NCBI GenBank assembly: GCA_963733195.1
Contig: CAVTCR010000023.1
Coordinates: 1 to 47,658, forward strand
From: an uncultured delta proteobacterium
Lineage (GTDB): Bacteria; Desulfobacterota; Binatia; Bin18
Direction of reading: 5' to 3'
Length of the DNA stretch: 47,658 bases
Made by a program: the position numbers and the translations under genes. The notes below the pieces were generated by a model. The model made no database searches and had not been told where the DNA came from. It saw nothing but the letters and a program-made list of their open reading frames with translations. Each line of letters starts with the position of its first letter. Within the stretch, counting starts at the first letter, position 1. Positions 1 to 47,658 of the stretch are shown here, piece by piece.

Positions 1-1202
1 CAAGTTTGAGTCACAGTTTGTACATTGTATCGCTCTCCTGTGTAGCGAGCAGCTCTTGCGAAGCGACCAAGTTGCTCGCCATTTGTGAGTAGCTCCAGAA
101 TTCTCTTAGCAAAGTCGTCCGGTGTACGTTCCTGTATAAGATAGCCGTTAACCCCATCATTCACCAAATCCGGCAGGTCACCCACTGACGAAGCGATCAC
201 GGGTAACCCGCACATCATCGCTTCCATCGTTGATAGTGGTAACCCCTCTGAGTCCGAGGTCAACACAAAAACCTTCGCCTGGCGCAACCAGCTCCCAACA
301 TCTTTTTGGTAGCCGACGAACTTAACGATGTTCCTGAGTCCGAGTTCTTGGGCGAGTTGCTCCAGATCCCGTCGTAGTGCCCCATCACCGACTATTGTCG
401 CTGTCACCTCAGGGAGTGAGATCTGTACTCGCTGGACAGTATGGAGGAAGAGATCAATGCGCTTGATAGCCGCTAGTCGACATACCAGTATCAGATCTGA
501 AACCGGAGCCGGAGCCGTGTTATAAAATTGCTGCGTATCAACGCCACCAGAGACTACGTGGATGGGCACCGTGATTCCACGGTCCCGAAAAAATTCGACG
601 GTCCGCGTGCCCATAGCGATGATAAAATTGAATGAATCAACGACCCGAAGTAGTTGTCGTTCGACTACCGGATCTGCTGTCCGTAGCCTCTCAAACAGAC
701 GATTCTCTGATGCAATACCACCACCAAGCACTTCTGCAGGTCCACCAACACAGAAATATAAAGAACGGGCGCCGATCCATCGTCCTAAGAGGGCAGCTAA
801 CATCCCATTCAGCAACAGATGAAAACCACCAACGATGTGTGGACGGGTGCGAAACCCGATCCAGAAAAACGTCAGCATGCGCGCAGGAACGCTTCCTACC
901 ATTCGTATAAGCCACTGAGGAGGATAGATCGCTTCAACCTTCGCCAACGAAGGAACTGGCCATGTCGAGACGATCCGTACACGAGCTGTGCGCTGGGATA
1001 AAGCCAATGGTCGTAAATGCGCAACTAACCAATTGTCAGAGTAGAAACTACCAGTGAGAAGGATATCATACCCTTCATATCCTAGTTCCTGCTTAGCGGG
1101 ACCAAGTATGTGAGCAAAACGTAGCAGGGCACTGTACCCCATCATGAAGAGGCGTAAACCGTGACGCACCATTAAGAGGGAGGCGGAGGATGTTGTCTTC
1201 AT
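1..1202 (-). CDS. GT4 (GT-B) glycosyltransferase, 3' end runs off the window
   Basis: Manual translation from ATG at 1202 (MKTTSSASLL...) is open to the window edge. It contains VGDGALR and FVLTSDSEGLPLSTMEAMMCGLPVIAS, the GT4 E-x7-E motif. Its start overlaps the upstream stop as ATGA. Confidence 0.9.
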   Translation of the reverse strand, partial: MKTTSSASLLMVRHGLRLFMMGYSALLRFAHILGPAKQELGYEGYDILLTGSFYSDNWLVAHLRPLALSQRTARVRIVSTWPVPSLAKVEAIYPPQWLIRMVGSVPARMLTFFWIGFRTRPHIVGGFHLLLNGMLAALLGRWIGARSLYFCVGGPAEVLGGGIASENRLFERLRTADPVVERQLLRVVDSFNFIIAMGTRTVEFFRDRGITVPIHVVSGGVDTQQFYNTAPAPVSDLILVCRLAAIKRIDLFLHTVQRVQISLPEVTATIVGDGALRRDLEQLAQELGLRNIVKFVGYQKDVGSWLRQAKVFVLTSDSEGLPLSTMEAMMCGLPVIASSVGDLPDLVNDGVNGYLIQERTPDDFAKRILELLTNGEQLGRFARAARYTGERYNVQTVTQT

Positions 1203-2474
1203 AAGGACGGAAACTCCAGTCGTCGCCAGGGAATGGATACGGATGAACGGCCAGTATGATCTGGACTGTTACGTTGCAAATGACGAATCTCGGTCCCATT
1301 AACAGAGAGAGAAACACACTCAGGATCAGCAACGTAGAAGGACATTCCGTCCCAGTCGGTGGAGCTGCGAGCCTTCGTTTCCACCTCAATATGAAGACCA
1401 TTTCCCGTAGCAGAAGTGACTACGTTCAGCTCGCGCATCATGTCGCAATACGTCAAGAGTCGCTTTGTCGTGGTCACAAGGATCTTTCCCTCGCGGTCCA
1501 GTCTAGCAAGCCTACGGAATGCACTCCGCGCTTGTGGACCCAGTGGTTCTTCTGGTCTGCGCACCTTACCCAAGTGGGTATAAAGCACACACGCACCTCC
1601 GCTCTTCACGAGGCGGTTCAAAGTCTTTTCCGTCAATACTTCCGGGATTCCATCGGCCGTCTCACCGCAACTGACACCCCCCCAATGGGGATTCGCGCGT
1701 AAGAATTCATTCGCCTCATGTCCGCTTCTCAACTGTACCTGCCGTAATACCTGATTGTGGGCATGCATGGCGTACTTTCCCTGCTCCATTCCAGGAAGAC
1801 CGGCTTTCAGAAATTCCTTCATGACAGTCTTGGTTGACGCGACCGGGTGGTGTCGGCTGTAAATGCCTCTGAGGCTTCGTCGGCACGTTCTGCCCGATTA
1901 CGCTGGTAACGCGCCCGCGCCACACATAACGAATTCCATAACTATAAGTGAGGTCAGCATGATAGACCTCGGAGTTTTGTACATCCCCATAACCTTGCAT
2001 GATGTCTGAGCCAAAGTTCGATGGAGCTATGCCGTGGTCAATCCATACGGTCAATTGACAGTCGTGTTGTGTTAGTTCCTCTAGGGCACGAGCAGCGTGT
2101 TTTCGACTCGTAGCCAAATCGCCAAATGAATGTAAACAATCGATATGACCAGAGCGAATCAGGTTCCGTACCATCTCCCGTCCAGCGTCATCTGTGTTCC
2201 AGTAGGCAAACTGGTTGGCTGGCATGTCAAAGTAGATGGTGTTGCCCACCTCCAACCCGACACCACAGCCCATAATCGTGGGTTCCTTGGTGTTAAGAAA
2301 GCGAAGAGTCTCCCAATAGACTTGGCGGTTGGGAGTTTCATCGAGGTCACTACAGATAGCCAGCATGGCTCGATAGGGATACGGTAACCGTCGCAGTTCG
2401 AACCGCGCTTTACTACCCAACGTTTCAACCGATACCGCATCGTGGTTGAGGATTTTAGAAGGATCTCTGGTCAT
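1199..2474 (-). CDS. Uncharacterised EPS-cluster protein, possibly polysaccharide deacetylase (NodB-like barrel); frameshifted near 1830-1880
   Basis: ORFs 1716..2474 and 1199..1822 overlap in different frames and read as one protein. Motifs AICSDLDE, DCLHSFGD and LYTHLG resemble the Asp/His motifs of CE4-like enzymes. The function is inferred. Confidence 0.55.
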
Positions 2475-2519
2475 TCATCCTACACCCTTCAGGCTTAGAT
2501 ACCTGAATTCTAGTCAAGG

Positions 2520-3671
2520 CTACGCATGAGCCTCAGAGCCGCCACCCCTACCTCTTCGCACTGCTTGTAAAAAAGCAAGCTCAAATTGAGGCATCACACT
2601 CTCTGCATGATGGTTTTTCAGATAGTAGAACCGCGCACGACGCGAGGTGCTCCTCCACTGTTCCGGTGAAGTAAGGAGTTTGCGTATCGTGAGCAACAGC
2701 TCCTCAACATCCTTGGCAATGCATCCAATCCCTTTTCGTCCGATTATGTCATCTGGATCAAAGGTTGAAACGACTGGAAGACCATAGCTCCACGCTTCAA
2801 GAAACACATTAGGAAAGCCTTCATTTTCAGAGGTGCAACACAAACATACGGCTCGCTGGTAAAACTGAACCAGCTGTTTGCGTGTTGCACGTCCATGCAC
2901 AAGCATATTTGGTAGCTGTCGTGCCCTGTTCACAACATTCTCAGCATAGGAGGAGTCCGGACCAGGACCGACGAGGTCGAATTGAAGATCACTACATTTC
3001 TGGGCTAGCTCTAGGAAACGGTCGGGTCGCTTTTCTTCACATATACGCCCGACCCATAGCACCCTCTGTTGATCCTTCGTGGGAAAATCTCGGTCCACAA
3101 ATTCGTTTTCCCCTGGCCCAGCACTAGGCATAGGAATCACGCGTGAATTGCGCGCGAATCCTTCTTGGAGCATTTGGTGCTGCAGTCGCGTCTGCACGAT
3201 TACGTCATCCGCCAGACGCAACCCAAGTCTGTATAATAATTTCTCCCGGCCTGTTCGCATGAGCGGTAGCCTCGCGTCACAATCAGCGAGTGCAGCAACC
3301 GAGTAGACAAACTTTTTCCCGTACCGCCTACACCAGAGAGCAACCTGCCCGGTGACATACTCGCCACAGTTTTGATAGTACACATCGGCATTGGCACGCT
3401 TCAGCGCCGTATTCAAACTTGTCCATCGCGGATAGAAAAATCGGAGTCCAGGAATTCCATCAGTCTTCCGACACAACTTGAGAACACGTACACCGCTGAT
3501 TACACAATCAGAAGGTTGCCCTTCATCCCAGGTCACTAAGCTAACGCGGTGCCCCTGAGCAGCGAGCCAACAGGCGAGCAATGTTGTCTGGTGCTCGACG
3601 CCGCCAATGTGACCATTAACATCTCCGGCGAGGGCTGGATAAGCAAAGTGGGCAACAATACAGACGTGCAT
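2520..3671 (-). CDS. GT4 glycosyltransferase
   Basis: 383-aa intact ORF with GGVEHQ, WVGRICEEKRPD and TSENEGFPNVFLEAWSYGLPVV. Confidence 0.92.
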   Translation of the reverse strand: MHVCIVAHFAYPALAGDVNGHIGGVEHQTTLLACWLAAQGHRVSLVTWDEGQPSDCVISGVRVLKLCRKTDGIPGLRFFYPRWTSLNTALKRANADVYYQNCGEYVTGQVALWCRRYGKKFVYSVAALADCDARLPLMRTGREKLLYRLGLRLADDVIVQTRLQHQMLQEGFARNSRVIPMPSAGPGENEFVDRDFPTKDQQRVLWVGRICEEKRPDRFLELAQKCSDLQFDLVGPGPDSSYAENVVNRARQLPNMLVHGRATRKQLVQFYQRAVCLCCTSENEGFPNVFLEAWSYGLPVVSTFDPDDIIGRKGIGCIAKDVEELLLTIRKLLTSPEQWRSTSRRARFYYLKNHHAESVMPQFELAFLQAVRRGRGGGSEAHA

Positions 3672-3743
3672 GATCTAGACCGGAATAAGGACGAATAAGT
3701 ATCGGATCGGTGTCTTGCTGGGCCGCAAGTAATATTTCGCCCT

Positions 3744-4732
3744 TTAGGCGTATCCTAGTCGCCGACTCACCTGCCCGGCGATAGAATTAAAGGTTTGCAG
3801 CTCACGGGCATTCAGGGTCGACTTCCAGCGGTCGTCGAGGACCACTTCACGGGTTGTGTCAAATCGCATCCCGTTGCCAATGATGTGATGTTCATCAGAA
3901 CGCTGAGGCATCAATCCTAGGCTCGCGTCGACTCCAATAAATTGGAAGAGCCGTTCAAGCGTTGCTGCGGGTCGCACGAGCAAAGATCTTCATAACGTAC
4001 TTCAGTCCACCGGTTTCGCAGCATGTCGCTAGAACCGCTTCAGCCTCTTCGTACTACGCCGCCACTCCCAAGCTGCTTCGGCAAAGGACAAACGCTCACC
4101 AAGTCGCGGTCGCCGCCCATCCCACCTCCACGGAACTGTGGCTCCTGCGCATCGGCAAATCGGCAGGATCAGTATAGGTCAGTGCGACACCTCGACCGTC
4201 ACGCACAAGCCGAATGACTTGCACATCAAGGCTGGGTTCCGTAGTAGATATTTGAGCCGAAGTGCTATCTTGGAGGAATCAACGAAGAATGGGTTTGCCG
4301 TGTGCGTACTAGAGTACACTGCTGCTAGTGCTGCATTTCGCGCTTGAATCTATGGTAATTGTTGCGCGCGCCATCGCGAAGACAATGCAAAGCAACATCT
4401 CGAAGCCACTCAGCGCCGGTCCACGATGAAGGGGCCGTAATAGGCGCTGGACGTAAGGGGTCGCACCTGTCTCCGAAATCTGTCCCAGCCTTACTCACCG
4501 AAAACGTCAACCCTCTACGGGCCATATCTTCGTAAATATCTAACCAAAACGGACAGTGTGTTATGAAGCACGACAAGAACAGCGATAATCGTGTCACATC
4601 ACCCAGGACGTAAGCTTCAATTCACCTACAGTACACACCTGGGGATGGTTCGCTAACAAAGAGGCGAGAAGTGTCGATCCTGAGTGACTGGCTGCGAGAA
4701 TATAAATAATCGAGTCTGCTGCTTGCTGCCAT
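3744..4732 (-). CDS. Sulfotransferase family protein (multiple frameshifts)
   Basis: Read across frames: ILAASHSGSTLLASLLANHPQVCTVGE (5'-PAPS loop), VDSSK, and VIRLVRDGRGV (3'-phosphate-binding motif). The C-terminus is ORF 3744..3983. Confidence 0.82.
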
Positions 4733-4825
4733 AGATATCTCGACAGGTGAACCGTGATCGCAATGAGCTATGCCGTCCGGGCCCACAGCATCCCATCGAT
4801 CGGAATCCGGGCTTTAGACTCCTGC

Positions 4826-6339
4826 TTAAGAGGGCCTCGCGGACGCAACAAGGCTCCGGGTATGGCGGCTCTTCTGGGGCTCAGAATGACTCTCCACAGT
4901 GGATAACCGCGCCGGAGCTGTACTTGCTGTCAGGCGTCGCTTGCCGTAAGTACTCGTCCCGCTCGACGAGACTCGCAGTAGCAAGTCCGATCGCGCACCA
5001 CATCCCAACTGAACCTTCACGAGGGATAGAACGTTTGACTCCCCACGAAGCAACCGACAGAGCGAAAATAAGGGCACAGGCGACACCTCCGCTCGCGACA
5101 AATATCGGACTACGCGAGTCCATCGGAACAGGGGCACGCTACGTATTTGAGCATAACCAAATAAAACGGTAAGACAAGCATAAACCGACAACCTCCATTG
5201 TCGAGCAACAACTCAAGATAGGCATTGTGTGGATGGGGAAAGCTTCTCGCATAAGTATCCCAAGAGAAAGTCTTGAGCCTGTCTGATCATCGCTGTCACG
5301 ACCGTAGCCAAAAATCGGGAGACTCACTGATTTTTCGAGCACAAACGGCCAGGCAAAAGTCCGACCGGCAGTGACCGTATACATATCTGGTCCGTCGCTC
5401 GGACTACAGCTAGAGAGCTTTTCCTCGTGGTCTGTCGGGCGTTCCAGTATCGACGGTCTCCTTGAGAGAATCCTGTGAATAGCCGATTCGCCAACTCCTG
5501 GCATGACGGTACATAATGACAAATGAAGACTAACGGGACCAAATTGGCGCTAGCAAGGAGATACTTACGCCAGCGAACAATAGAAAGAAGAAGTCCAAGA
5601 GCAAACCAGGTCACATATCCCATCCGACCAGCCGTTAGCCTGAGCGTAGAATGTAATGATGCTAGCTCCCATCACGAAGTCGAGGAGATAGCTGCCAATC
5701 TTCGGCATGACTCAGCTACCCACATAGCCCAAAAAGCTCCGGCCAACATCATGGACAGATTAACCCTATGGTAGCCTACCTCGTTCGATAAAATCTTGAG
5801 GCTACGCTTCGCGAGATCAGCGCCTTCGAGCATTGCGCTCGCGGGCATCCACCGGATCACTTGTAAACCAATCAAAAAATATACAGCGAGCACAACACAC
5901 CAAGCCGAGTGAAAAGCGGGAACGGTTCGGCAACCACAAATAGCAAAAGCCCAAGCATCGGCCATTTGATCGTATTAATCACATTTTCGCTTATGAGTGA
6001 GCCCATGCGAATCAGAAACGGTGCCTGGATCCACTAGCAAGCGCATGGTACCAACCATCACCACACTTAAATACGAGAGCAACAGCCAACTGACCTGGCT
6101 GCGGCATGTCCCACGTTAGATCGCTCTTTAGTTCGGCTTTGCCACCAACTAAAAACGACAGAAATAAACAATATGTTCCAGGGGTTCAGCCCTTGAATTC
6201 CAGCAATACTCTTGGGCATATCGGGATGCTGAACAACCGCCACAAGTAGAATGAGGCCACAGAGACCAACGTACCAATCTTTCCAGGCGTAGATCCCTAC
6301 ACCGATGATATACAACCAAAGAAGTCCAAGTCGAAGCAT
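4826..6339 (-). CDS. O-antigen ligase / Wzy polymerase family membrane protein (multiple frameshifts; 3' end approximate)
   Basis: Hydrophobic fragments in a series of ORFs from 6067..6339 downward. Contains TAGRTFAW, PIFGYG and an HNAYLELLLD-type loop typical of O-antigen ligase (Wzy_C) proteins. Confidence 0.75.
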
Positions 6340-6347
6340 TGTTATCG

Positions 6348-7124
6348 TTAGCGAGTGATACTGCTCGGGATATGACGAAAAAATTCTCGTAATACGAGGC
6401 TACAAAAAAGCGTATTGGTCACGAGATACCGCTTCCACAACCGACGGGGTTCTTGTTTGACACGATAGAGCCACTCCAGACCCAAGCGTTGCCATCCTTC
6501 GGGCGCCCGATCTACTTTCCCGGCGAGAACATCGAACGACCCCCCTACCCCATGGCACACCGGAACTCCCAAATGCTCATTCCAGCGTGCGAGAAATTGT
6601 TCTTTTTTTGGTGACGTCATTGCCACGAATAAAATATCAGGATGCGCTGCGATGATATCCGCAGCGACATTTTCTTCAGCCGCAGCAGAAAAGTACCCGT
6701 TCTGGCTCCCCACTACTTGCACGCGGGGATATTCCACACCAATACGCTGTACAACTTTTACCAACACTTCATCGGTCGCCCCAAGGCAATACACTCGATG
6801 ACAGTGTCGATTTCCTCGCTCAAGCATGCCAAGCATCAAATCAATGCCAGCCACGCGCTCAGGCAGTTCATAGCCAAGCAGGCGCGCTGCCCAAACTACC
6901 GCCATGCCATCTGCGAGAATAAGGTCTGACGAGAGCACATCAGCACGCAGCTCCTGATCCCGTCGCATGTTAACGATCTTAGCCGCGTTTACGACCCCAA
7001 TCCGTAGATGCGAGCGCGATTGAATGACTAGATCGATCACATCCAATACCTGCGCCATCCTCAGCGGATGAATCGGGACCCCAAGTACGTCGCGAACAGG
7101 AGATGCGAGCGTTCGGGTATTCAT
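6348..7124 (-). CDS. WecB/TagA/CpsF (GT26) glycosyltransferase
   Basis: Motifs ILADGMAVVW, ERVAGIDL, PKKEQF, GVGGSFDVLAG and LGLEWLYR. ATG at 7124 overlaps the upstream stop. Confidence 0.93.
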   Translation of the reverse strand: MNTRTLASPVRDVLGVPIHPLRMAQVLDVIDLVIQSRSHLRIGVVNAAKIVNMRRDQELRADVLSSDLILADGMAVVWAARLLGYELPERVAGIDLMLGMLERGNRHCHRVYCLGATDEVLVKVVQRIGVEYPRVQVVGSQNGYFSAAAEENVAADIIAAHPDILFVAMTSPKKEQFLARWNEHLGVPVCHGVGGSFDVLAGKVDRAPEGWQRLGLEWLYRVKQEPRRLWKRYLVTNTLFCSLVLREFFRHIPSSITR

Positions 7125-8272
7125 TGTGACTCCCATCGTGCAATCCGGGAAGCGGGCCACGCATAGAACAGCCAGCCAAGGTGATAAGGACGGTCTTCAT
7201 AATCGACAGCACCAACAGGGAACACCATATCTAATCCAGGAGTTCGCAATCGAGGGTGAATACGACTCGTAAGCGCTTGCAAGGTCCGTGTCATCTTCCT
7301 CGGCTCCCGGCGTGCGACCTTCCGCCAAGTCATCGTTACGTCCTCATCAATGAGAGAGCCCCCACCAAGCTCAGGTGCACGAGTCAGCCACGCTAATCCC
7401 TTCGCAATATGCTCTGAGAAACTCTGCCCTGTGGCCTCTTCTACCTCAAAGAGCGCCATTGGTGCCATCGCATCCTGGTGAACCGCGTACACTGGATACG
7501 GTTCTATAACGTCACCCGTCCGCCAGTCATAGTGCCACCACCACTGGCCTCCTGGCCCTTGTTTGTGGCAAAAGAGACGGGCGCATTGGAGTACTGTGTC
7601 GCGCGCTTTCTGGTTTCCTGTAAGCTTCACATACGACGACAAGGCATGTACCGGGTAGACCAGATCTGCAAAGCACGACACGTGCGACCGGAAGCCGTTG
7701 CTTCCGCCGCCTAACATATGCGGAAAGACGCCAGAGCGTGGTTCAAACGTCGAAAGTAAGCGTACCGCCAACCCATCACGGACGGCATCACCAGAAGTGT
7801 GCGTATCGCGACATAGCGCTGCCAACGCCCATGCAACCTCAACGGTAGGGTGGACCCTATTCACAGGTTGCAGTTCGATCAGGCGTTTGCGAACGGGATC
7901 AAGATCACCACAGTCGAGAGCATGAGCCGCCCACAGCAGTAGCGCAACGTCTCCAAGATTATCACTCTTGGCAACATCGCGTACGAGCCGGTCACAAACG
8001 GCCTTTGGGTCTGCACCACTAAGAACCTTCGCTACAAGGTTTGCATCTTCATGTGCCAATCCAATCAACGTAATCGCCGTGTAACGTCGACTTACCCCCT
8101 CTGTTACTATTCCCCCTGGTGTAAGCCGCACGCGAAAAACAAAAGTCTGTTCTTCAGGCTTGTACATACTTGCGAGTGCGGTAACAGCTAATGCGCGCAG
8201 CCGCTGAACAAGTGCCGTCGCTGGTATCAAACTCGGAGTGATGTGAGAGCTTGGAGACAACGTATCTAACAT
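7121..8272 (-). CDS. Uncharacterised 383-aa protein, possibly an (alpha/alpha)-toroid glycan-modifying enzyme
   Basis: Intact ORF coupled to its neighbours. Helical and aromatic-rich, with QGPGGQWWWHYD, YPVYAVHQDAMAP and YEDRPYHLGW. The fold is inferred. Confidence 0.7.
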   Translation of the reverse strand: MLDTLSPSSHITPSLIPATALVQRLRALAVTALASMYKPEEQTFVFRVRLTPGGIVTEGVSRRYTAITLIGLAHEDANLVAKVLSGADPKAVCDRLVRDVAKSDNLGDVALLLWAAHALDCGDLDPVRKRLIELQPVNRVHPTVEVAWALAALCRDTHTSGDAVRDGLAVRLLSTFEPRSGVFPHMLGGGSNGFRSHVSCFADLVYPVHALSSYVKLTGNQKARDTVLQCARLFCHKQGPGGQWWWHYDWRTGDVIEPYPVYAVHQDAMAPMALFEVEEATGQSFSEHIAKGLAWLTRAPELGGGSLIDEDVTMTWRKVARREPRKMTRTLQALTSRIHPRLRTPGLDMVFPVGAVDYEDRPYHLGWLFYAWPASRIARWESQ

Positions 8273-8274
8273 AG

Positions 8275-9661
8275 TTATACAGCTCCCTCCCCTTTGAGAA
8301 CTGCGGGGATCGTCTTCCAGAGAATCTTAAAGTCTAGACGTAGTGACCAATGTTCGATGTACTGCAGGTCCAGGCGAAGCCACTCTGTGAAGGGAAGTTG
8401 GCTCCTTCCCGATATCTGCCACAAGCATGTCAGTCCAGGTTTGACACTGAAACGTCGCCGCTGGATTCCCTCGTCAAATCGGTCCACGTCTCTCGTCGAC
8501 ATTGGCCTTGGTCCTACCAAACTCATCTGTCCTGTGAGAACATGGAAAATCTGCGGTAGTTCGTCGAGGCTTGATCGGCGAAGCCACCACCCCACTCGCG
8601 TGATGCGAGGATCATTGGCCACCTTAAATATGGGACCCTGGGCTTCGTTTAGGTGTTCTACTCTGCGCCTGCATTCGATCCGCACCATGGACCATCGAAC
8701 GAAATTTCAGCATCCTGAAGCGCCGTTTCTTTAACCCCACCCGCTCCTGAAGGAAGAAAATTGGGCCAGAGGAATCAAGCTTAATCGCCAGTGCCACGAT
8801 ACCCATGACCGGGAATAACAACGGCAAAACACTCAGCACGGCCACAATATCGATCACTCGCTTCACCATCAGTTTCCATTCATTCTGGACAATGGTTTCA
8901 TGAGTCAACATGGGAATCTGGCCAAGCTCCACTAACTGAGTCCGCTGCACGCGGACCTCAAAGAGATCCGCCATCACACTAAATTTGACACCTTCTTCCT
9001 CACAGGCTTGGGCGATCCGTTCGGCTTGAGAGATCATCGTGCGAGGAATCGCCATCACAACTTCGTCAATGATGTGGTCCTTCAGGACCCGAGTAATGTC
9101 ACTCATAGTGCCGAGGACGCGGTAACCCAAGACAGAACGTTCAACACGGGTGGGATCTGGGTCGAGATAACCCACGATATACACGGGCGTTCCAGTCCAG
9201 CGAGTCAGGGTTTCGGTCAGACGTCGCGCACGACTTCCACTACCAATGATGAGTACCCGTCGTTCCTGACTTTGCCATCCTAAGGAGGCGTAGGCATGTG
9301 GAAACAAAGAAACATAGATGGCAACGAACAGTAAGAGATCCAGTACAGCAGAAGTAAGCAAAACGCTTCGGTCCATACGTACCGAAGGTTCGTTGTAATG
9401 CATCAGCTTCGTGATTAGTACCGCAACGAGCAGTATAGAGACAAGCGCGACGAGCCAACGCCACAGATTACTGTGGGGAGAATCAGAAGTTATGTGTAGT
9501 GACTTTTCAAATGAGAAGAACAAGACTCCAAACACAAGTGACAGCGAGGCAATTGACATTGGGGGAGAAAGTAGGCTCAGGAACTCACTAGGATGCGAGT
9601 AAAATAGAACTGCTCCTAGCCAGATAGAAGTAAGGAGTAACAGGATGTTAAGAAGATTCAT
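8275..9661 (-). CDS. Polyprenyl-phosphate sugar-1-phosphate priming transferase (WcaJ/CpsE-like), frameshift near 8660-8690
   Basis: N-terminal TM helices, then VLIIGSG, KRVIDI, GPIFFLQERVG and KFRSM. Continues in ORF 8275..8688 with DPRITRVG, SLDELPQ, MSLVGPRP and KPGLTCLWQ. Confidence 0.93.
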
Positions 9662-9911
9662 AAAAGCTTCTCCGCCTCAAATCGGGATAGAGGCCTATCG
9701 TGACTTGAGAAACCCCCGCAGCCTCTGAAGAGTCTCGCTGTTCGGATGTCGACCGCAAACGTCAATATTCTGGGAATAGAGTATGGGTAGAAAGGCAGGC
9801 TTCACTGCCCCGCAGCCTCAACAGCTCAGCAGCAGAATGCTGAGTGCTGTTGCAGTTGTAGGTAGGTGGTGCTCCCTCCCTATCTTACGATTGACCGCTG
9901 CCTTCAAGACG

Positions 9912-10856
9912 CTAACGAAGTCGACTCCAGAAGGACTTTGACCGCGTCCATAGACTCGAGAAGAAACTCTTGAAGTTCGCGAAACCGTATTGCGCTGTAC
10001 GAGAGCGCGCATCTCCAAACGGGCGCGCATAGTAATAATACGAGTAGTATGAATAGTACCCAAAGAGCGGTCGGTCATCATTGTTCAAGATCAACCCCGA
10101 CACCTTACTCGGATGGAGAACGTTCAATGACTCTTCGACAAGCTTTCGAGGTGTTCTGTGAGCTGACACAACAAGCACCACACCATCCACCAGATGTTCC
10201 ACCAACCGGCAGTCAGGAAAAAGCATCGGCGGTAGATCAACAATCACATAGTCGTAGCGGGTTCGCGCCTCTTGAAGCAAGGCGGCAAGCCGCCGGGATT
10301 TGAGGATTTCATGAGGGGTCCGCGAAGCGTGACCAGCGGGTAAGACCGCCAGCTGGTATGGTGCGTACTCTCTAACGACATCGTTGAGCGCTAACTTCTG
10401 TTCTTCTATGAACCCTATAACCCCTGGGTTCTGGTCCGTGGAGATACCCAGATACCTCGCAACAGCCGGACGGCGAAGGTCCAAATCAACAAGCAACACA
10501 CGCGTATCAGGAAATTGTGTCAGTGTCCCTGCTAAGTTGATCGCAGTCATCGTTTTGCCATCCCCGGCAAGGGGACTAGACACTGCGATCACAGATAAAG
10601 CGTTATCTCTGTGCATTTGCTCAAGACGGGAGCAAATGGTCCGGTATAGCTCAGCTTCAGGCGAGGTGACGGCAACCAAACTCACAAGGTGTGGATCAAC
10701 TCCTTTGAGGAATCGTCTAGACCTGCCGCCTCGGCCCTTCGAACTGCGGCGCCGCCGTTTTCGTGGCTGTTCATCAAATGCTGGGACGTTAGATACAAAG
10801 ACTTCCGGTTGTCCAGAATTTTCAAGTTGCTCATTCACCAATGTATCCTTTGACAT
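9912..10856 (-). CDS. CpsD/CapB-type tyrosine-protein kinase
   Basis: Walker A SSPLAGDGKT, Walker A' LLVDLDLRRP, Walker B VIVDLPP, and a C-terminal Tyr cluster GYYSYYSYYYY. Confidence 0.93.
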   Translation of the reverse strand: MSKDTLVNEQLENSGQPEVFVSNVPAFDEQPRKRRRRSSKGRGGRSRRFLKGVDPHLVSLVAVTSPEAELYRTICSRLEQMHRDNALSVIAVSSPLAGDGKTMTAINLAGTLTQFPDTRVLLVDLDLRRPAVARYLGISTDQNPGVIGFIEEQKLALNDVVREYAPYQLAVLPAGHASRTPHEILKSRRLAALLQEARTRYDYVIVDLPPMLFPDCRLVEHLVDGVVLVVSAHRTPRKLVEESLNVLHPSKVSGLILNNDDRPLFGYYSYYSYYYYARPFGDARSRTAQYGFANFKSFFSSLWTRSKSFWSRLR

Positions 10857-10958
10857 TCGCTCGCCATGAACAAACGAAACCGACTGTCAGCCTCCGTCTT
10901 TCCCATGAGGTCACCCTGTCCTGTTTCATACTTTGGCCGTCAGCTCAGGTGTGTACCG

Positions 10959-12696
10959 CTAGTGTAACTGGATACCACCATTTGACTGCGACAACGCCTT
11001 AGCCACTTGAGAATGTCCTTTGCCAAGCGTGTGAGAAAACATTCCAAGGCCACAGATTACGGTAAGAAGCGCTACACCAGCGACGCACCGACGCGTACGC
11101 TGCCGCGCCCATTCCGCCTCGGTTGCAATTTGAGGCACACTCCCCAATATCTCGACTGTCGTGAAAGCACGTAACTCCTCTATTTTGTGAAATGCCGGAT
11201 TAATGACCTCACGAAACAAGACTGTTACCAGTGCGGCCCCCAAACTCAAGATGATCGCACCTAGAGACAGCAGACGACGACGCGGACCTGCAGGATCCTG
11301 TGGATAGAGGGCTGGTTCAATAATGGCAAAATTTTCACCTTGCTGGCTCTGATCCAGGTTCCCTGCAAGCGTGGCCGTGCCGAGTCGTTTCAGAAGAGAG
11401 AGATACAATTCGTGGGTTGATGAATAATCACGATTCAATGTTTGTAGTTCCTGGTCGCGTTTTGGTCCATTCTCCACACGTGCTTGATATGCAGAGATTT
11501 CTTGCCTGAGACGAGCTAGCTCTGCACCCTTGCGTTGAATCTCCAGCTCGAGCCCAGCATATTCAGTTTGAAGATTAGTCAACTCAGTTGCCCTCCGTGC
11601 GCTTTCAGCAGCCGCAGACACTACTTGAGCTGGCGAGCTAGTCGGAAGAGACTGAGCGGCGGAAGGAATAGTAGTTGTCACTCGAGCTTGTCCCTCGACT
11701 ACTTGGGACGCGATCTTTTGTTCTAGCGCTGCGACTTCCTTTCGCAACTGAAGCACGTCTGGGTGTTTCTCAGAAAAACGAACCAGCAGCTGCGCCAAGC
11801 GACCCTTGCTAGTCTCTAACTCTCCGATCAACGTTGCACCAGTTCCGAGGTTCGACGGAGTATTCTCTTCTGTATTTCCACTTCCGCCGAATGATGCCCC
11901 CCTATCTCCAGCGATCATCAACACAGGTCCTCCGACAGGCTTCGTGTTAACCATTGCTAAGCGTCTATTCAGGATCTCCCGACGCTCCTGGGCAGTAGCC
12001 ACCTGTGACAGAGAGAACATCGGCTTGAACCTTCAATTGAGAGAGGGTCACAAGGTTCGTAGCAAGCTGTTCTGGCAGCTCTTCGATGTGACGCCGCTTG
12101 TACTCTGCTACCCTTCGCTCTTGAGCTTCGAGCTTCTCTTGGGTCTCTTTAAGTTGCGAGCGAAGGAAGTCGGTCGTACCTGCGACTTGGTCCCGCCGAT
12201 CCTTCTTATTTTCCTCAATAAAGAAAAGCGCGAGCGAGTCAGCCACTTGTCGCACCTTCTCCGGATCAGTTCCTCGGTAGCTGATATCAAAAGTGATAGT
12301 TGCATCTTCTGAGGAAGTACCTTCGTTGCGAACTTGTAACCCGATATCACTTCGAAGCGCTTTGGCGACAGTCTGGTTGGCTTGACGTTCACGTTTAAGA
12401 TCAGGATAAAGTTCGAATTGTTCCGCGAGTTGGTTCAGCCTGGAGCGACTCAGGATCCTTTGAGTGAGTACTCGCAACCTTCCTTCTGTTCCCATGGTCA
12501 TTGCTGAGGGAACAACGTCAGTCGAGATCTGCTGCTCCTTGACGGCAATCGATGCTGTACTGGTGTACACATTCGGTAGAGCATGAATAAACGCAAGCAG
12601 CGGTACCAGTGCGGTTGTAAATACTACCCCTACAAGCAGCGCATGTCGCCGCAGCATGTCCATTGCTGATTGAATTGTGAAGTTACTGGTATCCAT
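10959..12696 (-). CDS. Wzz/GumC-type polysaccharide co-polymerase (chain length determinant), frameshift near 12020
   Basis: N-terminal TM plus LPNVYTSTASI, coiled coils with FSEKHPDV, then IIEPALYP...P and C-terminal TM segments. Split across ORFs 11965..12696 and 10959..12020. Confidence 0.9.
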
Positions 12697-13373
12697 GGGT
12701 AGTAACTGTGACTTACGAATCGGAGTTGTTGGCTACAAGGTCACAGAAAAATAATCTACTGGGACCATCTTGTACCGGACTTCACTAGAAGCATAAATAT
12801 TATTCATGGCTGGCTCTTCTGCCTTTCTGTGCTGCACCATCAACCATGTTCTGCATATTACGCCAACGCAAAGGTTTGGGCAGTCTCAATTTTAGAAGAA
12901 GATTAGGACTATCCTCGTCTTAGGGGTCCTTTCAGCAGGAAATTCTGAAGAGGGAAATCGCTGACGGTAAAGATTTACGAGTAGTAGTACATGGCTCCGC
13001 CACCCGGAACCAACTAGCATTCTTGAACTTTACTTTCATTCTACTGGTACTGCTGGTAGTAAAAACGCTGACTTTAAATACTAACGAAGAGAGCAAACAC
13101 AACAAGCAGTGATTTATTTATACATGAACTGAATTCGAATTGTCAAAAGAAAACATCCTCATGTTTCTTTTGTGTTAGCATGTGGAATTCACTCAGGGAG
13201 CACTCGAAAAGTCTCTTAGCAATGAATCAAGTAAGACTATTTCTGTTTAGACAAATGTTCGATCTTAACAAAGAAGGTTATAAAGATAGATAATAAAATC
13301 TATCAAAAAGTAGAATTAAATAAATGATCAATTGCATGAGAATAAATATCGACAGAACTGAAACAGGAAAAAT

Positions 13374-14498
13374 ATGAAACTCTACGATTGTATAGTGATT
13401 GGCGCTGGAGGTGTTGGGAGTGCGGCGTTGTATTACCTCGCACGTCGCGGGACACGAGTACTTGGGATTGATCGCTTTCCGCCGGGACACGACCGTGGCA
13501 GCTCGCACGGCGACACCCGGATTATCCGCATGGCGTATTTCGAACATCCCGATTATGTCCCCCTACTCCGGCGAGCTTATGAATTGTGGGCTCAATTCGA
13601 AGCGCTTTGTGGGCAACAACTGTATCGGGAAGTTGGACTGCTGCAGATGGGTTCGCCGGAGGGTGAGGTTGTTCCAGGTGTTCTCAGGAGTGCACATGAG
13701 CATAACCTATCTGTCGAGACATTAACAATAAGTGATGTCACTCGTCGCTTTGCTGGCTTCGCGATGCCGGAGGCGATGAGTGCGGTATTCGAGCAGAAGG
13801 CTGGATATCTCGCGGTTGAATCATGCGTCCGGTGCTACGCCGCTGAGGCACAGAAGCTCGGGGCAGAGCTACACAGCGATGAAACTATCGTGAACTGGCA
13901 AGCAGATAGCAATAGCGTTACGGTCAGGACGAATCGTGATACGTACCTGGCGGCACGCCTGATTATCACGCCGGGCGCGTGGGCTCCGAGTCTTTTGGCT
14001 GACCTCGGAATTCGATTCGAGATACGTCGCAAGTCGTTGTTTTGGTACGAGGCTCCATCTGTGTATCATGCGGACCAGCAGTGTCCGGCGTTTCTCTATG
14101 AGACTCCAGCTGGCATTTTCTATGGTTACCCACAGATAGACGATTCGGGTCTCAAAGTCGCTGAACACTCGGGCGGTCAAGTCATAGACGATCCACTGGC
14201 TGTGGACCGCAACATTAATCCGCATGATCGTAAACAAGTGGAAGACTTTCTTGGTCGCTACCTCCCTGGCGTATCGCGCGCCCTACGGAAGCACGTCGTG
14301 TGCATGTACACCATGAGTCCGGACTCACACTTCGTGGTCGACCGGCACCCGCAATATCCACAAGTTGCGTTTGTTGCGGGGCTGTCTGGCCATGGATTTA
14401 AGTTTGCCAGCGTCTTAGGGGAAATACTCACGGATCTAGCACTCGATGGACGTACTACCGCACCGATTGGCTTTCTCCGCAGTAACCGCCCAATGTAA
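13374..14498 (+). CDS. solA: N-methyl-L-tryptophan / monomeric sarcosine oxidase
   Basis: VIGAGGVG FAD motif, GSSHGDTRIIR, CMYTMSPD (flavinylation Cys) and SGHGFKFAS. Confidence 0.92.
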   Translation: MKLYDCIVIGAGGVGSAALYYLARRGTRVLGIDRFPPGHDRGSSHGDTRIIRMAYFEHPDYVPLLRRAYELWAQFEALCGQQLYREVGLLQMGSPEGEVVPGVLRSAHEHNLSVETLTISDVTRRFAGFAMPEAMSAVFEQKAGYLAVESCVRCYAAEAQKLGAELHSDETIVNWQADSNSVTVRTNRDTYLAARLIITPGAWAPSLLADLGIRFEIRRKSLFWYEAPSVYHADQQCPAFLYETPAGIFYGYPQIDDSGLKVAEHSGGQVIDDPLAVDRNINPHDRKQVEDFLGRYLPGVSRALRKHVVCMYTMSPDSHFVVDRHPQYPQVAFVAGLSGHGFKFASVLGEILTDLALDGRTTAPIGFLRSNRPM

Positions 14499-14502
14499 GG
14501 TG

Positions 14503-15343
14503 TTAGCGTGGCGCGAGAGCCTGAAGTCCGCGCTCATCAGCGCCTAGCTCACCATCAGATCGCAATGGTACGATGCAGACATGGTTCGCACCAGCGCGGA
14601 ACTGAGCATCGACGTGCGCGCGTAGCCGCCCCTCGTTCCCCCAGGCGACTATCGCATCTACCAGGCGATCACTCCCACCCTCAGCAAAGTCCTCGTCGTT
14701 GAATCCCAATGCACGCAAGCGATGGATATAGTGCTCAATCGCCATATAGATCTGCATATAGCGGCGCGCCGCTGCACGTGCCTTTGTGGCGTCAGTTTCT
14801 AACATCACTAATTGTACTGCAGCCAACCAGGGTTTCGGGCCGATCGCTTTACGATACCCTGCTACTTGTTCGGTCGTGGTAAAGTAGGTTAGCGTTCCTT
14901 GCGTTTCCGAGGCCGCGAGCTGTAGCATTTTCGGCATCATGGCGGCGAGGACGATCGGCGGCTCGTGCGTTGGCTTCGGGGCATTGTACGGCGCAGATTT
15001 CATTTTCGCCACGTAGTCACGCATGAAAGAAACCGGTTTTTCATAGCCGACGCCGCGCCGCGTATTGTATGTCTTATTACTGACCCCGAGTCCGAGAATG
15101 AAGCGGTTATCGAAGAGTTCGCTTAACGTGCGCGCCGCCCCCATCGCGGCAATAGGCTCGTAGGTATAGGCGATTGCAACTCCTGTCCCTACAGTTAACC
15201 GTTCTGTTTGACTCAGGACATAGGTCGAAAGCGAGAAGATTTCTCGCCCCATGATTTCGGGAACCCAGAGCGCACCGTAGCCCAATTCTTCAATCTTGCG
15301 AGCAAATGGCCCGATTTCTATACCTTGCAAGATGTCGAAAAAG
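14503..15343 (-). pseudogene. LLM-class, probably F420-dependent, oxidoreductase (TIGR03620-like); native 5' end removed at the IS1 boundary
   Basis: Motifs FARKIEELGYGALWVPE, RFILGLGVS, SDRLVDAIVAWG and AGANHVCI. The reading frame runs directly into the IS inverted repeat at 15344 with no native start. Confidence 0.8.
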
Positions 15344-16187
15344 GGTCGTGTTCTCAAATTGTTGTTAGGGTGGGGATTAGATGGGCGTCCCGAACTCGTA
15401 GCGATTCGCAAAGAGTCCTATGACGGTATCGTGCATGAACCCGGATTTCGAGAACCAAATGGTTTTGCGAGCTCAGCGCTTGATGCGGGTCCGTCGCGTG
15501 AGAGGTTTGCGTTCGAGCTGCTGGGGGTTGCTTTTGCCAATGGTATGCGCCGCTGTAGGCAGGGGCCACGCAGAGACTCCCGCCCCAGCCGTGTAAAGGG
15601 CTCCAGGCCAAAGGGCTTGAGCAACTTCTGCAACTCGATGAAGACTCTATCCGCTCGACTGCCGAAGACAGACACCAGGACCACGCCGCTCACATGATCA
15701 ATCGCCTGCCAACCAGCACTGGGGGGCTTGGCTTTGCACGAAACTCCACCTCTCATCGCCCTCCGCGGCTTCGACGCGCCGCACTTCGACCGTGAGCGCC
15801 TCCGGACAACAGCCCTCCCCGCCGCTCGTGTTGACCTGGGACAGACCGGGCGGCTTTTTTTTAATTCGCGAAGCCCGGTATTGGACCCGACCTGCAGGAC
15901 GCGGGCACTATCGCGGATCCCCCTCCCCTTGAGTGTCAGGTCCACGCTCTGCTGCTTCACCGTCGGCAAACAGCCGGGAGAGGCAGAGCTGCGTAAAAAT
16001 GTCCGCCCCCACGCCGCGCTTTGCTGACAGCGACACCGCTCCTTGCCATTGCTCGTCTTGCCATACTTCACGACCGCCTTACTCTGACAATGGGGACACT
16101 TTACTGCTGCCTCAGCCATCGGTTGTTTCTCCTTCTCGCCCACACGATACCTGTCTTTTCTCCTATCAACAAATGGGAGACACGACC
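15344..16187 (-). mobile_element. IS1-family insertion sequence, 844 bp, degenerate, no target duplication
   Basis: 26-bp imperfect TIRs GGTCGTGTTCTCAAATTGTTGTTAGG and GGTCGTGTCTCCCATTTGTTGATAGG (20/26 identical) enclose insA/insB-like coding sequence. The flanks (...CGAAAAAG and CCCGAGAT...) are not duplicated. Confidence 0.92.
15377..16119 (-). pseudogene. insAB: IS1 transposase InsAB, inactivated
   Basis: InsA Zn ribbon CPHCQS..VVKYG and HTH GIRD.ARVL; A8 slippage site at 15855-15862; InsB motifs DE.WSFV, AIDH and RIKR*ARKTI.FSKS..MHDTVIGLF.NRYEFG. In-frame TGA at 15473-15475; catalytic YTD has become YTA. Confidence 0.9.
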
Positions 16188-16369
16188 CCCGAGATATTTG
16201 TTTTGCCGTCGATATGGACGGTCATGATATAAAACTCCTTCTGCGTCGGTGAGGCCGCGCGTTGCTGTTGAGGAGCAGCCTGAGTGGGGGTGTCGTACTC
16301 TGTTGCTGCGGCAAGCTGCCCCCAGCCTGTCACGAGTAACCCTGCAAGAAGCATATGCACGTGTCTCAT
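16188..16369 (-). pseudogene. Secreted protein, 3' part cut off at the IS1 boundary
   Basis: Strong RBS (GAGGAGG), signal-peptide-like MRHVHMLLAGLLVTGWGQLAAA, then ...KEFYIMTVHIDGKTNISG. The frame enters the IS TIR and stops at 16166. Confidence 0.65.
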
Positions 16370-16450
16370 TGACCTTCCTCCTCGGTTGAATTGCCGTGCG
16401 CTTCGCACTGTCATCTGACATAACTACTCCCGTGCAAAAAAATTCCATCT

Positions 16451-16594
16451 GAACGGAGCGTGAGCACAGCGCGGCGATTGCACGCTACAACACGCTCCAT
16501 AAGACGGCTATTGTCACTCGGCACTCCAAGTATCTCAAAAATATATGTGGAGCAGGCTATAGCGGGGTAAAGCGAGTGGTGAAGCCAATGCTCG
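16451..16594 (+). mobile_element. IS6-family transposase relic (internal fragment)
   Basis: With two compensating indels it translates to AAIARYNTLHKTAIVTRHSKYLKNIVEQ.YSGVKRVVKPML. This matches the IS6 signature KYLNNxxEQDHRxxKRxxxPMLG. Confidence 0.72.
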
Positions 16595-16987
16595 ACGATC
16601 TCTGCAAATTCACCTCGCGGCTCCGACATGTTCAATCTCCCTGGGATCGTGTCTATTTTTTTAAGTGCGTATCGAACCGCGCTTCCGCCACCCGGATTAA
16701 CTCGCGATAGAAGTGTTTCTCTGGCGTCCCTGCTCGTCTACACCTGAAATTTGCGACAGATCCCTTTTTTGCCGTTGTTGGCACGCAGAATCGGTCACGA
16801 GCCCATCACGAGCATCTGATCCCTGCTTCTGCGAACCTGTAGTGTCAAGTAATGCATAATCGCCTATGCATTCGTGCACTACGGTACGATAGTTGCCTGT
16901 CAAACTTCACGGTGCCACGGGTGGCAGAGACACGCCACCGTATGTTACGCTGTCACAGCCTGTGGGAGAGAACGGAGGCTCGGCCAT

Positions 16988-18364
16988 ATGATGGTGCCTG
17001 TGCGCAAAGCTTCACCAATGCTCAGCTTCTGGCTGGCGTTGACGTTCTTTGCCGTTCTCCAGTGGATCGCGCATACACAGAACAGCATTCCCCGCATAGA
17101 CCTCATCAGCGACCTCGCGGGATTCGTGGCGCTAGCCTTCAGTGGCCTCCTGCTCAGCCGTCAGATCAATGCACATCGCCAAACGGAGCAAGAACTACGT
17201 CATGTCCACGAGGCATTGGACCAACGCGTGCAGGAACGCACGGTCGCGTTGACAGAGGCTAATACAGAATTACGTACACACATTGTTGAACGAGAGCGCG
17301 CGGAAGCGCAGCTTCGTAGTCTGATCAATGCGACTCAAGATGCCGTGATCACGATCGATCGCGAAGGACGCATCCTCTTGTTCAATCCTGCTGCCGAGCG
17401 CATCTTTGGCTACACGCGCGTAGACGTGCAGGGACAGCTTGTGCAGACCCTGATGCCCGAGCCCTACGCGAGCGAACACAATGGCTACATTGCCCGCTAC
17501 GAGCAGAGCGGCGAAGCGCGTGCGATTGGCCGGATCCGTACCGTTGCTGCACGGCGCAAGAATGGCGAGGTCTTTCCGATTGAACTGTCGGTCGCTGAGA
17601 TTACCACTCCCGATGAGACTACCTATGGTGCCTTTATCCGCGACATTTCGGACACGGTACACCTACAAGAACAACTGGTGGAGCGGGAGCGCCTAGCGGC
17701 GATTGGCACCACGGCGGCTACCTTTGCACACGAGGTCGGCAATCCACTCAATAGCATGCTCATGACGGGGCAACTCTTGGAGCGCTATCTCGTCAAGAAT
17801 CACGATCAGATTGATCAGAAGGCAGGTGAGACGCTACAAAACCTCATGAGCGAGATTAAGCGGCTCTCAGCCCTTCTCAGCGAGTTCCGCTCGCTCGCAC
17901 GCCGCCAGAAACTCGATCTGCGTCCAGTCTCACTGTCCACAGTCATCGCCGATGTATTGGCAGTGGAAACTCCGTCATACCAAGATAGCGGTGTACGTGT
18001 AGAACAGGATGTCCCTATCGATCTGCCCGTGGTTGTCGTCGATGCAGAGAAAGTACGGCAAGCGGTGCTCAACCTGTGTAAGAACGCGGTAGAAGCGATG
18101 CCACAGGGCGGAACACTGCGGGTGAGTGCGAACCACCAAGAAGGGACTATTCGTGTAGCAATCAGCGACACCGGGGCCGGTATTCCACCAGGTGTAAACA
18201 TTTTTGAGCCGTTTATCACGACAAAATCTCAAGGTACCGGGCTGGGGTTAACTATTGTTCGCCAGATTGTTGCGGCTCATCATGGCACGCTGACCTATCA
18301 AAGTACGCCGGGGCAAGGGACGACGTTCACCCTGGAGTTACCGGTCACACCGCCACCAGGATAA
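16988..18364 (+). CDS. Membrane-anchored FixL-like heme-PAS sensor histidine kinase
   Basis: Two TM helices and a coiled coil precede a PAS domain, FNPAAERIFGY...LMPEPYASEHNGYIARY...IGRIRTVAARRKNGEVFPIELS, which keeps the FixL-type proximal His and distal Arg. H-box FAHEVGNPL; N/G boxes NAVEAM, DTGAGI and GTGLGL. RBS GGAGG precedes ATG 16988. Confidence 0.9.
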   Translation: MMVPVRKASPMLSFWLALTFFAVLQWIAHTQNSIPRIDLISDLAGFVALAFSGLLLSRQINAHRQTEQELRHVHEALDQRVQERTVALTEANTELRTHIVERERAEAQLRSLINATQDAVITIDREGRILLFNPAAERIFGYTRVDVQGQLVQTLMPEPYASEHNGYIARYEQSGEARAIGRIRTVAARRKNGEVFPIELSVAEITTPDETTYGAFIRDISDTVHLQEQLVERERLAAIGTTAATFAHEVGNPLNSMLMTGQLLERYLVKNHDQIDQKAGETLQNLMSEIKRLSALLSEFRSLARRQKLDLRPVSLSTVIADVLAVETPSYQDSGVRVEQDVPIDLPVVVVDAEKVRQAVLNLCKNAVEAMPQGGTLRVSANHQEGTIRVAISDTGAGIPPGVNIFEPFITTKSQGTGLGLTIVRQIVAAHHGTLTYQSTPGQGTTFTLELPVTPPPG

Positions 18365-18368
18365 GATA

Positions 18369-18396
18369 GTAGGGACACGGCACGCCGTACCCCTAC
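18369..18396. repeat. GTAG-type REP palindrome
   Basis: GTAGGGACACGGC-AC-GCCGTACCCCTAC lies just after the kinase stop codon. A related copy is at 21331. Confidence 0.7.
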
Positions 18397-18457
18397 CAGC
18401 CCAAAGGGAACAACAGAGCAAAAAACCCACCACAAGAGTAGCAAACCGCTTCCAGTT

Positions 18458-18503
18458 TTCTTATTGTTGCAAAAGCGTGCGCCAATTTTCTCAAAAATGA
18501 GAA
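18458..18503. promoter_or_regulatory. Tandem candidate enhancer (bEBP) sites, pair 1
   Basis: TTCTTA-ttgt-TGCAAA (18458) and TTCTCA-aaaa-TGAGAA (18488), 30 bp apart. Confidence 0.75.
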
Positions 18504-18544
18504 CCACCTACCGCATTTTCCGACTGCTGACGAGGTGTATGTCG

Positions 18545-18560
18545 TGGCACTCCCTGTGCT
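18545..18560 (+). promoter_or_regulatory. sigma54 -24/-12 promoter (CBS gene plus response regulator)
   Basis: TGGCACTCCCTGTGCT, GG-N10-GC spacing. Confidence 0.8.
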
Positions 18561-18590
18561 ATTGAGAAGATCACAGCACAGGAGGTTTCT

Positions 18591-19178
18591 ATGCTTGTTC
18601 GTCAACGTATGACGCCCAATCCGGTCATTATCGGTCCACAAGCCATGCTCGCCATTGCCCAGGAGTATATGAGGGTTGGTCACTTTCGCCGGCTCCCCGT
18701 GGTGCAGGAGGGAGCCCTGATTGGGATCCTAACCGACCGTGACGTGCGTCGTCACGCCGGTTCAGAAGAGCGCACTAAAGTACAGGCAGCCATGACGGAA
18801 ACCCCGCTGACTGTTCCGCCAGACATGGAGGTTGAGGAAGCGACCAAGCTGATGTTGCGCGATCAGATCAGCGGACTTCCGGTGGTCGAGAATGGCAAAC
18901 TGGTGGGTATCATCACCGCCAGCGACATCCTCAACGCGTTTTTGGAGATGACTGGGGCCTCAACGCCTAATAGCGTGCGTATCAACTTGCTTCCCAAGGA
19001 CGGTGGCAGCCTCGCCGCCGCCGCCAAACTCATTGAGGAGAGTGGAGGTGAAATCCTAGGCGTCGGCACCCACCGTGAGCCCTCACGGAATCAGCGCGGC
19101 TTCTATCTCCGCATCTGTGGACTGGATGCTGCCACGGCCTCTACCGCCTTGCGCAAGAGTGGCTATACTGTCCTCTAG
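18591..19178 (+). CDS. CBS-pair plus ACT-like domain protein (AcuB-like)
   Basis: CBS motifs RRLPVV...GILTDRDV and SGLPVV...GIITASDI, with an ACT-like C-terminus. RBS AGGAGG. Confidence 0.88.
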   Translation: MLVRQRMTPNPVIIGPQAMLAIAQEYMRVGHFRRLPVVQEGALIGILTDRDVRRHAGSEERTKVQAAMTETPLTVPPDMEVEEATKLMLRDQISGLPVVENGKLVGIITASDILNAFLEMTGASTPNSVRINLLPKDGGSLAAAAKLIEESGGEILGVGTHREPSRNQRGFYLRICGLDAATASTALRKSGYTVL

Positions 19179-19204
19179 ATTTTGGGAGGTAGAGGACCTC
19201 GGGC

Positions 19205-20560
19205 ATGGCACTACGCGGCACGATTCTGGTGGCAGAGGATGAAGGACTGGCACGGCACAGTTTGACGGAGATCTTGCAAGAGGAAGGCTATCTGGTCTAT
19301 GAGGCTGCGGACGGGAACTCGGCACTAAAAATCCTCGACGAGGTCGACATCGATCTTGTGCTCTCAGACGTCAAGATGCCGGGCGCCGACGGCATCGCTA
19401 TCCTCAAGCAGGCACGCGAAACGCACCCCCAGACCCTGGTCATGCTGATGACCGCCTACGCGTCGGTCGACACCGTGGTAGAAGCCCTGCGTCTCGGCGC
19501 GCAGGACTATCTGCTCAAGCCGCTGTTGCTCGACGATGTGCTCAATAAAGTCCGTCGCCTACTGGAACACAAACAACAAGCCTGGGAAGTCCAGCTCCTG
19601 CGACGGGAGGTTACCCGCCATTTTGATTTCGACAGTCTCGTGGGGCGCAGTCCGGCAATGAAAGAACTCTTCGAACTCATCAAGAAAGTCGCTCCGACTA
19701 ATGCCACGGTTCTTATTACGGGAGAGAGTGGCGTCGGCAAAGAGGTTGTCGCCCGTCTCGTGCATTCTCTAAGCATGCAAAAAGAGCACGTCTTTCTGCC
19801 CATCAACACCAGTGCCATTCCGGAAACGTTGTTGGAAAGCCAACTGTTTGGGTATGTCAAAGGCGCGTTTACCGGGGCGGTCGGGAATCAAGAGGGCCTC
19901 TTTCAGCGGGCGCGTGGGGGCACGATCTTCCTGGATGAAATGGGCGAGATGCCGCTGACGCTCCAACCCAAGCTGTTACGCGCCATCGAAGCCAAGGAAG
20001 TGATGCCTGTCGGCGCGACCACTCCCGTCAAGACGGATATCCGATTGCTAGTGGCGACCAATCGCGACCTGGCCAAAGAGGTCGAAGCGGGTCGCTTTCG
20101 CGAGGATCTGTATTATCGACTGAATGTTATCGAACTCCACATCCCGCCCTTGCGTGAACGCCGGGACGATGTTCCCTTGTTGGTCGAGTACCTCGTTCGG
20201 CGGCACAATCACGATTTGAAGAAATCCTACAAAGGCGTGGACAATGCGACCATGAAGCTCCTGATGGCGATGCCGTGGAAAGGGAACGTACGTGAACTCG
20301 ATAACGTGCTCGAACGGGCCATGATCCTGGGCAACGGAGAATGGATTACCCCCGCTGACCTGCCGCGTAGTATCGAACCTGACAAAGTGATGCTTGCGTT
20401 TTTCAGTGACAACCTCAGGGAAGCAGTTCAGGCCTATGAGAAAAGCCACATCGAACATGTGTTGAAGAAGATGGCGGGTGATAAGAAGGGAACCGCCGAC
20501 GCGTTGGGCATGAGCCTCTCTTCGCTGTACCGTAAACTTGAGGACCTCGATATCGGCTGA
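19205..20560 (+). CDS. NtrC-family sigma54-dependent response regulator (REC-AAA+-HTH)
   Basis: Receiver (AEDE, SDVKMPG, LLKP), Walker A GESGVGKE, GAFTGA, FLDEMG, FREDLYYRL and a Fis-type HTH. Confidence 0.96.
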   Translation: MALRGTILVAEDEGLARHSLTEILQEEGYLVYEAADGNSALKILDEVDIDLVLSDVKMPGADGIAILKQARETHPQTLVMLMTAYASVDTVVEALRLGAQDYLLKPLLLDDVLNKVRRLLEHKQQAWEVQLLRREVTRHFDFDSLVGRSPAMKELFELIKKVAPTNATVLITGESGVGKEVVARLVHSLSMQKEHVFLPINTSAIPETLLESQLFGYVKGAFTGAVGNQEGLFQRARGGTIFLDEMGEMPLTLQPKLLRAIEAKEVMPVGATTPVKTDIRLLVATNRDLAKEVEAGRFREDLYYRLNVIELHIPPLRERRDDVPLLVEYLVRRHNHDLKKSYKGVDNATMKLLMAMPWKGNVRELDNVLERAMILGNGEWITPADLPRSIEPDKVMLAFFSDNLREAVQAYEKSHIEHVLKKMAGDKKGTADALGMSLSSLYRKLEDLDIG

Positions 20561-20579
20561 GAATGAACAAGACAAGGCG

Positions 20580-20626
20580 TTGCCAATCTTGCGAAACCTG
20601 CAGCGATTCTTTCGCGATTTAGCGAA
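20580..20626. promoter_or_regulatory. Tandem candidate enhancer sites, pair 2
   Basis: TTGCCA-atct-TGCGAA (20580) and TTCGCG-attt-AGCGAA (20611), 31 bp apart. Confidence 0.7.
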
Positions 20627-20665
20627 ATGATTTCCCATGGCACCCGAATTCCTCTGTTTTGTCAG

Positions 20666-20681
20666 TGGCATGCGATGTGCG
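20666..20681 (+). promoter_or_regulatory. sigma54 -24/-12 promoter
   Basis: TGGCATGCGATGTGCG, GG-N10-GC. Confidence 0.75.
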
Positions 20682-20705
20682 AATCCTTCGCAAGGAGGCT
20701 TGCGT

Positions 20706-20783
20706 ATGCCCCAATCAACTATTCGCGCTTGGATGACCAGCGCCCCTAACTTCATCATGCTTATGACGACACACATCACATGA
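20706..20783 (+). pseudogene. 25-codon mini-ORF, probable 5' relic of a CBS-domain gene
   Basis: AAGGAGG RBS, then MPQSTIRAWMTSAPNFIMLMTTHIT*. The start resembles the (V/I)RxxMTxxP opening of CBS proteins. Confidence 0.45.
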
Positions 20784-20802
20784 AATCTGGAGGCCTGTCC
20801 CC

Positions 20803-21321
20803 ATGGCAGAGACACGATCACCCTCAGTCCCGAATTCCCTGTGGAAAAACATTCTGGTACCGACGGACTTCTCTCCCCCTGCGGACGCCGCATTGGCGTA
20901 CGCACTCACACTTGCGCAGGCCAGTGGCGCGACACTGCATGTCTGCCACGTGGTGCCAGTTCCGCATGTGCTTGACGCACTTTATGAGCGCGGCCTCCAG
21001 CCCCCAGAGAGTGTGAAACGGATCTGGCAGAATGCACGCCGCCACATTAAGGCAATCACATGCGCAATCCCCGACGGAGAGGACGTCGCATTGCGTATTC
21101 ATTTTAGTGAGGGAGACGCCGTAGCGGGCGTGCTCGAATGGGCAGCCAAACTGAAGCCCGACCTCATTGTGATGGGCACGCATGGTCGCAAAGGTACCAA
21201 GCGGTTCTTTATGGGTAGCGTTGCCGAAGCGGTGGTGCGCCGTTCGCCCTGTCCGGTACTGACCTTGCGCGGTGAAACCACAGAAACTCGGGAAGAAACT
21301 GGGAAGAAGCGTTCGGCGTAG
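20803..21321 (+). CDS. Universal stress protein (single USP domain)
   Basis: NILVPTDFS and DLIVMGTHGRKG...MGSVAEAVVRRSPCPVL. Confidence 0.95.
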   Translation: MAETRSPSVPNSLWKNILVPTDFSPPADAALAYALTLAQASGATLHVCHVVPVPHVLDALYERGLQPPESVKRIWQNARRHIKAITCAIPDGEDVALRIHFSEGDAVAGVLEWAAKLKPDLIVMGTHGRKGTKRFFMGSVAEAVVRRSPCPVLTLRGETTETREETGKKRSA

Positions 21322-21330
21322 TAGATGATC

Positions 21331-21357
21331 GGAGGGGCACGGCGTGCCGTGTCCTCC
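21331..21357. repeat. REP-like palindrome, inverted relative of 18369
   Basis: GGAGGGGCACGGC-GT-GCCGTGTCCTCC just after the USP stop codon. Confidence 0.65.
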
Positions 21358-21440
21358 AACTGCCCATCACCTCGCGACAAATACTTTAAGACACACTATT
21401 TCTAGCTTTCATCTCTCTCTGCTTCGCGTCCTTATCTGAA

Positions 21441-21486
21441 TTCGCAATTCTGCGGCAATTCTCGTACCGGTTCTCACAAATAGGAA
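21441..21486. promoter_or_regulatory. Tandem candidate enhancer sites, pair 3
   Basis: TTCGCA-attc-TGCGGC (21441) and TTCTCA-caaa-TAGGAA (21471), 30 bp apart. Confidence 0.7.
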
Positions 21487-21526
21487 AGCTCACATCATAA
21501 AACCACGGAGATTGCGCTCTTGTGGC

Positions 21527-21542
21527 TGGTACGAGAGTTGCT
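21527..21542 (+). promoter_or_regulatory. sigma54 -24/-12 promoter
   Basis: TGGTACGAGAGTTGCT, GG-N10-GC. Confidence 0.8.
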
Positions 21543-21579
21543 CCTTTCATACGGCGACATCTCCACTTCCTCGCATACG

Positions 21580-21767
21580 GAAAGCAGCCGTTGATTGCCG
21601 AGTGGCGAAGTCGCTCGTTCCTCGGTCGTCGTGTCACAATACACGAGGGTAATATCCGCCTTGAGGGAATTGCCTTGAACCTGGATGCTGAGGGATGTCT
21701 GATTGTGACCTTAGATGATGGGTCAACCGTTCACGTTCGTGAAGGAGAGGTCTTTCCTCTTCATTAG
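21580..21767 (+). pseudogene. C-terminal (SH3-like) fragment of a biotin-protein ligase (BirA); start approximate
   Basis: LIAEWRSRSFLGRRVTI...EGIALNLDAEGCLIV.LDDG......EGEV matches the BPL_C pattern. There is no catalytic domain and no RBS-supported start. Confidence 0.7.
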
Positions 21768-21812
21768 AGGAGAGGGAATCGCATTTTCGTGAGGTGTTGG
21801 AGCAAGCCGCAC

Positions 21813-21828
21813 GGGAACGAAACTTGCT
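21813..21828 (+). promoter_or_regulatory. Possible weaker sigma54 promoter for the ferritin-like gene
   Basis: GGGAACGAAACTTGCT has GG-N10-GC spacing but a non-consensus -24 box. It ends 30 bp before the ATG. Confidence 0.45.
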
Positions 21829-21858
21829 CTGATTCAAGAACAGAGAGGAGATGAGCGT

Positions 21859-22386
21859 ATGTTCATGACGGAAGTCCTCAAACGTTGCAGTATGCTGGAG
21901 CAACGCTGCGCGGATATCTATAGCCAGTTTGCGGGCAGTGTGAACGATGACAAAGAGGTGGAGAGTTTTTTTCTTGGCCTGGCGGAAGAGGAAAAGCACC
22001 ACGCCAAGATTCTGGCGGCAGAAAAGGCGGCGTTAGATGTCGATTCCGATACCGGCTACTTTATGCCGGAGTTTTCCGCCAAACTGACCGAGATGGATAC
22101 CCTACTCAAGAAGGTGGAAGAGAAGGCACGCTCCGGCGTGACCAAAGAGGAAGCGTTTGCGTTCGCACTTGAACTCGAACAATCAGAGCTAAATACGATT
22201 TATCGTGATTTGGTCTTGATGGGACGCGCCGCAGTAAAATTGATGGCGCGGCATGTCGATGAATCCCTTTCCTTGCCCAAACATCAAGAAGGCTTGGTCG
22301 AAGGGATGCGGCGCTTTATTCCGCACAGCCCGACCCGTCAGCAGGCTGAGCTCTGGGCGGGGCAGTATCATATGGGACCTCGATGA
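21859..22386 (+). CDS. Ferritin-like / rubrerythrin-type di-iron four-helix protein
   Basis: LEQRCADIY, LAEEEKHH (ExxH) and ALELEQSELN. RBS GAGGAG. Confidence 0.8.
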   Translation: MFMTEVLKRCSMLEQRCADIYSQFAGSVNDDKEVESFFLGLAEEEKHHAKILAAEKAALDVDSDTGYFMPEFSAKLTEMDTLLKKVEEKARSGVTKEEAFAFALELEQSELNTIYRDLVLMGRAAVKLMARHVDESLSLPKHQEGLVEGMRRFIPHSPTRQQAELWAGQYHMGPR

Positions 22387-22727
22387 GACGATAAGGGAAC
22401 AAGAGAAAACTCCCTCTCAGTGCATCGTGATAAGAGCGGCGGACACGCGTTGACTGACAGGAAGGGGTGCATGAGATCGTGTCACTTGCTGAGCCAGTAC
22501 TCGACCGGCTGTGAAAGAAACACCTCCACGGCAATGCGCGCCCTCGACTTCCTCCGACAAGAGAGCGGTTTGCGTACCCGTTCTTGCTGACTCTTGGGCG
22601 TCAGGACGGCTACGGCGACAGGGTGAAGTCGAAGCGTGAACGGCGGTCGGCAGAGAATGATTGAGGCGAGATAGTCCATTACAATAGAAGCCCGATCTAT
22701 CCTAAGTGAAGCCTTATGATTCACTCG

Positions 22728-23168
22728 TTACGAAAATATTTCTTTGAAAGAGCCGGCTTTCAGAAGATCACGGAAACAGCGCAGGCAGTCGCTTTCAGTG
22801 ACGAGACCAACCAGACAGCCGTCTTTATCGATTACTGGCAGGCAGCCAAACTTCTCGCTCAGCATCTTGTCCACGGCTTCGACCACCCCAGCTTCCATGT
22901 CGATAGTCGTAACCCCCACGGTCATCACGTCACTTACGTTGATTTTGCCTAACCATTCGTGCGCCTTCGCCTTGGAGAAGCCAAGCACGGACGAAATTGC
23001 CGCTTTGTATAGATCACGCTGCGTGACGAGACCGACTACGCGTCTGTGACTGTCCACCACCGGGAGATGACGAATGCGACCCATGCTCATAATGTCATCG
23101 GCTACCCCGAGGCTGTCCGTGGCGTGAAGAGTGACAACACTGTTTCGCATGACATCTTTGATTTTCAT
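22728..23168 (-). CDS. CBS-pair domain protein
   Basis: MKIKDVM...IRHLPVVD...GLVTQRDL...GCLPVID...GLVTESD. RBS AGGAGG before ATG 23168. Confidence 0.92.
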   Translation of the reverse strand: MKIKDVMRNSVVTLHATDSLGVADDIMSMGRIRHLPVVDSHRRVVGLVTQRDLYKAAISSVLGFSKAKAHEWLGKINVSDVMTVGVTTIDMEAGVVEAVDKMLSEKFGCLPVIDKDGCLVGLVTESDCLRCFRDLLKAGSFKEIFS

Positions 23169-23203
23169 GTATGACCTCCTACTCTCCATGCCTCCAGAAC
23201 TAG

Positions 23204-23219
23204 AGCAAGAATTCTGCCG
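23204..23219 (-). promoter_or_regulatory. sigma54 -24/-12 promoter (CBS gene)
   Basis: Minus strand CGGCAGAATTCTTGCT, GG-N10-GC. Confidence 0.7.
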
Positions 23220-23257
23220 AAGATAACAGTGACTGACTTCGCAGAAACGAGCTTCTC

Positions 23258-23304
23258 TTCTCATCCATGAGAGAGTGCGGGTGGTACTTTCGCAAGTTTA
23301 GGAA
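23258..23304. promoter_or_regulatory. Tandem candidate enhancer sites, pair 4, shared by divergent promoters
   Basis: TTCTCA-tcca-TGAGAG (23258) and TTCGCA-agtt-TAGGAA (23289), 31 bp apart. Confidence 0.75.
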
Positions 23305-23352
23305 AACCTCTCTACAAAGTGTTTTTTTCGTGAGTACCCTGCCGAACTGCTT

Positions 23353-23368
23353 CGGCACAGCGGTTGCT
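23353..23368 (+). promoter_or_regulatory. sigma54 -24/-12 promoter (P-type ATPase)
   Basis: CGGCACAGCGGTTGCT, GG-N10-GC. Confidence 0.78.
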
Positions 23369-23403
23369 CGGTCACCACGGCTCGCTTATACGAAAGGCAG
23401 AAC

Positions 23404-26124
23404 ATGGCTACAGCTTGGCACACGGTATCCCCGCAGGTACTCACGCAAGAACTCCAAGCGAATGCCCACGAAGGACTGTCGAGTGTTGAGGTACAGCATC
23501 GCCTCGGCCAACACGGTCCGAACACGCTCCCTGAGCCGATCCCACCCTCACCCCTGGTGCTGTTCCTCAACCAGTTTACTAGCGTAATCGTGTGGGTATT
23601 GTTTGGGGCTGCGCTTCTTTCTGCTCTGCTACGCGAATGGATCGACGCCATTGCCATTGTCGCTATTATTCTCCTCAATGCGGTTTTGGGATTCGTTCAG
23701 GAATATCGTGCTGAACGGTCCCTCGCCGCTCTCAAGAAGCTGTCTGTTACCACCGCACGGGTGTTCAGAGATGGAGTACTCGTCACCATCCCTACGCGCG
23801 ATATCGTTCCCGGAGATCTTGTCCTGGTGGAAGCTGGAGACCAGGTTCCCGCTGATGCACGGTTGCTGTATGCGACCGGCCTCCGTGCCCAGGAAGCCGC
23901 ACTAACCGGCGAATCGACGCCCATCGATAAAACTGCTGAAACCTTGGTCGACGACACACTTGTCATTGCCGATCAGCGCAACATGGTGTTCTTCGGTACC
24001 GAAATCACTGCTGGTAAAGGGCGGGCACTGGTCGTTGCGACTGGCCTCCAAACTGAGTTAGGTCGCATTGCTACGCTCATACAAGCCACCAGCACCGAAC
24101 CGACCCCCCTCCAACGTCGTCTCGATCAGCTTGGCCACATGTTGCTGTATCTGTCGCTCGCGATCGTGGCGGTGGTCTTTGTTCTTGGATTGCTGCGTGG
24201 TGAGCCACCCGTCGCGATGCTTTTGACCGCAGTCAGCCTCGCCGTCGCCGCTATCCCGGAGGGGTTGCCTGCAATCGTAACCATCACCCTCGCGATCGGA
24301 GTGACACGGATGGTCACACGCAATGCGCTGGTTCGTCGACTACCTGCCGTAGAAACCTTGGGTTCTACTACCGTTATCTGTACCGACAAGACTGGGACGC
24401 TCACAAAGAATGAGATGACCGTGACCAGACTCTACGTCGACCGTCTCCTGTTTGCCGTCACCGGCGAGGGATACGAACCCACCGGCGAGATTCAAGAAAT
24501 CGAAACCACGGATGAACGAGGGTACCTCCGACACAGTCGGATCGATGTCCCGCTTGGCATGCGACAATTGCTCACAGCTGCCGTGCTATGCAATGGTGCG
24601 ACACTGCGAGAAGAACAGGGGAACTGGCGCATCATAGGTGACCCTACCGAAGGGGCACTCTTAGTGGCTGCAGCAAAAGCGCGAGTGTGGAAACAACCAC
24701 TGGAAGATGCCAGCGAGTTTATTGACGAGGTGCCATTCGACCCGGAACGAAAGATGATGACAGTTGTCCGTAAGACAGCGACACACACTATTGCGTATGC
24801 CAAGGGAGCACCCGATCTCCTCCTCAACAAATGTACACAATATACGACCATTACCGGAGCGACCGAGCCGCTGACTGAGGCGGGTCGACAACGTATTCTC
24901 ACTAATAATGATCTATTCGCGCACGAAGCGTTACGAGTATTAGCATTTGCACAGCGATCCCTTACCTCCCTCCCCTCTCCAATGCAGGCAGAGACCCTAG
25001 AGCATGACTTCGTTTTTCTCGGGCTTGCCGCCATGAAAGATCCCCTGCGGCCAGAGGCGAAAACTGCAGTTGCCGCGTGCCGGACAGCAGGCATTCATAC
25101 GGTGATGATTACCGGGGATCACAAAGACACTGGCGCTGCAATTGCTCGCGAACTTGGGATTCTTAACCATACAGCCCGTGCCATTTCGGGAGCCGATCTC
25201 AACTTCATGACCGATCAGCAACTTGCCGAACAAGTGCCACACACGACCGTCTATGCCCGCGTCTCGGCAGAACACAAGTTACGCGTGGTGCGTGCGTGGA
25301 AAGCGCGCGGTGCGGTGGTCGCTATGACGGGGGACGGCGTGAACGACGCCCCGGCACTCAAAGAGGCGGACATCGGGATCGCGATGGGACTGACTGGCAC
25401 GGATGTCACGAAAGAAGCGGCGGATCTGGTTGTCACCGACGACAACTTCGCCTCTATCGCCGCCGCGGTCGAGGAAGGACGTGGCATCTACGCGAACATT
25501 CGCAAAGCGGTTTACTACCTGTTGTCGTGCAACCTCAGTGAGATTCTTCTCATGTTATTTGCAACGATGTTCTTTTTGCCGCTTCCCCTTCTCCCCGTGC
25601 AGATCTTGTGGATCAATCTGGTTACGGATGGTCTCCCGGCACTCGCTTTAGCTGTCGACCCTAAGGACCCTGATCTCATGCAGCGACCACCGCGCTTGCC
25701 CACCGAGCCATTTCTGTCCTCGACTCGACTTCGGCTGATGTTCCTCCAGGGGCTGTTGATCGCGGCGATAACATTACTTACCTTTGCCTTCTATTTATCC
25801 TGGATGGGAACGAATCTCTCGCAGGCAAGGACGATTGCATTTACCGTCCTTGTGCTGGCGCAACTGACACACGCGTTTAATTGTCGTAGCGAGACCTATT
25901 CTATCTTTCAGCTAGGACTGAGCTCTAACACGGCATTGCTATGGGCTGTTGGATTGTCGGCATTGCTCCAGGTTGCGGTCGTGTTACTCCCTTGGATGCG
26001 TATAGGGTTCGGCACTACCCCATTGACTGCGAGGCAATGGCTTGTCGTTCTCGTCCTCAGCATACTACCGTTGTTTGGGACGGAGATTTGGAAGCTGTGG
26101 CGCCGCCATCAAGCTGATGGCTGA
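23404..26124 (+). CDS. P2A-type cation (Ca2+-like) transporting P-type ATPase, CtpF-like
   Basis: Motifs LTGES, AIPEGL, DKTGTLT, KGAP, MITGD, TGDGVNDAPAL and QILWINLVTDGLPA. Confidence 0.96.
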   Translation: MATAWHTVSPQVLTQELQANAHEGLSSVEVQHRLGQHGPNTLPEPIPPSPLVLFLNQFTSVIVWVLFGAALLSALLREWIDAIAIVAIILLNAVLGFVQEYRAERSLAALKKLSVTTARVFRDGVLVTIPTRDIVPGDLVLVEAGDQVPADARLLYATGLRAQEAALTGESTPIDKTAETLVDDTLVIADQRNMVFFGTEITAGKGRALVVATGLQTELGRIATLIQATSTEPTPLQRRLDQLGHMLLYLSLAIVAVVFVLGLLRGEPPVAMLLTAVSLAVAAIPEGLPAIVTITLAIGVTRMVTRNALVRRLPAVETLGSTTVICTDKTGTLTKNEMTVTRLYVDRLLFAVTGEGYEPTGEIQEIETTDERGYLRHSRIDVPLGMRQLLTAAVLCNGATLREEQGNWRIIGDPTEGALLVAAAKARVWKQPLEDASEFIDEVPFDPERKMMTVVRKTATHTIAYAKGAPDLLLNKCTQYTTITGATEPLTEAGRQRILTNNDLFAHEALRVLAFAQRSLTSLPSPMQAETLEHDFVFLGLAAMKDPLRPEAKTAVAACRTAGIHTVMITGDHKDTGAAIARELGILNHTARAISGADLNFMTDQQLAEQVPHTTVYARVSAEHKLRVVRAWKARGAVVAMTGDGVNDAPALKEADIGIAMGLTGTDVTKEAADLVVTDDNFASIAAAVEEGRGIYANIRKAVYYLLSCNLSEILLMLFATMFFLPLPLLPVQILWINLVTDGLPALALAVDPKDPDLMQRPPRLPTEPFLSSTRLRLMFLQGLLIAAITLLTFAFYLSWMGTNLSQARTIAFTVLVLAQLTHAFNCRSETYSIFQLGLSSNTALLWAVGLSALLQVAVVLLPWMRIGFGTTPLTARQWLVVLVLSILPLFGTEIWKLWRRHQADG

Positions 26125-26133
26125 ACGCTTATC

Positions 26134-26592
26134 TTACTTTTTCTCCTGCTTTGGTAGTCGGGCAACGAGGACAGGACAGGAGGCGTGACGCACGACGCGT
26201 TCAGCGACACTGCCAAGCACTACATGGGACAACCCCGTCCGACCGTGTGACCCCATGATAATGAGATCAGCGTGCTCGCGTTCCGCCATGTGACAAATCT
26301 CCCACATCGCTTCACCGACGCTCACACGTGTTTCAACGGGGACAGCACTCGTTCCCTTCTTCGCCGCGAATTCAGCCATACGTTTTTCTGCGTCGGCAAT
26401 CATTTCACCCTCCATGCGTGCGAGATCTGGATAATACACACTCTCCGGAAAGGCGAGGTGCGACATGGTCGGACTCGCATGAAAGAGGATTACTTTGGCC
26501 TTGCAAACTGCGGCTAATCCCAGCGCCCATTTGTACGCGTATTCGGCATAGTCCGAAAAATCGGTTGGTACGAGAATCGTCTTAATGTCCAT
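26134..26592 (-). CDS. Universal stress protein
   Basis: TILVPTDFS and DLIIMGSHGRTG...LGSVAERVVRHASCPVL. Confidence 0.95.
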   Translation of the reverse strand: MDIKTILVPTDFSDYAEYAYKWALGLAAVCKAKVILFHASPTMSHLAFPESVYYPDLARMEGEMIADAEKRMAEFAAKKGTSAVPVETRVSVGEAMWEICHMAEREHADLIIMGSHGRTGLSHVVLGSVAERVVRHASCPVLVARLPKQEKK

Positions 26593-26621
26593 GAGATATC
26601 CTCCTACTCAATACTACCCAT

Positions 26622-26637
26622 AGCAAAACCGACGCCA
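26622..26637 (-). promoter_or_regulatory. sigma54 -24/-12 promoter (USP, minus strand)
   Basis: Minus strand TGGCGTCGGTTTTGCT, GG-N10-GC. Confidence 0.78.
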
Positions 26638-26665
26638 GTATAGCAGGTAGGTTTTCGCCTGATTT

Positions 26666-26711
26666 TTTCTATTTTTGAGAACTCTTATGGGGCGTTTCGC
26701 AGAAATGCGAA
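26666..26711. promoter_or_regulatory. Tandem candidate enhancer sites, pair 5, shared by divergent promoters
   Basis: TTTCTA-tttt-TGAGAA (26666) and the perfect palindrome TTCGCA-gaaa-TGCGAA (26696), 30 bp apart. Confidence 0.78.
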
Positions 26712-26740
26712 AGCGGCACGCACCCGTGCGCTACAGCTCT

Positions 26741-26756
26741 AGGCGCACTTCTTGCT
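26741..26756 (+). promoter_or_regulatory. sigma54 -24/-12 promoter (tandem USP, probably also the FNT channel)
   Basis: AGGCGCACTTCTTGCT, GG-N10-GC. Confidence 0.72.
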
Positions 26757-26798
26757 CACTCGATGTCTGTATCCCACACGTCTTCAGCAGGAGTCTCT

Positions 26799-27777
26799 AT
26801 GCCGCAGGTGAGAAACATTCTGGTTCCTATCGACACCCACGAGAACGCTGGGTTGGTCGTCCAGTGGGCAACGCTCTTTGCTCACGCGACCCACAGTCGT
26901 CTCACCCTTCTCCATGTGAATGAATCGCTGGAGCTCATGAAAGCCCGCCCGGGTCTCCGGGGTGGCGGATTTCCGAGTCTCGATATGACGCTGGACAAGT
27001 GGAGGCAGCATTATCAACAGGACACACAAGCGACGCTGGGTACGCTGGCGCAACAACATTGTCATGGGCTGTCAGTTTCCCCCTGATCCTGGAAGGACGA
27101 GCCTATGCGACGATCCTCGGTGCGATCGAGACCACACGGAGTGATCTCGTCAATCATGGGCACGCATGGAAGACCGTGGTATCAACGCGCGTTTCTCGGT
27201 AGTACCGCCGAGGCGGTGTTACGTGCGAGTGACAGTCCCAATGCTGATCATCCACAACAGGAGCTGCTCGCTTCCGCCCCCACGGATGCGGCGCATGCTG
27301 CTGTCGACCGACTTTAGTCCTGCCAGTGTGGGTGGAGAAGAATGGGTGCAGTATCTCACCCAACATGGAGTGCGGGAGGTCGTCCTGGTGCATGCCATCG
27401 AGAATCCGTTACTCGATATCTACTCTCCTGATACAGCGGATCTCAATCTCAAGCACGTGAGTGAAGAGTCACGACAGCATCCACCACGCTCGGCGCAACC
27501 GTACTGGGAGAACGCGATGCAGGTTGCGAAGGCCAAACTGAGCCAGGTACGGCAACAATTGTTGGCACCCCCTTCTCCTGTGCTCCAAGCAGAAATTGTG
27601 GTTGCTGAAGGAGCACCGGCAACGGCCATCCTCACAGCGGCGGAGCAACATCAGGTAGACTGCATCGTCATGGCAACCCACGGTCGCAGCGGGGTCCGCC
27701 GCTTCGTTTTGGGCAGTGTCACTGAGAAGGTGGTTCGCAGTTCCTCGCGGCCGGTGCTGGCTGTGCCCAGCCGGTAG
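26799..27777 (+). CDS. Tandem-domain universal stress protein (frameshifts near 27080, 27150 and 27240)
   Basis: Three overlapping ORFs give NILVPID, then IMGTHGRPWYQRAFLGSTAEAVLR, then MLLSTDFS...VMATHGRSGVRRFVLGSVTEKVVR. Confidence 0.88.
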
Positions 27778-27845
27778 GTCAAAACAATTGCGTGTGCACG
27801 AAACGAAACCGCGAGGTTCTGACATCTGCAACTACAGGAAGTATC

Positions 27846-28763
27846 ATGAATGAAACTTTAAATTTCGACGCCCTCCTGCCCGCGGAGATCGCCAAGAAAG
27901 CTGAAGACGTCGGTGCGCGCAAATGTCACTTGCCATTCTGGTCACTGCTGACGCTGGCGGTGCTGGCGGGAGCCTTCATTGCCCTGGGCGCCGTGTTCTC
28001 CACCACCGTGAGTGCCGGCACTGCCGGGGCTTTGCCCTTTGGGGTCGTTCGCTTACTCGCGGGGTTGGTATTCTGCCTCGGCCTTATTTTGGTGATCGTT
28101 GGTGGGGCCGAACTCTTTACCGGGAATACCCTGATCAGTATGGCCTGGGCAAGTGGCGTGATCTCGACGCCGCAGCTGCTGCGCAACTGGCTCATCGTCT
28201 ATCTTGGGAATCTGCTCGGAGCGGTAGCGACTGCAGCATTGGTGTATCTTTCTCAACAGTACACATTCGGCAACGGAGCGGTGGGAGTCACTGCGTTGGA
28301 GATTGCACGGTCCAAGACTAGTTTGGGCTTCGTGCAAGCGGTGATGCTCGGCATTCTCTGCAATGGGTTGGTGTGTCTCGCGGTATGGCTCTGCCTGGGG
28401 GCGCGGAGTATGACAGACAAGATTCTCGCAATTCTCTTCCCTATTAGTGCTTTTGTCGCGGCAGGGTTTGAGCACAGTGTGGCCAATATGTACTACATTC
28501 CCGTTGGCATGTTGATCAAAACCGACACGACTTTTCTTACTGCGATTGGCAAGAGCGTCAGTAATTATCCGAGCCTGACGTGGGCAAATTTTCTGTTCGT
28601 GAATTTAGTGCCGGTGACAATCGGCAATATCATAGGCGGTGTGATGCTCGTGGGGTTCACGTACTGGTTTGTCTATTTGCGGCCGGAAGTCCGAACGACT
28701 TCTAGTCTTCAGACGATAAGGCACGAGGATGATCCGCCGAGAGCGTTGCTAAAGACAGATTGA
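27846..28763 (+). CDS. focA: Formate/nitrite transporter (FNT) family channel, FocA-like
   Basis: LAGAFIALG, GAELFTGN, GILCNGLVCLAVW, GFEHSVANMY and VTIGNIIGG. Confidence 0.92.
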   Translation: MNETLNFDALLPAEIAKKAEDVGARKCHLPFWSLLTLAVLAGAFIALGAVFSTTVSAGTAGALPFGVVRLLAGLVFCLGLILVIVGGAELFTGNTLISMAWASGVISTPQLLRNWLIVYLGNLLGAVATAALVYLSQQYTFGNGAVGVTALEIARSKTSLGFVQAVMLGILCNGLVCLAVWLCLGARSMTDKILAILFPISAFVAAGFEHSVANMYYIPVGMLIKTDTTFLTAIGKSVSNYPSLTWANFLFVNLVPVTIGNIIGGVMLVGFTYWFVYLRPEVRTTSSLQTIRHEDDPPRALLKTD

Positions 28764-28916
28764 ACACCTTTAGCCGGGTCTGTGTTGGGGTGAGTAGAAT
28801 CACCAACCCTGTTGATCGCGGGCAGTAAAGATCACGAGCTCCCTGTGCTCAATCGACAGGTGTATCGGGCATTCCACACAGTCAAAACAGGGAGTGACTA
28901 CATCGGGAGCGCGACA

Positions 28917-29486
28917 ATGACGTCACAACAATTCCTCCAACGACTGCTCGACTTTGAACGTCGCGTTGGCACGTTGTATCAGAGTTTGGGAAACCGGCCT
29001 GCTTTCCATGGGGAACTGCGAGCTTTCTGGCATCGCATGGCCGAAGACGAGCGTCATCATGTATTCATTCTCCAGCGGAGTAAAATGATAATGGATCTGC
29101 AAGAATCCGTGCCTGTAGGTTCTGACGACGTCTTTCGCGCCATTGAGCAGCAGTTGACGACCGCCGAGGCAGCACTAGGACAGATAGACATCAGCGCGGA
29201 TGAGGCGTTGCGCCACGCACTGATCCTCGAAGGTTCAGAGTTGAATCGTCTTGACGGCGCGTGGTTTCACTGCTTTCCGCCGGCACTGCGAGCTCTCCTG
29301 ACGGCCCTCATGCCAGAGGATAACCTTCACCTCCGACGGTTGCTCGAAACCGTCCATGCCTTCAGCTCTAATAAAGAGCTACATGAACAGGCCACCACAC
29401 TCTGGGTGAAATATCAGCGTGCCAAGACCAACCCTATGTCAGTGGATGGGAAGACAGACTCGCAGCACAGCAAAACACAGTCTTGA
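28917..29486 (+). CDS. Second ferritin-like / rubrerythrin-type protein
   Basis: FERRVGTLY, MAEDERHH, ALILEGSELN and EDNLH; same motif order as 21859..22386. Confidence 0.75.
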   Translation: MTSQQFLQRLLDFERRVGTLYQSLGNRPAFHGELRAFWHRMAEDERHHVFILQRSKMIMDLQESVPVGSDDVFRAIEQQLTTAEAALGQIDISADEALRHALILEGSELNRLDGAWFHCFPPALRALLTALMPEDNLHLRRLLETVHAFSSNKELHEQATTLWVKYQRAKTNPMSVDGKTDSQHSKTQS

Positions 29487-29595
29487 AGCTCGTCCCTAGC
29501 TCTACTACGCCAGATTTTAGGTGGTGTGTTAGATCTGGATTTCAGGATACCTCCTCCTGTCCGAACCTGAAATGTACCGGTGACTCTCTACGCTG

Positions 29596-29611
29596 CGCAA
29601 AGGCAGTGCCA
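29596..29611 (-). promoter_or_regulatory. sigma54 -24/-12 promoter with no intact downstream gene
   Basis: Minus strand TGGCACTGCCTTTGCG, followed by RBS AGGAGGAGG (about 29550-29558) and CTG AAA instead of ATG. Confidence 0.7.
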
Positions 29612-29725
29612 GCCAAGATATATGCGTCTTCGGTCTTGGTTTTGCACACAAGGTCAGGATAAGTTGCGATTTCATTGAAATGGTGTCTATTGGTAGATCT
29701 CATTAGGAACGATGGAGAAGAGGTG

Positions 29726-29772
29726 TTCGCGTTCTTAAGAAAGCGACGACGAGAAATTCGCAATTGTAAGAA
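29726..29772. promoter_or_regulatory. Tandem candidate enhancer sites, pair 6
   Basis: TTCGCG-ttct-TAAGAA (29726) and TTCGCA-attg-TAAGAA (29757), 31 bp apart. Confidence 0.72.
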
Positions 29773-29816
29773 CTAGGCGACCGACCAACAAAGATTCGTG
29801 GAGAGGAAATACAACT

Positions 29817-31430
29817 ATGACAGCTTCTTCATCAGTCTCCCACAGCGCCGAGATGCCAACATTCACTGACCTTCTGGCTGCGCTCGCACATCCTGCATGT
29901 TATCCGCATCACCCAGCGAACGTTGAGGTCATGCAAACCCATATCTCTGCCGTCTTCTTGGCCGGTGACGAAGTCTATAAGCTCAAGAAGCCAGTGAGGT
30001 TTTCTTTTCTTGATTACTCTACACTGGAGTTGCGTCGTCATTACTGTGAGGAAGAAGTACGACTGAATCATCGGCTCGCACCAACTGTGTATCTCGGCGT
30101 CGTGCCCGTGCTAAGGACCAGCGATGGCTACCGTGTCCGTGAAGCCGTGAACATGCAGGATGCGACTGTGGTGGACTATCTCGTCCGCATGCGGCGTCTG
30201 CCGCCCGAACGGACGCTTGACGTACTGATTACCAATGGACAGGTTACGAAGTTCGGAATTCATGCGCTCGTGAAACGCTTGGTGCACTTTCACAATACTG
30301 CAGCAACCAGCGGTGCGGCAGAGTATGGTGCACCTGCAGTGGTGTGGCAGGCGTTAGCCGATAACTTCTCAGCGACGGCACCGTTTGTCGGCCAAACCAT
30401 CAGTGAACAACAATACCGTGTGATTCAGGAGTTCAGTCAGCAGTTCTTTGCCGAGCACCAGGAGTTACTCAAGGAGCGCGTTCTCCAGGATCGAGTGCGC
30501 GAAGGCCACGGCGACTTACGATGTGACCACGTCTACTTCCTCGATGAAGGCATCGCCATCATTGATTGTATCGAGTTTAGTCCACGCTTACGCACCTGTG
30601 ATGTCGCCTCAGAACTCGCGTTTCTGGCCATGGATTTGGAACTGCGTGGTGCAGTTACCTGGTCTGGTGAATTGGTCCGTGCCTACGCAACTCAGGCAGA
30701 GGATGAAGCGCTGTTTACCTTATTGCCGTTCTATCAGTGCTATCGGGCGTACGTACGTGGGAAAGTAGAGAGCCTCAAAAGTACGGAATCAGAGATCCCA
30801 GCAGAGGAACAGGAACGTGCACGGCAACAGGCTCGTCGCTTGTTTCGCTTGTCGTATCGCTATGCTCGGGGTGCACTGACTCCGGCGCTGATTGTAGTTT
30901 GTGGTCAGATTGGCACAGGCAAATCCACGGTAGCCCAATATCTGAGCGAGCAGACGGGTTTTGCTGTGCTGAACTCCGATGTGATCCGCAAGCGGCTCGC
31001 AGGCCTATTGCCAACTGCACGTGCAAGGGCGGACTTCTACCAACCGGAATTTACCCGTAAAACCTATGACGCGTTACATAACCAAGCTGAGGAGGAATTA
31101 CGCAGCGGACGTGGCGTTATCGTCGATGCGACTTACAAGCATCAAGACGATCGCAATGCCATTCTTGCATTAAGCAAACGGTGTCACGTTCCGGTGTTGT
31201 TTGTGGAGTGCCAAGCCAATGCGGCAACTGTCGAGAAGCGGTTACGCGAACGCGAACGCCGTGACGATACCGTCTCAGACGCAACATGGGCGCTTGCACA
31301 ACTGGAACGCGAGAGCTTCCCTCTCTTCAGTGATCTCCCGGAGCAATGCCATGTTGTCGTAGATACAGAGGGTGATATAGAAACAGCTCTCATGCGGGTT
31401 GAAGAGAGACTCGGCGTGAGAAAATCGTAA
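29817..31430 (+). CDS. Aminoglycoside-phosphotransferase-like / AAA_33 P-loop kinase fusion (Rv2004c-like)
   Basis: QTHISAVFL, YKLKKPV.F.FLDYST, EVRLNHRLAP, EGHGDL and IDCIEF, then Walker A GQIGTGKST, SDVIRK and VDAT. Confidence 0.9.
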   Translation: MTASSSVSHSAEMPTFTDLLAALAHPACYPHHPANVEVMQTHISAVFLAGDEVYKLKKPVRFSFLDYSTLELRRHYCEEEVRLNHRLAPTVYLGVVPVLRTSDGYRVREAVNMQDATVVDYLVRMRRLPPERTLDVLITNGQVTKFGIHALVKRLVHFHNTAATSGAAEYGAPAVVWQALADNFSATAPFVGQTISEQQYRVIQEFSQQFFAEHQELLKERVLQDRVREGHGDLRCDHVYFLDEGIAIIDCIEFSPRLRTCDVASELAFLAMDLELRGAVTWSGELVRAYATQAEDEALFTLLPFYQCYRAYVRGKVESLKSTESEIPAEEQERARQQARRLFRLSYRYARGALTPALIVVCGQIGTGKSTVAQYLSEQTGFAVLNSDVIRKRLAGLLPTARARADFYQPEFTRKTYDALHNQAEEELRSGRGVIVDATYKHQDDRNAILALSKRCHVPVLFVECQANAATVEKRLRERERRDDTVSDATWALAQLERESFPLFSDLPEQCHVVVDTEGDIETALMRVEERLGVRKS

Positions 31431-31548
31431 GTAGTCTGGCTGGAAGGTGTATGTCTTTTACGCGCAGAACCTTATGAATAGACAGTTTGCGTTCTAGCCG
31501 CGTTTTTTCTTACCTAACTTCTCACATTGAAGATAGAGTCTTCAAGAT

Positions 31549-31672
31549 TTTTTTGATTATAGTCAAAAAATAAGATCACCCTAAGTATTTCTATCTACGT
31601 TATCTTATTTCTATCTTTTTTTGTCTGTGATGATTCGTAATATTGTTAGAAAATCAAATTATGACTATAGTC
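31549..31672. promoter_or_regulatory. Two related palindromic operator-like sites in an AT-rich spacer
   Basis: TTTTTTGATTATAGTCAAAAAA (31549-31570) and TGACTATAGTC (31662-31672). Confidence 0.5.
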
Positions 31673-31922
31673 TTTTAAAGGTTGAATCCGCTAAAACATG
31701 AAACTCGTCTTAGGTGAGGTAGGCGGTGTGTCCGTCGCAACTTTACCATGACGAGGGACCCAGCAAGTTGACAAGACCCTTCAAGTGCTCGACGGCAACG
31801 ACGAAATACCTGTTTGGAGGAAATCGACAGCAATGATCTGGATCTGATGGCGGCTGAGGCAAGAAGAGATCGACTCCCAAAATGTTAACGGCAGCGACAA
31901 TCAGCAGTTGCTTGCCTAGCGA

Positions 31923-32290
31923 TCAGAATTTTTCCTTAAACGGGCGCAGCTCCAACGTTCAAGCGCTACGATCCTGATGCGCCAGATGCCAATACGTCTC
32001 GGCGATCGCGACGGACTTCAACAAGTCCTCGTCTTTCATCTATGTGTAGCGCTCGCGTCTTCCAGGGATGTCGATGACTCCATCGACGTTGATCCACGCG
32101 ACATGAATGCCTTTAGGACCGAGATCGCGCGCTAACGATTGCGTGAGCCCACGCAGCGCAAATTTGGCCGGACCGAACGCGACGGACTTGGGGCCAGCCT
32201 TCACTCCTGCGGTTGCACCGGTAAACAGAATGACACCGCGCCCGCGCGTGATCATGACAGGAACAACTTCCTTCGCACTTACAAAGGCAT
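31923..32290 (-). pseudogene. SDR oxidoreductase, C-terminal half with two nonsense mutations
   Basis: ILFTGATAGVKA...FGPAKFALRGLTQSLARDLGPKGIHVA...YT*MKDEDLL...YWHLAHQDRSA*TLELRPFKEKF. The N-terminal Rossmann motif is missing. Confidence 0.85.
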
Positions 32291-32429
32291 GATGATGAAC
32301 GTTCTTCTTCTCGGATGACTTGTCACCGAGCGTTCCTCATGTAAGAAAGGGGTTTCCCCAACGCTGTGCCTCACATACAACAACGCATAAAATCAGGTGG
32401 CACTCGCAATTTATAAAAAGGAGCGAACT

Positions 32430-32915
32430 ATGGCTCAGAATCTTGAAGACCGATTAGTAGCTTTGGAAGCAAAGGTCCAACAACTCACCGATGCGGAAGA
32501 AATCAGAAGATTACGCTTTCGCTATCACGAGTGTGTTAATGAAACCAAACTTGCAGAGATCCCTGATCTATTTACTGACGACGGAGATCTGGACTTTGGC
32601 TATTTGGGAAAAGCTCACGGAAAAGCGGAATTGAAAAAATTCTTCGATGCACTGCCCAAGCTGCTGTCGTTTGTGAAGCAGTTCATCCACAATCATGACA
32701 TCGACCTACAAGGATCAACCGGCCATGGCTTGAGCTATCTGGAGGCAAGGACTGTATCCAAGGGTGAAAGTTATATGGTTGCGGCCCGCTATGACGATGA
32801 ATATGTCAAAGTTAACGAACAGTGGAAATTTAAGAAGATGTCTCTGACGCCGTATTTCACCGTGCCCCTCCGTGAAGGTTGGGCACAGGAAGATCGTTTG
32901 AAAATGGGGCGGTAA
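32430..32915 (+). CDS. SnoaL-like / NTF2-fold protein
   Basis: LTDAEEIRRLRFRY, DLFTDDG and RYDDEYVK...WKF. RBS AAGGAG. Confidence 0.85.
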   Translation: MAQNLEDRLVALEAKVQQLTDAEEIRRLRFRYHECVNETKLAEIPDLFTDDGDLDFGYLGKAHGKAELKKFFDALPKLLSFVKQFIHNHDIDLQGSTGHGLSYLEARTVSKGESYMVAARYDDEYVKVNEQWKFKKMSLTPYFTVPLREGWAQEDRLKMGR

Positions 32916-32928
32916 AATCACTCTGTAA

Positions 32929-34062
32929 CTACCGATATCCGCGAACGATCGGCCAGACTTCCTCAACACGGTCCTCGCGGATACAGAACACCTGGTCGTA
33001 GAGGTTTACGTTCGGGTCACAGTGCGGTACCAGAAATTCGAGTTTGTCGCCCAGTTTGATCTCACGACTCGGCTGAGCCAACGCCAATATCCCATGCTCA
33101 TCACCACCGAAGTGATACGTCACTCCGCTGATGCCTTTTGGCTCTGGTCCGAATTGTCGGTCAGTAGCAAAGGCCTTGAGCCCGGCATCAATGGTCGCCA
33201 ACTCAGAATGGCTCTTACTTACAACAGTAGATAACACCGTAAGCGAGTGAGCAAAGTCTTGGTAGACTGGTCCATCTTCTCCGCCAATGTCGCGATATTC
33301 AATATCCATGAACACGTACGAACCAACTTGCAGTTCGCTCATGCCCAGGAAAGTAACAATCGATGTTGTAAGTGCCAGTACTCCCACCACTCATGATCTT
33401 AAGCGGAAAGCCACGCTTGCGTAATTCTGCAAATAATTCTAGGGCTGGAGTCATGGCTTGTAGCGAATGCGCACGTCTCGCTTCATAGCCCACAACATGA
33501 GCGTGGTGCCACTGTAACATTGCAAGCCAAGCAATTGTAGATGCGAGCAATCTCGCAAAAAACTCCAGCAAGGCAAGGCACCCTCACCTGCAGGAATCCC
33601 TGTGCGGTGCATACCAGGATCAATATCAACCAGTACGTTCAGAGTGCATCCGTGCACTTGCTGCTGCTTCACTCAATTGCTCAGCATGAATGGCATCGTC
33701 GACCACTGTCGTCACTTCAGGTTGCCGTACAGTCAGTCCTACAAGCCGTGATATCTTTCTCACGTCCTGCCATCGGGGAAGTAATCAGTACACTGGCGAT
33801 ACCAGCATCAACCAACGCTTCAGCTTCACTAATGGTCGCAGCACATACTCCAACTGCACCAGCAGCAAGTTGACGCTTAGCGATTTCTGGACATTTATGA
33901 GACTTGGCGTGAGGTCGCAAGTTAATGCCCGTAGACTTCGCATGTAGCCAACATCTTACAATATTTGCCTCGAGAAGATCAAGATCGATCAGCAACGCTG
34001 GTGTTGGTAGTTCGGCAATATCCAGACCGATGAAGGATCGTAAGATTATCAAACTGTGCCAT
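32929..34062 (-). CDS. DSD1 / D-threonine aldolase family PLP enzyme (multiple frameshifts)
   Basis: LPTPALLID, LRPHAKSHKC (PLP Lys), MHRTGI, SGGSTGT, ELQVGSYVFMD, DAGLKA, GDEHG and PHCDPNVNL. Confidence 0.88.
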
Positions 34063-34084
34063 TGCTAAGTCCCCTAAGTCACAC

Positions 34085-35522
34085 TCAGAATCCCTTCGGC
34101 CTCGGACACCCGCCTACCATCTTCAATAACTCCTTCGCCACATGTAGCGTCGATCGGTCATAAAATACGGTCCGACAATTTGAATCCCAATTGGTAAACC
34201 ATTGGAGGCGTCCAACAGGAACAACCGTTGCCGGCAGATAGCATGCACCAGCCGGGGCCATCCACGACACCATATCCCAATATGGACGGGGCTCACCGGC
34301 AACCAGACACAGTGCGTCCGGCTTCGGTTCTGAATGATCGTGTGTGATCGCCTCACAGGGCATCACTGGTAGCAACATGATGTCCCAGTTGAGAAAAAGT
34401 CTTCCCATTGTTTGCGCATTTGCATGCGTCGCTCATTATAGCTGAGCCACTCGCGATGGCGCATGGCGAACAAGCGGCGTGTGCGTGCGACGGAGGAATC
34501 TCCTTCGGCTGTCGCAAATACCTCAATTTTGTCCCGCGACGCTCCACCAGCCAGTGCGGATTGTAAAAAGCCAGGAACGTATCCACCACTTTCTCTAACG
34601 TGAATCCTGGGCGTGCAGACATATCAACCGTTGCTCCAGCTCCTGCTAATGACTGCGCAGCTTTTTCTAAGAGCACTCTCACTTCTGGTTCGACTTTGCA
34701 GCGAGGATCATCAAGCCAAGCCGCAATTCGATACTCTCGCAACGTTGCTCGCCGTGGTGGAGGTAATTGCGAGTCTCCATGCAGGTTGCTCCCAGCGATT
34801 GGGACCTGCCATAAGATCGAAACCAAGTTCAAGGTCTTCAACAGTCCGGGCCATTGGGCCTGCAACAGCCAAGATCAGCAAGCGTTAATGTCCCTGGGGG
34901 TCCAGGAATCTGACCGTGAGCCGGGACAACACCATAGCTTGGCTTATGCCCTACCACGCCAGACATATGGGAAGGCAAACGAATTGATCCGCCAATGTCA
35001 CTGCCCATTTCTAGCGGGGTAAAGCCACATGCCAGAGCTGCTGCCGATCCGCCAGATGAACCACCAGGGGTGCGAGTAACATCATATGGATTGTTAGTCG
35101 TACCAAATACCTCATTATAACTTTGCAGATCCCCTGCGTAGATTGGCAGATTAGTCTTACCAAAGATAATTGCACCAGCTTCGCGTAATCGCGCCACCGG
35201 CCAGGCATCTTCTGGGGGAATGAACTGTGATAACTCCGGTGCGCCGGACGTAGTCCGCATACCAGCAGTTTGAAACGAGTCCTTGATCGTCATGGGAACG
35301 CCATGTAGTGGTCCCCGTACTTCACCTCGCGCCAAGGCCGCATCTGCAGCATCTGCTTCGCTCCGTGCACGCGCCGCATCAATCGTTACAACAGCGTTAA
35401 TCGTTTTGTCGAGCTTTTCCACACGAGCTCAGAAAGTAGTCCAACGCTTCTCGACTCGAAATGTCGCGTTGACGAATTTTCCTGGCAATCTCGATGGCAC
35501 TCAAATACGCGAGTTCAGACAT
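34085..35522 (-). CDS. Amidase signature family protein (multiple frameshifts)
   Basis: GPLHGVPMTIKD, GKTN, TPGGSSGGSAAA and GSDIGGSIRLP. Confidence 0.9.
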
Positions 35523-35582
35523 GATCCCTCCTTTTGCTTTCCCGTACCGGTTCTATCCCTTCAGTTTCGGTAGCTCAATCGA

Positions 35583-37779
35583 TTACTGAACCCTTCTTGT
35601 TGCTGCCGCCCTGGCGTTGGTGTGGCGGTGCGCCGCTGGCACCGAGCTATCCCGCATCGACAGGGAAATCCGTTTGCGTGCCAGGTCAACTTCTACCACT
35701 GTAACCGTCACCTTCTGCTGAACCTTGACCACATCATGGGGATTCTTCACGAAATGGTTCGCTAGTTGGCTAATATGGACAAGACCATCTTGATGAACGC
35801 CAATGTCGACAAAAGCACCAAATGCCGTCACGTTGGTCACCACACCAGGAAGCTTCATCCCGGGTTTTACATCTTCGAGTTTGTCCACTCCGTCGGTAAA
35901 CCGTACAACCTCAAACTGCGCCCGTGGATCACGTCCCGGTTTCGCGAGTTCGAGCAGAATATCATTGAGAGTTGGTAAGCCAACCGTATCGGTTACGTAT
36001 GTGCTTGGCACAATCTGTTTCCGCAGCGCATCCTCGCGCAGTAAATCACTGACTGTACACTTGAGATCATGTGCCATTGTTTCAACTACTGTGTAACGCT
36101 CAGGATGAACCGCACTCGTATCAAGCGGGTGTTTGCCATCACGAATACGCAAAAATCCCGCGGCTTGCTCGAACGCTTTGGGTCCGAGCCGTGGAACTTT
36201 TCGTAAATCTGTGTCGCGAGACAAATGGTCCGTTGGCATCACGAAAGGTTACGATGTTCTGGGCTAATTGCGGTCCCAGCCCTGACACGTAAGTCAAGAG
36301 TTGTTTACTTGCGGTATTGACCTCTACACCGACGCTGTTCACACAACTCATCACAACATCGTCAAGTCGTTGTTGCAGTCCGCTTTCATCAACATCGTGT
36401 TGATACTGCCCTACCCCGATCGATTTGGGATCTATCTTCACTAGTTCAGCGAGCGGGTCCATTAATCGTCGACCAATCGACACAGCTCCACGCACGGTGA
36501 CATCATGATCAGGAAACTCTTCGCGGGCGACATCAGATGCCGAGTACACCGATGCACCGCTCTCGTTGACCATAACCATAGCAATCGACTGCGAGAGAGT
36601 AAGTTGGCGAACAAAGGCTTCGGTCTCCGACCGGCTGTGCCGTTGCCAATCGCAATGGCTTCAATAGGGAATTTTTCACACACAGTGCGTAAGCAGTCGC
36701 TGCCTCAGCCGCTTGTCTTTCACCCGAATGCGGAAAGATCGTAGTCGAATGCAACAATTGCCCTTGACGACCAAGGATGACTAACTTGCACCCTGTACGA
36801 AAGCCAGGATCAAGGGCCAGCACCATCTTCTGTCCCAATGGTGGAGGCGAGCAAAAGCTGCGCGCAGATTATCGGCAAAGACCGTAATTGCCGCTTCATC
36901 TGCGCGCTTCTTAGTGAGAAGACGAGTTTCGGTTTCAATCGAAAGTGAGAGTAAGCGGCGAAAACTGTCATGCACTGCTTGTGTGACCTGTTCCGCTGCG
37001 GCATTCCTCGCCTTGACGAAGCGCCGCTCTAAGAGTCCTAACGCCTCTTCTTCAGGCACACGCACACGAAGGGTTAAACATTCTTCTTTTTCTCCACGCC
37101 GCATCGCCAACACCCGATGTGAGGGAGCTGTTGAACCGGCTCTTGCCAGTCGAAGTAATCAGCAAATTTACTTCCTTCAGCTTCTTTCCCCGGTATGACT
37201 TGCGAGTGAAACACGCCTTTGGTGAGGTACAGCTCACGCAGTCTTTCCCGGGCTTGCGCATCTTCGCTCACCCATTCGGCCATAATATCACGCGCGCCAG
37301 CAAGCACGTCGGCAGCGGAAGAGAGGTCTTTCTCTGGGATCGATGAAAAGCTTGTGCTTCAGCGAGTCGGATCAACTCCACCTTGCTCCCATAAACGTTG
37401 CGCGAGCGGCTCCAAACCACGCTCCTTGGCAATGGTCGCACGTGTTCGTCGTTTCGGACGATAAGGAAGATACAAGTCCTCCAATGCTGTCAGTGTTTCT
37501 GTTGCCAGGATTTTGGCCTGCAGTTCGTCCGTCATTTTTCCCTGGTCGGTAATGGACTTGAGAATCGTCTCGCGTCGTTTGTCGAGTTCTTCGAGCTGTG
37601 CAAGTCGATCACGAATAGATGGTGATCGCCACCTCGTCTAGACTGCCAGTCGCCTCCTTGCGGTAGCGCGCGATAAACGGGACCGTCGCATCTGCGGCCA
37701 ACAGGGTTGCTGTAGCTTCGACTTGTCGTGGGGATACCTTGAGTTCGTTAGCAATAAGCGAGATATGATGTGGGTTCAT
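35583..37779 (-). CDS. tex: Tex/YhgF RNA-binding transcriptional accessory protein (multiple frameshifts)
   Basis: [53 protein letters not shown], and an S1 domain [18 protein letters not shown]. Confidence 0.93.
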
Positions 37780-37814
37780 ACTTTATCTGATGTTTTATTC
37801 ACGTTAACGGATTG

Positions 37815-40800
37815 TTACCACGTATCAATACATGGACGTTTCTTACCTTCTCTGGGTATGGGTGATGGTGCAGCTCGCAATGCCCCCAGAATCCAGCGTC
37901 GCGACTCCATTGGGTCAATCACATCGTCAATCTCAAAATGTGAGGCAATGTTCAGTCCCTTACCATGTTCGTACGCCTTGACCACCATTTTATCGAACAA
38001 AGCTTTTCGCTCTACTGGATCGTCAACTGCCTCTAATTCTTTGCGATAGCCGAGTTTCACCGCGCCCTCGAGTCCCATCCCGCCGAATTCCCCAGTGGGC
38101 CATGCGACCGTAAAGATCGGCGCCTTAAAACTCCCACCTGCCATGCCTTGCGCGCCAAGGCCGTAGCCCTTGCGCAATACGATCGTAAAGAACGGAACTG
38201 TCAAATTTGCGCCGATGACGAACAGGCGACTGCAATGGCGCACAAGGGCTGTTTTCTCGACCTCAGGACCGACCATCATCCCTGGCGTGTCACACAGAAG
38301 CAACAGCGGGATATCGAACGCATCACAAAGCTGCATGAAACGGGCAGCTTTATCAGCGCCGTCGCTATCGATTGCTCCGGCAAGGTGTGTCGGATTATTC
38401 GCAATCACTCCGACTGGGCGACCTTCGATCCGTATGAACGCAGTCACCATACCAAGCCCGAAATGACGGCGAATCTCCAGTACTGACCCAGTATCCGCTA
38501 GCGTATCAATAACTCTACGCACATCGTAGATACGCAATCGATTCTCAGGAATGATGCCGCGTAACAATCGCTGATCAGCACACTCCCAGTTCTGTACTGG
38601 CCCCTGAAAATACGACAAGTACTGCTTAGCAACACGGACAGCCTCAGCTTCATCCGCCACAGGAATATCCACCACACCGTTCGGCACTTGTACAGCCATT
38701 GGTCCAACTTCTTCAGGTCGGAAAACACCCAGACCTCCGCCTTCGATCATGGCCGGACCGCCCATGCCAATGTTGGAATTGGCTGTGGCGATGACTACGT
38801 CACAGCATCCTAGGATCGCGGCGTTGCCTGCAAAACAGCGACCCGAGTTAATTCCGATGAGTGGCACTAAGCCACTGAGCCGGCCCCAATAGTGAAACGC
38901 CATCACATCCAGCCCTGCGGGACTGATCCAATCCGTGTCTCCCGGTCGTCCACCTCCACCTTCGGTGAAGAAAATCACGGGTAGACGTAACCGTTCCGCT
39001 AGTTCAAACAGCCGGTCTTTCTTCAGATGATTCTTGAAACCCTGAGTCCCGGCTAACACCGTGTAATCGTACGACATCAATATGCAGCCAGCACGGCTTT
39101 GATCAAAAAGTTCTCCGTTCACTCGTCCGATTCCAGCAATCATGCCGTCAGCTGGGGTGCGTTTCATTAAGTCGTCGAGTGTCCGACGCGAACGTTGCGC
39201 CGCGATCACCAGTGAACCGTATTCAACATACGAGTCCGGATCACAAAGGTCGTCGATATTCTCACGCGCGGTTCGTTGCTTCGTCTTTCGGCGTCTTTCC
39301 ACAGCGTCAGGCCGTTGCCCGTCGAGCGTTAGGCCATGACGGTGATTCACCTCAGCCAAGTCTGGTCGAATAAGGTCGAGGTTTACTTCAGTCGCATGTT
39401 CATCTGCTGTCACGACCACGTCGCCTTCTTCGATGAATACGAGTGGATGGCCCTCAAAAATCGTATCTCCCTTCGTCACCTCAATACGACGCACAGTACC
39501 ACTACGATCAGCATGGATGACGTGCTCCATTTTCATCGCTTCCATGATCAACAGTTGCTGCCCTTGGTGGATGCTATCTCCCTCCTTCACGTCGACACTG
39601 ATGATCGTCCCTTGGATAGGTGCGGCAATCGGAATGGTGTTTTCAGGTCCATTCATCGAGGGTGCCGGAGTTTGGAAAGACGATACAGATGAAGACGTAA
39701 GTTCGAGATTATCTTCTCCCTTCCCATGTGCGAGCACCGCCAAGGGATCAACCGTTGCCAACTTGACTCCAGCACGGGTCGGGGTGGTCGCCGGTGCAAA
39801 GAATAGCCGCTGGTGACCGTTCTGCCCTTGAGCGACAAGCTCAGCGGCGTGTTCATCGACAAAGCGCGTATAGACACGGTTCGCTATAACGTCGGGATGT
39901 TGCAATAGGCTTTGCAAAAATGGGATGTTCGTTGACACTCCCTCAATCTTAAACTCACAGAGTGCGCGATATGCCTTGCGAACGACATCAGGAAAAATCG
40001 TCGATCCCGAATGGGTAATCACTTTCGCCAGTAAGGAATCAAAGCTCACGCTCGTCCGATACCCAACATAGCCAAAGGAATCGACGCGGATGCCAGGACC
40101 AGAGGGAACCTCAAAAGCAGACAGCGTTCCACCAGATGGTCGAACCGTGCCATCTGGATTCATCGTTTCCATGTTTACACGTACTTGCATTGCAAAGCCA
40201 CGTGGTTCTGCAACGTGTCGTTGCTGCATACCAAGCTCGGAGAGCGACTTACCCGCAGCAAGACGTAACTGTGTCTGTACAAGATCAATACCGGTCACTT
40301 CTTCGGTCACTGTATGTTCGACTTGTAGTCGCGGATTGGCCTCAATGAACACAAAGGCTGCGGTGTCATCAGTCGCTGAGGCATCCACCAGAAACTCAAA
40401 CGTCCCGAGGCTATTGTACTGGACTGCTGCCGCCATACGCACGGCAGCCTGTGTAAGTCGTTCTCGCAAGCTTGATGACAAACCTGGCGCAGGCGCAATT
40501 TCGATGATCTTTTGATGTCGGCGCTGGATACTGCACTCTCGCTCGCCAAAATGCGTCACCGCACCTGTTCCATCACCGAGAATCTGCACTTCGATATGAC
40601 GCGCACGAGTAAGCATCTGTTCCACATAGACGTCTCCGTTACCAAACGACTGCAGCGCCTCAGATTGGCAACGGGTATATGCCTCTTCGACATCTTCTAC
40701 ACGTTGGACGACTCGCATGCCACGACCACCACCACCTGCTACGGCTTTAATGATCATCGCCTCGCCACGCAACGAAGCAAGAAACGCTCGCGCTTGTTCG

Positions 40801-41220
40801 AGCGTCGTTGCGGTCGAAGTACCCTTTTGTACTGGGACACCGCAATGTTCAGCTAACGCTCGTGCCTGCACTTTGTCGCCAAAGAGTTCCAGGATTTCCA
40901 CGCGCGGACCAATAAAGGTAAGCCCAGCTTCAGCACAGCGTCGGGCAAAAAGAACATTCTCGCTGAGGAATCCGTACCCAGGATGAATTGCATCACAGCC
41001 AGCGTCCTTGGCGCGTGCAATGATAGTGTCGATATCGAGATATGCTGCTACACCTTTGCCATGCAGAGGTTGCGCTTCGTCAGCTTCGCGTGTGTGCAAT
41101 GATTGACGTTGAGTTTGTTAGGGAACCTGCTACGGTCCGAATTTCCAGCTCCGCAGCGGCGCGCATGATGCGGATCGCAACCTCGCCTCGATTGGCGATC
41201 GAAAGACTTTTGATGTCCAT
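37815..41220 (-). CDS. Single-chain biotin-dependent acyl-CoA carboxylase (BC-BCCP-CT fusion), frameshift near 41110
   Basis: IANRGEVAIR, HPGYGFLSEN, GGGGRGMR, RECSIQRRHQK and EANPRLQVEH; biotinyl motif EAMKM; CT motifs DYTVLAGTQG and LCDTPGMMVG. Confidence 0.93.
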
Positions 41221-41491
41221 GAGTGCCACTTTCTAGATCAGTCAGAAGGACATTACGGCTAACTGATTTCTATAAAAATGCAAGGTGAGTACTCATGCAA
41301 TCTGACGCATCGTTAAGGCGATACGTTACACCTTTTGTGTGAGATGAACAGTAGGAGCATCAACTGTGAGTGGAATTGCTTCACGCGTACTGCCATTGCT
41401 ATTATCCGCGAGATTCTCGTTACCGCCGCAGTGAGCGGTGTGAGCTGCCTGACTCAAAGGTTGGAACAAACAGAGTGAAGGAGGCAATATA

Positions 41492-42412
41492 ATGGCGAGT
41501 GGACGTACACCGTATGGCATGGCGATTCCCCAGAGCGATGGGAACGCTCCAGTGCAAGTCCCATTTCTCCAACAATTCCTTAGGAAAACAGAAACTCTTG
41601 GTTACGATAGTGTGTGGGTGCAAGAACAGATCATCAGCGATGCACCGATACTTGAGCCCGTCACCTTGATGACATATGCGGCCGCCTTGACGTCGAAAGT
41701 GCGCATCGGAAGTTCAGTGCTCTTGACTGTAATCCGTAATCCCGTGCAACTGGCCAAGAGTCTCTCAACGCTCGATCATCTGAGTCAAGGCAGAATCACT
41801 GTTGGTGTAGGTATCGGTGGCCCTCATGTACCAGAGACGGTGTTCGGAGTATCAGGGGTAAACGTTCGCGCCGTTTCGTTGAAGGACTGCAAGTGATGAA
41901 AGGCACTCTGGACCCAACCTCAGCGACATCCAAGGGGAACACTGGCAGTTCGAGAACATCGCCATGGAACCCAAGCCGTTGCAAAAACCCCATATTCCGC
42001 TATGGTTCGGCGCACGTACCGCGATTGGATTGAAACGCGCAGTGCGTCACGCTGACGGCTGGATGGGCGCGGGTAGTTCGTCCTCGGCAGACTTCGTTCA
42101 GCATGTGGGTCTCCTACGACAGTATATGGACGAACTAAAACGTGATCCCACAACCTTCCCGCTTTCAAAGCGAGTCTACATTGCCATCGATAATGACAAA
42201 GCCCGTGCGGAACGACGTCTACGGAATGGTTCGCCATGCGCTACAAAAGCGCAGAGATGGCGGTCCAGGTATCGATCTGGGGGAGCCGAGCCGAGTGCAT
42301 AGACAAACTAGGCGTGCTAGTCAAAGCAGGCGCGCAGCACATCTCTTCAATCCGGTGTTTGATGAAATGGACCATTTGAGAGTTGGGGCAGGAGGTGATG
42401 CCCTCGCGTTAG
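41492..42412 (+). CDS. LLM-class flavin/F420-dependent oxidoreductase (frameshifted)
   Basis: LGYDSVWVQE, LAKSLSTLDHLSQGRITVGVG, PKPLQKPHIPLWFG and RHADGW. Confidence 0.85.
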
Positions 42413-42442
42413 CATCGCGTGACATGTGTAAAGCTCTTGTCG

Positions 42443-42732
<290 letters not shown>

Positions 42733-43027
42733 ATGGGTATGTATAACCCCCCCTCACCCGGGTGAGTTCATTCGTGAAGTATATCTGGAACCTTTTCAAC
42801 TCAGTGCTCGACAGGTCGCGGCTAAGCTGAGGGTGTCGCCGTCCACATTCAACCGTATCTTGAACGGAGAAAGTGGGGTGACGCCGGAAATGGCACTACG
42901 CCTTGCAAAGGTCTTAGGGCGTTCTCCTGAAAGCTGGCTAGCGCTACAACAGAGTTACGATCTCTGGCGGGCACGGCAACGGGTAAATCTCAGAGAAGTT
43001 GAGAAACTCGAACTGCCTGCAGCGTGA
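42733..43027 (+). CDS. higA: HigA antitoxin (Xre HTH); one extra C in the homopolymer near 42750
   Basis: MGMYNPPHPGEFIRE...VTPEMALRLAKVLGRSPESWLALQQSYDLW. Confidence 0.92.
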
Positions 43028-43152
43028 TTGTATAGCTGCTATCGCTGGGGGACAGACGTCCCCTGGGAGTTTAGTTTACCAGGCTTGGTCCCGTAAGGTC
43101 GGTCTTTGAGCGGCGGGTGAAGGACACATGACGTCTTACGCAACACGGCACC

Positions 43153-44252
43153 ATGAAACTCAGCTTCTTTACCATGCCCCTACATCCACCAGGACGGAAT
43201 TATGTCGAAACGCTGCGCGAGGACCGTGAGGCAATCTTGCTTGCCGACGAGCTAGGCTTTGCCGAGGCGTTCATTGGTGAACATGTCACCGACATAGCAG
43301 AGACTGTCACGTCGTCGCTCATGTTCTGCGCGAGCCTCGCCTATGCCACGCGAAATATCAAACTTGGAAGCGGAACGGTCAACTTGCCGAACAATCATCC
43401 TGCCCACATCGCTGCACAGGTTGCCATGGTCGATACGATGCTCGAAGGGCGTTTTCTGTTCGGGATCAGCCCTGGCGGGCTGCGGTCAGACGCCGAGATG
43501 TTTGGCAATCTCGGTTCAGAACGGACAGCGATGTTCGTTGAAGCGATCGACAGATCCTGGCGATTTGGGCTGGCGATGCGCCGTATAATATCAAAGGAAA
43601 ATATTGGCAGATTTCCACCGAACGAACACTGGATCGTACCATTGGTCAAGGTGTAATGCTTAAACCCTACCAGCGGCCACATCCACCGATTGTAGTAGCA
43701 GCAATGTCACCGAACTCTGCGAGCGTACGGTGGTGGGCGAGCGCGGTTGGAGCATCATCTCTGCGAACTTCTTACAGCCGCAGCTGGTTATTGCTACGCA
43801 TCGGCAACAGTTCCGTGAGGGTCGTCAGACCAGCCAACTCGTGGCGAGTTCGCGTGATTGGCGTGTAGCAAAAAGTGTGTTTGTTGCTGATGATGAATCC
43901 ACAGCACTGCGCTACGCAAAGAGCGCCAGCGGTCCGTATGGTTTCTACTATCAAACTTGATGCGCAAACTGATTGGCAACGGTCGGCCTGACCTGTTTAA
44001 GACCTCACCGGACATGCGTGATGAAGACATTACCCATGAGTTCGTCCGCGATTCCCTGGTGATCGCTGGCACTGTAGAAAGTGTTATAGAGCAGATACTG
44101 AAGCTGCGTGAAAAAGTCGGAACGTTTGGAACGTTAGTCTATGCTGGTCACGACTGGGTCGACCCTGGCTTGCACGCCACTCGATGGAATTGATGGCGAC
44201 AAAAGTTATGCCTCAGGTCAACAAGATTCTTGGAGAACAGGCTGATGCGTAG
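43153..44252 (+). CDS. LLM-class flavin-dependent monooxygenase/oxidoreductase (frameshifted)
   Basis: MKLSFFTMPLHP, ADELGFAEAFIGEH, KPYQRPHPPI and VIAGTVESV. Confidence 0.85.
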
Positions 44253-45047
44253 TTGTTGCTATACTGGTGTAGACGGGGCACGCGACAAAGGGGATTCCTG
44301 TATACGTGAACCGAATTGCTCCACCTTCATGCCGGACATTTAGACCCGTGCGGTCGACCTCCACTGACGCTTCCATTAACGCGACGATCTGTTGCACGGC
44401 ATCTTGGGTTGGGCCTGCGTGGTCCATCCATTCATACAACTCGTAATCCAGCGTAAGTCGCGGGCGGAGCAAGACTTCGAGCCCTACCTCATTGAATAAG
44501 CGATCAAATTCGGACTCGCTCAACGCACTGGCATGACTGGGATCACACAGACGTTCAATGCGGTTTTGGTAGTTCGCCTTCTCGCGATCTTCTGAAGCGA
44601 TCATGTCGGCTATGAGAATCCGCCCTGTTGGCTTGAGTACCCGTTTCATCTCGGCAAGCACTCGTTCAGGGCGCACGAAGTGGTGGAACGCAGCCCGTGA
44701 GGTAACCACATCAAAGCAGCGGTCTGGAAACGGTAAGCACTCAGCATCACCTTCAGTGAATTTAATATTCCGTAGACCTGTTGTGCGGCTTCTCCACGCG
44801 CCCGCCCAAGAAGTTCACGAGTTGCATCAACGCCGATCGCGCATTTACAGCGGCGGGCTAACGTCATAGTGAAAAACCCCGGACCGCAGGCTACATCAAG
44901 CACGCGGTGCTCAGGGTGTATTTCAACCAGAGACCCTAATTGGTCGAGACCTTTCTGGTCGGTCACAGTTTTCATACGCAGGTAGGCATCAGCCTGCCGC
45001 GTGAACTGATCACGAACAGTCATCAAGTGAGAATGTTGTTCCCCCAT
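44218..45047 (-). CDS. Class I SAM-dependent methyltransferase (UbiE-like), frameshifted
   Basis: VLDVACGPG, VTSRAAFHHF, EMKRVLKPTG and CDPSH. Confidence 0.88.
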
Positions 45048-45121
45048 GTGACCTCTATCGGCGAGTCGTTTATCTACTATAACAAAATCACTCATCAAGT
45101 GAGAGTGCGCAGGCTCGATTG

Positions 45122-45661
45122 TCAAGACGAACTGAGGCTCGCCTTCTGCAACATCTCCAACATAGCACGATAGCTGGGGGCGCCAAGGAAAAGTACGGCA
45201 TGACGAGCTTTTTCAGTTAATGGTCTCTCCGATTCTGGAGATGGGGAGGCAGGCAGCACTACTCCGTTCACGCTCGTCGGGCCTCCAGCCAATGCTTGAA
45301 GTTCTAACGAGAGGCGCTCCAAGTTCTTTGTGCGTTGACGAACTGAAAACCACGAAACCGTTACTAGTGCGGCGAATGCCATAGCAAGAAGACATACAAA
45401 CAAAGGCAACGGCAGCCAGTTTCCACTCATCGTCTCACGCATAACCGCACGCGCACAGAGCCAAAATAGATAACCCCATAGGCACGCACAAATGAACAAG
45501 ATGGAATACAGCCCAACTTGCAATCGCTGTTGTACGGGAGCAGTCGCGGGCGGGGATATGAAGCGCCGTCGAAGGATGAGTACCGTCATTATCTGAGCGC
45601 AGCTGAATGCGATCAGGCCCATGATCGGCAAAGCGATCGCGAGCGTATCGTACACTTCCAT
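45122..45661 (-). CDS. Hypothetical membrane protein (about 3 TM helices)
   Basis: 179-aa ORF with three hydrophobic segments, co-oriented with its neighbours. Confidence 0.6.
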   Translation of the reverse strand: MEVYDTLAIALPIMGLIAFSCAQIMTVLILRRRFISPPATAPVQQRLQVGLYSILFICACLWGYLFWLCARAVMRETMSGNWLPLPLFVCLLAMAFAALVTVSWFSVRQRTKNLERLSLELQALAGGPTSVNGVVLPASPSPESERPLTEKARHAVLFLGAPSYRAMLEMLQKASLSSS

Positions 45662-45699
45662 GCAGCGCTCTCGTCGGAGAACCTCTGATAGATACTACG

Positions 45700-46601
45700 T
45701 TACCGCTCCTTAATAAGCGAGACGATATTGGAGTTTTTAACCTCGTTCAACTTTTGCTGGATTGTTGTGCGTATTGGTCCTTACGAACTTTGGCGTCTTC
45801 AAGCAGTGTAGCAAACGTGCGCTTCAGCTCGGCGGTATCAATCTTCCGCCCAGCCGCGTAGTATTGTTTCGCCACCTGGCCGAGCGCAACGTAGTCGCAA
45901 ACGACATTCCCGCAGCCCGCGCAGCCGTTCGCCCGAGGCCACCAAATAAGCCACCAAGAATCTTTGATGCCGCGCCTTCAAGAAATTGGGAGGTAATCCC
46001 AACACCTAGTGTGGCGAGAAAATCTTTGGCGTAATTTTGATCAAGCTGAAAGCCATACTGCTGACCTATCCGATACACCAGCTTCATCTGTAACGGAATA
46101 ATCGCCATCGTAGACAGCGCCGATGGTAAAAGTTCCAATGCGCTAGTGAGAATCGCCGTATCAGATATGATCTTGTCGAGGTCATCCTGGCTTAGCAGTC
46201 TGCGAACTTGCAGAGGATGGAGAGAGAACTACTGGTACTGTCGTCACAACTTCCGCTTGGCTTCGGACTGCGGTGGCTTGTGCACTACACTGAAGCTGTG
46301 CTTGCAACGCCTCTAAGAAGGCTTTCTCAGCTTCGCTTATGGGACCATCAGCAGAGCATGCTCCTACAGCGAACTCATACGCAAGTTTCCTGGCCTCTGG
46401 ATCTATCAGTTCACGTACGACTTCCACCAGGCCTTGCTTACGTTGCAGCACGTCTTGATACAACCTGTCTAGCTGAATGTTCGGACTCGGTGTGCGATCG
46501 GCAATACCGCGGATTGCACTATGTTCGAGGTCGCTCGTACCGTCGGTTGCCGCCGCCATGAAACATAGAGTTAGAATTGCAGACTGTTCTTGTTCAGTCA
46601 T
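45700..46601 (-). CDS. TerB-like plus DUF697-like domain protein (frameshifted)
   Basis: N-terminal part LCFMAAATDG...LAYEFAVGACSADG.ISEAEKAFL is TerB-like. C-terminal part LELLP..LSTMAIIPLQMKLVYRIG...FLATLGVG is DUF697-like. Confidence 0.7.
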
Positions 46602-46646
46602 TGTCGCCTCCGAGAAAGTGAAATTAGACGATGTTGTTCAGCGCGG

Positions 46647-47210
46647 TTATTTCTGCGCAATTCCCATCGTGCGAACTTTCGCTGGCGTTAGGCGTAATAC
46701 CGTGCGTTTATCCATGGTTGTCATCTTGCGCCATGCTTCCAGCGCGTCACCAGCAAGATAGTGTTCCGCTAATCCTCGATAAAAGGTTGCTGGGTTACGG
46801 TTATCCACTGACAATTTCCCATGCACAACGACCCATTTGTACATATTGGTCGGATCTACTACTGAGAAGACTGCCCGCGCATCCTTCTGCTGATTGCGAA
46901 ATTTAACGCGATCGGTCGTCGTCGTAAAAAGCAGGGACCCGTCTTCGTAGCGGAACCACATCACTGTCAGTTGTGGAGTTCCACGGGGTCACTGTTACCA
47001 GCTGTGACGCCAAAGGGCGCCGGAGAAATTCCACGTCAGCCGCCGTAAAAGTCTTCCCCTCACGCGTATCACGCGACGCACGCACGGTCGTTTTCTCGCT
47101 TACCGCAGTCACCATACCTTGTTCGCCTTTCCTTCTGCAGCGGCCAGTTGCGACGGAAGACTAAGAAAAATTCCCAGCACAAGTGCCCCAATGACTCTCG
47201 AATATTTCAT
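46647..47210 (-). CDS. PPOX-class (split-barrel, F420/FMN-binding) protein, apparently with an N-terminal signal peptide; frameshifts near 47130 and 46980
   Basis: Core TPQLTVMWF...FTTTTDRVKFRN..KDAR..FSVVDP.N.YKWV. Upstream fragments are EFLRRPLASQLVTV and MKYSRVIGALVLGIFLSLPSQLAAA, with RBS GAGGAG. Confidence 0.7.
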
Positions 47211-47482
47211 AGTTTGTCTCCTCACTTCAACGAGCACGTACACTACCACACCTTCGCTTACTGAGAAATACAGAACGGTCGTATTCCGAGAAACCACAAC
47301 CATAAAGACGAGCAGGCAAACGGTATTAACAGTCGATCATCATGGTGCCCTAGCCAGAGCAGCAGGTTGCGGAATACTATCCATAGCCTCATAGTCTACA
47401 TCCTGGGCAAAAGAAGATACGGCCTGAAGCCCGGCGAATTCTGTAAACTCCATGTCATCTAATCACTCAAAGATACAAACAC

Positions 47483-47658
47483 ATGGTCAGCAGTACAGCA
47501 AACGACCCGCGTTCCATCATAGGTTCACGAGTTAGAGATCTCAAGAGAATCGATCTCAACGAAGAGTTCCGTCTCGCGTTCGATCTGATTGAGCAACAGG
47601 GGCAAAGCGTCTTTATCACCGGCAAGGCTGGGACCGGGAAATCAACGTTCCTGCACTA
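47483..47658 (+). CDS. PIF1/RecD-like helicase (AAA), 5' part only
   Basis: IDLNEEFRLAFDLIEQQGQSVFITGKAGTGKSTFL (Walker A); runs off the window. Confidence 0.85.
   Translation, partial: MVSSTANDPRSIIGSRVRDLKRIDLNEEFRLAFDLIEQQGQSVFITGKAGTGKSTFLH

Follow-up and report, generated by a model that had tools for sequence, protein, structure and literature searches.

The window analysed here is a stretch of 47,658 nucleotides from an uncultured member of the Binatia (Desulfobacterota), whose genome assembly, designated G000, comprises 87 contigs and 6.95 Mb; related genomes are designated G001, G002 and so on. On the minus strand of this window lies a dead, non-autonomous copy of an IS1-family insertion sequence, set against the edge of an oxidoreductase gene. 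The parts of the element and its neighbour are as follows.

14503..15342, minus strand: F420-dependent LLM-class oxidoreductase gene, its start lost at the element edge (TIGR03620, 229.9 bits against a cut-off of 219.8)
15343..16188, minus strand: dead IS1-family insertion sequence of about 845 bp (blastn copies, Pfam and NCBIfam scores)
15343..15369, no strand assigned: terminal inverted repeat at the transposase-stop end (the homology of G001 and G002 to the flank ends at 15342/15343)
15377..15862, minus strand: remnant of the InsB (DDE) frame, broken by indels and substitutions, with its stop at 15379-15377 (D>A at a conserved D, M>R in DEMW)
15418..16143, minus strand: 241-aa open frame, pieced together from stretches in the InsA frame, in a wrong frame and in the InsB frame (ORF list and alignment)
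15443..16035, minus strand: interval with all 29 A:T>C:G changes at family-conserved columns (alignment and codon effects)
15855..15862, minus strand: A8 run between the InsA and InsB frames (kept in all aligned copies)
15863..16119, minus strand: InsA-frame part with zinc ribbon and helix-turn-helix, ATG at 16119-16117 (sequence, frame of the intact relative L126, Pfam)
16162..16188, no strand assigned: terminal inverted repeat at the transposase-start end (27-nt arms, 78% complementary; arm kept in 5/5 genomic copies)

The family assignment comes from the domain content of the element and from comparison with an intact relative. Within the open frame at 15418-16143, two domains score above their cut-offs (PF12759, HTH_Tnp_IS1, 36.7 bits against 24.9, and PF03811, Zn_ribbon_InsA, 28.9 bits against 26.1). 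The IS1-type DDE domain of the window copy falls below its own (PF03400, 13.8 bits against 24.1), as does the NCBIfam model transpos_IS1 (NF033558, 61.2 bits against 100). P0007, an intact relative found in a soil metagenome, reaches 153.4 bits with PF03400 and 188.9 bits with NF033558, and because P0007 passes the models that the window copy fails, the lineage can be placed within IS1 and the window copy regarded as a decayed member of it. In common with the family at large, the element has the InsA zinc ribbon and helix-turn-helix, the A-run, terminal inverted repeats and a length of about 0.85 kb, with DDE_Tnp_IS1 present in the intact relatives. What sets the window copy apart is that it is dead: its DDE match is below the cut-off, the conserved D has been replaced, the frame is broken, and it lacks a target-site duplication.

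When the genomic copies are searched by tblastn with an intact protein, the frame switches at the A8 run, which is likely to be a programmed -1 frameshift site joining the InsA and InsB frames, the role that an A-run has at this junction in IS1. Relative to its sister copies, the window copy has gained an extra C just after the A8 run and has suffered a 2-base deletion. These two changes make the open frame a mosaic, so no functional transposase is encoded. The neighbouring oxidoreductase gene is matched by TIGR03620 from model position 24 onwards only, and its counterpart in G001 and G002 extends about 40 nt past the point where the insertion sequence begins. No flanking direct repeat could be read from the alignment at any of the five genomic copies; since the right flank of the window copy is non-syntenic in both G001 and G002, rearrangement may have removed the target-site duplication.

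Searches with blastn found five full-length copies in G000, namely C23 (the window copy), C30 (98.1% identical), C9 (94.0%), C58 (85.2%) and C3 (76.2%), together with three fragments. In all, 34 related copies were aligned and placed on a tree: the five from G000, one each from G024 and G001, and 27 from soil-metagenome contigs. Counts were made on the 25 copies of the crown clade, with nine set aside (eight from outer clades and one duplicate). A deviation was defined as a difference from a majority of at least 75% of the other copies, closest kin being excluded for each copy; for the window copy, the panel consisted of 21 other copies after exclusion of C30, C9 and the metagenome copy L194. 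Changes were polarised by this majority and by outgroup comparison, and the relatives that enter the majority are not independent of each other. A scan of genome contigs for an intact DEMWSFVG-type pattern found only intact IS1 relatives from other phyla, which stayed outside the counts.

At conserved columns, the window copy shows 54 deviations, made up of 29 A:T>C:G changes, 18 transitions and 7 others. The A:T>C:G changes divide on the coding strand into 16 T>G and 13 A>C, and all 29 are single-base changes that alter an amino acid. Measured against four-fold sites of the host (29/54 versus 26/391; the baseline is described below), the excess gives a Fisher p of 4e-16, and when the copy is set directly beside L126, a clean relative, there are 41 T>G or A>C differences and 6 in the reverse direction. 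A preliminary description of this DNA had proposed that the interior of the element is rich in A:T>C:G, and the alignment bears this out: the excess is directional and falls between 15443 and 16035. The codon changes offered there as examples were recovered as well, among them C>W (twice), Y>S (four times), M>L, M>R in DEMW, S>R and I>S, and also V>G (five times), H>P (three times), K>Q, T>P, D>A (GAT>GCT) and L>R, and bases 15721-15840 do contain 83 G+C in 120. The remark that only a handful of changes look like transitions was mistaken, there being 18. As for the proposal that the ends of the element had been spared, it holds in the window copy, where 0/93 conserved A/T columns are hit in the ends against 29/235 in the interior (p = 5e-5), but it breaks down across the 11 hit copies taken together, whose end segments are hit too (7/22, 12/33, 6/22 and 2/16, against 98/235 in the interior). 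The check that had been recommended, in which copies of the element are collected, a consensus is built, and the spectrum, context and position of the changes are computed, was run and returned an A:T>C:G excess, not a transition-dominated spectrum.

The window copy is one of many with such a composition. The five genomic copies have A:T>C:G proportions of 29/54 (window), 33/53, 28/55, 39/60 and 8/21, and the insertion sequence copies differ from the four-fold baseline at p values from 4e-16 to 7e-24. Hits are also plentiful in the metagenome copies L183 (23/50), L177 (18/34), L199 (27/72) and L194 (11/22), and other lineages of this IS family, soil-metagenome contigs included, have thus gone through independent bursts. 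Ordinary copies present a very different picture, with 0/27 in L126, 0/21 in L191, 3/34 in L124, 3/39 in L128, 3/33 in L156, 3/29 in L182 and 4/43 in L127, while L144, a broken relative, has a near-ordinary spectrum (14/111). The G+C content of hit copies lies between 0.56 and 0.595, against 0.51-0.55 in ordinary copies. Amelioration towards the composition of the host was considered as a cause and rejected, as hit copies, at 0.59, exceed the genome value of 0.539.

Much of the contrast between clean and hit copies can be traced to selection. Of all the A:T>C:G changes that are possible in the coding columns, 308/322 are non-synonymous and 14/322 silent, and the coding hits actually found in C23 (29), C3 (38) and C58 (8) all change an amino acid. 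Working copies are therefore clean because selection purges A:T>C:G changes from them, and not because they escaped. The distinction between clean and hit copies is thus largely a distinction between live and dead ones, and what calls for an explanation is the composition of the changes that the dead ones carry.

One could suppose that the hits are an artefact of sequencing, assembly or polarisation. The assembly does contain indel errors, of which two frameshifts in rpoB are an instance, the polarity of changes comes from a majority rule, and no public sequencing run was found that holds the whole stretch (none contained half or more of its sampled words). That said, low-depth contigs from four runs in four studies cover parts of it, and these repeat the contrast between element and flank: among the listed differences between contigs and window, 15/23 are A<->C or G<->T inside the element and 2/17 in the flanks (p = 0.001). 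One such contig, of 309 nt, matches 15596-15901 except at 15 letters and 3 gaps. Across copies, identical hits are nested, short-read metagenome contigs of other projects show the same type of hit, and L194 shares some sites with the window copy. In addition, the single-copy genes of this very assembly are ordinary, GGT-type error context is lacking, and a state confined to a single lineage can only be derived. All of this makes an artefact very unlikely.

The baseline for the host was taken from the terminal branch leading to G000, using positions at which G001 and G002 agree and G000 differs. Seven housekeeping genes were used: rpoB, the start of rpoC, gyrA, valS, a second aminoacyl-tRNA synthetase gene, and one gene each of parC-like and uvrA-like type. 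Over their 2424 four-fold sites there are 391 changes, among them 236 transitions and 26 A:T>C:G. On the same branch, rpoB, which the indel errors of the assembly split by two frameshifts, has 9/249 overall and 8/210 at third positions. The 2 kb beside the element have 5/119, and a second, non-mobile copy of valS, 95% identical to the first, has 1/16. The excess is thus confined to the element, as had been claimed, being absent from the four-fold sites, the adjacent 2 kb and the duplicated valS. Given that four-fold sites and flank are ordinary, a genome-wide mutT-like bias is rejected, again in line with the prediction of the preliminary description. Transitions provide a rough clock for the same question: they affect about 2% of sites in the dead copies and about 10% of four-fold sites, which makes the dead copies younger than the split from G001, and a genome-wide episode as large as the one recorded in the element would consequently be visible in the host genes.

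A related idea is that an A:T>C:G bias acts throughout the host and comes to light only in dead genes, where selection is relaxed. It fits with the fact that clean copies are clean through selection, and it can draw on the 23S rRNA genes of the genus, which are present in two copies. There, A:T>C:G changes make up 18/57 on three branches, or 18/72 over all genus branches (the private branches of G002, 0/12, and C62, 0/3, included), against 13/219 in other lineages; the 23S sequences of the relatives were obtained by DNA query. The 16S gene and spacer give 3/21 on the genus branches, a sample of only 21 changes. Opposed to a host-wide bias are the counts from the four-fold sites with their 236 transitions, the rpoB third positions and the flank, the four-fold G+C of rpoB and of the rpoC start, which is about 53%, and the private changes of the window copy and of C9, discussed below, which include no A:T>C:G at all. 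These counts refute the idea unless four-fold sites are strongly selected against G- or C-ending codons, and we give it hardly any credence.

The distribution of changes over the branches of the tree shows when the hits arose. Changes common to C23, C30, C9 and L194, which belong to the older branch, are A:T>C:G in 4/20 cases. On the following branch, common to C23, C30 and C9 and not shared by L194, the figure is 18/20. Private changes are another matter, with A:T>C:G at 0/6 in the window copy, 0/14 in C9, 1/1 in C30 and 7/10 in L194; the six private changes of the window copy are all transitions, three of them C>T in CG. The difference between stem and private changes is pronounced (p = 3e-9). 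The lineage passed through short episodes of almost pure A:T>C:G change before it landed here, and since landing, the window copy has decayed with the ordinary, transition-rich spectrum of its host and is under no attack now.

Several consequences follow for how the locus should be read. Most hits are common to C30 and C9, so the scars are older than the insertion at this locus, and the sharp boundary seen here, between a riddled element and ordinary flanks, is therefore uninformative on targeting. Mutagenesis acting on the window copy in place, as had been envisaged, is contradicted by its private changes and by those of its sister C9, and the proposed RIP-like trigger by repetition is argued against by three copies, 94-98% alike, that are not being hit. 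The private counts of C9 and C23 also imply that copying is not always mutagenic. Of roughly 632 positions compared between L194 and the window copy, about 51 differ, some 35 of them by A<->C or G<->T (by hand count on the alignment), and the flank of L194 is only 82% identical to G000. The dead lineage has kept moving, with three copies in G000 and, as L194 indicates, another in a different host.

Taken over all hit copies, there are 125 distinct A:T>C:G events, 62 of them T>G and 63 A>C, and none of the 125 shows either a GGT-type context (the Illumina GGT>GGG error) or one of copy-the-neighbour slippage. Such strand symmetry and lack of context are what misincorporation out of the nucleotide pool would give. 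There are further regularities. Events recur in separate clades in 35/125 cases, and copies within one genome have more hits in common than expected (9 where about 3.9 would be, and 5 where about 0.8 would be). Recurrence and excess sharing together mean that hot spots or gene conversion also contribute.

These regularities bring to mind a process of drive, in which the mutation rate is not raised at all. Biased repair of heteroduplexes between diverged copies, by removal of A from A.G mispairs in the manner of MutY, would spread and fix C:G alleles among the repeats of a genome. The excess sharing within genomes would be accounted for, as would patterns that conflict with the tree, such as sites at which C30 and C9 agree against C23; the genome has a MutY-like gene, which at 267 bits narrowly misses its cut-off, and the two-copy 23S rRNA has a milder excess of its own. 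The difficulty is one of supply. A donor with the C:G allele is needed for each conversion, and about 30/39 of the C3 hits, as well as most hits of the triplet, occur in no lineage but their own. Moreover, the five to eight copies at hand cannot yield a 15- to 100-fold excess, and the 16S genes lack the excess found in 23S. As the main cause, biased repair is distinctly improbable.

The effect is not special to IS1, as weaker versions occur in elements of other families. A single IS110-like copy (C6:99002-100716) has 60/217 and a single IS4-like copy (C48:1456-3153) has 35/165, in both cases with polarity taken from 4-6 copies only. In three more families (IS200-like, ISL3-like and one other), likewise polarised from only 4-6 copies, the pattern is the mirror image, as is expected where most copies share the hits.

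In the type of mutation and its purity, the bursts are very close to what is seen when MutT is lacking and 8-oxo-dGTP accumulates: both are near-pure A:T>C:G, symmetrical between strands and with little context. The difference is that MutT deficiency is genome-wide by nature, whereas here the changes are confined to mobile elements and are episodic. A way to reconcile the two would be for the scars to have been acquired in mutT-type mutator cells and then to have escaped horizontally into normal genomes. The match in type and purity to the mutT signature (PMC3556519) speaks for this scenario, as do the passage of the dead lineage across host lines and the freedom of the present host from any such burst. 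The time required is a serious objection, given that 18 hits in about 328 A/T columns, or about 5%, would by our estimate from E. coli mutT rates take a mutator clone on the order of a million generations. At least eight lineages have separate bursts, each of which would need a donor and an escape of its own, and all five copies in G000, from three sub-lineages, are hit. On balance a mutator donor is an unlikely source.

The other way to confine the changes to mobile DNA is to suppose, as the bacterial counterpart of RIP or APOBEC, a dedicated genome-defence mutator that singles out mobile or repeated DNA and kills it by changing A:T into C:G. Point-mutation scars that lie on mobile DNA alone are known from fungi, through RIP, and from retroelements, through APOBEC; we know of none in bacterial insertion sequences, and full-text searches of the literature, within the portions of text that they reached, turned up no case of A:T>C:G hypermutation limited to insertion sequences of bacteria. 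As in fungal RIP, a single type of point mutation riddles and inactivates mobile or repeated DNA. RIP, however, produces C>T transitions, is triggered by duplication and strikes both copies, with a preference for certain dinucleotides, whereas the changes here are A:T>C:G without marked context, and near-identical triplicates are not being hit. APOBEC3 hypermutation and diversity-generating retroelements likewise produce bursts of one type of substitution, linked to a step in which a mobile element is copied. The former yields G>A on one strand and the latter alter adenines of one strand only; in the present case, T>G and A>C are balanced at 62 and 63, and no reverse transcriptase is implicated.

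Several features of the data are what a defence would produce: the excess is confined to mobile elements and is near-pure (18/20 on the main branch), several insertion sequence families are touched, bursts recur independently in many lineages, and the transposase has been destroyed, with 29/29 hits non-synonymous and both the conserved D and DEMW among their targets. The last point loses its force once it is noted that non-synonymy is at its chance expectation (308/322). Copies that are 94-98% alike are unhit at present (private changes 0/6 and 0/14, with 1/1 in C30), and the 95%-identical but non-mobile duplicate of valS is ordinary. No gene or system has been identified as a candidate, in what was not a systematic search, and to our knowledge no enzyme turns A:T into C:G in double-stranded DNA. 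We therefore consider a dedicated mutator improbable.

The account that we tentatively prefer, with somewhat less than even confidence, is that the element has now and then been copied with low fidelity, and with oxidised dGTP, in the course of mobilisation or transfer, the mechanism being read from the type of mutation alone. In each burst, the element would be copied once or a few times by synthesis of low fidelity, in a step that readily inserts 8-oxo-dGTP opposite a template A. Two candidates for the step may be suggested. In one, a Y-family polymerase does the synthesis when breaks made by the transposase are mended by recombination; in the other, the element is copied while it is carried, in the course of mobilisation or horizontal transfer, by a vector with its own replication. 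Copying of either sort would befall mobile DNA and spare resident genes, leaving a scar on mobile DNA only, and copies that encode a transposase would stay clean through the removal by selection of A:T>C:G changes that alter amino acids.

The two ingredients of low-fidelity copying have precedents. Misincorporation of 8-oxo-dGTP opposite A leads to A-to-C changes, with a reported rise of more than 100-fold (PMC3556519), and the repair of breaks may turn mutagenic through low-fidelity polymerases (PMC5542668). Mutagenic double-strand-break repair by E. coli Pol IV resembles the present bursts in being local, episodic and linked to repair synthesis (PMC5542668). For this element, the tie to breaks made by a transposase is one that we infer. 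Pol IV break-repair mutagenesis is, moreover, not known to yield near-pure A:T>C:G at the percent level.

Within G000 there are two Y-family polymerase genes in addition to the MutY-like gene mentioned above, although genes of both kinds are common and their presence proves little. A MutT-like NUDIX match is below threshold in G000 and in 25/25 of the relatives searched. The order of hits along the element has some bearing on the proposed copying. Hits on the same strand are grouped into fewer runs than expected in the window copy (9 against 14.6, P = 0.027) and in C3 (11 against 19.4, P = 0.0035), and such runs fit tracts of one-strand synthesis. The effect is non-significant in 7/9 copies tested, and L199 goes in the opposite direction. 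One long A>C run lies in the same region in independent lineages, and its position could mean site preferences instead of synthesis tracts.

There remains a broader reading, in which bacteria of this soil lineage possess a process, whether a defence or something inherent in the copying of their mobile DNA, that in a single episode turns A:T pairs of an insertion sequence into C:G, at a level of several percent, and thereby kills it. Such a process would be the bacterial equivalent of RIP or APOBEC, although its chemistry would be unprecedented, and it would act on several insertion sequence families and leave a scar that can be dated. We consider this reading unlikely.

If the bursts are tied to mobilisation, some copying step in the spread of insertion sequences can be highly error-prone, and the transfers of dead elements become datable and traceable; the existence of G+C-rich, unrecognisable relics that annotation misses would be explained at the same time. 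If they are instead the work of a defence, genome immunity would gain a form not known before. In either case, dead mobile elements are a poor guide to the mutational bias of their species.

Other repeated DNA of this genome offers a few minor observations. A repeat family on C43, C47 and C26 has no Pfam match, and the flank of the C3 copy is itself repeated, with 8 matches in G001. Within families of three copies, singletons comprise 1025 A:T>C:G and 937 C:G>A:T changes, with the weak polarisation that three copies allow.

The A:T>C:G excess of the IS1 copies recurs, in weaker or shared form, in IS110-like, IS4-like and IS200-like copies of the source genome (G000). These copies, together with an unknown repeat family of about 0.9 kb, lie on other contigs of G000 as follows.

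C6:99002-100716, IS110-like copy, A:T>C:G 60/217
C48:1456-3153, IS4-like copy, A:T>C:G 35/165
C30:17996-18572, C25:48459-49034 and C80:2385-2833, IS200-like copies
C43:21237-22194, C47:63235-64113 and C26:1862-2825, members of the 0.9-kb repeat family

Within the IS200-like family, 'C:G>A:T' makes up 15/22 of the changes of the odd copy out. The 0.9-kb family, for which no match was found in Pfam, has the highest A<->C/G<->T share in the genome, reaching 0.63 of 38 differences.

The two rRNA operons of G000 have 23S genes (C64:35529-38488 and C62:57882-60857) that are only 95.4% alike; of the 1566 columns compared in their 16S genes, 33 differ. Among 23S changes, A:T>C:G accounts for 18/72 on the genus branches combined versus 13/219 in other lineages, and derived A:T>C:G changes (8 of 17) are common to the C64 gene and the 23S gene of a relative, G002.

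Outside the window, rpoB (C71:137166-141235) is spread over three frames by two frameshifts, and two further genes, valS (C31) and one like uvrA (C83), are likewise split. The G000 assembly therefore contains indel errors, so that pseudogene status in this genome is not provable from frameshifts alone. A partial second valS at a contig end (C70:111442-113035) has 95.3% identity to the C31 gene and contains a single in-frame TGA. The 16 changes private to it have an ordinary spectrum. Duplication, decay into a pseudogene or the presence of a second strain in the bin may account for this copy.

To the left of the window element, homology with G002 and a second relative, G001, ends exactly at the element edge (window 15342/15343), and in neither genome does the right flank (window 16189-18580) have a counterpart adjoining the left-flank homologue. 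The element thus lies where synteny breaks, and the oxidoreductase gene has lost its promoter and first codons to it. On C3, which carries another full IS1 copy, the DNA to the left (L019:841-1498) is repetitive as well (8 matches in G001); the copy thus lies nested within other mobile DNA.

Half of the six changes private to the window copy, at about 15720, 15670-15676 and 15570, are C>T within CG dinucleotides; two of these three lie in GCGC. Deamination of methylated cytosine could account for them.

Follow-up and report, generated by a model that had tools for sequence, protein, structure and literature searches.

The island at positions 16988–31430 probably encodes a low-oxygen regulon of Binatia that is run by a two-component system and depends on sigma-54, as judged from sequence comparison. 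It lies in the window, the whole 47,658-nucleotide stretch of DNA that was analyzed, and belongs to the 6.9-Mb genome (G000, 93% complete) of an uncultured soil bacterium that is apparently a member of the Binatia. In the proposed mechanism, the sensor kinase would hold a b-type heme in a FixL-type PAS domain and would be inhibited while O2 is bound. As O2 falls, the kinase would phosphorylate Asp55 of the neighboring activator, which would then bind tandem sites of the form TTCBCA-N4-TGVGAA and open sigma-54 promoters located whole helical turns away. Because the predicted targets include the activator's own CBS1-activator operon, positive feedback is expected. The outputs, judging from their protein families, would include adenylate sensors (USP and CBS proteins), transporters for ions and for formate or nitrite, and di-iron proteins, and would help an aerobe survive when oxygen is short. 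We consider the wiring of the regulon very probably correct, regard the kinase as quite likely cognate to the activator, and take low O2 to be the likely signal, with the polarity given here. The features are as follows, with operators and promoters being predictions.

16988–18364, plus strand: sensor kinase (458 aa) with two hydrophobic N-terminal segments, a FixL-type PAS domain, and HisKA-HATPase domains (His248)
18458–18503, unstranded: operator pair 1, sites beginning at 18458 and 18488
18545–18559, plus strand: sigma-54 -24/-12 site of the CBS1-activator operon (predicted autoregulation)
18591–19178, plus strand: CBS1, an AcuB-like CBS-pair and ACT protein
19205–20560, plus strand: sigma-54 activator with REC Asp55 and Lys105, GAFTGA at 220, Walker A/B motifs, and a Fis-type HTH (SLSSLYRK)
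20580–20626, unstranded: operator pair 2, tandem
20666–20680, plus strand: USP1 sigma-54 site
20803–21321, plus strand: USP1 with an ATP-binding G-2X-G-9X-GS motif
21441–21486, unstranded: operator pair 3, tandem
21527–21541, plus strand: sigma-54 site of the biotin-ligase remnant and FER1
21552–21767, plus strand: biotin-ligase remnant, C-terminal 70 aa (the whole gene encodes 263 aa in relatives)
21859–22386, plus strand: FER1, a ferritin-like four-helix protein with invariant Glu14, Glu45, His48, Glu107, and Glu110
22728–23168, minus strand: CBS2, a stand-alone CBS pair
23205–23219, minus strand: CBS2 sigma-54 site
23258–23304, unstranded: operator pair 4, common to two divergent promoters
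23353–23367, plus strand: P-type ATPase sigma-54 site
23404–26124, plus strand: P-type IIA (Ca2+-type) ATPase with motifs TGES, PEGL, DKTGT, and GDGVND
26134–26592, minus strand: USP2 with an ATP-binding motif
26623–26637, minus strand: USP2 sigma-54 site
26666–26711, unstranded: operator pair 5, common to two divergent promoters
26741–26755, plus strand: USP3-FNT(-FER2) sigma-54 site
26799–27777, plus strand: USP3, a tandem USP interrupted by single-base indels
27846–28763, plus strand: FNT channel, with FocA as the nearest model
28917–29486, plus strand: FER2, a second ferritin-like protein (22% identity to FER1)
29726–29772, unstranded: operator pair 6, tandem
29817–31430, plus strand: APH-like and AAA_33 fusion

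The genes named in the initial annotation are borne out at these positions: a PAS-HisKA-HATPase kinase, a REC-AAA+-HTH activator with GAFTGA, two CBS proteins, three USP genes, a P-type IIA ATPase, an FNT channel, two ferritin-like ORFs, and an AAA_33 fusion. Several of its labels hold only in part. The AAA_33 half of the fusion is firm, but the APH half matches weakly (19.9 bits against a cutoff of 23.2, which one of four orthologues passes). No solved-structure relative of this fusion was found; its presumed likeness to Rv2004c, as that of the P-type ATPase to CtpF, is one of domain class. Likewise, FER1 stands as ferritin-like (its fold search gave no match at E ≤ 0.001, the best being a ferritin-like di-iron protein at 8.5e-3), but FER2 has no Pfam match of its own and is called indirectly from one orthologue, Atlas look-alikes, and shared Glu/His motifs. 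All three USP genes are present, but the third is a tandem USP split by indels near 27083, 27151, and 27234. These are probably assembly errors; a relative 81% alike in DNA has a single 346-codon frame. The CBS proteins had been likened to Rv2626c, yet CBS1 matches AcuB-type structures at 79 bits versus 34.7 for Rv2626c, and CBS2 has no Rv2626c match at 1e-6 and matches AcuB-type structures far better. A biotin-ligase remnant had been overlooked. Because CBS2 and USP2 are encoded on the minus strand, the island must comprise several transcription units. An IS1-like element and gene fragments flank the island, which shows no step in GC content. Rfam and tRNA scans found nothing, and scans for sigma-70 promoters (7 versus 8.8) and terminators (20 versus 14.3) were at chance level. 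Parts of the island are covered by short contigs from a single RNA run (X1, share 0.06); such contigs show neither transcription nor its level.

The strongest evidence comes from the tandem operators, which were absent from the initial annotation. Six predicted pairs with 30–31 bp spacing occur in the island, and seven predicted sigma-54 promoters lie 28–48 bp from five of them; downstream of pair 6, no -24/-12 element was found before the next start codon. With a tandem operator model trained on relatives only, the island pairs all score at least 24.5, versus 22.2 for the best shuffle. They hold six of the top nine ranks among 27 pairs in the 6.9-Mb genome, and thus cluster in the island more than expected by chance. 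Relatives carry 56 operator pairs in 23 of 39 loci (612 kb), as against 0–1 in 20 shuffles, 1–5 at five other spacings, and seven in 78 control activator loci (1.37 Mb). A strict sigma-54 site lies within 90 bp of 49 of these 56 pairs (background, 2.6%), and the operator-to-promoter distances cluster at 28, 39, 51, and 62 bp.

Covariation ties the operator to the activator. In paralogous activators with the helix variant SRSS, Arg replaces Leu in the recognition helix; the operator edge base next to these SRSS paralogues is G in all 32 half-sites, although this switch counts as one evolutionary event rather than 32, and is T in 171 of 188 half-sites beside SLSS orthologues. Because the edge base follows the Leu/Arg identity of the helix, the operator appears to belong to this activator. 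The activator has Sigma54_activat and HTH_8 Pfam domains and an intact receiver, and RpoN is encoded in the genome. The step from activator to operator to promoter is a prediction strongly supported by comparative genomics, and the claim of control by an NtrC-type activator with sigma-54 gains the backing of operators, promoters, and cis-trans covariation.

The kinase is a predicted chimera in which a FixL-type PAS domain is joined to an AtoS/ZraS-like core. The top matches of its PAS domain are FixL heme domains (1d06, 100.3 bits), followed by DosP at 55 bits. His164, Arg170, and Arg184 correspond to His200, Arg206, and Arg220 of BjFixL, and Ala179 replaces Ile215. We infer heme binding from this pocket, in which the heme His is kept in 118 of 120 homologues. 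The core, in contrast, scores 182 bits with AtoS against 102 with FixL, AtoS/ZraS-like being its best match, and the whole kinase reaches 220 bits with the FixL model, whose cutoff is 850. Therefore, the description as a FixL-type heme kinase holds for the PAS pocket, with its His and distal Arg, but not for the kinase core. A fold model (pLDDT 79) with a Foldseek search confirmed the PAS-helix-kinase layout only. In the kinase tree, the 10 kinases of SRSS loci group together (support 93), and NmpS-like kinases come out as the sister group of the core, a placement that is weakly supported (84).

The wiring could be as proposed while the heme reports NO, CO, or redox state, making this a response to nitrosative stress or respiratory inhibition. 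We judge this reading unlikely, though it is the best of the alternatives. In FixL, from which the roles of the PAS residues are taken, the distal Arg bonds O2, and altering the residue at the Ile215 position of SmFixL reduces O2 affinity (PMC10765370). Ala occupies this position in 116 of 120 homologues, and the preferred ligand may therefore not be that of FixL; the distal Arg is Leu in seven of the 120. In locus L123, an operator-linked promoter is followed downstream by a qNOR-type gene, and the island encodes an FNT channel. However, the O2-bonding Arg is present in 112 of 120 homologues, the channel is nearer FocA (283.9 bits, cutoff 290.1) than NirC (97.4 bits), and qNOR occurs in one of 39 loci.

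The pairing of kinase and activator can be judged from relatives. The activator clade is found in 28 of 41 genomes searched, apparently Binatia, including 18 of the 19 with the kinase; 10 activator-bearing genomes are without the PAS kinase. The P-type IIA ATPase was found next to the activator in none of 39 related loci. Neighbors in relatives include HSP20, PFK, class II ribonucleotide reductase, FtsH, the qNOR-type gene, and heme-copper oxidase-family genes (a "cbb3 oxidase" label first given to L126 and L136 failed confirmation and was dropped). Several of these kinds of genes are induced by low oxygen in the lxa cluster (PMC3721108). The strict tandem pattern matched two of 201 genomes of the phylum and one of the six island pairs, and so is too strict for mapping the range of the system. 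A strict operator-plus-promoter pattern had no match in five of the 28 activator-bearing genomes. Conversely, G022 has sites and lacks the activator, and G002 (100% complete by markers, 350 contigs) carries seven strong operator pairs in three stretches, with no clade activator, kinase, or FER1 found.

Perhaps the activator runs the regulon with a main input other than this kinase, for example FER1, the CBS-ACT protein, or another kinase, but we regard this as quite unlikely. The kinase is not beside the activator in eight of 18 main-clade loci, clade members lacking the receiver directly follow a FER1-like gene (L144 and L145, the latter keeping operators), and 15 of 41 genomes carry a FER1 orthologue, each of them having the kinase or the activator as well. 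Complex prediction for FER1 with the AAA+/HTH part of the activator scored 0.02, which is evidence neither way. A FixJ-like gene is also present at C62:225475, but a kinase of its own lies immediately upstream (C62:224786). The island activator retains its receiver, kinase and activator subclades mirror each other, and the AtoS-like kinase core resembles those of kinases that serve sigma-54 activators. These observations favor the linked kinase, and we infer phosphotransfer between the two proteins.

Ferritin-like proteins can serve oxidative defense, a point in favor of reversed polarity, in which the system would be on with O2 present as a response to re-oxygenation or oxidative stress. Sister activators adjoin protoglobin kinases, a second type of heme sensor, in three loci, and by domain layout these kinases fall in a class active when O2-bound (PMC11841059; PMC8697598). 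We find such a reversal improbable, as O2 inhibits FixL (PMC10765370), sets of USP, CBS, ATPase, and HSP20 genes are induced by low oxygen in lxa, DosR, and Nmp, and the Nmp inverter makes the output on at low O2. Low-oxygen induction of the island genes would accordingly be the expected behavior. Two COX1 loci in the genome fit an aerobe, as do the aerobic pathways reported for Binatota. Lastly, a chance collection of stress genes without common control, as might be read from the variable gene order in relatives (with ATPase and FNT rarely neighbors) and the mobile element and fragments at the flanks, is very improbable given the operator and promoter statistics.

A broader reading joins these observations, and we offer it as a tentative possibility that is rather doubtful as a whole. 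Perhaps Binatia share a class-wide oxygen program in which one activator family retains its DNA site while sensors are swapped: a FixL-type heme-PAS on an NtrB-class kinase in the island, a protoglobin kinase (L132, L135, and L142), a receiver-kinase relay (L128, L131, and L133), or a di-iron ferritin-like partner of receiver-less forms (L144 and L145). The Leu-to-Arg and T-to-G changes in helix and operator would then insulate a duplicate circuit in the same cell. This family and NmpS-NmpR may be distantly related, with the PAS graft making an inverter needless.

Members of the Binatia occur widely and are uncultured. With its defined operator, the predicted master switch would allow the regulon to be traced in any genome of the class and in metatranscriptomes from soil. 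Alongside DosR, Fnr/FixK, and Nmp, it would make a fourth regulator design over a similar hypoxia kit, which bears on the roles of USPs, CBS proteins, and the APH/AAA_33 fusion. The switch from Leu and T to Arg and G offers a simple example of paralogue insulation that lends itself to testing. The Myxococcus precedent for the general design limits the surprise.

DosR is a NarL/LuxR-type regulator served by GAF-heme kinases. The initial annotation called the island DosR-regulon-like, and its effector set is indeed of the hypoxia type. DosRST and the island have in common USPs, a CBS protein, a cation ATPase, an APH/AAA_33-type fusion, and autoregulation, and relatives add HSP20 and PFK. However, the sensor fold, regulator family, and sigma factor differ: Pfam gives Sigma54_activat, HTH_8, and PAS with no GAF, and the island has no LuxR-type regulator. 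Nor is the kit specific to DosR, as the low-oxygen lxa cluster of Burkholderia cenocepacia also carries it, with several USPs, a cation ATPase, and HSP20, plus class II ribonucleotide reductase, a Zn protease, cytochrome c, and a palindromic motif (PMC3721108). That motif resembles Fnr/Anr sites (TGA-N6-TCA), whereas the island has sigma-54 promoters with tandem enhancers.

With FixL, the kinase shares the positions of the proximal His, Arg206, the distal Arg, Ile216, Leu236, and Val238, the order of PAS, helix, and kinase, and a probable membrane anchor. It differs in its AtoS/ZraS-like core and in having a sigma-54 activator rather than FixJ as its partner; no FixJ above the cutoff was found in the genome, and the promoter anatomy calls for no FixK step. 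FlrB of Vibrio cholerae is a PAS kinase reported to bind heme and to phosphorylate the sigma-54 activator FlrC (bioRxiv 10.1101/2023.06.29.547052). There, heme itself is the signal, and the unconventional PAS domain controls flagella and is not a FixL-type gas pocket.

No description of such a system in Binatia was found in the literature covered, which was mainly open access; a map of Nmp homologues in Fig. S2 of PMC6211767 may bear on this point. Neither FixL nor two-component systems nor universal stress proteins are mentioned in a genome survey of Binatia (PMC8262859). The initial annotation knew of no description of the combination, but NmpRSTU of Myxococcus xanthus has a heme kinase, an NtrC-like activator with sigma-54, CBS, and USP, and a CBS gene is first in the activator operon (PMC11841059). 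NmpR targets include a USP and a P-type ATPase, with two palindromic sites separated by 14–15 bp, and the CBS gene of the regulon is induced by hypoxia (PMC11841059; PMC6211767). The island likewise has an NtrC-like output, a CBS gene first in the operon, a USP target, and sites 14–15 bp apart. The activator shares 42–43% identity with NmpR-like proteins, which were picked by synteny in Myxococcaceae genomes rather than from the M. xanthus sequence, and its recognition helix reads SLSSLYRK versus SVRKIQYR. The two are not sisters in three free trees, which omitted rows with stops or short matches and of which two used a chosen outgroup subset. The AU test does not reject a single clade (p 0.498), which weakens our early reading that the activator is no NmpR orthologue, and it may be distantly akin to NmpR.

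The differences from Nmp are equally plain. Nmp uses the protoglobin NmpU, the inverter NmpS, and NmpT, whereas a one-step FixL-type heme-PAS kinase is predicted here; the island has no receiver-kinase hybrid, and protoglobin (PF11563) has no match in the 93% complete genome. A full-length protoglobin-kinase query against 26 Myxococcaceae genomes returned mainly generic kinases, and the Pfam family search succeeded. The Nmp site is GCGCA-N5-TGCGC as opposed to TTCBCA-N4-TGVGAA, and the Nmp ATPase is a cbb3-linked copper type as opposed to type IIA. Thus, the general design is already known from Myxococcus, and the sensor, site, and lineage seem undescribed. The predicted system is neither a DosR regulon nor FixLJ; its design is like that of Myxococcus NmpRSTU, with a different sensor, operator, and lineage.

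The genes of the island (16988-31430) are well supported as a regulon controlled by sigma-54. In its intergenic gaps lie six tandem pairs, spaced 30-31 bp, of a 16-bp palindrome (TTCBCA-N4-TGVGAA), the predicted operator. Sites of the -24/-12 type lie 28-48 bp from five of the six pairs, and because two pairs are flanked on both sides, seven promoters are predicted, ahead of:

CBS1 (AcuB-like CBS pair plus ACT) and the activator (REC-AAA+-HTH)
USP1 (universal stress protein)
a biotin-ligase remnant and FER1 (ferritin-like)
CBS2 (stand-alone CBS pair)
the ATPase
USP2
USP3 and FNT

The first operator model was trained on island sites, and therefore it was tested outside the island. Applied to 612 kb of related sequence (39 loci), it detected 56 operator pairs in 23 loci, compared with 0-1 in each of 20 shuffles and 1-5 at five other spacings; loci of unrelated activators yielded 7 pairs in 78 loci (1.37 Mb). 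A strict sigma-54 site lies within 90 bp of 49 of the 56 pairs (background 2.6%), and pair-to-promoter distances cluster near 28, 39, 51, and 62 bp, or whole helical turns. A model retrained on relatives only, with the same genus left out and with sites picked by the first model, places the six island pairs among the top 9 of 27 in the host genome (G000; 6.95 Mb, 87 contigs, 93% complete; contig C23 is the window). The predicted regulon reaches outside the island, to the other three pairs of that top 9, all at remote places in this genome:

C53:17753, next to efflux genes and a split P-type ATPase gene
C30:37577, between divergent CBS and USP genes
C27:39176, before a FER2 (ferritin-like) paralogue

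The combined operator and promoter pattern matches 23 of 28 activator-bearing genomes and 3 of 13 without the activator (reversed-pattern control, 0-1 per genome). Counting against the regulon reading, genomes G002 and G022 carry operators, and no activator was found in either of these fragmented assemblies. In G002 (L270-L272), seven strong pairs precede USP, CBS, FER2, and MgtC-family genes, and a search of that assembly for the activator, the kinase, and FER1 found none of them. Overall, the initial proposal of control by sigma-54 and an NtrC-type activator is supported by the RpoN encoded in G000, by the operator and promoter statistics, and by protein-DNA covariation.

This covariation concerns the activator clade (38 rows, support 99), whose recognition helix is S[L/R]SSLYRK or a close variant, with the Arg type (SRSS) in nine paralogues. 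When the outer columns of the operator model were neutralised for the edge-base count, the SRSS loci held 8 promoter-linked pairs with G at 32/32 half-site edges, and the SLSS orthologue loci held 47 pairs with T at 171/188. This is a single evolutionary event, yet protein and DNA changing in concert is hard to explain unless the activator helix reads the operator. The kinases of the SRSS loci also form one group (10 rows, support 93), as expected for cognate kinase-activator pairs. This paralogous SRSS kinase-activator system, with GTC...GAC operators, is found at L128, L131, L133, and L138-L141 (G024, G011, G010, G021, G004, G017), and several genomes encode it alongside the main one. As sensor domains its kinases carry a receiver or PAS/GAF, and some have none; glycogen and PFK genes are among the neighbours.

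The island kinase starts at 16988, and a database protein 99% identical to it is likewise 458 aa long; taxon-named homologues are mainly 'Candidatus Binatia' or 'Deltaproteobacteria', so that the host is probably a member of Binatia. Among solved structures, its PAS domain comes closest to the haem domains of FixL (100.3 bits, E 6.5e-28), with DosP (55 bits) and LOV domains ranking below; haem-b PAS structures are listed in PMC8694187. As described for FixL in PMC10765370, His200 is the haem ligand, Arg220 bonds O2, Arg206 is required for kinase inhibition, and Ile209/Ile210/Leu230/Val232 (S. meliloti numbering) form the distal face. The aligned equivalents are His164, Arg184, Arg170, and Ala179/Ile180/Leu200/Val202, respectively. 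Among 120 homologues, the haem His is kept in 118 and the distal Arg in 112, and the first distal-face Ile is replaced by Ala in 116. No other FixL-like PAS occurs in G000 (runner-up, 56 bits). The kinase is probably a haem gas sensor. The original designation of a FixL-type haem kinase suits the PAS domain but not the kinase core, which scores higher with AtoS (182 bits) and ZraS (169 bits, the best structure match) than with FixL (102 bits). Because orthologue N-termini differ (hydrophobic segments in the island kinase, PAS-PAS, GAF, or none), the conserved unit is the haem-type PAS plus the kinase.

Parts, motifs, operators, promoters, and covariation are seen at the sequence level. In the mechanism we propose, the PAS domain would bind haem, with O2 as the ligand, and the kinase, by analogy with FixL, would be active in the deoxy state and would phosphorylate Asp55 of the activator. 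The activator might then boost its own expression via the CBS1-activator promoter, and the regulon would serve survival. CBS1 matches AcuB-type CBS-ACT proteins over its full length. In published descriptions AcuB senses energy charge and acts on a deacetylase (PMC13121692, PMC13039410), and this likeness would fit an adenylate-sensing output. The ATP-binding motif is kept in USP1 and USP2.

Among 41 genomes, the activator clade (≥57% identity) occurs in 28, the kinase in 19 (18 of them shared with the activator clade), and FER1 orthologues in 15. CBS1 is present at 12 and the kinase at 10 of 18 main-clade loci. The APH/AAA_33 gene is present at 5 of 39 loci (plus one fragment) and FNT at 2, and a type IIA ATPase was found at none of the 39. 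The outer families are without the PAS kinase, and in three of them the activator gene is directly followed by a protoglobin-HisKA-HATPase kinase (L132:9109-11746, L135:9001-11704, L142:8322-11021). Two further outer-family activators, of the same clade but without a receiver, lie directly behind a ferritin-like gene (L144:2-1275, L145:7257-8749); L145 has at least three operators with sigma-54 sites, in a genome without the PAS kinase. That one Binatia activator family changes sensors while keeping its DNA site is a tentative reading, and we consider it rather unlikely. In G013 and G007, the haem-PAS kinase neighbours a protoglobin-STAS gene (L115:4184-5155) and a SpoIIE-type phosphatase gene (L112:1211-1858), which we take to be stressosome-like. 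Recurring behind operator-linked promoters of relatives are PRPP synthetase with AMP/thymidine phosphorylase (L001, L114, L270) and biotin ligase with acetyl-CoA hydrolase/transferase (L111, L117, L120); NAPRTase recurs near such promoters.

Pfam and NCBIfam bore out the gene inventory first assigned to the island, in which the minus strand encodes CBS2 and USP2. The ATPase may be CtpF-like and the APH/AAA_33 fusion Rv2004c-like. USP3 is a tandem USP carrying single-base indels. It is intact in a relative with 81% DNA likeness, where the same FNT gene follows, and because both COX1 genes of G000 are likewise split, its breaks are likely an assembly error. Apparent split genes are numerous (window 1-12700 and 32900-36300; C11:33238-34567; C50:221166-222654), examples being polysaccharide chain-length, racemase/dehydratase, amidase, Tex-like, and both COX1 genes, which suggests assembly-wide indel errors. 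Downstream of the third island promoter is the ligase remnant, and relatives have a whole biotin ligase and an acetyl-CoA hydrolase/transferase gene ahead of FER1, which points to a local deletion in the island. A good -24/-12 site at 29597-29611 (-) is aimed at a strong, geneless ribosome-binding-like sequence, and no -24/-12 site accompanies the strong operator of the APH/AAA_33 gene (29773-29816); both may be traces of deletion. A single-chain carboxylase at 37815-41099 (-), with biotin carboxylase, biotinyl, and carboxyltransferase domains, is a possible client of a regulated biotin ligase. At the island border (15418-16414), an IS1-like element abuts a short ORF (16166-16414, -) resembling a secreted-protein start.

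Literature searches for the island system in Binatia found no paper. 'DosR-regulon-like', as the initial annotation put it, fits the outputs but not membership, because the island shares its effector kit with both lxa and DosR (PMC3721108; PMC10034137, PMC5483032). According to a preprint, FlrB-FlrC likewise joins a haem-PAS kinase to a sigma-54 activator, and in Planctomycetes sigma-54 control has been predicted for USP and CBS families (PMC12316311). The nearest known system is NmpRSTU (PMC11841059; PMC6211767). Its logic, CBS-first operon, USP target, and 14-15 bp gap between sites resemble those of the island, and so the combination can no longer be called undescribed, although NmpRSTU has a protoglobin kinase plus inverter and another binding site (PMC11841059). 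The activators of nmp-like loci, found by synteny in Myxococcaceae genomes, are 42-43% identical to the island activator, differ in the helix, and do not come out as the sister group of its clade in any of three trees, although a joint clade withstands an AU test (p 0.498). On the kinase side, weak support (84) makes the NmpS-like kinases the sister group of the island kinase clade.

Follow-up and report, generated by a model that had tools for sequence, protein, structure and literature searches.

DosR of Mycobacterium is a LuxR-type regulator, and sigma-54 enhancers of the NtrC and XylR/DmpR type usually lie 100–150 bp upstream of the promoter, with IHF. In Burkholderia cenocepacia, the lxa locus is described as a cluster of genes for survival of anoxia, specifying universal stress proteins (USP), alpha-crystallin, a cation ATPase, ribonucleotide reductase, phosphofructokinase and a BCAM0308-family protein, with a TGA-N6-TCA motif and Anr-like candidates (PMC3721108). 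In the account of Myxococcus xanthus given in PMC11841059, the NtrC-like activator NmpR acts at sigma-54 promoters with two palindromes 14–15 nt apart, its CBS-first operon is autoregulated, its targets include USP and P-type ATPase genes, and oxygen sensing is haem-based, through a protoglobin phosphorelay (NmpU-T-S) with NmpU-type kinases that are predicted to be active with oxygen.

The DNA analysed here (the window; the whole stretch of 47,658 nt) comes from an uncultured member of the Binatia, a class of soil bacteria, and carries a locus that shares this layout, with haem-based oxygen sensing predicted. It differs in the site, GCGCA-N5-TGCGC (15 bp, repeated at 29–30 bp) for NmpR and TTCBYA-N4-TRVGAA (16 bp, 30–32 bp) in Binatia, and in the sensor, a single FixL-type PAS kinase in place of the phosphorelay; unlike the NmpR system, no cbb3 oxidase or hemN target was seen here (PMC11841059). 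The gene set (USP, CBS, chaperone, cation ATPase and, in relatives G010 and G001, BCAM0308-type) resembles those of lxa and DosR, but neither of these uses sigma-54 enhancers, and the motif of lxa (PMC3721108) differs from that shared among Binatia. As in FixL, a haem PAS domain with proximal His and distal Arg stands right before the HisKA-HATPase core of a membrane-anchored kinase; unlike in FixL–FixJ, its partner would be a sigma-54 activator acting directly on the targets, not FixJ and FixK. As in generic sigma-54 enhancers (AtoC, NtrC, XylR/DmpR), two predicted dimer sites share a helix face close to a -24/-12 element, but in Binatia they are mostly 28–63 bp from the promoter, closer than is usual. 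The two inverted 20-bp sites described for AtoC have another sequence (PMC3118216). The initial annotation had called the motif a new operator. As far as the literature was searched, no description of the motif together with this wiring (haem-PAS kinase to sigma-54 activator) was found, and both appear to be new; paired, phased palindromes are a familiar, standard sigma-54 enhancer design.

Paired sites and sigma-54 promoters in the window

Twelve related 16-mers form six pairs (no strand assigned), with spacings of 30, 31, 30, 31, 30 and 31 bp, at the positions first reported. Pair 1 (18458..18503) lies upstream of the regulator operon and is followed by a -24/-12 element at 18545..18559 (+, gap 41 bp, 15.2 bits). 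Pair 2 (20580..20626), with orthologous pairs in loci L005, L006, L008, L011 and L018, and the element at 20666..20680 (+, gap 39, 14.4 bits) precede a USP gene (20803..21321, +; Pfam). The promoter of pair 3 (21441..21486; element 21527..21541, +, gap 40, 16.5 bits) leads first into the 3' remnant of a birA-like gene (21552..21767, +; BPL_C only), which in relatives is a whole gene of 263 aa behind the same promoter, and then towards a ferritin/rubrerythrin-like protein (21859..22386, +; PF02915, E 3e-5; orthologues 66–84% identical). Pair 4 (23258..23304) is flanked by divergent elements at 23205..23219 (-, gap 38, 15.7 bits), facing a CBS-pair protein gene (22728..23168, -; 146 aa), and at 23353..23367 (+, gap 48, 15.0 bits), facing a cation-transporting P-type ATPase gene of the P2 type (23404..26124, +). 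Pair 5 (26666..26711) is arranged likewise, with elements at 26623..26637 (-, gap 28, 15.8 bits) before a USP gene (26134..26592, -) and at 26741..26755 (+, gap 29, 11.4 bits) before a tandem-domain USP (26763..27777, +), which is in pieces in the assembly (two USP ORFs) and has a single ORF of 323–345 aa as its counterpart in loci L013 and L015. Beyond it lie genes for a formate/nitrite transporter family protein (27792..28763, +) and a second ferritin-like protein (28917..29486, +), which has no Pfam match and is 41% identical to the product of the gene behind a pair on contig C27. Pair 6 (29726..29772) has an element at 29597..29611 (-, gap 114, 17.4 bits) with no intact gene behind it; the cytochrome c-like target found in G001 and G002 is missing here. 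On its other side lies a gene for a kinase with a C-terminal AAA_33 domain (29817..31430, +), which may be Rv2004c-like and for which no PDB relative was found.

The consensus first proposed, TTC(G/T)CA-N4-TG(C/A)GAA, captures the motif but is stricter than the sites: two of the twelve match exactly, two have one mismatch, seven have two and one (26666) has three. In relatives, the consensus reads TTC(T/C/G)(C/T)A-N4-T(G/A)(A/G/C)GAA with an A/T-rich spacer. An enrichment check gave 17 matches in the window with at most two mismatches against 7.5 ± 2.9 in shuffled sequence, and none of 100 shuffles reached 17. A scan of the whole genome with a matrix trained only on relatives returned ten pairs at 30–32 bp, and the six window pairs rank among these ten best; when each pair was left out in turn, only 0–3 other places in 6.9 Mb equalled it. 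Reversed-pattern controls gave 0–4 pairs, compared with up to 42 for the true pattern, and the spacer DNA between paired sites has no common sequence. Neighbouring sites are 30–32 bp apart in 37 of 42 cases among 44 relatives' loci picked by protein alone. That all sites are intergenic holds with one correction: the site at 23258 overlaps the longest ORF call (22728–23264), the probable start of which is 23168, giving 146 aa as in orthologues. On the sequence evidence, the paired sites are real and conserved, and are predicted binding sites.

The eight gaps are exactly those of the initial annotation, and the elements score 11.4–17.4 bits with a matrix built from 76 relatives' elements, for which the background of scores of at least 8 bits is 0.00043 per position. 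By itself, the -24/-12 consensus shows no enrichment across the window (54 matches, 51.3 expected). A step of about 10 bp had been suggested; the phasing stands, but the step is nearer 10.5–11 bp. With a period of 10 bp, R for the eight gaps is 0.57 (p about 0.07); with 10.5 bp it is 0.78 (p about 0.004), and the gap of 114 bp is then in phase as well. In relatives, the gaps step by about 11 bp. Over 193 flanks of the 44 protein-chosen loci, 61 sigma-54 elements face outward and 5 inward, with 51 of the outward ones at 27–29, 38–42, 49–52 or 58–63 bp. These data support the earlier view that pairs 4 and 5 each serve divergent promoters. The exact IHF consensus was absent from all ten gaps searched (10/10), and rpoN is present in the genome.

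The regulator, its kinase and their distribution in Binatia

The regulator operon begins with a CBS-pair protein gene (18591..19178, +), orthologues of which (51–69%) adjoin the regulator, followed by the gene for an NtrC-family sigma-54 activator (19205..20560, +). This protein has a receiver domain (Asp55), an AAA+ domain with Walker A/B and an intact GAFTGA (220–225), and a Fis-type HTH with the helix SLSSLYRK (437–444); its best NCBIfam match, AtoC, is far below cut-off. It is the only one of the genome's about 25 activators in its clade. In 15 of the 16 close orthologue loci that include upstream DNA, a pair precedes the regulator operon; five of these 15 pairs have no sigma-54 element at the cut-off used. 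Positive autoregulation is supported as a conserved layout. Switch-like behaviour, raised as a possibility in the initial annotation, is at most a conjecture, the kinase gene of the window genome lying outside this operon.

Across 151 Binatia genomes (strict pattern, hand count), a pair occurs in 51 of the 82 that carry the regulator and in 2 of the 69 that do not, counts that overstate significance because the genomes are related. With the uniqueness of the clade, this supports the proposal that the pairs are the enhancer sites of the 19205 regulator. The strict pattern finds no pair in 31 of the 82; in single-pair genomes the pair is often beside the regulator gene (G172, G115). Three out-of-sample pairs elsewhere in the genome lie at the same kinds of genes, in favour of the proposed regulon: one between CBS and USP genes (C30; no sigma-54 element found), one before a ferritin-like paralogue (C27; gap 59) and one (C53; gap 61) ahead of the gene for a small secreted protein, with a heavy-metal ATPase nearby. 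G010 has up to 42 pairs, and the targets in G010 and G001 include lxa-family BCAM0308 (above cut-off), ClpB, Lon, Hsp20, GAPDH, BON and DUF2267; a BCAM0308-type gene gave no tblastn match in the window genome.

The sensor kinase (16874..18364, +; probable start 16988) is a membrane-anchored PAS-HisKA-HATPase protein by Pfam. Its PAS domain is of the FixL haem type, with codons for the proximal His at 17477 and the distal Arg at 17537; the best PDB matches are FixL (1d06, 1dp6, 1y28; E 4.7e-28), the two residues align, and both are retained by all of the homologous PAS domains compared (12 of 12). Such a domain occurs once in the window genome; of the 49 genomes with this domain, 47 carry the regulator as well, 18 of them within 10 kb (hand count). 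The best NCBIfam match of the kinase is AtoS, far below cut-off, and the rhizobial FixL model scores 220 against a cut-off of 850. No FixJ gene adjoins it, the neighbours being the CBS gene and the sigma-54 activator; a FixJ-like regulator on contig C62 (197 bits, below the cut-off of 255) is a rival partner. In three of 40 relatives (G033, G036 and G039), a protoglobin kinase directly adjoins the regulator, which suggests that two unrelated haem sensors feed one regulator; no PF11563 match was found in the window genome (93% complete).

A proposed low-oxygen regulon and its alternatives

We propose, with a probability of roughly 0.7, that the pairs are the upstream activator sequences of the 19205–20560 activator and that the cluster forms a dormancy-type regulon for survival at low oxygen. 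By analogy with FixL, the PAS domain of the kinase would bind O2 and the kinase would switch on when O2 falls; given the adjacency of the genes, it would then phosphorylate Asp55 of the activator. Two activator dimers are predicted to bind the two palindromes, three turns apart on one face of the DNA, and to nucleate the AAA+ ring, which would reach sigma-54 polymerase at distances of 28–61 bp, allowed only in steps of about 11 bp, through a short bend that depends on the face of the helix. Because the pair is symmetric, it could drive promoters on either side. The predicted targets are the USP, CBS, ferritin-like, P-type ATPase, formate/nitrite transporter and AAA_33 kinase genes, together with the activator's own operon, a positive loop that would amplify the response.

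The sites and regulator may be as proposed while the signal is not low O2 but NO, CO, the redox or energy state, or several kinases converging on one regulator. We consider this unlikely but not negligible. FixL-type haem also binds CO and NO, the USP, CBS, ClpB, Lon and Hsp20 genes are general stress genes, and the FixL-type PAS is absent from 35 of the 82 regulator-bearing genomes; G022 has four kinase paralogues, and family f4 a receiver-less regulator variant. Set against these are the invariant His and Arg, the substitution of a protoglobin kinase in three genomes, the lxa-family target, and the low-oxygen induction described for the same target types in Burkholderia (PMC3721108) and under NmpR (PMC11841059). 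Since NmpU-type kinases are predicted to be active with O2, the signal may act with opposite sign in different lineages, which counts against the low-oxygen regulon. That the locus is simply the NmpR system of Myxococcus, the same family by descent with its motif drifted, is also unlikely. The layouts agree (CBS-first regulator operon, USP and P-type ATPase targets, sites 14–15 nt apart; PMC11841059), protoglobin kinases adjoin the regulator in some Binatia, and the best match falls in the Nmp-locus clade for 11 of 14 Myxococcaceae genomes examined, but these matches are only 41–45% identical, like unrelated activators. The regulator falls outside the NmpR clade (support 0.98 and 0.96–1.00, on a weak tree backbone, with NmpR represented by proteins picked by gene neighbourhood), and the recognition helices differ (SLSSLYRK and SVRKIQYR). 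The half-site spacer is N4 in place of N5, N5-spaced pairs occurring in 7 of 21 myxobacterial loci, and the window genome yielded no protoglobin gene.

That another protein reads the motif, be it a repressor or another of the about 25 sigma-54 activators, with the 19205 gene merely a target, is very unlikely given the class-wide co-occurrence of pairs and regulator, the single pairs beside its gene, and a helix-changed paralogue clade (SRSSLYRK) with no pair in nine loci. A second sigma-54 activator is itself a target in G010, but it has no close orthologue in the window genome (best 47%). The other point for such a reader, and one against the proposed regulon, is G002, a genome of the same genus in 350 contigs that is 100% complete by markers. 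It has 14–15 strong pairs, but searches found no regulator, CBS partner or kinase, none of its 18 scored activators groups with the regulator, and no regulator gene stands ahead of its pair-2 orthologue; an assembly gap is the simplest reading. Chance matches or copies of a repeat element might be suspected from the loose consensus (2–3 mismatches in 8 of 12 sites) and the chance-level -24/-12 matches; this reading is refuted by the reversed controls, the relatives-trained scan, the unrelated spacers, and the spacing, phase and target type fixed across the class.

Beyond the low-oxygen regulon proposed for the window, a dormancy programme may extend across the class, with a separate family of sigma-54 activators, its own operator and interchangeable oxygen inputs (FixL-type haem PAS kinase, protoglobin kinase, or a ferritin-like partner in the receiver-less form). 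Its enhancers would work over unusually short distances, at fixed 11-bp steps and without IHF; they would drive promoters to either side and, in the case of the AAA_33 kinase operon, from within the leader. This broader proposal is tentative, somewhat below an even chance; if true, a DosR/lxa-like regulon would have arisen independently here, and its promoters would form a natural data set for enhancer–promoter geometry. As Binatia are uncultured, knowledge of their regulation must come from sequence. With so specific a motif, the whole stress regulon could be read out of any Binatia genome, many genes that lack annotation would gain a likely role at low oxygen, and soil metatranscriptomes could be searched for transcripts that mark oxygen limitation. 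The link from a haem-PAS kinase to a sigma-54 activator would be a further wiring for the dormancy genes, next to those of DosR, lxa and NmpR, and the stepwise spacing of about 60 natural promoters makes it possible to test directly how short-range sigma-54 activation depends on the face of the helix.

A putative second promoter at pair 6

A second sigma-54-like element (29631..29645, +; 8.3 bits) lies upstream of pair 6 and faces the AAA_33 kinase gene, so that the enhancer would sit 80 bp downstream of it, inside the leader. Its counterparts score 17.1 (G001), 6.7 (G002) and 11.9 bits (G010). The initial annotation names neither this promoter nor the signal, the FixL-type haem kinase. At the AAA_33 kinase operon of one genome, a deletion of 31–32 bp (three turns) keeps the phase to both promoters.

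Paired sites and their geometry

The cluster encodes a PAS histidine kinase (nt 16874–18364), a CBS protein, a receiver-AAA+-HTH activator of the NtrC family (nt 19205–20560), USPs, two ferritin-like proteins, a second CBS protein, a P-type ATPase, a formate/nitrite transporter and an AAA_33 kinase (nt 29817–31430, plus strand), for which no relative was found among PDB structures. The activator retains the phospho-Asp, the Walker motifs and GAFTGA, and rpoN is present in the genome (G000). An IS1-family transposase remnant (nt 15418–16143) lies just upstream of the kinase gene, and an exopolysaccharide cluster on the minus strand (nt 1716–12696) specifies glycosyltransferases, WecG, a sugar transferase and parts of a tyrosine kinase. 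The tandem USP (nt 26763–27777), amidase (nt 34353–35422), Tex (nt 35583–36579) and methyltransferase (nt 44218–45125) genes are each split into at least two ORFs, which suggests assembly indel errors rather than true breaks. Two soil metatranscriptome runs from one study contained only 5–9% of the sequence words and yielded short contigs from relatives, uninformative about start sites, strand or level. Of the 120 homologues listed in a search, three bear the name Candidatus Binatia and one Thermodesulfobacteriota, and we assign the lineage to Binatia.

The initial annotation described twelve 16-mers forming six tandem pairs (pairs 1–6, starting at nt 18458, 20580, 21441, 23258, 26666 and 29726), and the twelve sites, the six spacings (30 or 31 bp) and the eight gaps from the nearer site to a sigma-54 -24/-12 element were all reproduced exactly. 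The motif is real, but its consensus, TTC(G/T)CA-N4-TG(C/A)GAA, was worded too tightly: two sites match it perfectly, two have one mismatch, seven have two and one has three. Matches with up to two mismatches number 17 in the window versus 7.5 ± 2.9 after shuffling, a count exceeding all 100 shuffles. When each pair in turn was left out of the matrix, equal or better scores occurred at only 0–3 other places in the 6.9-Mb genome. In relatives' genomes the paired pattern gave up to 42 matches per genome versus 0–4 for a reversed control, and distances between neighbouring sites were 30–32 bp in 37 of 42 cases (44 loci, chosen by protein only). An origin of the sites by chance or from a repeat element is ruled out by the shuffles, leave-one-out scores, reversed controls and conserved spacing; the operator is real and conserved.

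Taken alone, the -24/-12 consensus, in the form that we assumed, is no commoner in the window than chance predicts (54 matches, 51 expected), and the informative value of these elements comes from their position. The eight elements score 11.4–17.4 bits with a matrix built on 76 promoter elements of relatives (background 0.00043 per position at 8 bits). Four further sigma-54-like elements of 9–11 bits were seen, just before a ferritin-like gene (nt 21813–21827, plus strand), directed at the 3' end of the kinase gene (nt 18418–18432, minus strand), within the pair-3 spacer (nt 21455–21469, minus strand) and 11 bp behind pair 2 (nt 20638–20652, plus strand). Exact matches to the IHF consensus were absent from all ten gaps examined, though degenerate sites may occur there.

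Among 98 distinct pairs at 116 loci of relatives (193 flanks, some loci having been chosen via the pattern), 61 elements face outward and 5 inward. The gaps of 51 of the 61 outward elements measure 27–29, 38–42, 49–52 or 58–63 bp, and none falls at 32–37, 43–48 or 53–57 bp. The best period is 11.25 bp with R 0.69, a value that overstates the case because many of these promoters are orthologous; when every gap value enters a single time, an 11-bp period has R 0.51 (p about 5e-4). In the window itself, the phasing claimed initially holds at 10.5 bp (p about 0.004, the 114-bp gap included), but steps of 10 bp fit poorly (p about 0.07). Sigma-54 enhancers normally consist of paired, phased sites. 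AtoC provides an example of such pairing (PMC3118216).

A matrix built from relatives only and run on the whole genome recovered ten pairs at 30–32 bp, namely the window's six and four more on other contigs (C53:17753, C30:37577, C27:39176 and C53:12161). At each of the remaining spacings between 20 and 45 bp there were 0–1 pairs, save 29 bp with four, all rejected: three derive from a repeated coding stretch and the fourth is C53:12161 shifted by one base. The repeat is a multi-gene stretch present on three contigs (C10 5608, C11 12371 and C46 44339). The best pairs outside the matrix training set are C53:17753, with a minus-strand element at a gap of 61 bp before a small secreted protein gene adjoining heavy-metal ATPase and outer-membrane efflux genes; C30:37577, between CBS and USP genes, where no element was found; and C27:39176, with an element at a gap of 59 bp ahead of a paralogue 41% identical to the ferritin-like gene at nt 28917. 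Weaker pairs on C71, C56, C6, C33, C50 and C26 were dropped for lack of a sigma-54 element within 200 bp, and strong single sites, mostly intragenic, were left uncounted. Both C53 pairs (12161–12206 and 17753–17799) sit in the heavy-metal ATPase/efflux region, where each precedes a gene for a small secreted protein; the two proteins have similar N-termini. In one relative, G010, a pair adjoins a multicopper oxidase gene.

The protein that reads the motif

The genome encodes about 25 sigma-54 activators, so adjacency alone is insufficient for assigning the reader. A tree built from 118 AAA+-HTH regions places proteins with the recognition helix SLSSLYRK in a clade (support 0.98) of which the 19205 protein is the only G000 member. 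Regulator matches of 44–87% identity occur in 26 of 40 relatives (E 1e-120), and a genome-collection scan with the regulator gave 2 close relatives among 80 loci. A hand count across the class (151 genomes, presence being a match to the C-terminal part of the regulator) found at least one pair in 51 of 82 genomes with a match versus 2 of 69 without, paralogues being included and kin not independent. Speaking against the assignment, the strict pattern finds no pair in 31 of the genomes with the regulator. Of 17 orthologue loci (at least 66% identity), one has no upstream DNA; in the other 16, scored with a matrix not trained on them, a pair lies directly ahead of the regulator operon in 15, ten of these with an element at the cut-off, and ahead of the kinase-regulator operon in the last. 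The co-occurrence, the clade and these loci argue that the pairs are enhancers of the 19205 regulator, as first proposed, and this assignment is well-supported at the level of sequence. The proposed positive autoregulation is borne out as a layout by the same 15 of 16 loci; bistability of the loop is speculation.

With a matrix trained partly on orthologue loci, pairs were found in 0 of 9 loci of a paralogue subclade with the helix SRSSLYRK, and distant members had one at 3 of 8 loci. These paralogues differ by one helix residue and each adjoins its own kinase (L022, L023, L025, L026, L028 and L033–L036). Evidence against the assignment comes from the relative G002, which carries 14–15 strong, near-consensus pairs (L151, L154 and L155) but whose assembly yielded neither the regulator nor its CBS partner nor the kinase; the loss of a single contig could account for these three absences. 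G022 and G008 were initially scored as lacking the regulator, which is present, either truncated by the start of a contig or split in two. A receiver-less activator of 314 aa with the same recognition helix occurs at L153 7254–8749 and L156 334–1278; in G035, which has 15 pairs, a receiver-less activator directly behind a ferritin-like gene is the sole match to the regulator. In G010 another sigma-54 activator, whose N-terminal domain is unassigned (L212 8689–10110; L203), is a predicted target, which suggests a cascade of activators.

Signal and comparison with NmpR

The closest structural match of the kinase PAS domain is FixL (1d06, E 4.7e-28). The proximal His aligns, and the distal Arg falls on the residue that is mutated to Ala in 1y28; the roles of both are taken from FixL. 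Both residues are kept in all 12 homologous PAS domains from loci of relatives, and from such features we strongly infer that oxygen would be the signal of the system. The FixL-type domain is single-copy in G000, and the kinase's partner could instead be a FixJ-like protein, a gene for which was found on contig C62 with a score below the cut-off. By hand count, 47 of 49 genomes with a FixL-type PAS domain, from seven families, also have the regulator, 18 of them within 10 kb. Against oxygen sensing by this route, 35 of the 82 regulator-bearing genomes have no such domain. Next to the 19205 regulator's homologues other haem sensors appear: a protoglobin kinase directly adjoins it in G033, G036 and G039, and a protoglobin-STAS gene lies less than 4 kb away in G007 and G013. 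Several family members have a protoglobin-STAS gene between regulator and FixL-type kinase (L007 2615–3640, L010 4181–5155 and L163 1436–2449), which adds another haem sensor to the island.

According to PMC11841059, NmpR of M. xanthus binds GCGCA-N5-TGCGC pairs 14–15 nt apart, autoregulates a CBS-first operon and exerts hypoxia control over USP, P-type ATPase, cbb3 oxidase and hemN genes. By analogy, the Binatia system would work like NmpR. Membership in the NmpR family was not accepted: the Binatia spacer is N4 rather than N5, the recognition helix and tree clade are separate from those of NmpR-like proteins, and no protoglobin gene was found in G000. NmpR-like proteins were identified here by neighbourhood (protoglobin kinase plus N5 pairs, 7 of 21 loci), not via the M. 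xanthus sequence. The best regulator match is NmpR-like in 11 of the 14 Myxococcaceae genomes whose best match was fetched, at only 41–45% identity, so the two may be distant kin. The literature searched, which did not extend to subscription journals, RegPrecise or supplements, yielded no paper that describes the regulator, its motif or the wiring, and nothing on them was found in passages of PMC4641369 and PMC12316311; RegPrecise or supplements, including those of these two papers, could hold a similar motif.

Predicted targets in relatives and the loci of pairs 3 and 6

Among the predicted targets of G010 and G001 are BCAM0308-family proteins (above the cut-off), ClpB, Lon, Hsp20, GAPDH, BON and DUF2267 proteins, and the same islands carry RtcB, archease, ribonucleotide reductase and phosphorylase genes. 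Such a gene set is induced by low oxygen in Burkholderia and overlaps DosR, according to PMC3721108.

The pair-3 promoter of G010 is followed by an intact birA-like gene and one for an acetyl-CoA hydrolase; in the window birA is reduced to its 3' end (nt 21552–21767). In relatives the regulon has as a conserved member this birA-like gene of 263 aa, with an acetyl-CoA hydrolase/transferase gene behind it (L006 12216–14344). It is a second such gene, and its product would be a stress-induced biotin ligase homologue.

In G001 and G002 a cytochrome c-like gene follows the minus-strand promoter of pair 6, and pair 6 is separated from the AAA_33 gene by a multi-haem cytochrome gene. The window's pair-6 locus has neither of these cytochrome genes, and the 45 bp between its pair and AAA_33 gene are too short for any promoter. 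A weak plus-strand element (nt 29631–29645, 8.3 bits) lies 80 bp upstream of the pair, with counterparts in G001 (17.1 bits, 82 bp), G010 (11.9 bits, 80 bp) and G002 (6.7 bits, 50 bp). The G002 region has lost 31–32 bp (three turns), hence the distances of 81 and 50 there. We read pair 6 as a putative enhancer in the leader of the 29631 promoter, or as a roadblock. General use of downstream enhancers is not supported, inward-facing elements occurring at 14 of 98 pairs versus about 17 by chance; the layout is conserved only in the pair-6 group.
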